A stretch of 26,167 nucleotides of DNA from a virus, in the IMG/VR virus record IMGVR_UViG_3300025890_000012, positions 1 to 26,167 of that record. The stretch is one strand, 5' to 3'. How positions within the stretch are numbered: the first letter of the stretch is position 1; every line of letters begins with the position of its first letter. Under the pieces are notes generated by a model. The model saw only the letters and a list, made by a program, of their open reading frames with translations. It was not told where the DNA came from and made no database searches. The position numbers and the translations under genes were made by a program. This document shows positions 1 to 26,167 of this stretch, piece by piece.

Positions 1-59
1 CTTGAGTCAATCTCTTCAAACCTGATCTCCCTGCCCCACACCTTCTTGGAGAAGGCATC
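1..59. repeat. Terminal direct repeat, copy 1 (circular assembly overlap)
   Basis: nt 1-59 (cttgagtcaatctcttcaaacctgatctccctgccccacaccttcttggagaaggcatc) are identical to nt 26109-26167. Confidence 0.95.
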
Positions 60-503
60 CAGATGCTTCTTGACTGTGTTGTACTTCTGCACTGTTCTGT
101 GACCAATAGGAAGTCCAAGTTGATTGGTCCTTTGCCCATCTGCAGTCTCCTTGATGAACTCCTTCACCCACTGGTTGAAGGTCAATGTTGCCTCAGACAC
201 TCCTTCCTTCCCATCCTTGTGTCTCTTGATTGCATCCTTGAATGTCAATGGAGTGATCTCCAGATCCTGAACCATCATCAGTGCATGGACCTTCTTGATG
301 TTGTTGATCTCCTCATCAAGTTCACCCTGAAGAACCACAAGTCTGTTGTTGAGTGGTTTGATCTTCTTGTTTTTTTTGTCCCATGCATTTGTGGGTGTGT
401 TGACTCCAGATGAGATCTTGATTCTTGTCCCATCAATTGTCATTCTGAGTTGAATGATTGACTGGACTCTGTCAGGGAAGGTGAGGAATGGTGTGATCTT
501 CAT
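1..503 (-). CDS. int: Tyrosine integrase, N-terminal part (ORF runs off the window edge and continues at 26108)
   Basis: Not in the ORF track because it is open at the edge. ATG at 503-501. Translation is MKITPFLTFPDRVQSIIQLRMTIDGTRIKISSGVNTPTNAWDKKNKK...HLDAFSKKVWGREIRFEEIDS, which overlaps the start of ORF 25301..26149. 503+808 nt = 1311 nt = 436 aa plus stop. The layout resembles the arm-binding plus SAM-like N-domains of Bacteroidota-type integrases (from memory, not searched). Confidence 0.85.
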   Translation of the reverse strand, partial: MKITPFLTFPDRVQSIIQLRMTIDGTRIKISSGVNTPTNAWDKKNKKIKPLNNRLVVLQGELDEEINNIKKVHALMMVQDLEITPLTFKDAIKRHKDGKEGVSEATLTFNQWVKEFIKETADGQRTNQLGLPIGHRTVQKYNTVKKHLDAFSKKVWGREIRFEEIDS

Positions 504-509
504 TTTTTC

Positions 510-532
510 TGTGGGCCATTTTGTGGGCCATT
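510..532 (+). promoter_or_regulatory. Two arm-type direct repeats TGTGGGCCATT (510-520, 522-532) abutting the int start codon
   Basis: Two exact 11-mers with 12-bp spacing. The same 9-mer core recurs three times at 752-793. They lie 7-29 nt upstream of the int ATG on the other strand. Confidence 0.7.
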
Positions 533-595
533 TTTGCGTGTTTATATAACCGCCAAAGATACACAGTTTTCTTCCATGTCCCAAATGCTCTCACG

Positions 596-604
596 TTATC
601 CACA
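596..604 (+). promoter_or_regulatory. Perfect DnaA-box consensus 9-mer TTATCCACA
   Basis: Read directly (gTTATCCACAgtc) in the non-coding attP arm. It is a single copy, so chance is not excluded. Confidence 0.3.
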
Positions 605-611
605 GTCATAG

Positions 612-628
612 CAGGGCATTCAGGGCAT
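612..628 (+). repeat. Tandem direct repeat CAGGGCAT x2 (612-619, 621-628), candidate accessory (Xis/IHF-type) site in attP
   Basis: gCAGGGCATtCAGGGCATaa, read directly. It lies between the arm repeats and the core. Confidence 0.4.
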
Positions 629-635
629 AAAGCAT

Positions 636-668
636 AAAAAAACCCCAGAAACACTGAGGTCTCTGGGG
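636..668 (-). terminator. Rho-independent terminator (minus strand) just 3' of the tRNA-like segment
   Basis: 7-bp stem CCCCAGA (643-649) / TCTGGGG (662-668) with a 12-nt loop. On the minus strand it is followed by a T7 run (636-642). Confidence 0.7.
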
Positions 669-678
669 AGTCATAAAG

Positions 679-702
679 TAGCCCGTAGGGGATTTGAACC
701 CC
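679..702 (-). other. tRNA 3'-end-like segment (T-arm plus acceptor strand), candidate attP core
   Basis: The minus strand reads GGGGTTCAAATCCCCTACGGGCTA. This is a GTTCAAATC T-loop motif followed by a 7-nt acceptor-like strand. There is no matching 5' acceptor half, D-arm or anticodon arm upstream, so it is a fragment and not a gene. Confidence 0.6.
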
Positions 703-751
703 ATATCTGAACACCCTGAATCCATTGACAACTCACAGATTGTTGACACTG

Positions 752-795
752 TGTGGGCCAATATGTGGGCCAATCATCAGATTGTGTGGGCCATT
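752..795 (+). promoter_or_regulatory. Three arm-type direct repeats TGTGGGCCA (752-760, 764-772, 785-793)
   Basis: Exact 9-mers in the same orientation as the two copies at 510-532, on the opposite side of the tRNA-like core. Confidence 0.7.
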
Positions 796-848
796 ATTGA
801 TCTGGAGGGGTTCGAGTCCTGATGGGAATCACACCCCTGCAAAGATAC

Positions 849-866
849 AACTTGACAGTGTCAACC
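849..866 (+). promoter_or_regulatory. Late box copy 1: AACTTGACAGTGTCAACC
   Basis: 13-bp palindrome TTGACA-G-TGTCAA with conserved asymmetric flanks. It ends 34 nt upstream of the ATG at 901. Confidence 0.65.
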
Positions 867-900
867 TCTCCTGATCCTTCATTGGAGAGTTTTGTCCTCA

Positions 901-1341
901 ATGGATGACAGATCAAAGAAGAGACTCAAAGACACCAAAGTTGGCAAGTGGTTGAGGGAGACCTCACCCAAGGTCCTTGACCTTGTTGGTCACTTACTTC
1001 CTGACAAGGGAGTTCTTGGAGTTGTCAAGAACATGGTTGACAAAGATCCTGAGATCACACATGATCAGAAGATGGATCTGGAGAGACTCATGGAGCAGGA
1101 GAAGACCAAGAGATGGGAGTCAGACAACCAATCAGATTCATGGTTGGCCAAACACACAAGACCACTCATTGTCTTGTCACTGGTTGGTGTCCTCTTCATC
1201 TTCATCATTCTGGACTCACTGGACATTGCATTTGATGTCAGGGAGTCTTGGGTGTCACTTTATGAGGTCCTGATCTTGACTGCAGTTGGAGGATACTTCA
1301 CACTCAGATCTGTCTTTGATAAACGAAACAACAGACCATGA
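901..1341 (+). CDS. Membrane protein, possible holin-like (hydrophilic N-terminus, two C-terminal TM helices)
   Basis: ORF 892..1341 in the track starts at TTG; the first ATG is at 901. Hydrophobic stretches are PLIVLSLVGVLFIFIILDSL and WVSLYEVLILTAVGGYFTL. The stop overlaps the next start (ATGA at 1338-1341). The functional guess rests on layout only. Confidence 0.55.
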   Translation: MDDRSKKRLKDTKVGKWLRETSPKVLDLVGHLLPDKGVLGVVKNMVDKDPEITHDQKMDLERLMEQEKTKRWESDNQSDSWLAKHTRPLIVLSLVGVLFIFIILDSLDIAFDVRESWVSLYEVLILTAVGGYFTLRSVFDKRNNRP

Positions 1342-2354
1342 GTCCAAGACCTCTCTCAGTTGCATGGGCCTATGTGCAGGATCTCCTTCACAAGCACCCC
1401 AACACACCATCATTGACACTGGCAAAGAAAGTCCTCAAGGACAATCCTTCTCTCTTCACTTCAGTGGAGTCTGCAAGGACTGCAATCAGATACTTCAGAG
1501 GAGCAGTTGGGAAGAAGGCAAGGAAGAATGCAGATCCAAAATTGTCCAGACCATTCAATGAATCAATGTTCAATCCCTTTGGAATCCCTGAGACTGATGA
1601 GGTTGAATATCTTCCATTTGTATTGCCAGAGGAATGTTCAAGGATCTTGTTCCTCTCAGACATTCACATCCCCTATCACAACATCTCTGCACTGACATGT
1701 GCATTGGAGTTTGGAATTGAGAGGGATGCAAACACTATATATCTGGGAGGAGACTTCCTTGACTTCTATTCTCTGTCATCATTTGAGAGAGATCCAAGGA
1801 GAAGGAGATTCTCTGAGGAGTTGGAGACTGGAAGAGAAGTCCTCCAGATCATCAGGAGAGAGTTCCCAGATGCAAAGATCTTCTATCTCATTGGCAACCA
1901 TGAGGAGAGATATGAGAGATACATGAGGATCAAGGCACCTGAGTTGTTGGATGTGGAGGAGTTCAGGATTGACAAACTTTTGAAGTTTGATGAACTGGAC
2001 ATTGAGTTGATCAGTGGCAAGAGAGTCACAAAGGCAGGGAAGTTGAACATTGTGCACGGTCATGAATTTGGCAGAGGAGGTGCATCATCTTCAGTCAATC
2101 CTGCAAGAGGTCTCTTCAATAGGGCAAAGACATCCACCATCTGTGGACACCATCATCAAACATCAGAACACAATGAGAGGGATCTCAATGGGGACATGAT
2201 CACCACTTGGTCATCAGGTTGTCTCTGTGAACTCTCTCCAGACTACATGCCAATAAACAGATGGAATCATGGCATGGCATTCATTCAAATAGACCATCAA
2301 TCTGGTTGGTTCAAAGTAGAGAACAGACGGATCATAGATGGTGAACTAATCTAA
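1338..2354 (+). CDS. Calcineurin-like metallophosphoesterase with an N-terminal extension of about 100 aa
   Basis: All five MPE motifs occur in order: LSDIHIPYH (DxH), GGDFLDF (GDxxD), GNHEERY (GNHE), VHGHEFG (GH), CGHHHQ (GHxH). Confidence 0.85.
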   Translation: MSPRPLSVAWAYVQDLLHKHPNTPSLTLAKKVLKDNPSLFTSVESARTAIRYFRGAVGKKARKNADPKLSRPFNESMFNPFGIPETDEVEYLPFVLPEECSRILFLSDIHIPYHNISALTCALEFGIERDANTIYLGGDFLDFYSLSSFERDPRRRRFSEELETGREVLQIIRREFPDAKIFYLIGNHEERYERYMRIKAPELLDVEEFRIDKLLKFDELDIELISGKRVTKAGKLNIVHGHEFGRGGASSSVNPARGLFNRAKTSTICGHHHQTSEHNERDLNGDMITTWSSGCLCELSPDYMPINRWNHGMAFIQIDHQSGWFKVENRRIIDGELI

Positions 2355-2370
2355 AAACAAACACACAAAC

Positions 2371-2535
2371 ATGGAATCATTTTTCATTCAAAACTGGGGT
2401 GAACTCCTCATTGGTATTCTTGCATTTGCAAAGGTTGTGGTGAACATCACACCAACAGAAACGGACAACAAGATCTTTGGTTGGTTGGACAGTCTGATCA
2501 ACATGATCATCTCAGACAGACGGTCAAAAAAATAG
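2371..2535 (+). CDS. Small (54 aa) single-pass membrane protein
   Basis: Below the ORF-track size cutoff. Translated by hand: MESFFIQNWGELLIGILAFAKVVVNITPTETDNKIFGWLDSLINMIISDRRSKK. One N-terminal hydrophobic helix. Starts 16 nt after the MPE stop. Confidence 0.5.
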   Translation: MESFFIQNWGELLIGILAFAKVVVNITPTETDNKIFGWLDSLINMIISDRRSKK

Positions 2536-2714
2536 TGCTCAACTTCAGGTGTCCCACATGTGATCTGGAAAGATCAGAGAACAAGGTGACAACCAAATAT
2601 GTGGAAGGACATGGGATCTGCAATGCAGTATTCTGTGAAGAGTGTGAGGATCTGATGGTGTTGACCAATCCAAAGGAAGGTGCACCTCAACACAAGGACA
2701 CAACCCACTGGTGA
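2535..2714 (+). CDS. Small Zn-ribbon-like protein (CxxC...CxxC)
   Basis: ORF 2481..2714 in the track. A GTG at 2535 abuts the previous stop. The cysteine pairs are CPTC and CEEC. The start is uncertain. Confidence 0.4.
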   Translation: MLNFRCPTCDLERSENKVTTKYVEGHGICNAVFCEECEDLMVLTNPKEGAPQHKDTTHW

Positions 2715-2772
2715 CTCATTCCCATTTGGTCATGCCATTAGGTGAGTTCATTCACTTTTCTCTCATTGGTGA

Positions 2773-3180
2773 TCAGTTGATCAGGTAGTCCTCAAGGATC
2801 TGAACTGCATGATCATATCCCTTTGCAATGGTTGCCTTGAATCCTCTCTCTGAGAGGTCCTCCTTCCATTGTTTCTGATGTTTGGACACCACACCTCCCT
2901 TCTCCCTCTTCATCTCAATAGAGAGTCCGTGATGGACTCCTCTTGGTTCATAGATGAACACATCAGGGAATCCTCTTTTGTATCCAGTTGCTTTGATCCT
3001 TTTGGCTTCAGAGATTGATGTCCTTGCCCCTCCTGCAGATGCACACCAGAGAATGTCTGGATGTTTGTCATCAATGTATTGAGTGAAGTTCTTTTGAATT
3101 TCAAACTCACTCCCAATGCCATGTCTATTCTTGGCAGATCTTCTCTTCCTCAATCCCTTTGTGTGAAGGTTGATCCCCAT
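2773..3180 (-). CDS. VRR-NUC (PD-(D/E)xK) nuclease
   Basis: GFPDVFIYEP...LSIEMKREKGGVVSKHQKQW matches the D...ExK core and the G-x-S-x-x-Q-x-x-W tail typical of VRR-NUC. Overlaps the endolysin 3' end by 31 nt. Confidence 0.7.
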   Translation of the reverse strand: MGINLHTKGLRKRRSAKNRHGIGSEFEIQKNFTQYIDDKHPDILWCASAGGARTSISEAKRIKATGYKRGFPDVFIYEPRGVHHGLSIEMKREKGGVVSKHQKQWKEDLSERGFKATIAKGYDHAVQILEDYLIN

Positions 3181-3575
3181 TTGTCCACCACATCAAATGA
3201 TGGACATGCCTTGTTGCTGAACTCATTGTGACCATAGATGGACACTGGTCCAAAGATGTCTCTGAGTTTGTCCACCAATTCAAAGAATGCACACTCCTGC
3301 AGATCAGTCATGGTGTCTGAAGGAGATCCATCTTCAATCCCTCCCACATAGCAGATCCCAATGGTCTGATTGTGACCTCTTGTGTGGGCACCTTGTTTCC
3401 AGATCGGTCTTCCCCTCTCCACTGTTCCACATCCATCATTCAGGATGACAAAGTGGTATCCAATATCTGACCAATTTCTTGGTGGTGAGGTGTGCCACTT
3501 TCGGATTGTCTCTGTTGAGATGTCCTGACCTTTGTTTGTAGCACTGCAATGGAGAATGATCTGATTGAATTTCAT
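3150..3575 (-). CDS. N-acetylmuramoyl-L-alanine amidase endolysin (T7-lysozyme/PGRP type)
   Basis: MKFNQIILHCSAT...YGHNEFSNKACPSF carries the His/His/Cys Zn-ligand pattern of Amidase_2. The start was chosen at the ATG at 3575, which overlaps the upstream stop (ATGA). Confidence 0.85.
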   Translation of the reverse strand: MKFNQIILHCSATNKGQDISTETIRKWHTSPPRNWSDIGYHFVILNDGCGTVERGRPIWKQGAHTRGHNQTIGICYVGGIEDGSPSDTMTDLQECAFFELVDKLRDIFGPVSIYGHNEFSNKACPSFDVVDKWGSTFTQRD

Positions 3576-3751
3576 GGGAGGAGTTGTTTCAACCAGAGAC
3601 CAACTGCAAGAATGAATGCCCCAATCCCACTCCACCACTTCTTCTCCAGACCATTGATCTTCTCATCATGTTGTGCAACCATGCCAGTGACATGATCCAT
3701 CTTCTCCTCCAATCTTGCAAGGCATGTGATGATTTGATCTTGTTTGTCCAT
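3572..3751 (-). CDS. Putative holin (59 aa, coiled-coil N-terminus, one C-terminal TM helix)
   Basis: MDKQDQIITCLARLEEKMDHVTGMVAQHDEKINGLEKKWWSGIGAFILAVGLWLKQLLP. Translationally coupled to the endolysin. The start was chosen at the internal ATG at 3751, downstream of the late box. Confidence 0.5.
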   Translation of the reverse strand: MDKQDQIITCLARLEEKMDHVTGMVAQHDEKINGLEKKWWSGIGAFILAVGLWLKQLLP

Positions 3752-3787
3752 GTTGTGGTGAATATCAGTTGAGGAGTTGTTTGATCT

Positions 3788-3805
3788 GATTGACGTTGTC
3801 AAGTT
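3788..3805 (-). promoter_or_regulatory. Late box copy 2 (degenerate): minus strand AACTTGACAACGTCAATC
   Basis: Matches the consensus at 15 of 18 positions, including the AACTTGACA half. Fills the gap between the tail-fibre stop (3807) and the holin ATG (3751) and ends 36 nt upstream of that ATG. Confidence 0.5.
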
Positions 3806-3806
3806 C

Positions 3807-6800
3807 TTAGTTGGTCCAATCGTGTGTGATGTTTCCTGATCCAGTTCCAACATCTTGCAGAGTTGTCAGAGTTGTCTCCTCTCCACTGAAGGCACCAGTG
3901 TTTGACACCATGATCTTCAGATCACATGGGGCAGTTGTATTGGATGCATCAATGATGATCCTTGCAGACTCAATTGCCTTTGCACTGAAGAATTGAATCT
4001 GACACCAGTTGTCGTCTTGTTGTGACCTACCAATTCCAGATGTTGACCATCCAGTTGAGGTTGATCCATCAAAGGCAGTCCATCCTGCAGTCCCTTGAGT
4101 TGATGCATATCCATGAGATATGACAAAGTCTGACAGTCCTGAACTGTTTCCAGTGCCACTGGTTGCATTTGTAGTTGGGTTGTCTGTCCCTCCTCTGTTT
4201 GCTTCAGTGTATAAGGCAACCTCCATCACCTTGATTGGCTTGGAGATATTGTTGCCACTTGTAGTGTCAACCACTTGCATCCTCATGTACTCCCATGTTG
4301 AAGTTTGTGCAGGTGCAGTGAGATTGTCTGTCCATGCACTACTCTCAGACTTCCCTGCAGAGACTGCAGTGATTGAGAGAGTGTGTGTGTTGGTGTTTGA
4401 TGGATGTGTGAAGGTGACAACTGCACCATTCTGTGTGAAGGATGTCCCAGACAGAACTGTTGATCCATTGGATGTCAACTTCAAGACTGGAATGTATGTG
4501 GTCACTCCATCATAGTTGGTTGCAGTCCATGTGACTGTTGATCCTTGAGTTGGTGTGTCATCATCCACTGCCCCAGTTGGGGTTGTGGTTTGTGAGGTTC
4601 CTGCAGGAGGATCAATGAATGTGAATGATCCAGATCCATTTGTGCTCAATACCTGACCAGAGGTGCCATCTGCCAATTGTGAGAGAACTCCATTTGATCC
4701 CAAGACCATCAACTTTGATCCACTTGCAGGATGTGATGTCAATGATGATCCAACAAAGGTCTTCAAGGCAAGAGTGTCTGTCCCATTTGTGTCTGCCCTT
4801 GCACGGTCAATATCACTCTGATGTTCATCTGATCCTGCACCAATAGGTGCAGAGATTCCTGCAATAGGTGCAACACCTCCAAAAGTTCCTTGAGGTCCCT
4901 TTGGTACTTTGTCTTCATCTTCACTGAAGGACAATCTCTCTCTTCCAATCAACCATGCATCCACATTGTATCTGCAATCTCCTCCAATGTGGTTGAGTCT
5001 TAATGGGGCAAGATATTCCTCCACATCTGCAGAAGTTGAACAGTTGTGATGGATCACTGAGAGGATGTCAATTGGTGCATTGTATTCTGCAGTTGTCTTG
5101 ACCTGAGGAACTATGTCTCCCCTCTGCACATAGAGTGCCCTTCCCCTTTGATAGAGTTGTTCTCTGAGCATTGAGAACTGAAGATCTGTGTCTGTCTCCA
5201 GACCATCAATCTCATCTGTGATGGAGTTCCATTCTGGAGTTGAGTTGATGAAGGGTGTGACAGTAGATCCAAGATATGAAATTGTCTTCACTGCTCCATT
5301 TGATCCTGCCCCTCCAGATGCGTAGTTGCTACCAACAGTTGTTGATCCACAATCCAGATATTCAGTGTTCTCAGTCTGTTCCACAAACATGTCCCAACTG
5401 GCATCATCTGATGCACTTCCAAGGATCACTCTCAATCCATCAATTCTGTCTTCAGGTGCACTCAGATTGAATGAACCAGTGTCTGATCCAGTGTGGTCAT
5501 AATCAACAATTGCAACTGAGTCAAGGATGTTGTCAAGTTCTGGGAATGTCTGCTTGACAGTTCCATTCCTTGTCAGGACAATTCTCTCCACTCCAATTGT
5601 CACCCCATCATAGGATGAGAGGTTGTCTGGAAGAGGAAGACATGCAAATTCAAAAGCATGTTCAACATCAGTCCATTGTGTGTCATTGACTCGATATTCA
5701 AACTCACCATCCTGAGTGGCCCTGATATGAAGTCCCCCAACTCTGCTCCATCCACCACTTGACTCCACCTCTGCAGGAGGAGTTGAAGAGGTCCAAGGAA
5801 CTATGACATCAAAGAACTTCTCATTGGTTGACCATGAGGGAGTGTCCAAGAAGATTCTGTGAAAGTTGATGTTTGGATCTGTGAGGTCTCCATTGAATCC
5901 AGTTGGCATGTCAATGTGTGTGACTGCACTGTCCACACTGTACTCACTGCCATAGTAGTATGGAGTCCCTGATGCACTGTTGATCTTGATCTTGAATCTC
6001 AACAAGATCCTTGCACCAATCCGATCAGTTCCAAGATCGAATCCGTTCCCAAGAAGTGCAGATCCAAACTCTCTGACCAGATCTGTGGAGTATGTCCCAC
6101 TCAAGGTGAGGATCTCTCCTTCACTCACAACAAGGTCTTGATTGCCAAATGTCACAACACCACTTCCATTGTTGGGATAGTCAAGATAGAAGTTCCTTGG
6201 AGGTCCCAAGACTGATCTTGTTCCTGCATCTTCAAATGTCAAGGTGCACCTCTTGATGGGGAGGAGATAGGAGTTGGACCATCCAATTCCAAGTGCATGA
6301 TCTGCATCAATGTCATGTCTGAAGTTCACGTCTTGATAGGTTGACGTGTCACCATTGACAATGCCTCCAACAAGTTGTGTCTGTATTGTCTCAGAAGAGA
6401 CTTGTGACCTGAACCAACTTTGGACTCTCAATGTGTGACTCCAGTTGAGTGCATTGGCAGGGAAGAACCAGAATGAAGATCTTGCCATTGTGATCCTTGC
6501 CCCAAATGCATTTGCAATGTTCTCAAGGACATTCTTGCAGGAGTTGAAGTTTGGAGGTTGTTTGATCCTCCTTCCATATTCATCCTCATCAACGTCTCCT
6601 CCATCACTAAAGGTCAAAGAATTGACCACTGTCCTCTCAATGACTGAGATGGGGAACGCATCCCCTTCTGATGATGCAAAGGATGAGTATGTCCCAGAAA
6701 AATGATCTTTACTGAAACAATCCACCACTTCCCTCATCTGAAAGTCTGAGTTGGACCAGAAGGTTGCAGTTGGGATCTTATTGATGCAACGTGCAAAGAC

Positions 6801-7328
6801 CTCTGCAATGGAGGCATCATCCGTGTAAACTGAACCACTATTCCTGAACTCAACATTGGACAAACGGTTCAGACCACAATTGGCAACCAGTGTGACCATG
6901 TATGGTCTGTCTTGTGTCTCATAGACTATTGCCTCATGATTGAGACACCCCACCCAATAGGGAGACCAGTGTGTCCCTCCATTGTCATAGTAGAGTGCAA
7001 TTCCAAGTCTGGCATCATTGGCACCCTTGATCACTGACTTCAAGTTCTCCATCTGGGAAGTGTTCACAATCCATGTGACCTCACAAGATGAAGGAATGAT
7101 TGATCCTCCAACATGATCTGTTGGTCCATCCCAACTGAGATTGAATCCATCAGATGTCAGTTCAGTGTCAAGGATTGTGGATGATGAGATCCCAAAACCA
7201 GTGTGACCACTGGCAGTGTCTGAGTCAATCAATTCAACTCTCCAGTGTCTGCCTCTGGCATCATAGAACTCTGATTTATATCTGGCCCTCCAATTGCCTG
7301 TGCTCGTATTTACTGCTTGTGTTGGCAT
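3807..7328 (-). CDS. Tail-tip / tail-fibre (host-recognition) protein, 1173 aa, C-terminal discoidin-like carbohydrate-binding domain
   Basis: Lies immediately downstream of the tape measure gene. Has a Ser/Thr/Gly-rich fibre-like middle region (GTSGQVLSTNGSGSF). The C-terminus ...GWTAFDGSTSTGWSTSG...DNWCQIQFFSAKAIESARII... resembles F5/8 type C domains (from memory). Confidence 0.7.
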   Translation of the reverse strand: MPTQAVNTSTGNWRARYKSEFYDARGRHWRVELIDSDTASGHTGFGISSSTILDTELTSDGFNLSWDGPTDHVGGSIIPSSCEVTWIVNTSQMENLKSVIKGANDARLGIALYYDNGGTHWSPYWVGCLNHEAIVYETQDRPYMVTLVANCGLNRLSNVEFRNSGSVYTDDASIAEVFARCINKIPTATFWSNSDFQMREVVDCFSKDHFSGTYSSFASSEGDAFPISVIERTVVNSLTFSDGGDVDEDEYGRRIKQPPNFNSCKNVLENIANAFGARITMARSSFWFFPANALNWSHTLRVQSWFRSQVSSETIQTQLVGGIVNGDTSTYQDVNFRHDIDADHALGIGWSNSYLLPIKRCTLTFEDAGTRSVLGPPRNFYLDYPNNGSGVVTFGNQDLVVSEGEILTLSGTYSTDLVREFGSALLGNGFDLGTDRIGARILLRFKIKINSASGTPYYYGSEYSVDSAVTHIDMPTGFNGDLTDPNINFHRIFLDTPSWSTNEKFFDVIVPWTSSTPPAEVESSGGWSRVGGLHIRATQDGEFEYRVNDTQWTDVEHAFEFACLPLPDNLSSYDGVTIGVERIVLTRNGTVKQTFPELDNILDSVAIVDYDHTGSDTGSFNLSAPEDRIDGLRVILGSASDDASWDMFVEQTENTEYLDCGSTTVGSNYASGGAGSNGAVKTISYLGSTVTPFINSTPEWNSITDEIDGLETDTDLQFSMLREQLYQRGRALYVQRGDIVPQVKTTAEYNAPIDILSVIHHNCSTSADVEEYLAPLRLNHIGGDCRYNVDAWLIGRERLSFSEDEDKVPKGPQGTFGGVAPIAGISAPIGAGSDEHQSDIDRARADTNGTDTLALKTFVGSSLTSHPASGSKLMVLGSNGVLSQLADGTSGQVLSTNGSGSFTFIDPPAGTSQTTTPTGAVDDDTPTQGSTVTWTATNYDGVTTYIPVLKLTSNGSTVLSGTSFTQNGAVVTFTHPSNTNTHTLSITAVSAGKSESSAWTDNLTAPAQTSTWEYMRMQVVDTTSGNNISKPIKVMEVALYTEANRGGTDNPTTNATSGTGNSSGLSDFVISHGYASTQGTAGWTAFDGSTSTGWSTSGIGRSQQDDNWCQIQFFSAKAIESARIIIDASNTTAPCDLKIMVSNTGAFSGEETTLTTLQDVGTGSGNITHDWTN

Positions 7329-7331
7329 GTT

Positions 7332-10097
7332 TTATCTTCCCCTTTGTCTGAGTGCACGTTCTTGAGAGAGGACAATGTCTGCCCCTTGAATCCTTCCAGT
7401 CACATTCATGTTCTGGTTCCCTCCTGCAACTTGTCCCAAGAACTCTCCCATCCTCTCAAAGGGGATCACTGCCTCCCTTCCTGATGGATTGTCACCGATC
7501 ATGGCAAGAGTAGGTCCAAGAGTCATTCCTCCTGAGTGGAATTTGGGGATGGATGCAAACAGTCCTCCAATGACTGCAGTCAGGGCACTTGCCTTCCCCA
7601 CTCCTGACAGTCCACCAGTGACTGCATTGGCAGGATCTGCAGGACTGAATGCAGATGCAATTGCATTTGAGAGTGCAGTTGACAATGCTCCTGCAATCAT
7701 GTTCATGAATATCTTCTTGATGGACTCTCCAAAGGACTCACCACTGTTTGTCATTGAGGAGAATCCTGCCTGAACAACTTGTCCCATTGCATCCCCCAAC
7801 ATTGCACCAGTGTCAAAGGCATCATTGACCTCTCCTTGAGTTGTCTTGACTCCTTCCATCTTCTCCCTGAGAAGTTCCATCTGTTCATTCAACATCACAA
7901 ACTGATCTGTGTTGATGAAGTTGGGATCTGCAAGGATTGAGTCCCTGAGAAGTGTCTCCAGTGAGGTCAGGATATTCTGAGCAGACTGAAGATCATCAAT
8001 GATCCCAAGACCATTTGACACTTCCAATTCTTTGATGGTGTCCTTGAAGATACTCATTGGAGTTGCAACTCCTTCCACCTCTTCTGCAAAGGTCCCCATC
8101 TGTGAGGTCAGATCCTCCAGTGTCTGGGATGAGTTTGCAAAGTCTGCCTCCACAATCTTCTTGATTGCAGACTGGATCACATTGAACTTCTCTGCATCCA
8201 GATCCTCTCCAAATAGGACCTCCAACTTCCCAATGTCTGCAAGTTGTTTCTCAAGATCTGCCTTGACTGATGCAAGTGTCTCCTCAACCTTCTCTGTCTT
8301 TGTGTTGTCATCAATGACAATCTCAACAGTTGTCTCAATAGCACTCTGGGCCTCTTCAATGTCTTCCTCCAGTCTTCCAATTCTGTTGTTGATCAGATCA
8401 ACAATTCCAGTGAATTGATCATCAATGTTTAATCCTTGACCAAAGGGATCAAGACTGTTGATGATGTCAAGAATTGCAGGAGACAGATTGACTCCAGATG
8501 CCTCTGACATGATTGCCAGATTTGCCCTTCTTGCCTCTTCACTGAATGTCCCAGTTGTTGCATCAAATGCATTGATGATCCCCAATCTTGCAGATGTCAG
8601 TGGATCATCTGCCAGTCCAATCTGGAAGTCCATCAACTGTTCCAATGCCTCTGGAGAGAGGTTGGTGAGTTCTGCCTGAAGTGCCCTGAGTTGATCATTG
8701 AGAGAAGACACTGTCTGGACTCCTCCCTGATTGAATGCATCCCTGATCAATCCTGATCTTGTTGCAAGTGCCTTGACTGAGGCATTCAGAAGATCATTCT
8801 GTGCCTCAAGTGTCTCATTGAATGTGAGTGTCTTTGCATTGGCATTTGAGTTCTCTGAACTCATGATGAAGAGTGCCCCTGCCACTGTTCCAACTGCCAC
8901 TGCAAGTGCAGTGAATGGATTGGTGAGAAGAGATGCAGTGAAGGTCCTGACTGCAAGAGTTGCCCCTTGGAATCCTTTGATCATTCCTCCAATGGCCATT
9001 GATATTGGACCAATTGCAGAGACAAACAGTCCCACACTGACAATTGACTTCTGTGTTGTTGGAGAGAGATTTGAGAAGGATTGTGCCAGTCCTTTGATCT
9101 TCTCTGCAACTGACAAGACTGTTGGTGCAAGTGCAGTCCCCAATTCTATTTGTGCCCCCTCAATGGCACTCTTCATGGATGCAATGCCTCCCTTGGCAGA
9201 GTCATCCATCTCACTTGCCATGTCTGATGCACTCCCTCCTGCATTGACAAGTTCTTTGTTCAGTGCATTGAGTTGATCAAGGTTGTCTCCAAATAGTGGT
9301 TGAAGGATTGCAGATCTTTTGCCAAGAATCTTCATGGCATCTGCATAGTCCATTGAACCATTGATGATGTCTCCAAATGTTGACTTGACATCTACTCCTT
9401 GAGATGCCAATTCACTGAATGCCATCTTCAACTTGGTCCCTGCATCTGCTCCAGACAGACCATTGTTTGCAAGAACTCCAAGGAGGGATGTGGTCTCTTC
9501 CAGAGAGAATCCAAATTGATTTGCAAGGATTCCTGCATTGGACATTGATCCTGAGAACTTCTCAAGATCAAGACCAGATTTGGAGAATGACTTTGCAAGA
9601 ACATCTGCCACTCTTCCTGCATCCTCTGCCTCCAGACCAAATTGATTGATTGTCTGTTGGACTGCCTCTGCAGTTGGACCAAGTTCTGTCCCAAACGCTT
9701 GTGCAAGTCCAAGGATTGCAGGAGTTGCAGATTCAATGCCTTTGGCACTCACTCCCAACTTCCCCAGTTCCAATTGAAGAGATGCCACTTCTGAGGCACT
9801 GAAGACTGTTGAAGATCCCAAATCCTTTGCACTCTTCTGGAGTCTGTCAAAGTCCTGCCCAGTTGCTCCTGAGATTGCTTTGACTTTCTTCATGGCCAGT
9901 TCAAAGTCTGAACTGACACGGAATGCAGATGCACCAATTGCAACCAATGGTGCAGTCACTCCAAGAGTCATCCCCCTTCCAATGGATGAGAGTTTGTTTG
10001 CAGTTTTGGTCAGGTTACTTTGGGCCTGAGACATCCCCTTGGTGAATCGGGATGAATCAAGTCCAAGAACTACGGAGAGGAGGGATTGACGTGCCAT
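7332..10097 (-). CDS. Tail tape measure protein (921 aa)
   Basis: The size, the position after the G/GT chaperones, the TP901-type core (AMKKVKAISGATGQDFDRLQKSAKDLGSSTVFSASEVA), helical repeats and Gly-rich hydrophobic segments all fit. Confidence 0.9.
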   Translation of the reverse strand: MARQSLLSVVLGLDSSRFTKGMSQAQSNLTKTANKLSSIGRGMTLGVTAPLVAIGASAFRVSSDFELAMKKVKAISGATGQDFDRLQKSAKDLGSSTVFSASEVASLQLELGKLGVSAKGIESATPAILGLAQAFGTELGPTAEAVQQTINQFGLEAEDAGRVADVLAKSFSKSGLDLEKFSGSMSNAGILANQFGFSLEETTSLLGVLANNGLSGADAGTKLKMAFSELASQGVDVKSTFGDIINGSMDYADAMKILGKRSAILQPLFGDNLDQLNALNKELVNAGGSASDMASEMDDSAKGGIASMKSAIEGAQIELGTALAPTVLSVAEKIKGLAQSFSNLSPTTQKSIVSVGLFVSAIGPISMAIGGMIKGFQGATLAVRTFTASLLTNPFTALAVAVGTVAGALFIMSSENSNANAKTLTFNETLEAQNDLLNASVKALATRSGLIRDAFNQGGVQTVSSLNDQLRALQAELTNLSPEALEQLMDFQIGLADDPLTSARLGIINAFDATTGTFSEEARRANLAIMSEASGVNLSPAILDIINSLDPFGQGLNIDDQFTGIVDLINNRIGRLEEDIEEAQSAIETTVEIVIDDNTKTEKVEETLASVKADLEKQLADIGKLEVLFGEDLDAEKFNVIQSAIKKIVEADFANSSQTLEDLTSQMGTFAEEVEGVATPMSIFKDTIKELEVSNGLGIIDDLQSAQNILTSLETLLRDSILADPNFINTDQFVMLNEQMELLREKMEGVKTTQGEVNDAFDTGAMLGDAMGQVVQAGFSSMTNSGESFGESIKKIFMNMIAGALSTALSNAIASAFSPADPANAVTGGLSGVGKASALTAVIGGLFASIPKFHSGGMTLGPTLAMIGDNPSGREAVIPFERMGEFLGQVAGGNQNMNVTGRIQGADIVLSQERALRQRGR

Positions 10098-10767
10098 GAG
10101 GCAATGGAGTTGATTTGTTCTTCAGTTATTTCATTCTGTTCACTGTTTTCATCTTCATCCTTGTATGGATTGAAGTCTTGGGGTGAATAGGGAGTGGGTT
10201 TCCTCTTGGGATCTCTGTTGGCATTGGCAATCAAAGACATGACTGTGGAGGTGTGGTTCCACAAGATCTTGTCCTTGTTGACCAGACTCCTTGAATAGGA
10301 TGCCAGTTCAAAGAATGTCAAAGACCAGAACTGATCAGGGAGGATTCCCATCTCAAGTCCGTGCCCATATAGATCTGACCAAGTGCGAAGTGACGAGGGA
10401 GAGGAGGAGTCATGATCTCCCCTCCCTCTTGTCAGTTTCCCTCCTTACTTCCCCCAGTTGATCCCATTGAGTGTCCCACTGCCTCTGAAAGTTCTTGGAA
10501 CTTCTCAAGGTCACTGCAAATGATTGCAGACATGTGATCATAGTTGATCTCAGGTCTTGGTTGACCTTTGATGTCTTGGGCATTCATGATGCCCCAGAAG
10601 ATCACAGTTGGAACAAAGTCAAGTGGATCAGAATTGACAAACTCATCAAGAGCAGACAGTTCCATCTTCTTGTCTTTGCATAGCAATCTGAAACAATTGA
10701 GATTCAGGAGAACCTCATGTGTGTCCTTTCCCAATTCAATGGAGATCTGTCCTCTGAGTTCGTTCAT
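10070..10767 (-). CDS. Tail assembly chaperone frameshift product (gpGT-like, about 232 aa, -1 shift at 10435-10441)
   Basis: The -1 frame is open from just upstream of the slippery site through ORF 10070..10351. That ORF carries a ...FWSLTFFELASY...WNHTS...ANANRDPKRKP... chaperone-like sequence. Confidence 0.75.
10395..10441 (-). promoter_or_regulatory. Programmed -1 ribosomal frameshift signal: slippery GGGAAAC plus a downstream hairpin
   Basis: Minus strand: GGGAAAC (10441-10435), 6-nt spacer tgacaa containing the zero-frame TGA, then GAGGGAGGGGAG / 7-nt loop / CTCCTC-ctc-TCCCTC. This gives 12 bp, including one G-U pair, with a 3-nt bulge. Confidence 0.8.
10432..10767 (-). CDS. Tail assembly chaperone (gpG-like)
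   Basis: 111-aa ORF between the major tail and tape measure genes. Ends in the slippery heptamer G GGA AAC followed by TGA. Confidence 0.8.
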   Translation of the reverse strand: MNELRGQISIELGKDTHEVLLNLNCFRLLCKDKKMELSALDEFVNSDPLDFVPTVIFWGIMNAQDIKGQPRPEINYDHMSAIICSDLEKFQELSEAVGHSMGSTGGSKEGN

Positions 10768-10777
10768 ATTCTATGTA

Positions 10778-11209
10778 TTAAGCGAAGTTTCCAGTTGTCA
10801 ATCCTGAGCAGTCAAATGACACAGAGAATGAAGTTGAGTCATTCAATGGTGCAGTCTCCTCAAATGAGGTGATGTATGCAGTGACTTGTGCAAACGGATC
10901 TCCAGTGACTCCTGATCCATAGCGGAGTGTCAATTGTGTTTTGTCTTTTGCAGATGCGAACAGATGAGTCCTTCCAACATTGTTGTATGCAGTCAGACCA
11001 TCAATTGTGATGGACACAGACTGTTGTCCAGGAAGGACAGACCGTGCTCCATCATTGTCCTTGCAGACAGTTTCAATCATTTCATTTGTCAGATTGAGTG
11101 AGGCGTTTGTGCCACATGCGATCAGATCGTAGTTTGTATCTCCAGATGCATCTGCATCAAGAATGTAAACTCCAACCAAGTTGCCTTTGACGGTTCCAGT
11201 AGTTGCCAT
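10778..11209 (-). CDS. Major tail protein (143 aa)
   Basis: Position upstream of the chaperones. A small beta-rich protein, MATTGTVKGNLVGVYILDAD..., typical of TP901-1/phi13-type major tail proteins. Confidence 0.75.
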   Translation of the reverse strand: MATTGTVKGNLVGVYILDADASGDTNYDLIACGTNASLNLTNEMIETVCKDNDGARSVLPGQQSVSITIDGLTAYNNVGRTHLFASAKDKTQLTLRYGSGVTGDPFAQVTAYITSFEETAPLNDSTSFSVSFDCSGLTTGNFA

Positions 11210-11212
11210 TTT

Positions 11213-11479
11213 TTAAGTTTTTAAGGGGGTTGTTTTTTTACGTTTCACCTTCTTCTTTGGAGGTGAGATCTTCTCCTTCTCTTCATCACACTTCTCACAA
11301 GGTTCATCATGCTCCTTGCAGGGGCATTCATGAGTGGGAGGAGGATTGGTGACAGAAGGATGATGAATTGCAAAACCATTTGAGATCAGTTTGTGGACCA
11401 CTTTTGTGTCTTCAATCAGAACAGTGTGACCAACAATCCATGACTTCCCTTCAACGGGTGCAATAATTTCCAATTTCAT
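11213..11479 (-). CDS. Hypothetical small protein with a Cys cluster and a Lys-rich C-terminal tail
   Basis: 88-aa ORF with ECPCKEHDEPCEKC and a ...PPKKKVKRKKTTPLKT tail. Starts 32 nt downstream of late box copy 3. Confidence 0.55.
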   Translation of the reverse strand: MKLEIIAPVEGKSWIVGHTVLIEDTKVVHKLISNGFAIHHPSVTNPPPTHECPCKEHDEPCEKCDEEKEKISPPKKKVKRKKTTPLKT

Positions 11480-11511
11480 GCCTCAAAAATCCACCACTTG
11501 AGATGGGATGA

Positions 11512-11529
11512 GGTTGACAGTGTCAAGTT
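11512..11529 (-). promoter_or_regulatory. Late box copy 3: minus strand AACTTGACACTGTCAACC
   Basis: Lies in the 51-nt gap between ORFs 11531..11938 and 11213..11479. Ends 32 nt upstream of the ATG at 11479. Confidence 0.65.
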
Positions 11530-11530
11530 C

Positions 11531-11938
11531 CTATGTGTGTGCAGACTGTCCAGTCCTTGTTGTGGTCAGAATGAATGTGGAGACTGTGACAAACGTCTCA
11601 TCCTCAGGATCAATTCCAACCTCCAGATCTTCAAACCTGATGTCAACATGAAAATGGTTGACAGATCCAACATATTTGTCCAATTCATTCCTCACTGCCA
11701 TTGCAATGTCATAGGAGTTCTTTGGATTGGTTGAGTATGCACTGATCTGGATTGTGATGAAGTCAATGAATGATGAGTGACTCTTGGTCTCTTGTGGTTC
11801 AAAGTTTGTCAGATCCACCACAATGCAGGGGAGTCCAGTTGACTGTCTCCTTTGGATTGCATGGATGTCTGATGATCCACTCAGGAATGACATCACTCCA
11901 GTGGATGCCTCCAATATGTCAATGACTTCTCCAATCAT
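11531..11938 (-). CDS. Tail completion/terminator-like protein
   Basis: 135 aa. It is the last gene of the head-tail joining set before the tail tube genes. ATGA overlap with the upstream gene. Confidence 0.6.
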   Translation of the reverse strand: MIGEVIDILEASTGVMSFLSGSSDIHAIQRRQSTGLPCIVVDLTNFEPQETKSHSSFIDFITIQISAYSTNPKNSYDIAMAVRNELDKYVGSVNHFHVDIRFEDLEVGIDPEDETFVTVSTFILTTTRTGQSAHT

Positions 11939-12411
11939 GCTTCAACTATTTTCTTGATGTGTTTGCCAATTCTGTTCTCTGCATCCTTGGACTTTGTTTG
12001 GAATGATTTGTCAATGAATCCAGATCCTTTGACTCCTCTTCTGGTGATGGACTTGACCTTGATCCTCCCTCCACCTTTGGTGAAGAATGAGAACATCCCA
12101 CTGCCCTTGGCAGTGTAGGTCCCACCTCTTGATCCCAGTTCTTGGATGTGTGCATATGGTGCACCTCCCTTCCCTCCTTTGGGACCAATGAGAACATTCT
12201 CTCCCAGATCCCTTCTCTTCTTCCCTCGTCTTGTCACAATAGACTTCTGGAGTGTTCCAGTCTTCTTTGGTGCAAGTCTCTTCATCTCCTTCTTGATTGG
12301 AGGTGCCCCCTTCCTGAGGATCTTCACTGCCTCCTTCCTGCCCAACTTCTCCTCAAGTTTCTTGAGTCTTTGTGACAGTCTCTCTGTTCCTTCAATCTTT
12401 ACGTCTGCCAT
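11935..12411 (-). CDS. HK97 gp10-like head-tail joining protein
   Basis: MADVKIEGTERLSQRLKKLEE...APKKTGTLQKSIV matches the gp10-family N-terminal pattern. Synteny supports the call. Confidence 0.65.
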   Translation of the reverse strand: MADVKIEGTERLSQRLKKLEEKLGRKEAVKILRKGAPPIKKEMKRLAPKKTGTLQKSIVTRRGKKRRDLGENVLIGPKGGKGGAPYAHIQELGSRGGTYTAKGSGMFSFFTKGGGRIKVKSITRRGVKGSGFIDKSFQTKSKDAENRIGKHIKKIVEA

Positions 12412-12734
12412 CAGGAGTTGTCTCTGACAGTGGTGATCAATCTCAGTGCCTCATTCCTTCCGATCACTTCAATGGAATGAACATCATGCAAGAGGTCACC
12501 ATATTTGATGACAGTGTCTCTGGTTGTGATCCCACTTTGGTGTCTGATCACAAACTCAATCTTGTCCACTCCAACCTTCTGATCAGAGGATTGTTCTTCC
12601 CCTCCTCCTTTGTAGATTATTTGTGCCCAGAATGTCCCAACAAGGGACTTGGACTTCACCTCATGGTTCCATGAGTCAGTTGATCCAGTCCAGTTGTAGA
12701 TGGCAATTCTTTTGTCCAGTTTCCCAATGTTCAT
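12411..12734 (-). CDS. Head-tail adaptor / head closure protein
   Basis: 107 aa starting MNIGKLDKRIAIYNWT..., the typical head-closure start. Lies between the connector and the gp10-like protein, with overlapping stop/start codons on both sides. Confidence 0.65.
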   Translation of the reverse strand: MNIGKLDKRIAIYNWTGSTDSWNHEVKSKSLVGTFWAQIIYKGGGEEQSSDQKVGVDKIEFVIRHQSGITTRDTVIKYGDLLHDVHSIEVIGRNEALRLITTVRDNS

Positions 12735-13294
12735 CTGAATGATTTGAGTCTGTATGGTTCCATCAAATACTTGGATGCCATTGGGATCTCATGGTGTTTG
12801 AATCTCCCAACATCTTGTCTGTTCTCATATAGATGACCAATGATCAGGAGCATGGCACTCACAAGTGCCTGAGGTCTGTCATCTGTGTCATATCCAGAGA
12901 TTGTCTGGACAGTCACTGCATTGAGTTGATCCTTGACATCATTGGGGATCTTCATCATCCTCAACCTTGATGGATAGCTTTTGCCATCCAATTGATAGTC
13001 TGCAAGTGCTGAGACAGTTGTCCCAGAGTGTGCATTGATATAGGTCAGACCTGAGATTGTCAGATCTGTTCCTCCATGAAGATCCATGAAGTCCATGAAG
13101 GTGTCTGAATAGAAGTTCACTCCAGTCCTCTGCATGAAGTCTCCAGTGTACTTCTGCACCACATCTTGAGATGCAGTGATCAAGGATGTGATCAAGGCAT
13201 CATCACCTGAATGTTCAACTCTCAAGTGTGTTTTAGCAACTGCCAAACTGATGACATTGATTGCATCTGGGAATGTTGTTTGTTCAAGTTTCAT
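12731..13294 (-). CDS. gp6-like head-tail connector protein
   Basis: ...AKTHLRVEHSGDDALITSLITASQDVVQKYTG... is the characteristic connector N-terminal motif. It is the first gene after the capsid gene. Confidence 0.65.
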   Translation of the reverse strand: MKLEQTTFPDAINVISLAVAKTHLRVEHSGDDALITSLITASQDVVQKYTGDFMQRTGVNFYSDTFMDFMDLHGGTDLTISGLTYINAHSGTTVSALADYQLDGKSYPSRLRMMKIPNDVKDQLNAVTVQTISGYDTDDRPQALVSAMLLIIGHLYENRQDVGRFKHHEIPMASKYLMEPYRLKSFR

Positions 13295-13314
13295 GTGATG
13301 AGATTGTGAAAAGT

Positions 13315-13337
13315 GGGGACACCCAAATGATGTCCCC
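13315..13337 (-). terminator. Hairpin after the major capsid gene (possible attenuator/partial terminator)
   Basis: GGGGACA (13315-13321) / TGTCCCC (13331-13337) with a 9-nt loop. On the minus strand it is followed by aCTTTTCac, a short T tract. Lies in the 65-nt gap after the capsid stop. Confidence 0.45.
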
Positions 13338-13359
13338 CTTCTCAGTTTAGTTCAACAGT

Positions 13360-14691
13360 TTAGACTGTTGTTGGGGTTGTTGCAATAGTCATTCCACCCA
13401 GAGTCTGGACAGATCCTGAACGTCTCACATTTCCATTTGCATACATGTTTGCAATCAGACGGATTGTCCCCTGATGTGCAAGAGTGTAACTGTCCACAGT
13501 CACATCCAGTCCACCAAACTTTGCAATGAATAGATCAGAAGGATCAACAAAGTAAATTGGGCGAATTGAGATGGTGTCATCTGCATCTGTGATCCCTGAT
13601 GCATAAGCATCTGCAACCACTGTCTTGGCACCAACATTTGTTGATGAGAAGACCTGATACCCAAGGATCTCATTCCCAACATTGGCAATTGCTCCTCCTG
13701 CTGACTGAGACACTCCTTTGAGATATGCACTCATTGTTGGATCCATCAACATTGCAAGGTTTGCACCTGCAGGATCATTTGACAAGAATGCACCTTCATG
13801 TGCAGTTAGATCTGCATAAGTTGTTGCACTGTATGATGTGCCTGACACCACACTGTGATTGGTGATGTTCCCAACTCCAAACAGATTTGTGTTGATCACA
13901 TACTTGTCCAACTCGTTTCCAAGTGCAACAGACATGTCACGTGCAATCACCGCATCAAGTGCAGGATCAGACTGGTTCAACATTTGACGTGTGAGATCCA
14001 TCCGCATTGTGAAACGCTTGGGATCAAGAGTCACAGATCCAAAGTCTCCATCAAGATTGGCAACGTCACCAATCTCTGCAACTTGTGATCCTGCTCCATT
14101 TGGTAATGAAGGGAGAACAAGGTTTCCAGATGCTTGGATCACTGTTGCCCCCATACGCTCAAGGACTGAGGTTGCTCGAAGGCCCTCAACCATTCCTGCA
14201 TGTTCAACACCTCGGACTTTGTTTCCTTGGTTCTGACCATTGGTGTCATCAACAGAATAGGACTCATTTGCACGTTCCTCACCGTTCATCAAGAATGATG
14301 GGATGGTGATGTTTCCACGAGCAGATGCCCCAGTTGCATTCAATTCATTTCGGCCTTCTTGGACCATCTCTGCCTCCAGTCCTTCCAGACCTCCCTTGTT
14401 GACCAGATCAGAGATTGCTTTGGTCATTGAGAACTTGCCCCTCAATTGAGTTTGCTCCTTCTCTTCAGACTTTGATGATGCAATTCCTGCACCTGCAGTG
14501 AACATTGCCTCATTGCTTTTGGCACGTTTGATCTCTGTGTCAAGATCTGCCACTTCAGAGTGGATTGCATCTTGACGTGTGTTCTCCTCTTCTGAGAAGT
14601 CACGTTCTTCTGTGGCAACAGAATTGAGGAGAGTTTCCAACTCCTCAACCAATGCACCACGTTCCTCCAATAGTTTGTTGGAATTTTTCAT
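13360..14691 (-). CDS. Major capsid protein, HK97 fold family
   Basis: Follows the prohead protease with an ATGA overlap. The N-terminus is a coiled-coil, delta-domain-like segment (MKNSNKLLEERGALVEELETLLNS...). The start was chosen at the ATG at 14691 rather than the track start at 14736. Confidence 0.85.
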   Translation of the reverse strand: MKNSNKLLEERGALVEELETLLNSVATEERDFSEEENTRQDAIHSEVADLDTEIKRAKSNEAMFTAGAGIASSKSEEKEQTQLRGKFSMTKAISDLVNKGGLEGLEAEMVQEGRNELNATGASARGNITIPSFLMNGEERANESYSVDDTNGQNQGNKVRGVEHAGMVEGLRATSVLERMGATVIQASGNLVLPSLPNGAGSQVAEIGDVANLDGDFGSVTLDPKRFTMRMDLTRQMLNQSDPALDAVIARDMSVALGNELDKYVINTNLFGVGNITNHSVVSGTSYSATTYADLTAHEGAFLSNDPAGANLAMLMDPTMSAYLKGVSQSAGGAIANVGNEILGYQVFSSTNVGAKTVVADAYASGITDADDTISIRPIYFVDPSDLFIAKFGGLDVTVDSYTLAHQGTIRLIANMYANGNVRRSGSVQTLGGMTIATTPTTV

Positions 14692-15305
14692 GTTGTTGTT
14701 TTGAGTTTTGCGAGTTGGAGCATAGACTGTCCCCACTTCAGACGGTCTCTTGTTTGCTCAGTCTCCTCGACTTGATTTGTATTTGTTGTTTTTGGTAGTG
14801 GGGGTGTTGGCAATGATCTTGCAGTCACTTCTGTTGTTTGATAGGCAGGATATGTGACCACGCTCAGATCTATGAGATTGCCAAGTCTGGTGATGTGTCG
14901 ATGTGGTTTGCCATCCCTCTCTTCCCATTGATCTTCCTCAACCGTGAATGCAAAGGATGCCTGATCCACATCTCCTCTCAAGAGGGATGAGTGCAGGTCT
15001 TGTGCATAGGATTGTGGTCCAACTGGGAAGGAGAAGTGAACACCTCTCTCATCAATTTTCATGTCCAATGTCCCCTGACCGTCTTTGGACCGTGCAAGGG
15101 GATAGTTCTCATTATGGTTGAATAGCATTCTGACATCATCATTCATCACATTGGTGAATGAATCTGGATCAATACTCTCTGTAAATTTTCCAAGATCAGT
15201 GTCCTCATTGAAGACCACTGCATATCCTTCCACTCTCTGCTCATCTTGAGTCTCTGGAGTGTCAGATCTGGATTGGATTGTTGTTTGGATGAATCGTCTT
15301 TCCAT
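14688..15305 (-). CDS. HK97-family prohead protease
   Basis: ...VEGYAVVFNE...VRMLFNHNENYPLA...ASFAF... matches the S78/U35 protease pattern. Lies between portal and capsid. Confidence 0.8.
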   Translation of the reverse strand: MERRFIQTTIQSRSDTPETQDEQRVEGYAVVFNEDTDLGKFTESIDPDSFTNVMNDDVRMLFNHNENYPLARSKDGQGTLDMKIDERGVHFSFPVGPQSYAQDLHSSLLRGDVDQASFAFTVEEDQWEERDGKPHRHITRLGNLIDLSVVTYPAYQTTEVTARSLPTPPLPKTTNTNQVEETEQTRDRLKWGQSMLQLAKLKTTT

Positions 15306-15316
15306 GTGTTTAGTGT

Positions 15317-16567
15317 TTAAGTGTTTGACTCCTCCTCCTTCTGAGTGAGTTTGTCTCCATAGGCAGATGCAGAGTCCAATGGGATCTGATTGACTTGGAT
15401 GAGATGGACATCTCCTGATGGACCAATTCCATTGAGATCCTCCATCTTCCTGACCTCATTCACTGACATGAATCCATGTTGGAGTGCAGATGCATAGAAC
15501 TCACGTCTGGAGTCCAGATCTCCTCTGAGAAGAGACCTCATGTCAAACTTTGTCTTGTATTGTCCACGCTCCCTCTCTGGGATCAGTTTTCTGTCCAGTT
15601 CCATCTCCAACTTCCTTGCCCAAGGAATGAGAGTCTGTTGGGTGAATGCAATCAGGATCTGTTCAACATTGTTGTATGTGGTTGATCCTTCTGCCTGAAT
15701 GAGAACTGGATTGACATTGAAGATCCTTGCAACCTCCTCCACTTGGAACTTCCTTGTGAGGATGAATTGGGCCTGATCTGGAGGGATCGTTGATCTCTCA
15801 TATTTGAGACCATGTTCAAGGATTGCAGTCTCATGGGCGTTTGAGATTCCTTGATGTTGGTTCCCCCATGTACTCTTGAGTCTGTGATATTGATCATCTG
15901 TGAGTGACTTGTCAGTCATCAGGAATCCTCCAGTGTTCCCTCCAGTTCCAAAGAACCTTGCACCATATTCCATTGATGCAGATGTGATCCCCAGATTCTC
16001 CATGTGGAGTCTGATTGGTGACTTCCCTCTGAATGCCTCAAGGATGACCAGATCATCAGGATAGTAGATTGCACCTGACTCTGTGTCTCTGAAGATCTTC
16101 TGTCCATCATAGACATCAGACTTGATCACTGATGGATCAAGTGGATGCAGTGCAGATGGTCTTGATGTGATCTCTCCACGCTCAATGAATGAATATGCAC
16201 AACCATACATGAGTGCATCTGAGATCATCCTCTCAATGAAGGAGAATGAGTTGTCAGTTTCGTTTGGTTCTGAGTTGATCAGAACAAAGGCAGGATGTTC
16301 CTTGGCAAGTCTCTTCCCATCCACTGTGTCCTCATATAAGTTGAGAGGAAGGGATGCAAGAGTTGAAGAGATCTTGGAGATTGATGCATAAACTGCAGAG
16401 AGTGACAGGGCACCTTCTTCATTCATACTCACTCCAGACTTTGTGGTCCTGCCAAAGATCCCCATGAAGGGAGAAGTGACATTGACAGACCGTTCCTCTT
16501 GTTGAGGTTTTTTGTTGTTTCTGTTCCTGAATACCTTCAGGAAGTCCAGTTCAAGGGAGAATCTCAT
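15317..16567 (-). CDS. Portal protein (HK97 family)
   Basis: Size and position after TerL. The first ATG is at 16567; the track start at 16615 is a TTG inside the late box. Confidence 0.85.
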   Translation of the reverse strand: MRFSLELDFLKVFRNRNNKKPQQEERSVNVTSPFMGIFGRTTKSGVSMNEEGALSLSAVYASISKISSTLASLPLNLYEDTVDGKRLAKEHPAFVLINSEPNETDNSFSFIERMISDALMYGCAYSFIERGEITSRPSALHPLDPSVIKSDVYDGQKIFRDTESGAIYYPDDLVILEAFRGKSPIRLHMENLGITSASMEYGARFFGTGGNTGGFLMTDKSLTDDQYHRLKSTWGNQHQGISNAHETAILEHGLKYERSTIPPDQAQFILTRKFQVEEVARIFNVNPVLIQAEGSTTYNNVEQILIAFTQQTLIPWARKLEMELDRKLIPERERGQYKTKFDMRSLLRGDLDSRREFYASALQHGFMSVNEVRKMEDLNGIGPSGDVHLIQVNQIPLDSASAYGDKLTQKEEESNT

Positions 16568-16600
16568 TGGCACGAAATTCACCAACCTATGTCTCAGAGG

Positions 16601-16618
16601 GGTTGACAGTGTCAAGTT
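16601..16618 (-). promoter_or_regulatory. Late box copy 4: minus strand AACTTGACACTGTCAACC
   Basis: Identical 18-mer to copy 3. Ends 33 nt upstream of the portal ATG at 16567. Confidence 0.65.
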
Positions 16619-16866
16619 TATAGATCAGACCTTCTCTTGGTGTTCCATCTACTCAAAACAGAGGCAAAGTTCTCATGTCCATTGTATCTGGTCCTCCCAA
16701 ACAAACTCATGTGATCCTCTTCAACACTCCAGTATGTGTCACCATTGGAGTCATGTTGAGGGAGTCTCTCAAAGTATTCTTCAATGAATCCTTCTCTTGT
16801 TGAGATCTTGGGTGCCAGATCAAGGAGTCTGATCAGTTTTTGGGGATTGTTTGGATTGTAGGTCAA
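16618..16866 (-). CDS. Hypothetical protein (82 aa, TTG start overlapping the TerL stop)
   Basis: It is the only ORF filling the TerL-portal gap. No ATG start is available and no motif was recognised. Confidence 0.4.
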   Translation of the reverse strand: MTYNPNNPQKLIRLLDLAPKISTREGFIEEYFERLPQHDSNGDTYWSVEEDHMSLFGRTRYNGHENFASVLSRWNTKRRSDL

Positions 16867-18563
16867 AGGGTTCTGATTGTATATGTGTCTGGAATGTTGT
16901 TTGAGGTTTGTGTTTGGTCTGTCATCTCTTGGCCAATGGACATGATCAATGAGATGATCCCATCAATCTTGTCTCCTGATTTGTCTTTGTCTGGTTTGAT
17001 ATTGCCTGAAGGATCTGTCTTGAGAACTACGTTCCCAAACATCCATCTGATCACTGGATCACAACCATGTTGGATCTTGCCTTCTGAGATCAATCTCTCA
17101 AGTTGTTTGGATGGTGTGGACATTGACACGAATCCTTGCCCAAAGGGGACCATGTTGATCCCATCAGATGCAAGGTTGATCACACACTGTGATGAGTTGA
17201 ATCTGTCAAAGGCAATGCACTCAATGTTGAATCTGGATGCAAGTGGATCAGGATCATGTTTGACTTGTCCATCTTGGATGTGGTATCCAGTGACAAACCT
17301 CCTGATTGAATCATAGTCTGTCACATTGCCCTCTGTGATGAAGACATTTGGAAGGGATGCAAATTCTTGATAGATCCTTGATCCAGATGACTGAAGACGT
17401 TTGTTGACTGTCTCTTCAGGTATCCAATAGAAGGACCGTGTGACATATCCTCCCTCATTGGGCCAGACCAAAGTCAATGCAGTGATGTCTGAGACTGATG
17501 CAAGATCCAGTCCTCCCCAACACTTCACTTGTGGATCAGGTTGGATGTCTGTCTGATCTGCCATCACAGTCTCATCTGAGATCCATGTTGCAGAAGAGGA
17601 CACCCACTCATTCATGTGTTTGGTCCTGAAGTTGACCAACATTGAACCTCCATAGTTTTGAGACTGCCTCAACTCCTTCTCAATATATGAGGAAGGAAGT
17701 GTGACATCCAGAGATGGATTGGACTTGATCCAGACTGAAGGATCTGTGAAGTCATCCTCTTCATCCAGAGTGTAGATCAGTGCAAACAGACTGTCATCTT
17801 GTGTCTTCCCTTCCAAGACATCACAAGTGGATCTCATCATCTGAAAACAAGGACCTCCAATGTTGAATCCTGCAGTGGTGATGATTGCAATCAGGGGAGA
17901 TGTTCTTGCCCCAGTTGCACTCTTGAGGACATTCAGGAGATCTGCATCTTTGTGTGCATGGAACTCATCCAGAACTGCACAATGAACATTGAGTCCATCT
18001 GCACTCTTGGCATCTGAGGACAGTGGTTCTGCCTTTGAATTGGTTGAAGGGACAGAGAGATTGTTCCTCAGGATCTTGATCCTCTTCTTGAGGTGTGGAG
18101 ATGACATGACCATCCTTGTGGCCTCATCATGACAGATTTTTGCCTGATCTCTCTTGGTTGCTCCCCAGACTACTTCAGACGCTTGTTCTCCATCAAAGTC
18201 AAGGAGTGCAAGTCCTATCCCTGCAAGGAGTTGTGTCTTCCCATTCTTCCTCCCAACCTGACAATATAAAGTGGAGAACCTTCTTGATCCATCATCCTTC
18301 TTCCATCCAAAGATTGATGCAACTGCAAACTTCTGCCAAGGAAGGAGAAGGAATCTCTGACCTGCCCACTTGCCTTTGGTATGGTAGAGGAATCTCTCAA
18401 AGAATTGGATGAATCTGTCTGCATCTTGATCATCAAACCAGAGTCCACGAGTGTGCCCATCCTGAAGATCATCCAGATGTCTTTGACATGCAAGGTTGAT
18501 CCACTTGGATGCAGTGATCTTCCCACTGATCACATCATGTGCATAGTCATTCCAATCTGTCAT
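16863..18563 (-). CDS. terL: Terminase large subunit
   Basis: Walker A QVGRKNGKTQL, Walker B AVLDEFHAH, and the nuclease-domain segment GLDLASVSDITAL. The ATG at 18563 overlaps the TerS stop by 1 nt. Confidence 0.9.
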   Translation of the reverse strand: MTDWNDYAHDVISGKITASKWINLACQRHLDDLQDGHTRGLWFDDQDADRFIQFFERFLYHTKGKWAGQRFLLLPWQKFAVASIFGWKKDDGSRRFSTLYCQVGRKNGKTQLLAGIGLALLDFDGEQASEVVWGATKRDQAKICHDEATRMVMSSPHLKKRIKILRNNLSVPSTNSKAEPLSSDAKSADGLNVHCAVLDEFHAHKDADLLNVLKSATGARTSPLIAIITTAGFNIGGPCFQMMRSTCDVLEGKTQDDSLFALIYTLDEEDDFTDPSVWIKSNPSLDVTLPSSYIEKELRQSQNYGGSMLVNFRTKHMNEWVSSSATWISDETVMADQTDIQPDPQVKCWGGLDLASVSDITALTLVWPNEGGYVTRSFYWIPEETVNKRLQSSGSRIYQEFASLPNVFITEGNVTDYDSIRRFVTGYHIQDGQVKHDPDPLASRFNIECIAFDRFNSSQCVINLASDGINMVPFGQGFVSMSTPSKQLERLISEGKIQHGCDPVIRWMFGNVVLKTDPSGNIKPDKDKSGDKIDGIISLIMSIGQEMTDQTQTSNNIPDTYTIRTL

Positions 18564-19033
18564 CAACCACTTGAGGCAGTTTTGAGTGTGAGATATGGAT
18601 CATCTTGATCCTTCTTGATATTTGAGAAGGACATCAACTTCTCTCTGTCTGCAGGAGACAGTCCCAACTTTGCTGAAAGTGTGAGGACATTCTTGACTGC
18701 ACGTTCAAATGCAGTGAAGGTGCCAGTGATATTTGTTGCACCAGAGTCAAACTCCTGCACAACATCATCCAGATCCTTGATCTCATTTGATGCCTGAACC
18801 ATGATGTCAATGTTCTTTGCCAGAACAGACAACAACATTGCATCCACCTGATAGAGGACAGATGCCTCATTCAGATGATCAATTGTCAGATCATAGAAGT
18901 GACGTGCATTCTCATTGAGGTCAATGATTGGATCTGGGAAGTCAGATCTGTCAACTGTTGACTCCTTTGGAGTGATGTCCCTATCTGATCGGAGGGTTCC
19001 TTGAATTGCTTTGAGTGCTTTGCTTTTGGCCAT
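18563..19033 (-). CDS. terS: Terminase small subunit (P27-family-like)
   Basis: Lies immediately upstream of TerL. About 156 aa counted from the ATG at 19033 (MAKSKALKAIQG...). The C-terminal ...AKLGLSPADREKL... is typical of the family. Confidence 0.7.
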   Translation of the reverse strand: MAKSKALKAIQGTLRSDRDITPKESTVDRSDFPDPIIDLNENARHFYDLTIDHLNEASVLYQVDAMLLSVLAKNIDIMVQASNEIKDLDDVVQEFDSGATNITGTFTAFERAVKNVLTLSAKLGLSPADREKLMSFSNIKKDQDDPYLTLKTASSG

Positions 19034-19035
19034 GA

Positions 19036-19320
19036 TCAGTCTTTGTCCCAATAGTCTTCCCAGTCATATGATCCCCCAGTGTCTTCATGTTCACAGATCT
19101 CCAGTTCCAACTCATCCAACTTCTTGTGATGTGCGAGTTCCCAAACAAGATCAGTGATGTCTTCTCCTTGATACATGAACTTCAGAAGGACCACATCTGA
19201 GGGAGTTGCAGGAAGACCTGATCCATCAGAATAGTAGGTGACTTCTTCCTCTCCTGCATCATATTCATATTGCACCTCAATTGGTTCTGTGAGTGATATG
19301 TCCCAGTCCCATGTCTTCAT
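19036..19320 (-). CDS. Hypothetical acidic protein (94 aa)
   Basis: ORF with an ATGA overlap to the HNH gene. No motif recognised. Confidence 0.55.
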   Translation of the reverse strand: MKTWDWDISLTEPIEVQYEYDAGEEEVTYYSDGSGLPATPSDVVLLKFMYQGEDITDLVWELAHHKKLDELELEICEHEDTGGSYDWEDYWDKD

Positions 19321-19733
19321 GACTCCCCCTTCAAATTGTTGACATCAAAAAGAGTTCTCTCCTCGACGTTCCTTGAGATCTTAGATCTGTGATGTTGAAC
19401 ACCCCTTCCCCCTCCAGAATGTCCCTCAGATCCACTCTTGGAATTGTGGCATGAATCACACAGTGGTTGAAGGTTGGTTGGATCAAAGAATGCTCCACCT
19501 TGTCTCACTGGGATGATGTGGTCAATGACTCTGGCAGGAGTGATCCTCCCAGAGTCCTGACAACTATGACACAAGGGAGTCTGTTCAAGAATGTTCAGTC
19601 TTGTCAGTCTCCATCTTTTGGATTTGTACCTTCGATCATATGCATGAGGAGATCTCCCTTTGGAAGAGTCTTGATCCTTGAGTGATTGTGTCACCCAAGG
19701 TCTCTGTGGAGATTTCCAGTTGAATGAAGGCAT
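19317..19733 (-). CDS. HNH endonuclease (terminase-associated type)
   Basis: CHSCQDSGRITPARVIDHIIPVRQGG...NLQPLCDSCHNSK. Lies upstream of TerS/TerL, as in HK97-like cos phages. The ATG at 19733 is preferred over the track TTG at 19742. Confidence 0.85.
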   Translation of the reverse strand: MPSFNWKSPQRPWVTQSLKDQDSSKGRSPHAYDRRYKSKRWRLTRLNILEQTPLCHSCQDSGRITPARVIDHIIPVRQGGAFFDPTNLQPLCDSCHNSKSGSEGHSGGGRGVQHHRSKISRNVEERTLFDVNNLKGES

Positions 19734-19772
19734 TGGATGCAATTTCGGACATTTTACTCTGAAATTTGCTCA

Positions 19773-19787
19773 ATGTCTGAAACGTGG
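19773..19787. repeat. 15-bp direct repeat ATGTCTGAAACGTGG, copy 1
   Basis: Exact second copy at 19974-19988, 201 bp away. Both lie in the 19743-19995 non-coding region. Confidence 0.8.
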
Positions 19788-19803
19788 GGAGAAGTCTTTG
19801 TGT

Positions 19804-19813
19804 GGGTGCAAAT
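19804..19813 (-). promoter_or_regulatory. Promoter-like box ATTTGCACCC (minus strand) upstream of the HNH-terminase block
   Basis: The same 10-mer occurs at 21523-21532 (minus), and ATTTGCTCCC occurs at 21638-21647 (plus). The box contains a TTTG core like the Bacteroidota -7 element TAnnTTTG. Confidence 0.4.
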
Positions 19814-19870
19814 GGTAGAGAATATCCACCTGACTGGGGAGAACTGATCTCTGCATGTTCCATGACCTCT

Positions 19871-19888
19871 GTGCCCCCAATGGGGCAC
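19871..19888. other. GC-rich hairpin GTGCCCC-caat-GGGGCAC
   Basis: Perfect 7-bp stem with a 4-nt loop. No flanking T run on either strand. Confidence 0.6.
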
Positions 19889-19906
19889 TCAGGGAAGTTC
19901 CTTGGT

Positions 19907-19921
19907 CAAGGATGATCCTTG
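19907..19921. repeat. 15-bp perfect palindrome CAAGGAT-G-ATCCTTG
   Basis: Read directly. Lies in the same non-coding region. Confidence 0.6.
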
Positions 19922-19973
19922 GGTTCCTGAGAAGCAGGGCGAAGTTCGGTCTCACCTAAATACCAAACAAGAG

Positions 19974-19988
19974 ATGTCTGAAACGTGG
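19974..19988. repeat. 15-bp direct repeat ATGTCTGAAACGTGG, copy 2
   Basis: Identical to 19773-19787. On the minus strand it starts 8 nt after the stop of the 502-aa ORF. Confidence 0.8.
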
Positions 19989-19995
19989 TTGAAAC

Positions 19996-21504
19996 TTACT
20001 TCTGAATTTGTTTGATCATTGATCCATTCTTGTTGCCCTCATTGTCAAAGGAGATCACAACCTTGAACTCAACCTCACCATCTTCATTCAACCAATTGGG
20101 ATGGACCTCAAAGGGAAGGTGAACAGTTGGAAGGAATCCCATCTGAGTCATCCCCTTGTCTTGTCCTTTGACCTCAATGGTCTCTGTGGATCTGTCATCT
20201 GAAGTGATCACTGGATCTTCAACACTTGACATGACTGCCTCCATCAATTCAAGATCTGGGATTGTCACCTTTGCAGGATCAATGACAACTTGATCTGGGA
20301 CCACTCCAGTCCTGATCCAAGTGTCAATGACAGACTCTTCAAGTTGAACCTGATGAGAATCCATCTTCAGTCTTGCCAGTTGAAGATCTCTCTGCAGTTG
20401 AACATTCTTCTCATCCATTTTCTGAATCTTCTTGAGTGTGTCCAACTTGATGTCTGCAATCCATCTCTCTGCTTCTTTTTGAGTGATGTCTCCTGCTTTG
20501 AATTTGGCAACCACATCCTTGATGTTTGTCTGTTCATAGGGTGACTCAAACTGCTTTGGATCTTCTGGAGTTGGTTCCCAATCCTCGTGAGGTCCTTCTT
20601 CAGACATCTTCTTGAGGTGTCTCCACATGTTGTGGGAATTTTCTGCTCTTGGATCAGGTTCCCCAGTGGCCTCATCCCATTCAAAGACTGCCTCCTCAAT
20701 CATCATGATTGCCTCCTCACAGTTGTGTCCTCCCCATCTGCCATCATAAACATTCAGCAATGGGAATCCTCCATCTATATACTGAGGACCAACAATTCCA
20801 TCATCATCCTTGCCTTTTGCATAGAACATGAATGCAGTTGGATAGTTGGTGCCCATCCAATCATTGATCTCATCAGCATCCCAATAGGTGCATGTTGAGA
20901 CCTGATGTCTTGGAGTGTCTCCCATCCTATTGATCACCCACAGATCTTCTCTTGCTCCATCATATTCATTCCAGTTCTTGATCCCAATCATTGTCATGAA
21001 GTCAGGGTGAAGATCAATTCCTCTGACAGTTGAATTGGGACAAACAACACAAAGTCCAAGATCAAATGCCTCCCTGAAGTGGTGACTGAAAATTGAATAG
21101 TTAAGTTTTTCCAATTCATCTGTGACATTCCTGATGAAGGAATTGGTGACTGGTCTGTATCCATCTCTTGCCTTTGCTTTGATAGTCTCATCTTCTGAGT
21201 GGAGGTCTGCATATGATGGGGACTTTGACAGACAGACATTGTTCCAAGTTTGACGAGTCTTGCCAGTTGCATTGGTGATCCCTTCCCAATCCCAGTTGAG
21301 TTGTTCCCTCATGATCTGCACCAAATTCAGTGCCCACATCCTCCTGACATTGAACTGCATCTTGTTCCACTCTTCCAGATCCAACACTCTTGGTGCAGAA
21401 TCAAATGGTGACTTGTATGTCTTTGGGATTGTTAATGCTTGGACATGAGTGTTCTGTTGGTTCTTGATTGCCTCAGTGACCTTGATGTTCTGTGATTTGC
21501 TCAT
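19996..21504 (-). CDS. Hypothetical protein, 502 aa, no recognisable catalytic motif. Possible HTH near residues 70-95 and a coiled-coil region near residues 330-390
   Basis: Long uninterrupted ORF with an ATG start 18 nt downstream of an ATTTGCACCC box. WEGITNATGKTRQTWNNV looks HTH-like. KEAERWIADIKLDTLKKIQKMDEKNVQLQRDLQLARLK is heptad-like. Confidence 0.7.
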   Translation of the reverse strand: MSKSQNIKVTEAIKNQQNTHVQALTIPKTYKSPFDSAPRVLDLEEWNKMQFNVRRMWALNLVQIMREQLNWDWEGITNATGKTRQTWNNVCLSKSPSYADLHSEDETIKAKARDGYRPVTNSFIRNVTDELEKLNYSIFSHHFREAFDLGLCVVCPNSTVRGIDLHPDFMTMIGIKNWNEYDGAREDLWVINRMGDTPRHQVSTCTYWDADEINDWMGTNYPTAFMFYAKGKDDDGIVGPQYIDGGFPLLNVYDGRWGGHNCEEAIMMIEEAVFEWDEATGEPDPRAENSHNMWRHLKKMSEEGPHEDWEPTPEDPKQFESPYEQTNIKDVVAKFKAGDITQKEAERWIADIKLDTLKKIQKMDEKNVQLQRDLQLARLKMDSHQVQLEESVIDTWIRTGVVPDQVVIDPAKVTIPDLELMEAVMSSVEDPVITSDDRSTETIEVKGQDKGMTQMGFLPTVHLPFEVHPNWLNEDGEVEFKVVISFDNEGNKNGSMIKQIQK

Positions 21505-21522
21505 TTTTCGCTCCTGATAGTA

Positions 21523-21532
21523 GGGTGCAAAT
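21523..21532 (-). promoter_or_regulatory. Promoter-like box ATTTGCACCC (minus strand) for the 502-aa gene
   Basis: CAtaTTTGCACCC lies 18 nt upstream of the ATG at 21504. A TTTG lies 17 nt further upstream, inside repeat R1. Confidence 0.4.
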
Positions 21533-21534
21533 AT

Positions 21535-21557
21535 GGTGGAAAACCTCCCTCAAAACA
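21535..21557. promoter_or_regulatory. Switch-region direct repeat R1 (GTGGAAAAC-n4-CTCAAAACA). The minus strand contains TTTTCCACC, a DnaA-box-like 9-mer
   Basis: Shares the 9-mers GTGGAAAAC and CTCAAAACA with R2, 51 bp away. Lies between divergent genes. Confidence 0.5.
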
Positions 21558-21585
21558 AGTCAGATTCACAACTTCGGGGATATTG

Positions 21586-21609
21586 TGTGGAAAACTGCCT
21601 CTCAAAACA
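21586..21609. promoter_or_regulatory. Switch-region direct repeat R2 (GTGGAAAAC-n5-CTCAAAACA). The minus strand contains TTTTCCACA, which fits the relaxed DnaA box TTWTNCACA
   Basis: Read directly. Candidate operator or iteron. Confidence 0.5.
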
Positions 21610-21634
21610 TGCTTCAAACGCTTTTATTTACCCT

Positions 21635-21647
21635 TAGATTTGCTCCC
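21635..21647 (+). promoter_or_regulatory. Promoter-like box TAGATTTGCTCCC for the early plus-strand operon
   Basis: TAGATTTG is an exact fit to the Bacteroidota -7 consensus TAnnTTTG. It is 9/10 identical to the ATTTGCACCC boxes and lies 74 nt upstream of the ATG at 21717. Confidence 0.45.
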
Positions 21648-21716
21648 AAGATGTTTTTAATCTTTCGTTGAACAAATGATCTGAAAGTAGCTAATAACAC
21701 GTTAAATGAATAAACA

Positions 21717-21959
21717 ATGAGCATACCAAGAACGCAAGTCTTTGACACTCTGCTGACAACTTCTGAAGTTGCAGAGATCTTGAAGGTCACTCCTGCAACT
21801 GTCAGGAATATGATCAAGAGAGGAGACATCACAGACTGCATCCAACTTAACAAAGGGGGAAGAATACTCTACCGAGTACCAATGAACTCCCTCAGGTCTT
21901 TAATGGGCAATGATCTGCCCCAGAATGAAAGCAGATCAGTATTTTCAAATCTCTCATAA
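21717..21959 (+). CDS. Helix-turn-helix DNA-binding protein (excisionase/MerR-like HTH_17 type). Candidate Xis and/or Cro-like regulator
   Basis: TTSEVAEILKVTPATVRNMIKRGDI...GGRILYRV is the typical Xis/AlpA-type winged-HTH signature. It is the first gene of the early operon. Confidence 0.75.
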   Translation: MSIPRTQVFDTLLTTSEVAEILKVTPATVRNMIKRGDITDCIQLNKGGRILYRVPMNSLRSLMGNDLPQNESRSVFSNLS

Positions 21960-21960
21960 A

Positions 21961-22539
21961 ATGAGTATAATGACACAAGGGTTCTTGCCCTTCAATTTTG
22001 GCATTCAAACGAATGCAGACGGCACATGTTCAACTCCAACTCCTCACACGGAGGATCTAACTCCATTCTTCCCTGATATTAAAGGAAGAAGGATCTGGAA
22101 CAAAAAACACCCAGAGATTGCAAACTATCCTGAAGCAATTGCATACTGTGTGGACAAATACTGTGATGAACATGCAGTCCCAGTGACATGGTTCATAGTT
22201 TCCAAACTGCTGAAGGCAGAAGGATTCCCAAAGATGAACAAGGGCAACATCACCAATGCCATCAACATGGGCCTGATCACAAGAGTGGCGATCAAGGACT
22301 TCCAGAAGTCTAAAAGAGGGGAGCAACTTCTTGCCTCTAATGAGTTGGGAGAAAACGTCAACAACATGATCTGGGACTTCACCAATTGGTTTGAAGACAT
22401 AGACGATGGAACAGAGACTCCATTCAGATGGAATGAACACCGTGAGGTCTTCATGAACAACCTTCTGAGGAGTGTCAAACAACGTGGATTCTTCAAAACC
22501 AAAGTACACTGTCACCCAAATGTTGGACTTCCGTTCTAA
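21961..22539 (+). CDS. Hypothetical protein (192 aa)
   Basis: ATG at 21961 directly after the upstream stop; the track start at 21910 overlaps the upstream gene. TAATG coupling to the next gene. No motif recognised. Confidence 0.6.
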   Translation: MSIMTQGFLPFNFGIQTNADGTCSTPTPHTEDLTPFFPDIKGRRIWNKKHPEIANYPEAIAYCVDKYCDEHAVPVTWFIVSKLLKAEGFPKMNKGNITNAINMGLITRVAIKDFQKSKRGEQLLASNELGENVNNMIWDFTNWFEDIDDGTETPFRWNEHREVFMNNLLRSVKQRGFFKTKVHCHPNVGLPF

Positions 22540-22937
22540 TGAGTGGAGTGTTTCACTACGCACTCCCCTCTGACAAGGTTCAGAACAGTGCATTTGACAA
22601 CTACCTCAACAAGGTCTGTGATGCATCTGGCATCCTTAAGGCCGAGTTGATCGGTCATGGAAGAAGACGTGAGGTTGTAGATCTACGACATCTCATGATG
22701 ACCATTGCATATCATGAATTTGGACTCACAGTGAAGACTGTGGGGAAGATGTTCAACCGAGATCACTCATCTGTTGTCCATGCAAAGGACAAGATGAAGA
22801 TTCTCCTGAGCAATCCCAAAGTCCTAAAACAAACACCTTTCCTGCACCAGTGTGTCCTCATTGCAGATCAGGAAATTTTCAACATCTGGGGACACAATTT
22901 TAACACAATAAACACATGGCTTATACAGAAAAAGTGA
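22539..22937 (+). CDS. DnaA C-terminal (domain IV)-like HTH protein, putative replication initiator/regulator
   Basis: GRRREVVDLRHLMMTIAYHEFGLTVKTVGKMFNRDHSSVVHAKDKMKILL parallels the DnaA domain IV pattern R-x-x-x-x-x-R-Q-x-A-M-Y-L...IG...RDHSTV-HA. Confidence 0.7.
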   Translation: MSGVFHYALPSDKVQNSAFDNYLNKVCDASGILKAELIGHGRRREVVDLRHLMMTIAYHEFGLTVKTVGKMFNRDHSSVVHAKDKMKILLSNPKVLKQTPFLHQCVLIADQEIFNIWGHNFNTINTWLIQKK

Positions 22938-23194
22938 CATTTGAGATTGACCTCTCAAAGATCGACAAGAGTGCAATCAAGGAGGTTGCAAGTGGCAAAT
23001 GGATGAAGGTGACTCTGGTCCCAACTCCAGACAACCAGTACAATGAATATCTGGTCTCTCAATATATAGGGAAGGGACAGAGTGGAGTCATCCTTGGCAA
23101 TGGTAACGACATGAGCACGGTGATGGACAAGATCAATGGGAACTCCAAACCAGTCCAACTGGAGGAATCCTCAGACGCTCCTCTCCCCTTCTAA
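22916..23194 (+). CDS. Hypothetical 92-aa protein with an SSB-like acidic C-terminal tip (..EESSDAPLPF)
   Basis: ORF in the replication module. The last residues resemble the D-D-D-I-P-F tip of bacterial SSBs. An OB fold was not verified. Confidence 0.5.
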   Translation: MAYTEKVTFEIDLSKIDKSAIKEVASGKWMKVTLVPTPDNQYNEYLVSQYIGKGQSGVILGNGNDMSTVMDKINGNSKPVQLEESSDAPLPF

Positions 23195-23217
23195 TGTAGA
23201 GGATGCACCACATATCA

Positions 23218-23232
23218 GGACACAGAGTGTCC
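23218..23232. repeat. 15-bp palindrome GGACAC-aga-GTGTCC
   Basis: Read directly in the 107-nt gap inside the replication module. Confidence 0.5.
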
Positions 23233-23252
23233 ACAATCCATTCATTTTGATA

Positions 23253-23286
23253 GGGGCCATTGCACTATGGTAGTGGCCCCTTTTTT
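23253..23286 (+). terminator. Rho-independent terminator
   Basis: GGGGCCA (23253-23259) / TGGCCCC (23274-23280) with a 14-nt loop, followed by TTTTTT (23281-23286). Confidence 0.7.
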
Positions 23287-23301
23287 AGGCCTTAACAATT
23301 T

Positions 23302-24276
23302 ATGATCCCACCAATACCAACCAACAAAAAAATCCCAATCTTCAGACCTGAAGAGAGATCCTTGGAGTTGGACCTTGTCAGAAGGAACAACGTCAAAGGA
23401 GGGGTGTCCACTGGCTTTGAACGCTTAGATCCATTCTTCACGGTCAAACGTGGCTTCCCCTTATTTATAGCAGGAGCACCCCATCATGGCAAGAGTCAAT
23501 TTGTCAAGCAACTTCTGGTGAACCTTTCGAAGATTCATGGATATAGACATGCCATCTATCTGGGGGAAGAAGGTTCCATTGAAGACATTGTCATTGAGTT
23601 GGCTGAGATCTACACTGGGAAGAAGATCCTCCTGCATGATGACAGAGGCAACAAGATTGAGGATGCCCTTCCAGAAGAGGAGTTCCAAGAGGTCCAGAGA
23701 TGGATCAACAAACACTTCTGGATCATCTCCCCAGATGATGCAGACATTGGTTCCTTTGACGTTCGGATCTTCTATCAGTGGGTGGATGCATATGAGAAGG
23801 AATATGAGATGAAGTTTGACACAACTGTCATTGATCCTTGGAATGACCTCTCCATGAATCTGAACAGTCAAGGAGGCAGGGAGGATCTATTCCTTGCAGA
23901 TGCCCTCAAACACGTGAGGGATCAGTCAAGGCAGAGACATAGGACAGACATCATCATCACCCACATATCTGCCCCATATGCCAAACACAGATCCCAGAAG
24001 GGTGTCAGGTTTGCATCCCCTGCAGAACCCTATGAGATTGCAGGAGGACAAACTTGGTACAGACGTGCCTTCACAATGATCTTGGTATATAGACCGCCAT
24101 CTCCAGATCAACTGAAATTTGGCAAGGTATTGATTGACACGAATGCAGGAGAGACATGGCTTGTCATCCAGAAGTCCAAACCAAAGGGAGTTGGGAAGTT
24201 GGGGAGAGTGACTCTGTACTACAACAAGAAGACCAACAACTACCAAGAGGAGACACTGGATGAAGACGAACAATAG
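23302..24276 (+). CDS. DnaB-like replicative helicase ATPase domain protein (RecA-fold, no N-terminal DnaB domain)
   Basis: STGFERLDPFF...GFPLFIAGAPHHGKSQF (Walker A) and TTVIDPWND (Walker B). The overall pattern is like a DnaB C-terminal or T7 gp4 helicase domain. Confidence 0.75.
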   Translation: MIPPIPTNKKIPIFRPEERSLELDLVRRNNVKGGVSTGFERLDPFFTVKRGFPLFIAGAPHHGKSQFVKQLLVNLSKIHGYRHAIYLGEEGSIEDIVIELAEIYTGKKILLHDDRGNKIEDALPEEEFQEVQRWINKHFWIISPDDADIGSFDVRIFYQWVDAYEKEYEMKFDTTVIDPWNDLSMNLNSQGGREDLFLADALKHVRDQSRQRHRTDIIITHISAPYAKHRSQKGVRFASPAEPYEIAGGQTWYRRAFTMILVYRPPSPDQLKFGKVLIDTNAGETWLVIQKSKPKGVGKLGRVTLYYNKKTNNYQEETLDEDEQ

Positions 24277-24646
24277 AAGTCTGAAGGTGGGAGACTTCCA
24301 TCCAACACATCAATGGAATCCACTTGACCTCATATACATCAGGTCTCAGTGCCATGTGGGAATGATCAGACTGGAGAATGCAGTCAGTGCACTGGAGGAC
24401 TCAGGGCAGGAGATAAACAATTCACAACGTAAACACACGGAGGAGTTGATTGAGACATTGCACCATGCCATGATTGCACTTCAGGATCTGGAAGGTGAGA
24501 GGAACATCTGCAACCACAACTCCATTCTGGAGAGAGTTGCACACACAAAGACAATGATCCAAAGGGATGAGTGTCAGAAGGAAATTGAAAAACTAAAAAC
24601 AGAAGGAGAATCACTCAGATCCTCCATTGCAAAATTTATGAGATAA
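24260..24646 (+). CDS. Hypothetical protein (up to 128 aa, coiled-coil C-terminus)
   Basis: ORF overlapping the helicase stop. The start is uncertain (alternative ATG at 24362). Confidence 0.45.
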   Translation: MKTNNRSLKVGDFHPTHQWNPLDLIYIRSQCHVGMIRLENAVSALEDSGQEINNSQRKHTEELIETLHHAMIALQDLEGERNICNHNSILERVAHTKTMIQRDECQKEIEKLKTEGESLRSSIAKFMR

Positions 24647-24647
24647 C

Positions 24648-25040
24648 ATGAAATTAAACGAGACAGAGAGAGAACAACTCAGAAAACTGTTCAACACAAA
24701 CGGACTCTCAAAGGATGACATCTTTGTTCACAAGAACTTCACGATCATCAAGAGGGCAGGGATTGAAAAGATCCAATTCAAGAACCAGATCAAGGTTGAG
24801 TTTGACATCATCAAATGCGAACCTGAATTTGTAGTGATGAAGGCACTTGCCTTCAGGACAGATCATGATGGGGATGACTATTCAATTGAGACATTTGGAT
24901 CTGCCACACCCCAGAACTGCATGTCCAAGCACCTTGTGGAGATGGCTGAAAAACGTGCCCTCTCAAGGGCCATCCTGAAGGTGACAAACATGTATGAACA
25001 TGGAGTCTTTGGAGAAGACGAGGATGTCCACAGATCCTGA
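24648..25040 (+). CDS. Hypothetical protein (130 aa). Weak resemblance to Rad52/Sak-type single-strand annealing proteins
   Basis: ETFGSA...HLVEMAEKRALSRAILKV is reminiscent of the Rad52 GYG...DGLKRALRSFG helix. Judged by eye only. Confidence 0.5.
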   Translation: MKLNETEREQLRKLFNTNGLSKDDIFVHKNFTIIKRAGIEKIQFKNQIKVEFDIIKCEPEFVVMKALAFRTDHDGDDYSIETFGSATPQNCMSKHLVEMAEKRALSRAILKVTNMYEHGVFGEDEDVHRS

Positions 25041-25311
25041 TTGGATTGATGACATCTTTGAGGAGTTGGAGGATCGGGTGCCTGAGGGCATCCGTTTCCG
25101 TTTGGATGAACTTCTGGATCAGATCTACATTGAAGATGAGAGAGACTTCCTGCATCTTCTACAAAGGATCTACTCTCCTGATCTAACCTCTCAGGGAGTC
25201 ACAGATCTGTTCAGGGAACTCAATGACAGAAGAGTCCCAGTGAGGGATCAATATGCCCCAAGACAGAAGGATCTTGCAGAGTGGATCAGGTCCTTCTGCT
25301 TCACAGATTGA
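25024..25311 (+). CDS. Hypothetical acidic protein (95 aa)
   Basis: The ATG at 25024 is preceded by gaggATG. The 3' end overlaps the convergent int stop by 11 nt. Confidence 0.5.
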   Translation: MSTDPDWIDDIFEELEDRVPEGIRFRLDELLDQIYIEDERDFLHLLQRIYSPDLTSQGVTDLFRELNDRRVPVRDQYAPRQKDLAEWIRSFCFTD

Positions 25312-26167
25312 GAGACTTCAACAACTGCATCCCTGCCACTTTGCTCATCTCAGATTGTGAGATGTCCAGATACTTCAGGAAGGCACCTTCTGAATTGTGT
25401 CCAGTGAGTGACATGAGTTGACCGTTTGACAACTTCCCTCTCTTGTAGAGATTGGTTGCAAATGTTCTCCTTGCAGTGTGGTTTGAGACAAGTTCATGCA
25501 ATGGGACTCTTGAGATCTTCCCTGCATCAGACATCTTCCCTGACATCTGATCAATCATTCTGTCCAATCCGACAATCTCACATGCCTCCTTGATCTTCTT
25601 GTTCATCTGTTGTTCTGCACTCACTTCAGGAAGGTCTCCCTGCCACTTGGTGATCACCTTGCAGAGTTCAGGCATGACTGGAATGGTCACCTCATCTTTG
25701 GTCTTGTCCTGCACAAAAGTCAAGAACCTTGGACACTTCCCTCCACTCTGCTTCCATGCATCCTTGATGACCTCTGGCATCCTCTTCAGATCTGAGATCC
25801 TGACACCAGTCCAACATGCCACAAGGAAGTGATCCCTGCACTGGTTCAGGGCAGTCTTCTCAATGTCAAATCTGTTCTTCCCAGAGAAGTCATGATCTGC
25901 AAGGATCTGCAACTCCTCCTCTGTGAGAGTTGGCTTCCTGACCTTGATCTCCTTTGGGAGGAAGGCCTTTGTTTGCCACTGCTTATTGGAGTGCACTTCT
26001 CTGAGATATGACTCCTTCATCCACGTCTTGAGGACTGCCTGATCTTTGGCAATGGTGTTGACACCAAGTCCTTGATCCCCTCTGTACTTCTTGTACTGCT
26101 CCAAGAACCTTGAGTCAATCTCTTCAAACCTGATCTCCCTGCCCCACACCTTCTTGGAGAAGGCATC
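25301..26167 (-). CDS. int: Tyrosine integrase, C-terminal catalytic part
   Basis: Tyrosine-recombinase motifs are present: TGVRISDL (Arg), HTARRTF (H-x-x-R), LTGH (His), FLKYL (Tyr). The GTG start in the track is an artefact, because the ORF is open upstream to the window end. Confidence 0.9.
   Translation of the reverse strand, partial: DAFSKKVWGREIRFEEIDSRFLEQYKKYRGDQGLGVNTIAKDQAVLKTWMKESYLREVHSNKQWQTKAFLPKEIKVRKPTLTEEELQILADHDFSGKNRFDIEKTALNQCRDHFLVACWTGVRISDLKRMPEVIKDAWKQSGGKCPRFLTFVQDKTKDEVTIPVMPELCKVITKWQGDLPEVSAEQQMNKKIKEACEIVGLDRMIDQMSGKMSDAGKISRVPLHELVSNHTARRTFATNLYKRGKLSNGQLMSLTGHNSEGAFLKYLDISQSEMSKVAGMQLLKSLNL
26109..26167. repeat. Terminal direct repeat, copy 2 (circular assembly overlap)
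   Basis: Identical to nt 1-59, base by base. Confidence 0.95.

What the first reader, a model, noticed from the sequence alone, without database searches (positions are those of the whole stretch)
1..26167. Strong CpG and TpA depletion, AGR arginine codons in int and abundant GATC
Hand counts: the 503 nt of int at the left end contain 0 CpG and 2 TpA. I would roughly expect 20 or more of each from base composition, but that is an estimate. The right-hand 867 nt of int contain 3 CpG. The 975-nt helicase gene contains about 13. Non-coding islands are much less depleted, with 6 CpG in about 250 nt at 19743-19995. Every Arg codon I read in the right-hand (C-terminal) part of int is AGA or AGG; I did not tabulate other genes. 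Four-fold families favour NNA, while two-fold families favour C or G endings (AAG, GAG, ATC, TTC). That is unlike typical low-GC Flavobacteriia usage. TG and CA are conspicuously common, which is the pattern expected from 5mC deamination or from selection against CG-containing targets. GATC occurs 7 times in nt 1-503, where at most about 2 are expected under any base composition, and about 5 times in 22561-23100. One consequence is that TAA/TAG stops are rare in all frames, which produces the many long spurious antisense ORFs in the track. The cause is unexplained. It could be host CpG methylation, restriction avoidance, the host's codon dialect, or Dam-type methylation tolerance.
Basis: seen in the sequence. 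Interest (0 to 1): 0.6.

Follow-up and report, generated by a model that had tools for sequence, protein, structure and literature searches.

The report
Phage genome purged of short words
This small marine temperate phage has rewritten almost every gene with synonymous codons so that the dinucleotides CG, TA and most GC nearly vanish. No sampled candidate host shows this pattern, and it looks like an extreme, generalised way of hiding from DNA-cutting host defences.

Summary
Strand-symmetric observed/expected (o/e) ratios over the whole genome are CpG 0.12, TpA 0.21 and GpC 0.55. AGC/GCT is 0.16. CTAG, CCGG, GCGC and CGCG occur 0 times and AGCT twice. Codon usage and protein content do not explain this. 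Permuting synonymous codons within genes predicts 667 CpG (149 observed, z -33) and 880 TpA (361 observed, z -34). Non-coding DNA is depleted too.

GATC occurs 351 times, but this is mostly a by-product. With dinucleotide counts held fixed the excess is only 1.10-fold.

The same dialect is shared by one clade of marine phage contigs. Sister clades with 63-78% TerL (large terminase) identity have CpG about 1.25 and purge other words (GATC, TGCA, AG/CT, AT). Single sites such as GATC, GGATCC, GAATTC, CAATTG and CTGCAG switch between absent and abundant among close relatives.

None of about 110 sampled Flavobacteriales genomes resembles the phage. Two sister prophages differ sharply from their own host flanks. 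No family member searched encodes a DNA methyltransferase.

Best reading, at about 55%: passive avoidance of restriction or defence targets, taken to the dinucleotide level. TpA depletion is partly host-like. The true host was not found, and the agent acting on CpG is unknown. This scan noted a similar word-purged phage before on other DNA (e1-3445668).

The parts
1..26167 (.). Whole phage genome carrying the signature: CpG o/e 0.12, TpA 0.21, GpC 0.55 and AGC/GCT 0.16. CTAG, CCGG, GCGC and CGCG occur 0 times and AGCT 2 times. GATC occurs 351 times and TGCA 322 times.
1..59 (.). Left copy of a 59-bp terminal direct repeat, an assembly overlap of a circle. The unique genome is 26,108 bp.
   Evidence: IMG/VR classes the record as having direct terminal repeats and as 100% complete.
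26109..26167 (.). Right copy of the 59-bp terminal repeat.
678..702 (-). attP core. These 25 nt are identical to the 3' end (T-arm and acceptor) of the tRNA-Glu(UUC) of the Flavobacteriales MAG that hosts a sister prophage. It keeps a CpG.
3..503 (-). N-terminal part of the integrase gene (Arm-DNA-bind_5), with 0 CpG, 2 TpA and 7 GATC.
25301..26167 (-). C-terminal part of the integrase gene, with 3 CpG. All 16 Arg codons are AGA or AGG.
7332..10097 (-). Tape-measure gene, among the most purged genes: CpG 7 against 149 expected, TpA 15 against 195 expected.
13360..14736 (-). Major capsid gene, the least CpG-purged large late gene (22 against 72 expected, o/e 0.30). It holds the genome's only GGATCC, at 13739.
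21910..25311 (+). Early and replication module (DnaA-C-like HTH protein, primase/helicase-like ATPase). It is uniformly less purged than the late genes: CpG 0.16-0.32, TpA 0.14-0.47.
16863..18566 (-). Large terminase gene, used for the comparison with relatives. At 17 invariant Arg columns clade A uses AGR in 69 of 85 codons, while clades B and C use CGN in about 90%.

Best explanation
What it is. The window is a complete 26.1-kb temperate siphovirus-like phage of marine Flavobacteriales. It has a Bacteroidota-type integrase, and its attP core matches a tRNA-Glu 3' end. It encodes no DNA methyltransferase.

Proposed mechanism. Selection on double-stranded DNA has sculpted the sequence against short words. 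These are the targets of the restriction-modification and related nucleases present across its host population.

How the purge is done. In this clade it has gone down to dinucleotides and one trinucleotide: CG, TA, most GC, and AGC/GCT are removed wherever the protein allows. The phage does this by choosing each codon's third base according to the first base of the next codon, and by using AGR for Arg, GCA for Ala and TCN/AGT for Ser. This deletes 45 of the 64 six-base palindromes and 5 of the 16 four-base palindromes outright.

By-products. The permitted steps CA/TG, GA/TC and AT fill the space, so GATC, TGCA and TGA become very common. GC content also falls to 45%. The lineage is evidently not under GATC-directed restriction.

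Host share. TpA depletion is probably partly inherited from the host lineage, since G001-like hosts have TpA 0.24.

Shown and inferred. Shown: the statistics, their independence from codon usage, the lineage-specific switching of words, the prophage-against-host contrasts in sister phages, and the lack of methyltransferases. Inferred: that nucleases are the selective agent, and which agent could act on every CpG.
For: 1. The depletion acts on the DNA, not on translation.
- It is far beyond codon usage.
- It acts at codon junctions: NNY codons are 92% C before A and 93% T before G.
- It is symmetric on both strands for AGC and GCT.
- It is present in non-coding DNA.

2. Specific six-mers are missing beyond the dinucleotide-preserving null.
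- GGATCC: 1 against 13.7 expected (z -4.8) despite 330 GATC in the coding sequence.
- CCATGG: 0 against 5.7.
- GAATTC: 0 against 5.8.

3. Words switch on and off among close relatives.
- GATC is 351 in the window but 0 of 17 expected in L059, which nests inside the same clade in the TerL tree.
- CAATTG is 25 here and 0-3 in other clade A contigs.
- CTGCAG is 21 here and 0 in L055, L202 and L219.
- GAATTC is 0 here and 4-7 in L145, L147 and L150.

4. Sister clades have other dialects.
- Clade B: CpG 1.27, AG/CT 0.40, TGCA near 0.
- Clade C: AT 0.61, GATC 0.

5. Two sister prophages differ from their own hosts.
- L148 host flank against prophage: CCGG 110 with 114 expected against 1 with 77 expected. 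AGCT 35 with 31 expected against 5 with 41 expected.
- G001 host against its prophage L021: GATC 36 with 71 expected against 3 with 80 expected. TGCA 94 with 71 expected against 21 with 80 expected.

6. No sampled host looks like the phage.
- About 70 loci from the candidate host family have CpG 0.70 or higher.
- 40 genomes drawn evenly from the order have CpG 0.38 or higher, TpA 0.55 or higher and GpC 0.90 or higher.

7. No methyltransferase was found in the window or in four relatives.

8. Site elimination is an established anti-restriction strategy of dsDNA phages (PMC6286503).

9. RGCY is the most frequent methylated motif in marine viral MAGs (PMC8919816). Here AGCT is at 0.02 and AGCC/GGCT at 0.06.
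Against: - The true host of this clade was not found. All clade A contigs recovered are episomal, so the comparison with the host is indirect.
- All 16 NCGN contexts are depleted 2.5-fold or more, including the 12 non-palindromic ones. Known Type II specificities do not readily account for that. It would need a very large set of targets or an unknown agent acting on CpG itself.
- Published surveys find avoidance much weaker in temperate than in virulent phages (PMC6286503).
- No matching restriction enzyme was identified. DpnII was not found in five candidate-host MAGs, though these are incomplete.
- Clade B's AG/CT depletion shows that not every dialect fits palindrome logic.
Confidence: 0.55

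Rival explanations
1. Amelioration to an unsampled host. The phage simply mirrors the dinucleotide signature of its real host, an uncultured marine bacterium whose own genome is CpG-, TpA- and GpC-poor.
For: - Temperate phages usually resemble their hosts (established knowledge).
- The G001-like hosts do share strong TpA depletion, at 0.24.
- The real host was never identified.
- GC content is 45% against about 60% in most genomes that carry the exact att core, which hints that the host may lie elsewhere.
Against: - None of about 110 sampled Flavobacteriales genomes has CpG below 0.38 or GpC below 0.84.
- Sister prophages differ clearly from their own host flanks.
- Single words toggle between close relatives inside the clade.
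- Six-mers such as GGATCC are missing beyond the dinucleotide null.
Confidence: 0.2
2. A mutational origin. CpG methylation of the phage or prophage DNA, followed by 5mC deamination, eroded CpG into TpG/CpA. TpA loss has a separate cause.
For: - CA/TG o/e is 1.60, and NCA codons dominate several four-fold families.
- All CpG contexts are depleted, as expected for a CpG-wide process.
Against: - It does not explain TpA at 0.21, GpC at 0.55 or AGC/GCT at 0.16.
- The CA/TG excess is forced arithmetically once CG and TA are removed (inference).
- Conserved Arg positions went from CGN to AGR, which needs C-to-A transversions (with the genetic code).
- A prophage shares its host's methylation and repair, yet no sampled host is CpG-poor.
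- Searches with three methyltransferase families found none in the phages, and no convincing C5-methyltransferase hit in five candidate-host MAGs.
Confidence: 0.12
3. Selection at the RNA or translation level. The cause would be codon-pair bias, avoidance of UpA- or GCU-cleaving ribonucleases, or avoidance of out-of-frame stops.
For: - UpA-cleaving and GCU-cleaving toxins exist (from my own knowledge, not checked here).
- Depletion is slightly stronger in coding than in non-coding DNA.
Against: - Non-coding DNA is also strongly depleted (CpG 0.21, TpA 0.35, GpC 0.50).
- GCT and its complement AGC are both avoided on the sense strand.
- TGA, also a stop codon, is doubled.
- Palindromic words are the ones driven to zero.
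Confidence: 0.05

Closest known systems
Restriction-site (palindrome) avoidance in dsDNA phages, as surveyed by Rusinov et al. 2018 (PMC6286503). The classic cases of Bacillus and Staphylococcus phages that lack particular sites I recall from my own knowledge.
   Same: - Complete or near-complete loss of short palindromic words (CTAG, CCGG, GCGC, CGCG, AGCT, GGATCC, GAATTC, CCATGG).
- The losses are achieved by synonymous recoding.
- Which words are missing differs between lineages.
- There is no phage methyltransferase.
   Different: - Here the purge generalises to whole dinucleotides (CpG 0.12, TpA 0.21, GpC 0.55) and a trinucleotide, including non-palindromic contexts.
- The phage is temperate, and the survey found avoidance much weaker in temperate phages.
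- No cognate enzymes were identified.
CpG and UpA depletion in vertebrate viruses and genomes, attributed to ZAP, RNase L and 5mC deamination (named from my own knowledge, not checked here)
   Same: The numerical signature looks alike: CpG and TpA are low and TpG/CpA is high.
   Different: - The host is a bacterium.
- GpC and AGC/GCT are depleted too.
- Palindromic four- and six-mers are driven to zero.
- The signal is symmetric on the DNA and present in non-coding DNA.
- No comparable bacterial sensor of CpG is known to me.
Host-like genome signature of temperate phages (dinucleotide amelioration)
   Same: TpA depletion resembles that of the G001-like Flavobacteriales hosts (0.24).
   Different: CpG, GpC and the palindrome counts depart strongly from every sampled host and from the host flanks of sister prophages.
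Earlier finding of this scan, e1-3445668: a 53.7-kb tailed phage 'purged of short DNA words'
   Different: It is an unrelated genome with other purged words (GAG/CTC, GAAG/CTTC). I did not re-examine it.

Membership tests
Phage restriction-site avoidance (passive anti-restriction) | Short, mostly palindromic words are significantly under-represented relative to a composition- and codon-aware expectation | tested here: met
   - Against the codon-usage null: AGCT 1 against 55, CTAG 0 against 25, CCGG 0 against 27, TCGA 9 against 117.
- Against the dinucleotide-preserving null: GGATCC 1 against 13.7.
- 45 of 64 six-base palindromes are absent from the coding sequence.
Phage restriction-site avoidance (passive anti-restriction) | The avoidance belongs to the phage rather than being shared with the host chromosome | tested here: inconclusive
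   - Met for two sister prophages against their host flanks.
- Met against about 110 sampled Flavobacteriales genomes.
- The window's own host was not found.
Phage restriction-site avoidance (passive anti-restriction) | The avoided words match the specificities of restriction enzymes present in the host | not testable with these tools
   - The host is unknown.
- DpnII was not found in five candidate-host MAGs.
- Enzyme specificity cannot be read from family membership.
Phage restriction-site avoidance (passive anti-restriction) | Which words are avoided varies between related phages | tested here: met
   GATC, AGCT, TGCA, GGATCC, GAATTC, CAATTG and CTGCAG toggle among relatives with 63-86% TerL identity.
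Methylation-driven CpG decay (5mC deamination) | A CpG-specific C5-methyltransferase acts on the DNA | tested here: not met
   - PF00145 was not found in the window or in four relatives.
- Five candidate-host MAGs gave only two marginal partial hits.
- The MAGs are incomplete, so absence is not proven.
Methylation-driven CpG decay (5mC deamination) | The depletion is confined to CpG, with a matching TpG/CpA gain | tested here: not met
   TpA (0.21), GpC (0.55) and AGC/GCT (0.16) are depleted as well.
Host-mirroring genome signature of temperate phages | The phage's dinucleotide odds ratios lie within the range of the host lineage | tested here: not met
   - Phage CpG is 0.12 and GpC 0.55.
- In the sampled candidate-host family CpG is 0.70-1.18.
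- In the sampled order CpG is 0.38-1.22 and GpC 0.90-1.42.
- Only TpA overlaps, with G001-like hosts at 0.24.

The most novel reading that the evidence does not exclude
A defence or sensing system in marine Flavobacteriales acts on DNA at the level of the bare CpG dinucleotide, and perhaps on TpA and AGCY too. That is far less specific than any characterised restriction enzyme. A family of methyltransferase-less temperate phages escapes it by rewriting the whole genome into a CpG-free dialect. On this reading, the bimodal split between CpG 0.12-0.35 in clade A and 1.14-1.37 in the sister clades marks the presence or absence of that system in the respective hosts.
Probability: 0.2. Interest if true: 0.85.

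Novelty: new variant of a known kind. Interest (0 to 1): 0.62.

Why it matters
- **An extreme case.** If defence avoidance is the cause, this family shows how far the genetic code's redundancy can be pushed to hide a genome. Three of the four self-complementary dinucleotides are removed, and with them most possible palindromic restriction sites, without a single protective enzyme.
- **A natural experiment.** Sister clades 63-86% identical in TerL speak different 'dialects'. These could be used to read out the restriction repertoires of uncultured marine bacteria.
- **An open question.** The CpG-wide depletion has no known bacterial agent. It therefore points either to an uncharacterised low-specificity defence or to an unusual host.
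- **A practical warning.** Host prediction from k-mer signatures would fail for such phages. ORF finders will also over-call antisense ORFs, because TAA and TAG are rare.

Tried and rejected
- **Integrated copy of a clade A phage, to read host flanks. None found.**
  - TerL search in genome contigs gave only a 70%-identical sister prophage.
  - TerL searches in 401 genomes of the order and in all 236 genomes of the family found no clade A prophage.
  - Integrase homologues led only to circular or episomal phage contigs.
  - An exact chimeric attR pattern (host tRNA-Glu joined to the phage arm) gave 0 hits in metagenome contigs.
  - The integrase-alignment scan of metagenome contigs gave more episomal clade A contigs. 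It also gave one unrelated element in a 252-kb host contig that has ordinary composition.
- **Public runs.** The runs holding the phage are marine, seawater or estuary metagenomes. None is an isolate or a single cell.
- **Reads laid over attP.** Two short contigs share only the 46-59-nt tRNA-like stretch and have TA-rich flanks. They are too short to identify.
- **Host enzymes.** DpnII and C5-methyltransferase searches in five candidate-host MAGs gave nothing usable.
- **'All even palindromes have a self-complementary centre'.** I considered this as a full explanation and rejected it as incomplete. AT is not depleted here, TGCA is abundant, and clade B depletes AG/CT.
- **Literature.** The phrase 'CpG depletion' together with 'phage genomes' gave no paper in the held library. 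This is not proof that none exists.
- **Phage records.** blastn against the phage collection found only short Streptococcus-phage terminase similarity.

Full report
**What the window is**

The record is the whole genome. The held assembly G000 has only this contig. Its first and last 59 bases are identical, so the circle is 26,108 bp.

Removing the overlap joins the two int pieces into a 1,311-nt gene of 436 aa. That is the length of a 93%-identical database homologue.

Pfam and PHROGs identify these genes:
- a Bacteroidota-type tyrosine integrase (Arm-DNA-bind_5, Phage_int_SAM_5);
- small and large terminase, an HNH endonuclease, portal, HK97-type capsid and tape measure;
- a VRR-NUC protein, a metallophosphoesterase, a DnaA-C-like HTH protein and a primase/helicase-like ATPase.

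No DNA methyltransferase was found. This holds for these scans and for six-frame searches with PF00145, PF01555 and PF02086.

The 25 nt at 678-702 on the minus strand equal the 3' end of the tRNA-Glu(UUC) next to a sister prophage. Public runs that hold the phage are marine, seawater or estuary metagenomes from 14 studies. It is therefore a small temperate siphovirus-like phage of marine Flavobacteriales.

**The observation**

The hand counts hold. Strand-symmetric observed/expected (o/e) ratios over the genome are:

| Dinucleotide | o/e |
|---|---|
| CpG | 0.12 |
| TpA | 0.21 |
| GpC | 0.55 |
| ApT | 1.07 |
| CA/TG | 1.60 |
| GA/TC | 1.44 |

- At trinucleotide level every CG- and TA-containing word is at 0.05-0.35.
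- GpC survives almost only as TGCA (o/e 3.2) and GGCA/TGCC (1.5). AGCT is at 0.02 and AGCC/GGCT at 0.06.
- Four-base palindromes: CTAG, CCGG, GCGC and CGCG 0, AGCT 2, TCGA 10, GTAC 14, TTAA 17. Against these stand GATC 351, TGCA 322 and CATG 168.
- All 32 coding pieces are depleted. Late genes are the most extreme: the tape-measure gene has CpG 7 against 149 expected and TpA 15 against 195. The early module (21910-25311) and the capsid gene are somewhat less so (CpG 0.16-0.32).

**Is it codon usage or protein content?**

No.
- **Synonymous codons permuted within each gene** (protein and codon usage kept). This predicts 667 CpG (149 observed, z -33), 880 TpA (361 observed, z -34), 874 GpC (688 observed) and 55 AGCT (1 observed).
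- **Context dependence of the third base**.
  - Before a G-starting codon, 1% of four-fold codons end in C.
  - Before an A-starting codon, 2% end in T.
  - Before a C-starting codon, 4% end in G.
  - NNY codons are 92% C before A and 93% T before G.
- **Non-coding DNA** (2.2 kb) is also depleted: CpG 0.21, TpA 0.35, GpC 0.50.
- **Strand symmetry.** GCT and its complement AGC are both avoided on the sense strand.

The pressure therefore acts on double-stranded DNA, not on translation or mRNA.

**GATC**

Against the codon-usage null GATC is 1.65-fold over (z +14). When protein, codon usage and all dinucleotide counts are held fixed, 300 are expected and 330 observed (1.10-fold). TGCA is 1.16-fold over.

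So GATC abundance is mostly what is left when CG, TA and GC steps are forbidden and GA, AT and TC are favoured. It needs no Dam-related explanation.

The same null exposes real six-mer avoidance inside the permitted vocabulary:
- GGATCC: 1 against 13.7 (z -4.8);
- CCATGG: 0 against 5.7;
- GAATTC: 0 against 5.8.

In all, 45 of 64 six-base palindromes are absent from the coding sequence.

**Relatives**

TerL and integrase searches recovered a family of marine phage contigs.

| Group | Loci | TerL identity to window | Signature |
|---|---|---|---|
| Clade A | L055-58, L144-147, L150, L202-205, L219 | 85-86% (L055-L058) | The same dialect: CpG 0.17-0.32, TpA 0.15-0.38, CCGG and GCGC 0 |
| L059 | L059 | 81% | CpG 0.14 but GATC 0 with 17 expected, and AGCT normal |
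| Clade B | L060-63 | 76-78% | CpG 1.27, TpA 0.23, AG/CT 0.40; CCGG, CTAG, AGCT and TGCA near 0 |
| Clade C | L064, L021, L148 | about 70% | CpG 1.23, AT 0.61; GATC, CCGG and CTAG near 0 |

- In a TerL maximum-likelihood tree the CpG-poor rows form one group (support 83/99). L059 nests inside it. This suggests a single shift to the CpG-poor state, with GATC loss evolving later within the clade.
- At 17 invariant Arg columns, clade A uses AGR in 69 of 85 codons. Clades B and C use CGN in about 90%. At 16 invariant Ala columns GCA is 68 of 80 in clade A, against GCC/GCG in the sister clades.
- Six-mers toggle between near relatives: CAATTG is 25 here and 0-3 elsewhere in clade A. CTGCAG is 21 here and 0 in L055, L202 and L219. 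GAATTC is 0 here and 4-7 in L145, L147 and L150. CCATGG is near 0 across the whole family.

Such on/off switching of individual palindromes is what selection by changing restriction repertoires predicts.

**Does it mirror the host?**

The window's host was not found (see Tried and rejected). The indirect evidence argues against mirroring.
- **Sister prophage L021 in MAG G001**.
  - Host contigs have GC 0.60, CpG 0.97, GpC 0.97 and TpA 0.24.
  - Host word counts: GATC 36 with 71 expected, CCGG 87 with 169 expected, TGCA 94 with 71 expected.
  - The prophage has GATC 3 with 80 expected, CCGG 5 with 147 expected, TGCA 21 with 80 expected.
- **Sister prophage L148**. The host flank has CCGG 110 with 114 expected and AGCT 35 with 31 expected. 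The prophage has CCGG 1 with 77 expected and AGCT 5 with 41 expected.
- **The attP core.** The exact 25-mer occurs in 21 of 236 genomes of G001's family. Those loci have CpG 0.75-1.18.
- **Family sample.** Fifty family genomes sampled at the ProRS locus have CpG 0.70-1.18 and TpA 0.33-0.87.
- **Order sample.** Forty genomes drawn evenly from the order have CpG 0.38-1.22, TpA 0.55-0.85 and GpC 0.90-1.42.

Only the TpA depletion has a host parallel, in the G001-like group.

**Mechanism**

The best-supported reading is passive avoidance of DNA-targeting defences by a phage family that carries no methyltransferase. In this clade the avoidance has generalised to whole dinucleotides.
- Every even-length palindrome has CG, GC, TA or AT at its centre. 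Removing three of the four therefore removes most possible orthodox Type II sites at once.
- That idea is incomplete. AT is not depleted, TGCA is abundant, and clade B purges AG/CT.
- Site elimination is an established strategy, but surveys report it as much weaker in temperate phages (PMC6286503).
- RGCY is the commonest methylated motif in marine viral MAGs (PMC8919816). That fits the near-absence of AGCY here.
- The weak point is CpG. All 16 NCGN contexts are depleted, including the non-palindromic ones. No known bacterial enzyme family explains that. Either many targets add up, or an unknown agent acts on CpG, or the host is unusual.

Rivals (my estimates):
- amelioration to an unsampled host, about 0.2;
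- methylation followed by deamination, about 0.12. It cannot explain the TpA, GpC or AGC/GCT loss, nor CGN to AGR;
- RNA-level selection, about 0.05.

**Verdict**

I class this as a new variant of a known kind: restriction-site avoidance taken to the dinucleotide level in a temperate phage family with clade-specific dialects. This scan recorded a similar 'word-purged' phage earlier on unrelated DNA (e1-3445668). I did not re-test that note.

Noticed in passing
window 1-59 and 26109-26167: There is a 59-bp exact terminal direct repeat, an assembly overlap. Without trimming it, the two int pieces (503 + 867 nt) join out of frame. After trimming, int is 1,311 nt, or 436 aa.
   Followed up: yes
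window 678-737 (minus strand): Beyond the 25-nt tRNA-Glu core, about 30 more bases recur with 3-5 mismatches in short contigs of two marine runs. The flanks of those contigs are TA-rich and unlike the phage. This may be an attB or host fragment, or another element.
   Followed up: partly
L148 1-9900; L149 1-9500; L021 1188-1260: Relatives integrate at the same chromosomal place in Flavobacteriales whose GC ranges from 41% to 66%. L148 and L149 share the order LpxK, NIF3, ProRS, Dps/ferritin, then the integrase. A tRNA-Glu is detected just upstream of the integrated element in L149 and L021. L149 keeps only a truncated integrase remnant, which belongs to a 37-member protein cluster.
   Followed up: partly
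L060-L063, L213, L216, L218 (clade B relatives): AG/CT dinucleotide o/e is 0.40 while CpG is 1.27 and TGCA is near 0. This is a different and equally odd dialect, and it is not explained by palindrome centres.
   Followed up: no
G001 host contigs (L136-L139, L141): This 2.1-Mb, 60% GC Flavobacteriales MAG itself has TpA o/e 0.24 and CTAG 2 with 71 expected. That is unusually strong TpA depletion for a bacterium.
   Followed up: partly
window 21910-25311 against 2773-21504: The early and replication module is uniformly less purged (CpG 0.16-0.32) than most late genes (0.15 or lower). The capsid gene (0.30) and the gene at 10778-11209 (0.42) are late-gene exceptions. This may reflect recombinational imports.
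   Followed up: no
L206 10001-18122: A 59%-identical integrase sits next to tRNA-Met and tRNA-Arg in a 252-kb marine contig. The element it belongs to has ordinary composition, so related integrases also serve elements that are not purged.
   Followed up: no

Follow-up and report, generated by a model that had tools for sequence, protein, structure and literature searches.

What does a short palindromic box, repeated ahead of several gene blocks of a phage genome, do for the genes that follow it? We interrogated this in the window, meaning the whole 26,167-nt stretch of viral DNA analysed here. The original prediction was a phage-specific late promoter or activator site, occurring as an 18-mer at three sites and as a 15/18 copy at 3788. 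A pattern search of the window confirms all four copies, with 0 mismatches to the 18-mer AACTTGACASTGTCAACC at the three sites given as exact below. The box copies, and an ORF that overlaps one of them, are as follows:

849 to 866, plus strand: box copy 1, AACTTGACAGTGTCAACC, exact match, upstream of the holin-like/metallophosphoesterase cassette
3788 to 3805, minus strand: box copy 2, AACTTGACAACGTCAATC, three mismatches to the 18-mer, upstream of holin-amidase-VRR-NUC
11512 to 11529, minus strand: box copy 3, exact match, upstream of an 88-aa gene and the major tail gene
16601 to 16618, minus strand: box copy 4, exact match, ahead of the portal gene, with its first base inside the stop codon of the conserved 82-aa ORF
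16618 to 16866, minus strand: 82-aa ORF between TerL and the portal box, 68-88% identical across relatives

Elsewhere in the window the 18-mer has 0 matches at up to three mismatches, compared with 0.14 expected from dinucleotide-preserving shuffles. The pattern AAC-TTGAC-N3-GTCAA occurs in four exact copies (0.04 expected), and a search of the window allowing one mismatch finds nothing beyond these four. All four copies are intergenic, immediately 3′ of the preceding gene's stop codon where such a gene exists, and co-oriented with the downstream gene, in agreement with the earlier claims that the box is directional and has no full copy inside coding sequence. The truncated copy TTGACACTGT noted at 743-752 is also present, and the distances from box end to ATG, re-read from the sequence, are those first given (34 nt at 849, 36 nt at 3788, 32 nt at 11512 and 33 nt at 16601). 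Neither the early genes nor the terminase operon of the window has a box copy upstream. The proposed palindrome stands in part: its perfect 6-1-6 form belongs to this CpG-depleted lineage alone. What relatives share is the symmetric core TTGAC-N3-GTCAA, a 5-3-5 arrangement, and box position 10 is T in CG-poor and C in CG-rich genomes.

In related marine contigs, the box is the first part of a longer module, R-AAC-TTGAC-N3-GTCAA-C(C/G), followed by 20 variable nt, GAnTTTYG, 4-5 nt and ATG or GTG. The spacer measures 20 nt in all 38 non-redundant portal and tail copies. The element that follows, here called -7-like, has G38 in 37/38 of these copies, A39 and T41-T43 in 38/38 and G45 in 37/38, with the start codon 4-5 nt past G45. 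The corresponding parts in the window are:

867 to 886, plus strand: variable spacer of copy 1, 20 nt
887 to 894, plus strand: -7-like element of copy 1, GAGTTTTG, read from the sequence (family consensus G-A-n-T-T-T-Y-G)
3759 to 3766, minus strand: -7-like element of copy 2 (lysis), GATATTCA, in a degenerate module with a 21-nt spacer and 7 nt to the ATG at 3751
11484 to 11491, minus strand: -7-like element of copy 3, GATTTTTG, with the ATG at 11479, 4 nt past the final G
16573 to 16580, minus strand: -7-like element of copy 4, GAATTTCG, with the ATG at 16567, 5 nt past the final G

The TTTTG or TTTCG tract described before the ATG at three of the four sites is indeed there and forms part of this element. 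At cassette sites the start codon is 6-8 nt past the final G (G-5): the ATG at 901 lies 6 nt past it in copy 1, and the distance is 8 nt in L249 and L253. The dyad centre falls on module position 9 (zero-based), and the first base of the start codon on position 50-51.

We then turned to relatives of the phage. Those retrieved by the portal protein, or by homologues of the 502-aa protein listed here, were found independently of the box; for copies found by pattern scans, the invariance of the box is partly owed to the retrieval method.

19996 to 21504, minus strand: gene of the 502-aa protein, under the canonical leftward early promoter; 15 homologues only, none with Pfam domains

Among relatives retrieved by the portal protein (76-84% amino acid identity), the box precedes the portal gene in 5/5, and in the alignment of the portal-upstream regions neither the box nor GAATTTYG varies, unlike the 20-nt spacer, which diverges. 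Near-complete relatives retrieved by 502-aa-protein homologues (30-42% identity) all carry the box at portal; L249 additionally has a tail copy and L253 a lysis copy, and the cassette site carries one in both. Counting all sources, homologous sites with a box comprise 19 non-redundant tail sites, lysis sites in L253 (a perfect 18-mer), L011 and L153, and cassette sites in L153/L224/L244/L246, L249 and L253. The portal, tail, lysis and cassette positions are thus all kept in related phages, which supports the proposed splitting of the long block into sub-operons, the plus-strand cassette included. Gene order at the portal site is also informative. In L064/L253, L251/L252 and L053 (an L005-type contig), one to three opposite-strand genes separate the portal box from the 82-aa gene; in L064 the operon upstream of that box closes with its own terminator-like hairpin, and the inserted opposite-strand gene has a canonical promoter, TAGCTTTG. 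In L229 an opposite-strand gene starts just upstream of the box. With the upstream gene on the opposite strand in several relatives, the box region must itself be a promoter.

Judged from sequence, the host is a member of the Bacteroidota. L229 is a host contig that holds prophage remnants of this phage family and encodes a Por_Secre_tail protein (type IX secretion sorting domain), DUF4920 and Reg_prop; the phage integrase carries Phage_int_SAM_5, and most window genes lack a Shine-Dalgarno sequence. Early promoters of these phages are canonical for the phylum (TTG-N20-TAnnTTTG), which gives a standard of comparison for the late module:

21528 to 21558, minus strand: canonical early promoter P_L, TTG-N20-CATATTTG, kept as TTG-N20-(T/C)AnATTTG in an alignment of four relatives

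The other canonical promoters are P_R, TAGATTTG, and P_int, TATCTTTG. The -7 element of Flavobacterium johnsoniae reads T-12 A-11 H H T-8 T-7 T-6 G-5, and the transcription start follows at 4-5 nt (PMC6847099), a distance that the late module matches up to its predicted start. The late element comes close to the -7 element of the phylum's housekeeping promoter (-33 TTTG/-7 TAnnTTTG, sigma ABfr), with A-11 and T-8/T-7 in 38/38 copies, G-5 in 37/38 and T or C at -6, but departs from it consistently at one position: in contrast to the near-invariant T-12 of that promoter, it has G at -12 in 37/38 copies and T in 0/38. It also differs in the -33 TTG: no TTG or TTTG lies about 19-21 nt 5′ of the late element, where the positions are taken up by AAC(C/G), the 3′ end of the box. 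Leaders exceed 10 nt in 87% of F. johnsoniae transcripts (PMC6847099), whereas the late module places the start codon at the predicted start. Lacking both the -33 TTG and T-12, the late promoters are expected to be weak unaided.

These comparisons lead us to hold, with good though incomplete confidence, that the Bacteroidota host RNA polymerase reads a class of promoters that is phage-specific and activator-dependent, and that the box is their upstream element. In these uncultured marine Bacteroidota phages it most likely forms the upstream half of a late promoter peculiar to the phage, and probably serves as the putative docking site of an activator. The original reading as a late promoter or activator site gains in silico support from synteny, from the fixed 20-nt spacing to the -7-like element and from the need for a promoter at portal. 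We infer both the late timing and activation, rather than repression, through the box. GAnTTTYG would be a weakened form of the phylum -7 element (T-12 A-11 n n T-8 T-7 T-6 G-5), with G for T at -12. Extrapolating from the F. johnsoniae spacing, transcription would set in on the start codon or at most 1-2 nt away, which would make the mRNAs leaderless or near-leaderless and place the dyad centre near -41/-42, the position of a class II activator. The box would then span about -50 to -33 and take the place of the -33 TTG. A dimeric phage-encoded DNA-binding protein may bind the dyad, its orientation set by the asymmetric conserved AAC flank, and from there the dimer would act on RNA polymerase, by recruitment or activation, much as class II activators do. 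Four units would be switched on together: portal to the tail terminator, the 88-aa gene to the tail fibre, holin-amidase-VRR-NUC, and the holin-like/phosphoesterase cassette.

Several observations count against this promoter model. The window lysis site is off-register (21 + 8 + 7 nt) and has a poor -7-like element, and the half-site centres are separated by only 8 bp, a short distance for a classical helix-turn-helix dimer. The ATG of the L249 and L253 cassette sites comes after 8 nt, and TTG stands at the start-codon position of L153-type cassette sites, which is awkward for strict leaderless translation.

Which protein might act at the box? Scans of the candidate proteins against Pfam, PHROGs and NCBIfam profiles found no known activator domain, bearing out the earlier remark that no obvious late activator or sigma factor is annotated. 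The 82-aa protein, predicted to form four helices (pLDDT 85, no PDB match), is an activator candidate by position only, and the HTH_17 proteins of the phage are further candidates. The 502-aa protein is a candidate regulator or repressor. Its modelled N-terminal domain (pLDDT about 85-94) has helices at 73-80 and 84-91, with R84, Q85, W87, N89 and V90 invariant across homologues, and its fold search returned weak XRE-type matches, all with E > 1.

A tentative extension, which we hold to be possible but doubtful, is a two-tier, phage-specified transcription programme on the Bacteroidota RNA polymerase, with its own core promoter class (G-12, no -33, leaderless) and a new factor family reading the box. 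The terminase operon (HNH-TerS-TerL), without a box, has a different upstream motif of its own, CACGTT...GCAAAT. This motif would drive the terminase operon, and the box the structural, lysis and cassette genes; candidate factors would be the 82-aa four-helix protein and the 502-aa protein with its invariant helix-turn-helix-like segment.

It is unlikely that the box is instead an operator through which a dimeric phage repressor, such as the 502-aa protein, silences otherwise constitutive late promoters in the lysogen. A dyad-symmetric site that overlaps the -33 position, predicted to span -50 to -33, would suit an operator equally well. The 502-aa gene, like cI, is placed divergently to the early operon; the putative recognition helix of its product, RQTWNNV, is as invariant as the box in homologues only 30-47% identical overall, and weak XRE-type folds appear among the matches of the protein. 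However, every such match has E > 1, the early P_L/P_R region, at which a lysogeny repressor would have to act, has no box, and late promoters without the -33 TTG, and with T-12 avoided in 38/38 copies, would be weak unaided.

Action at the level of RNA is quite improbable. The box would form a small RNA hairpin (UUGAC-NNN-GUCAA), the spacer hairpin and U run an intercistronic terminator, attenuator or processing site, and an RNA-binding antiterminator or nuclease would read the element, downstream genes being expressed by read-through. Across 27 non-redundant copies the spacer folds better than a plain shuffle (mean z = -1.5), and a terminator scan flags 11491-11506(-). Stems differ between phages (among them ATCCCA/TGGGAT, ATCCCG/CGGGAT, CTCTCC/GGAGAG and CCTCCT/AGGGGG, each then TTTT(G)). 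In copy 1 the CTCTCC...GGAGAG self-complementarity extends into the adjacent elements, and folding gives -10.1 kcal/mol (z = -4.25 against spacer shuffles). Yet the effect drops to z = -0.9 and -0.5 once positional composition is kept (Wilcoxon p = 0.049), the stem register varies while total spacer length stays at 20 nt, and the box stem has no covariation. Spacer stems have 4-6 bp and 3-5 T, against 10 bp and T7 in the genuine terminator at 643-668; the hairpin is absent at lysis sites, and also at the window portal site, and an Rfam search returned nothing. The module is kept where the upstream gene runs on the opposite strand, which leaves no transcript for termination or read-through. Spacer self-complementarity and a T run are not needed by the promoter model.

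That the box and the G-12 -7 element together form one promoter for a phage sigma-like factor, a sigma-remodelling factor or a novel polymerase is very unlikely. The G at -12 is positively conserved (37/38), more than mere degeneracy would give, and the terminase-operon promoter shares GAnnTTTG and a near-adjacent start codon while differing in its upstream motif, which suggests a shared altered core recognition. Conserved phage proteins without known function, including the 502-aa protein, a 209-aa protein and an acidic one of 94 aa, could supply such a factor. Against this, no ORF scanned has sigma-70 region 2 or 4 or a polymerase domain, the genome is just 26 kb, and the distance from box to -7-like element, 21-29 nt depending on the half-site, is too long for the usual span of one sigma.

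An ordinary sigma-70 promoter is hardly credible: TTGACA is a perfect -35 consensus, and the unrelated phage contigs L019, L028, L056, L089 and L100 have textbook promoters (AACTTGACAnnGTCAAC, 8 nt and TATAAT), but the host belongs to the Bacteroidota, so that TTGACA is not a sigma-70 -35 hexamer here, no -10 hexamer is conserved 16-18 nt past it in this family, none of the four sites appears in the consensus scan, the downstream element that is conserved stands 29 nt past it, and TTG-N20-TAnnTTTG is the pattern of the early promoters in these phages.

Two further classes were set aside. For a T7-like single-subunit polymerase promoter, the ORFs scanned contain no polymerase domain and the 502-aa model has no significant PDB match. 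As a Bacteroidota SOS box, TTGAC-N3-GTCAA fits neither of the published non-canonical LexA motifs, GGA-N5-TCC and CTAA-N5-TTAG (PMC8565304).

The favoured reading, an activator-dependent late promoter, has parallels in known systems, and the proposed module is a new form of this promoter type. In phage Mu, protein C activates the late promoters through a dyad-symmetric site that replaces a poor or absent upstream hexamer, and morphogenesis and lysis operons are switched on together. The gene of the Mu activator directly precedes the first of these promoters, a position paralleled here by the 82-aa ORF. Four Mu late promoters, Plys, PI, PP and Pmom, are named in PMC4461284, and the four box units here are likewise joined by a common dyad. 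Unlike Mu, the phage studied here relies on a Bacteroidota-type polymerase with a -7 element, its site differs in sequence and half-site spacing (5-3-5), and its predicted transcripts are leaderless; no Mor/C-family activator was matched in Pfam, PHROGs or NCBIfam among the ORFs scanned, including all uncharacterised ones. Class II sites are centred at -41.5 for CRP/FNR and near -42 for lambda cI at PRM. The dyad centre here, conditional on the inferred transcription start, is predicted at -41/-42, and this site too overlaps or replaces the upstream element beside sigma region 4, with a weakened core. In contrast, its half-sites lie 8 bp apart instead of 10-12 bp, its AAC flank is conserved and asymmetric, and no CRP/FNR-type or cI-type protein has been demonstrated. 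Like the temperate siphoviruses of Gram-positive bacteria that use the late activators RinA, ArpU or Alt (PMC3152322), our phage is a temperate HK97-like siphovirus with an HNH-TerS-TerL-portal module and a proposed dedicated late switch. Those activators act at a single promoter upstream of terS, whereas here the terminase operon is without a box and the units marked by the box, four in number, are internal or distal; the phage ORFs scanned contain no RinA- or ArpU-like domain.

Bacteroidota have unusual polymerase promoters and mostly lack Shine-Dalgarno-led translation, and to our knowledge the control of transcription in their phages is almost unexplored outside the crAss-like group. For marine temperate phages of a widespread group, the module offers a late-promoter architecture concrete enough to be tested, marks operon boundaries that are invisible to gene callers and predicts leaderless late mRNAs. 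The box provides a DNA bait with which to isolate an activator that is probably new, and the module could become a tightly regulated promoter part for flavobacterial genetics.

We searched the window for the 18-bp box using a pattern search controlled with dinucleotide-preserving shuffles. The 18-mer is present at all four predicted positions, exactly at three of them and with three mismatches at 3788:

849-866, plus strand: box copy 1, AACTTGACASTGTCAACC, no mismatches
3788-3805, minus strand: box copy 2, 18-mer match with three mismatches to AACTTGACASTGTCAACC
11512-11529, minus strand: box copy 3, AACTTGACASTGTCAACC, no mismatches
16601-16618, minus strand: box copy 4, AACTTGACASTGTCAACC, no mismatches

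No other match with up to three mismatches occurs in the window, against 0.14 expected from the shuffles. The pattern AAC-TTGAC-N3-GTCAA is exact at 4/4 copies (0.04 expected), and no fifth occurrence is found in the window when one mismatch is allowed. As originally predicted, all four boxes lie between genes, point the same way as the downstream gene and end 34 (849), 36 (3788), 32 (11512) and 33 nt (16601) from the ATG, which lies at 901, 3751, 11479 and 16567, respectively; the TTTTG or TTTCG tract at three of the four sites and the truncated half-site TTGACACTGT at 743-752 are also there.

We examined conservation in five relatives fetched by their portal protein alone (76-84% amino acid identity). 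When the sequences preceding portal are aligned, AAACTTGACA..GTCAAC is invariant; after it come about 20 nt of divergent spacer, GAATTTYG (also invariant), nnnCA and the ATG. Scanning IMG/VR and metagenome contigs for the pattern yielded 46 distinct copies of the portal or tail type, which reduce to 38 once redundancy is removed, and near-complete relatives were retrieved independently of the box via homologues of the 502-aa protein. Portal and tail copies all have a spacer of exactly 20 nt. In the downstream element, G38-A39-n-T41-T42-T43-Y44-G45, the A39, T41, T42 and T43 positions are each kept in 38/38 copies and G38 and G45 in 37/38, with the start codon (ATG, or GTG at several tail sites) beginning 4-5 nt past G45. 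The box precedes portal in all relatives, the tail genes in contigs such as L001, L003, L011 and L249, the lysis genes in L253 (a perfect copy), L011 and L153, and the holin-like/metallophosphoesterase cassette in L153/L224/L244/L246, L249 and L253, showing that the same four genomic positions bear it across relatives. The R-AAC 5' flank is invariant and asymmetric. The proposed palindrome holds as a dyad but not as a 6-1-6 core, of which only TTGAC-N3-GTCAA is symmetric across relatives. CpG-depleted genomes, the window included, have T at box position 10, and CpG-rich sister lineages have C; since this base tracks the CpG content of the lineage, the 6-1-6 palindrome is a lineage effect.

At 26,167 bp, the window is the whole genome of a temperate siphovirus in circularly permuted form, as its ends split the integrase ORF. 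The minus strand carries the 502-aa gene, HNH, the 94-aa gene, TerS, TerL, the 82-aa ORF, portal, protease, capsid and connectors, followed by the 88-aa gene, major tail, tape measure, the 1173-aa tail protein, holin, amidase and VRR-NUC, and the plus strand carries the early replication module and the holin-like/metallophosphoesterase cassette. Among GenBank phages there is no close relative or near-identical DNA; the portal protein is also found on an ENA marine metagenome contig. The host is a member of the Bacteroidota. The integrase has a Phage_int_SAM_5 domain, most genes have A-rich upstream regions lacking a Shine-Dalgarno sequence, and L229, a host-type contig in which this phage family has left remnants (a portal-type box among them), encodes a protein with Por_Secre_tail (the type IX secretion sorting domain) as well as DUF4920 and Reg_prop, and contains twice the tRNA end found in the attP core. 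A tRNA scan of the window gave none, the one tRNA-like stretch being the attP fragment.

1-503 and 25301-26167, minus strand: integrase ORF, running across the window ends
643-723, minus strand: attP core, tRNA 3' end GGGGTTCAAATCCCCTACGGGCTAC and, after it, a strong terminator with a 10-bp stem

Box copy 1 adjoins attP and has no co-directional gene upstream. Five same-orientation TGTGGGCCA(T/A)T repeats flank the attP core (510-530 and 751-795, plus strand); they are probably integrase arm sites or iterons, since at these places relatives have repeats of another sequence (ACGGCACAC in L244, ACGACACTCA in L253). As for composition, CCGG, CGCG, GCGC and CTAG are absent from the window against 68-100 expected each, AGCT occurs twice, TCGA, TTAA and GTAC occur at 0.10-0.14 of expectation, and GATC (3.5x) and TGCA (3.2x) are over-represented. 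This extreme avoidance of short palindromes looks like a strong restriction-avoidance or methylation-linked bias. Dinucleotide observed/expected ratios in the window are 0.12 for CG, 0.21 for TA and 0.55 for GC; in the sister lineages L003/L004/L005 and L251, CG is about 1.25 and TA still about 0.2-0.36.

We compared the downstream element with Bacteroidota promoters. In F. johnsoniae, the -7 element reads T-12 A-11 H H T-8 T-7 T-6 G-5, lies 4-5 nt from the transcription start, and leaders exceed 10 nt on 87% of transcripts (PMC6847099). The predicted canonical promoters of the phage agree with the published Bacteroidota consensus, as does TAGCTTTG before the inserted opposite-strand gene of the relative L064:

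21528-21558, minus strand: P_L, TTG-N20-CATATTTG, before the 502-aa gene; TTG-N20-(T/C)AnATTTG is kept in four relatives (alignment A4)
21635-21642, plus strand: P_R, TAGATTTG, for the rightward operon of the divergent early region
554-561, minus strand: P_int, TATCTTTG, for the integrase

TAnnTTTG is not enriched in the window (4 vs 5.3 expected), and its few copies fall in regulatory gaps. Immediately next to box copy 1 on the other strand (840-847, minus) is a canonical -7 element, again TATCTTTG, directed toward attP; a protein on the box would cover its spacer, and neither L249 nor L253 conserves the element. The box-linked element retains A-11, T-8, T-7, T/C-6 and G-5, never has T at -12, and the -33 TTG is absent. 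If the 4-5 nt rule of F. johnsoniae applies, transcription would start at the first base of the start codon. The dyad would then be centred at -41/-42, with the box covering roughly -50 to -33. This geometry would be that of a class II activator site substituting for the upstream promoter element.

A Bacteroidota SOS box is rejected, as the published motifs differ from the box, and so is a sigma-70 promoter, as there is no -10 hexamer. With TATAAT placed 8 nt after it, the same 17-mer pattern, AACTTGACAnnGTCAAC, does form textbook sigma-70 promoters in the unrelated IMG/VR contigs L019, L028, L056, L089 and L100, so the box sequence alone is not diagnostic of this phage family. We also considered RNA structure. 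In many spacers, a C/T-rich 5' end can pair with a G-rich 3' end in short stems ending at the T run. Spacer folding gives a mean z of -1.5 against a plain spacer shuffle, -0.9 with each half shuffled separately and -0.5 with halves swapped between members (Wilcoxon p = 0.049). The hairpin is absent at the lysis sites and at the window's portal site, occurs whichever way the upstream gene points, and an Rfam search gave no match. A single conserved RNA structure was rejected because the pairing register shifts among members and the stricter nulls leave a marginal signal. We treat the hairpin as a secondary feature, which may serve as a leaky terminator or insulator with its T run doubling as the TTT of the -7 element, and it is at odds with a purely RNA-level reading of the box.

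The portal site shows why a promoter is needed. Downstream of the 80-aa gene, L064/L253 have a hairpin-plus-T terminator and an opposite-strand secreted-protein gene, and only then the box and portal; three opposite-strand genes occupy the same place in L251/L252 and also precede the portal box in L053, an L005-type contig, and in L229 an opposite-strand gene starts immediately upstream of the box. With opposite-strand genes between the terminase genes and portal, transcription of the terminase genes cannot run on into the portal operon, and the module is intact in genomes with these insertions. The inserts comprise one to three genes, and all are bordered by the 82-aa gene on one side and the portal box on the other (L064 9206-9730, L053 3518-4542 and L251 10245-11153, all minus strand); the insert proteins inspected in L064 and L053 have signal-peptide-like N-termini, and in two of three insert lineages the reverse complement of the box left flank is CAAGTTTG, which gives the divergent gene a -7-like element. 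Together, the conserved module, its fixed 20-nt geometry and the promoter need at portal support the original prediction of a late promoter or activator site. We consider it highly likely that the module is a promoter. Its transcripts are probably leaderless, and we lean slightly toward a class II mode of activation in which the activator is a dimer encoded by the phage. In function, the module comes nearest to the set of four late promoters that C activates in phage Mu, and to promoters of class II, among them lambda PRM and FNR-dependent ones; membership in these families is unsupported, since we found no homologous activator. A search of the literature turned up no account of the motif, nor any of late promoters in temperate siphoviruses of Bacteroidota.

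We looked for proteins that might read the box. In keeping with the original observation that no obvious late activator or sigma factor is annotated, Pfam, PHROGs and NCBIfam scans returned none: sigma, Mor/C, RinA and polymerase domains were not found among the window ORFs scanned, and all unknown ORFs were negative. PDB sequence searches for an activator were negative apart from the HTH_17 protein, which is similar to chains 6AMA/6AMK, deposited under the name 'putative DNA-binding protein'. We take these to be BldC, a binder of direct repeats, which makes the HTH_17 protein a less likely reader of a dyad. Another protein is encoded between TerL and portal, directly before the portal box:

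16618-16866, minus strand: 82-aa ORF, missing from the gene calls of the source contig

The conservation of this ORF (68-88%) matches that of the structural genes, and its homologues start with ATG, GTG or TTG (TTG in the window). Its product is predicted to form four helices (pLDDT 85), and a structure search with the model gave no PDB match and uncharacterised viral matches only. It is confined to this phage group, with a weak homologue, gp08 of Cellulophaga phage phi39:1, at the same place between TerL and portal; phi39:1 has no box. The 502-aa protein shows 30-47% overall identity among homologues. Its N-terminal domain is well modelled, with helices at 73-80 and 84-91 and invariant R84, Q85, W87, N89 and V90, and fold matches of the model are to XRE-type regulators, weakly (all E > 1). 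Given its cI-like position, it is equally a candidate repressor.

HNH-TerS-TerL has no box upstream. We aligned the 250-nt gap following the 502-aa gene in relatives (alignment A3), where the HNH start codon lies 3-5 nt past GATCTTTG, GATTTTTG or GAAATTGC. Farther upstream, CCCACGTT ... GCAAAT(A/T)TCA is conserved and unlike the box, a second CACGTT copy is present, CGAACTTCG is invariant in four relatives, and a GC hairpin shows covariation. In the window, these correspond to:

19739-19995, minus strand: gap between the 502-aa gene and HNH, a conserved regulatory region
19974-19988 and 19773-19787, minus strand: two copies of CCACGTTTCAGACAT
19739-19746, minus strand: G-12 -7-like element GAAATTGC, 5 nt before the HNH ATG at 19733

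The gap appears to be a second, box-less promoter class. Because the HNH element resembles the box-linked one, the two classes would have in common a G-12, start-codon-adjacent core with different upstream motifs, an arrangement that points to a possible cascade. In phi39:1 (contig L255, positions 4398-4415), a cultured flavobacterial phage, a canonical TAAATTTG ends 1 nt before the annotated TTG start of portal, and a GTG lies 6 nt downstream of the element, suggesting that start-codon-adjacent portal promoters may be more general among flavobacterial siphoviruses.

Follow-up and report, generated by a model that had tools for sequence, protein, structure and literature searches.

A palindromic-box-fronted phage cassette joining a holin-family membrane protein to a PHROG 221 metallophosphoesterase in a marine Flavobacteriales siphovirus

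Genes and features of the locus

The window, by which we mean the whole stretch of 26,167 nucleotides analysed here, comes from a 26-kb circular temperate siphovirus of marine Flavobacteriales, and a megablast comparison with GenBank phages gave no match. A plus-strand unit of four tightly packed genes, all of which are present as ORFs, as the original prediction had described, converges on a minus-strand unit encoding a 59-aa membrane protein, an amidase and a VRR-NUC nuclease. The second gene, which encodes a metallophosphoesterase (MPE), starts inside the end of the first, with the anticipated ATGA overlap of ORF1 stop and MPE start found at 1338-1341. None of this reflects chance reading frames: ORF1 has 388 database homologues, and a profile of the MPE retrieves 1,555 cluster representatives (clusters at 50% identity, profile E<=1e-30). 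The region is an ordinary, tidy phage module, its four genes are real, and its features are as follows.

643..800, no strand: attachment-site region, abutted by host genes in the prophage contigs L084, L087 and L111
852..864, plus strand: palindromic "late box" TTGACAGTGTCAA, a promoter-associated element ~37 nt 5' of the ORF1 ATG
901..1341, plus strand: ORF1, 146 aa, holin-family membrane protein (phrog_3427 "holin", E 1.3e-14)
1338..2354, plus strand: ORF2, the MPE, 338 aa, PHROG 221 metallophosphoesterase (PF00149, E 1.8e-8; phrog_221, E 6.6e-45)
2371..2535, plus strand: ORF3, 54 aa, single-pass membrane protein (transmembrane segment at residues 9-27)
2535..2714, plus strand: ORF4, 59 aa, four-cysteine zinc-ribbon-like protein (CPTC...CEEC), GTG start at 2535
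2773..3180, minus strand: VRR-NUC (PD-(D/E)xK) nuclease (PF08774, E 3.6e-7; phrog_824, E 7e-29)
3150..3575, minus strand: Amidase_2 endolysin (PF01510, E 1.5e-8; phrog_822, E 2.1e-47)
3572..3751, minus strand: 59-aa tail-anchored membrane protein (hydrophobic segment at residues 40-58, N-terminal coiled-coil-like region)

ORF1 starts at ATG 901 in public gene calls (P0124), with an alternative TTG at 892, and consists of a charged N-terminal region of ~85 aa, two hydrophobic segments and a basic C-terminus (RSVFDKRNNRP). It had been described as a two-TM protein, which holds for one strong segment (residues 89-107, Kyte-Doolittle 2.8) but less clearly for the second, weaker one (residues 117-135, Kyte-Doolittle 1.4). 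Its proposed holin-like character is backed by the PHROG 3427 profile match, and the protein has the small size, transmembrane segment(s) and charged C-terminus of a holin; against the Pfam family PF11351 (GTA_holin_3TM) it reaches 14.2 bits, below the 24.8 cut-off. In locus L125, a distant homologue is encoded two genes away from an M15_3 peptidase. These features suggest a holin role for ORF1. The amidase gene, however, is on the other strand at a distance of 1.8 kb, and its ATGA coupling, at 3572-3575, is to the different, 59-aa membrane protein, which makes it less certain that ORF1 serves as "the" amidase holin.

Beyond the MPE, the second small TM protein that had been noted is ORF3, with its one hydrophobic segment. 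Its homologues were found only in L006/L115 and L087, and it matched nothing in Pfam, PHROG, NCBIfam or PADLOC. ORF4 most likely begins at GTG 2535, which overlaps the ORF3 stop as TAGTG, and not at TTG 2481, which would give 77 aa overlapping ORF3. Its frame and four cysteines are kept in L087, where 11 codons differ synonymously and 12 non-synonymously, its Pfam matches to zinc ribbons are all sub-threshold, and it is missing from L004-L007. Both genes are lineage-specific, and the slot that holds them turns over its cargo fast between relatives; in L005, L007 and L084, the variable genes between MPE and VRR-NUC have no usable Pfam annotation.

The facing unit had been taken for a canonical lysis cassette at 2773-3751. 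Besides the amidase and the 59-aa membrane protein, the unit includes the VRR-NUC nuclease, which is not a lysis protein. The nuclease gene is the last of this convergent late unit, overlaps the amidase end by 31 nt, and also matches phrog_5702, "Holliday junction resolvase" (E 1.9e-14). The amidase likely starts at ATG 3575, giving 141 aa (gene calls give 144 aa for the L084 homologue). The 59-aa gene occupies the same position in L084-L086, and its product is a candidate second holin or lysis membrane protein.

Two minus-strand hairpins, one a terminator (643-668) and the other T-arm-like (GGGGTTCAAATCCCC, 688-702), lie in the attachment-site region on the other side of the cassette, along with direct repeats TGTGGGCCA (~745-800, with more at ~510-535). 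ARAGORN and Rfam called no tRNA here, where the T-arm-like hairpin is simply followed by the terminator. The attP-proximal placement of the cassette is borne out by the prophage-bearing contigs, in which host genes end 227-356 nt 5' of the ORF1 homologue.

A box shared with the structural and amidase units

The late box, whose extended form reads AAC-TTGACAnTGTCAACC, is followed on its 3' side by a TTTG motif at 891-894. The box recurs in near-identical form at 11514-11526 and 16603-16615 and in degenerate form at 3790-3802, 39 nt 5' of the 59-aa gene; a search for the box found 12 matches at <=3 mismatches against 2.5 expected. These four copies precede the portal (head), tail, amidase and ORF1 units, each with an ATG 34-39 nt to its 3' side on the strand concerned, which confirms the late box proposed ahead of the cassette. 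The core TTGAC-N3-GT(C/T)AACC is, in addition, invariant 5' of the ORF1 homologues in seven related loci. The four-gene region is most likely one transcription unit among four that this palindromic box precedes, and the sharing of this element with structural genes suggests that the cassette is expressed late.

The metallophosphoesterase, its family and its neighbours

The MPE divides into an N-terminal helical domain (~1-65), a flexible linker (~66-100) and a catalytic domain (100-338) that carries a helical insertion between motifs III and IV. Its active site is intact, as the original prediction held: the metal-binding residues, in the motifs D108-x-H110, G138-D139-x-x-D142, G186-N187-H188, H240/H242 and G270-H271-x-H273, are invariant in a 39-sequence alignment. 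The predicted N-terminal extension of ~100 aa is likewise real and conserved, with a helical bundle (helices at 8-19, 25-35, 43-54 and 56-64; pLDDT 87 when modelled alone, 80 for the full AlphaFold model) and then a low-confidence linker to about residue 100. Foldseek with the N-terminal domain alone gave no recognisable fold match (best E 0.7, nothing below), leaving a DNA-binding helix-turn-helix unsupported.

What might the enzyme act on? Foldseek of the full model against the PDB returned only generic MPE folds (YydB, LpxH, Mre11, Vps29), at query-normalised TM-scores of 0.32-0.41 and 8-15% identity, and because these neighbours are all generic, no substrate can be assigned from them. Neither sequence nor profile searches against PDB sequences produced a significant match (best MJ0936, E 0.17), an NCBIfam scan gave only a sub-threshold YaeI match, and no signal peptide or transmembrane segment was found in the MPE. 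Two specific identities were considered and rejected. LpxH (UDP-2,3-diacylglucosamine hydrolase) has GNRD as its motif III, where the MPE has GNHE, and the structural match to it is not close (query-normalised TM-score 0.34-0.39, 12-14% identity). For Mre11/SbcD, the MPE model has no C-terminal capping domain (TM-score 0.32-0.39), and Pfam and PHROGs identified no SMC-type ATPase partner (Rad50/SbcC) among the seven gene products at 892-3853.

The motifs also bear on whether the MPE could be a protein phosphatase of the NinI/lambda type, acting on host or phage phosphoproteins. PPP-type enzymes have GNHE as motif III and GDxxD in motif II, and they carry the signatures GDxHG and GDxVDRG; the MPE shares with them both GNHE and the second aspartate of motif II. 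Its motifs I and II, however, are of the form SD(I/V)H(I/V)PYH, reading SDIHIPYH in the window, and GGDFLDFY, which are not these signatures. With no sequence match to solved PPP phosphatases, and PPP enzymes absent among the 50 structural neighbours listed for the MPE, we regard a phosphatase of this kind as very improbable.

The family to which the MPE does belong, PHROG 221, is very large and already catalogued, and the 1,555 representatives attest to how widespread these phosphoesterases are in environmental phages; some members carry inteins. The match covers residues 41-321 of the window MPE. Bacteroidota-like MPEs match phrog_221 at E 1e-38 to 1e-45, Verrucomicrobia phage P8625 gp29 at 2.7e-59, an Aeromonas T7-like phosphoesterase at 2e-97 and mycobacteriophage A10ZJ24 Gp48 at 2.4e-124, and hhalign of the MPE family alignment against Gp48 gives a probability of 99.1% (E 1.4e-18, 227 columns). 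Gp48, the one tested member, is a cytoplasmic enzyme with phosphodiesterase and non-specific DNase activity; it destroys host DNA and has been termed a counter-defence factor acting through this degradation (PMC12287305). It cleaves linear, plasmid and genomic (high-molecular-weight) DNA, its phosphodiesterase activity is clear on a model substrate, and its motif mutants are inactive (PMC12287305). By analogy, DNA may also be the substrate of the window MPE, although the transfer is tentative because identity to Gp48 is ~25-28% and confined to the catalytic domain.

The company that the family keeps elsewhere points in more than one direction. In Aeromonas phage phiA014L, the order is endonuclease VII, MPE, phosphatase, dNMP kinase, RNA polymerase; PhiM1-like phages have endonuclease VII, the hypothetical PhiM1_26 and then the MPE (PMC6115819); in P8625, a dNMP kinase follows the MPE; and cluster A mycobacteriophages have endonuclease VII, primase and ribonucleotide reductase nearby. 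Divergent singleton loci have PhoH, ThyX, dNMP kinase or NT5C as neighbours and, at one distant locus, SMC_N. In L008, a homologue of the window VRR-NUC gene lies directly 5' of the MPE and overlaps its start. A general partnership with resolvases was rejected, as phmmer searches for endonuclease VII, VRR-NUC and dNMP kinase matched few loci near MPE genes.

These neighbourhoods raise the prospect of a nucleotide-salvage or pool phosphodiesterase or nucleotidase that feeds dNMP kinase-type pathways and is not a chromosomal endonuclease. The MPE overlaps or adjoins dNMP kinase genes in P8625 and the Aeromonas phages, ThyX, NT5C and PhoH recur at the divergent loci, and the activity of Gp48 on its model substrate would be compatible with such a function. 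Nevertheless, neither a dNMP kinase gene nor any other gene of nucleotide metabolism turned up next to the window cassette, salvage fits poorly with the late box, and Gp48 degrades high-molecular-weight DNA, so that we find this reading unlikely.

A different association appears in two large Bacteroidota-like phage clades, in which the MPE lies beside endolysin genes and has its translation coupled to that of endolysin or spanin-like genes. An endolysin was recognised within three genes of the MPE at 61 of the 91 evaluable loci, often with 4-nt overlaps, and the MPE keeps its position while gene order and endolysin type (Phage_lysozyme, Peptidase_M15_4, M15_3, GH19, CHAP, Amidase_2) vary. The window MPE is itself coupled to a holin-family protein and faces an amidase unit, and LpxH, which has a helical insertion at a position similar to that of the MPE, is among its structural neighbours. 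Such observations would suit a lysis-accessory enzyme with ORF1 as its dedicated holin, which, once the holin has let it out, might attack an envelope component with a phosphodiester or pyrophosphate linkage, or which might clear DNA at lysis. The association is, however, concentrated in the two clades, spanning just 7 of the 26 MPE clusters at 60% identity, and in other lineages the MPE is surrounded by genes of DNA and nucleotide metabolism. The missing signal peptide and transmembrane segment, the GNHE form of motif III and the cytoplasmic DNase activity of Gp48 (PMC12287305) also count against it. Position by itself is weak evidence, because the end of the late operon commonly houses accessory genes, and a literature search for phosphoesterases in lysis cassettes turned up nothing relevant. 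We therefore consider this role for the window MPE improbable.

Is the pairing of ORF1 with the MPE itself a module? The original prediction had suggested an undescribed combination of membrane protein and phosphoesterase, and had named matches to characterised families and a gene pair not conserved together as outcomes that would count against it. Largely, these are what we found: the MPE belongs to a known family, and the pairing is limited to the nearest relatives. ORF1 and MPE occur together only at loci with MPE identity >=67% and in the same-clade prophages L084-L086, and only 4 of the 82 MPE loci taken from viral contigs yielded an ORF1 homologue. ORF1 is missing beside the MPE at ~90 loci, and the MPE is missing beside ORF1 in L087, L110-L112 and L116-L124. 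L087 runs ORF1-ORF3-ORF4 with the MPE cleanly absent, L110-L112 retain 25 MPE codons followed by a secreted esterase, and in L116-L124 the ORF1 homologue lies directly 3' of a ~1,320-aa tail protein and is followed by unrelated genes. The coupling is positional and confined to one clade, and the two proteins are not an obligate two-component system.

The proposal of an abortive-infection-like module fared no better, as PADLOC assigns no defence system to the locus. Its broader form would be anti-defence or abortive-infection-like prophage cargo, in which the MPE degrades cyclic-nucleotide signals or ORF1 acts as a PycTM-like effector beside a phosphodiesterase. The attachment-site-proximal slot with its fast turnover of adjoining cargo would suit such a role, ORF1 has a weak PADLOC match to PycTM in its transmembrane region (E 2.7e-4), and Gp48 is termed a counter-defence factor, though through DNA degradation (PMC12287305). 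The PycTM match, however, amounts to 19 bits over hydrophobic segments only, with no cyclase or nucleotide-binding domain, and the MPE, ORF3, ORF4 and VRR-NUC have no PADLOC match. The promoter element is that of the structural genes, and the MPE family is mostly carried on phage contigs, with 22 loci across 185,579 species genomes, all of them metagenome-assembled. We hold out little hope for an anti-defence function.

Proposed role and comparison with known systems

The explanation that we favour, and to which we would give an even chance, is that the cassette combines a late holin-like protein, a DNA-degrading phosphodiesterase and two small lineage-specific genes. ORF1 would be a holin-family membrane protein, and ORF2 would most likely be a metal-dependent phosphodiesterase acting on DNA or nucleic-acid-derived substrates, made late, during genome packaging, alongside the VRR-NUC nuclease from the opposing arm. 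ORF3 and ORF4 would be small lineage-specific additions in a fast-turnover slot. Timing speaks against this explanation, in that Gp48 is an early gene and the window MPE looks late. If this combination is right, an uncharacterised marine Flavobacteriales prophage cassette gains a concrete, testable function.

A purely DNA-metabolic role leaves one loose end, namely that two large phage clades keep the MPE inside lysis cassettes, coupled to endolysin or spanin-like genes. We speculate, with low expectation, that in phages infecting Bacteroidota and other diderms, PHROG 221 MPEs bearing the N-terminal domain, which most of the closest relatives carry in conserved form, are recurrently placed with and translationally coupled to holin, endolysin and spanin-like genes because they are a functional, unrecognised component of the lysis programme. 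Such a component might work on the envelope or, with the holin setting its timing, serve as a terminal "lysis nuclease". At this locus, two convergent units, each running from membrane protein to enzyme to nuclease-type gene, would then jointly destroy the host.

How does the cassette compare with systems already described? Like the holins of PHROG 3427 and PF11351, ORF1 is small and membrane-embedded with a basic C-terminus, matches phrog_3427 over residues 56-141, and lies at the late-gene end within 1.8 kb of an amidase endolysin, and its homologues elsewhere come after the last tail gene. It differs from them in scoring under the Pfam gathering threshold, in having a single strongly hydrophobic helix, and in lying on the strand opposite to an endolysin that has its own ATGA-coupled membrane protein.

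The MPE shares with Gp48 and the cluster A mycobacteriophage MPEs its PHROG, a catalytic domain that aligns throughout and has all five metal-binding motifs, and the helical insertion that follows GNH(D/E). By contrast, Gp48 (255 aa) has neither the N-terminal helical domain nor the linker, and it is expressed early, among actinophage replication genes. Judged from sequence, the window MPE departs from such early expression within a replication module: it stands behind a structural-gene-type box, coupled to a holin-like gene and beside lysis genes, in a Flavobacteriales phage. Closer in architecture are the PHROG 221 MPEs of T7-like Aeromonas phages (Ahphunavirus, e.g. phiA014L), PhiM1-like Pectobacterium phages and Verrucomicrobia phage P8625 (gp29), in which an N-terminal helical region aligns from residue 16 and is followed by the MPE domain. 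Across its full length, P8625 gp29 shares 40% identity with the window MPE, and the gene for a small two-transmembrane protein, gp28, overlaps its start; BLASTP detected no homology of gp28 to ORF1 (E 0.09). Unlike the window MPE, these proteins are encoded in DNA-metabolism modules beside endonuclease VII and dNMP kinase.

Accessory ("moron") genes, such as those for streptococcal prophage DNases, lie 3' of the lysis cassette beside the prophage attachment site, and the window cassette resembles them in placing an enzyme at the attachment-site-proximal end near lysis genes, amid cargo that turns over fast. The MPE differs from such cargo in having no secretion signal and in appearing to be co-regulated with structural genes, and it is kept across very distant phages, whereas moron cargo is host-specific.

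The phage genome and its late boxes

The window carries an exact 59-nt repeat at its ends (1-59 = 26109-26167), and an integrase gene on the minus strand is split over the contig ends (25301-26167 plus about 1-510). These shared ends, together with the integrase spanning the junction, show that the genome is circular and complete, at about 26.1 kb. Its genes are those of a small temperate siphovirus and include recognizable ones for the small and large terminase subunits, portal, protease, HK97-type capsid protein, tape-measure protein, a 1,173-aa tail fibre, integrase and a primase/helicase-like protein. No PHROG match was obtained for two ORFs located between the terminase genes and the primase/helicase-like gene, one of 502 aa (19996-21504, minus strand) and one of 209 aa (21910-22539, plus strand). 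Many marine samples contain related contigs, 25-29 kb long. The phage's host belongs to the marine Flavobacteriales: a close relative (locus L084) is integrated in a Flavobacteriales metagenome-assembled genome, adjoined by genes with type-9-secretion sorting domains, and the same prophage boundary is found in two further host-flanked copies, L087 and L111.

Direct repeats of TGTGGGCCA(A/T)T, in about five copies at about 510-535 and 745-800, flank a T-arm-like hairpin and a terminator. Relatives carry other words in the same place, equally repeated (GTGGGTCGT, GGGGACGT and GGAGGTCGT), the pattern that arm-binding sites co-varying with their integrase would be expected to show, and we regard the repeats as putative sites of this kind.

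The late box anticipated upstream of the cassette, TTGACAGTGTCAA at 852-864, has two nearly unchanged copies, at 11514-11526 and 16603-16615, and one degenerate copy, at 3790-3802; downstream of the four copies lie the ORF1 unit, the tail-gene unit, the portal gene and the opposing minus-strand unit of a 59-aa protein, amidase and VRR-NUC nuclease. All four copies are flanked by AAC...(C/T)C and stand 34-39 nt from an ATG, and the three near-identical ones share a layout of AAC-TTGACAnTGTCAACC, about 22 nt, (T/G)GG(A/T)G(A/G)(A/T)TTT(T/C)G, 5-7 nt and ATG, so that a TTT(T/C)G motif falls shortly before the start codon. Upstream of ORF1 homologues the box is invariant in seven relatives while the surrounding sequence varies. 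Since the box is common to the four units and invariant among these relatives, it is a reasonable inference from the sequence that the cassette is co-regulated with the structural genes. The TTTG near the start codon is similar to the -7 promoter element of Bacteroidetes, and the centre of the palindrome would fall near -42; from its position it may be the site at which a dimeric activator binds, and transcripts may be nearly leaderless.

Two converging gene units

The genes of the two units are as follows.

901-1341, plus strand: ORF1, holin-like, 146 aa from the ATG of public calls (database protein P0124); alternative TTG at 892
1338-2354, plus strand: ORF2, metallophosphoesterase, 338 aa
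2371-2535, plus strand: ORF3, 54-aa single-pass membrane protein
From GTG 2535 (preferred start), plus strand: ORF4, 59-aa four-Cys protein; TAGTG overlap with the ORF3 stop
3572-3751, minus strand: 59-aa protein with a C-terminal hydrophobic segment, ATGA-coupled to the amidase
3150-3575, minus strand: Amidase_2 endolysin, second gene of the opposing unit; boundary corrected
2773-3180, minus strand: VRR-NUC nuclease, after the amidase; overlaps the end of the amidase gene

All four plus-strand genes of the original prediction are present, as is the ATGA at 1338-1341, where the ORF1 stop overlaps the phosphoesterase start; the one boundary to move is that of ORF4, better read from GTG 2535; its frame and cysteines are conserved in L087, where 11 codon differences are synonymous and 12 non-synonymous. 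In ORF1, a charged N-terminal stretch (about 85 residues) precedes two helices, one strongly hydrophobic (89-107) and one less so (117-135), and the C-terminus is basic. An anti-defence or abortive-infection role for the cassette seems remote: PADLOC, a set of anti-phage defence-system models, returns only a weak match of the ORF1 transmembrane region, to PycTM.

The opposing unit had been taken for a canonical lysis cassette, a description that fits its amidase endolysin, with corrected boundaries, and fails for the gene at 2773-3180, which encodes the nuclease. The two box-driven units therefore converge at 2714-2773. In each, the first gene, for a small membrane protein, is coupled to that of an enzyme, and one product is of nuclease type. 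L005-L007 and L084-L086 keep the amidase paired with VRR-NUC, whereas in L008 it is the phosphoesterase start that a VRR-NUC homologue (31% identity) overlaps.

A slot of fast gene turnover

Do ORF1 and the phosphoesterase form a module, as proposed? An ORF1 homologue accompanies the phosphoesterase in 4 of 82 viral loci, the closest only (67-78% phosphoesterase identity), and in the prophage copies L084-L086, always with the ATGA overlap, so the pairing is limited to one clade. An undescribed module finds no support either: both main proteins belong to already catalogued phage families, one with a characterized DNase member.

Natural variants break the pair. In L087 (10001-10793) the phosphoesterase is cleanly absent and ORF3 and ORF4 come immediately after ORF1; a signal-peptide protein gene and the contig end come next, and L087 is possibly a remnant of a prophage. 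L110-L112 (L110 at 1613-3589) keep no more than the first 25 phosphoesterase codons after the ATGA; a stop and a secreted esterase follow (367 aa, with weak PHB-depolymerase/S9-like matches). This small, widespread element comprises an integrase, an attachment-site-like region, the late box and the ORF1 homologue, with host ferritin and prolyl-tRNA synthetase genes just beyond; in the contig collection, its ORF1 protein is indexed in 34 blocks. At greater distance (37-46% identity), ORF1 homologues directly follow a tail protein of ~1,320 aa and precede unrelated genes, for example a secreted metalloprotease or a lipoprotein.

The genes further downstream are no more constant. ORF3 occurs only in L006/L115 and L087 and ORF4 only in L087, and the stretch between phosphoesterase and VRR-NUC, a variable-cargo hotspot, holds different sets of small genes, none with a Pfam match, in L004 (6027-7645), L005 (3879-5497) and L007 (1824-3526). 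As both pairing and cargo vary among relatives, we view the region as a fast-turnover slot downstream of a conserved holin-like gene.

The phosphoesterase and its relatives

Phosphoesterases 40-50% identical to that of the window, in many loci of mostly Bacteroidota-like siphoviruses, lie at the end of the late operon, in the order tail fibre, small membrane proteins, spanin-like lipoprotein with a C-terminal transmembrane segment, endolysin, phosphoesterase and small protein, with frequent 4-nt overlaps and an endolysin of varying type (Phage_lysozyme, Peptidase_M15_4, M15_3, GH19 or CHAP). The spanin-like protein (160-195 aa, no Pfam match) has an N-terminal lipobox-like signal (…TIGCNPG…) and a central coiled-coil-like region. 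It is found in 44 loci (L013, L016, L018, L039, L046 and others), one to three genes upstream of the phosphoesterase, between holin-like genes and endolysin, and looks like a candidate single-chain spanin of Bacteroidota phages.

A recognized endolysin lies within three genes in 61 of 91 evaluable loci, by conservative detection, yet these fall within 7 of 26 phosphoesterase clusters (60% identity). The remaining, divergent loci have mixed neighbours (M15 peptidases and a holin; PhoH, ThyX, dNMP kinase, NT5C and an SMC-type ATPase). Among described phages, those of Aeromonas carry the homologue between genes for endonuclease VII and a phosphatase, dNMP kinase coming next; in the Verrucomicrobia phage P8625 it lies just before dNMP kinase, and in PhiM1-like phages one gene downstream of endonuclease VII (PMC6115819). 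With so few clusters involved and DNA-metabolism neighbours in the described phages, the lysis-gene association is real but lineage-specific, and could reflect gene position at the boundary of late and DNA-metabolism modules. A lysis-accessory enzyme, suggested by the endolysin neighbours, is an unlikely reading, and a nucleotide-salvage enzyme, suggested by dNMP kinase and its like, equally so.

As predicted, the catalytic motifs are intact, the metal-binding motifs all being invariant across 39 homologues. In an AlphaFold model (mean pLDDT 80), a bundle of helices at the N-terminus is joined by a poorly ordered linker, which extends to about residue 100, to a core that has a helical insertion between motifs III and IV. 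Comparison with solved structures, by structure and sequence, gave generic matches only (YydB, LpxH, Mre11 and Vps29; TM-scores 0.32-0.41), and the N-terminal domain alone had no significant fold match. We rejected an LpxH identity, whose motif pattern does not fit, and an Mre11-type identity, as capping domain and adjacent Rad50-type partner are missing; a protein phosphatase is highly improbable, as PPP motif patterns do not fit either.

The enzyme is a clear member of PHROG 221 (E 6.6e-45), in a family of 1,555 cluster representatives (50% identity) at E<=1e-30 and 4,783 at E<=1e-10 by profile search. A few members contain inteins: in proteins of 660-990 aa (P0369 and P0376, also P0252 and P0290) the phosphoesterase profile is split at ~191, just after GNHE, or ~270, with Hint and/or LAGLIDADG intein domains at the breaks of P0369 and P0376.

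The same PHROG includes Gp48 of mycobacteriophage A10ZJ24 (2.4e-124), an early-expressed, characterized phosphodiesterase that breaks down linear, plasmid and genomic DNA in vitro as well as host DNA in vivo, and whose motif mutants are inactive (PMC12287305). The alignment of Gp48 to the window family covers the catalytic domain from end to end, insertion after GNHE included (hhalign probability 99.1%, E 1.4e-18, 227 columns). We give about even chances to a joint reading in which ORF1 would belong to the holin family, and ORF3 and ORF4 would be lineage-specific additions. In this reading the phosphoesterase, like Gp48, would be a metal-dependent diesterase for DNA or a nucleic-acid-derived substrate, made late alongside the VRR-NUC nuclease of the opposing unit. 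Late timing would be sensible for a non-specific DNase because the phage genome is by then being packaged.

Two points retain mild interest: the conserved N-terminal domain, and the repeated occurrence of the enzyme within lysis cassettes of two large phage clades. Likewise two-domain, with an N-terminal helical region, are P8625 gp29 (40% identity, full length), Chryseobacterium and Microcystis phage proteins (41-45% identity) and, more distantly, the phosphoesterase of T7-like Aeromonas phages.
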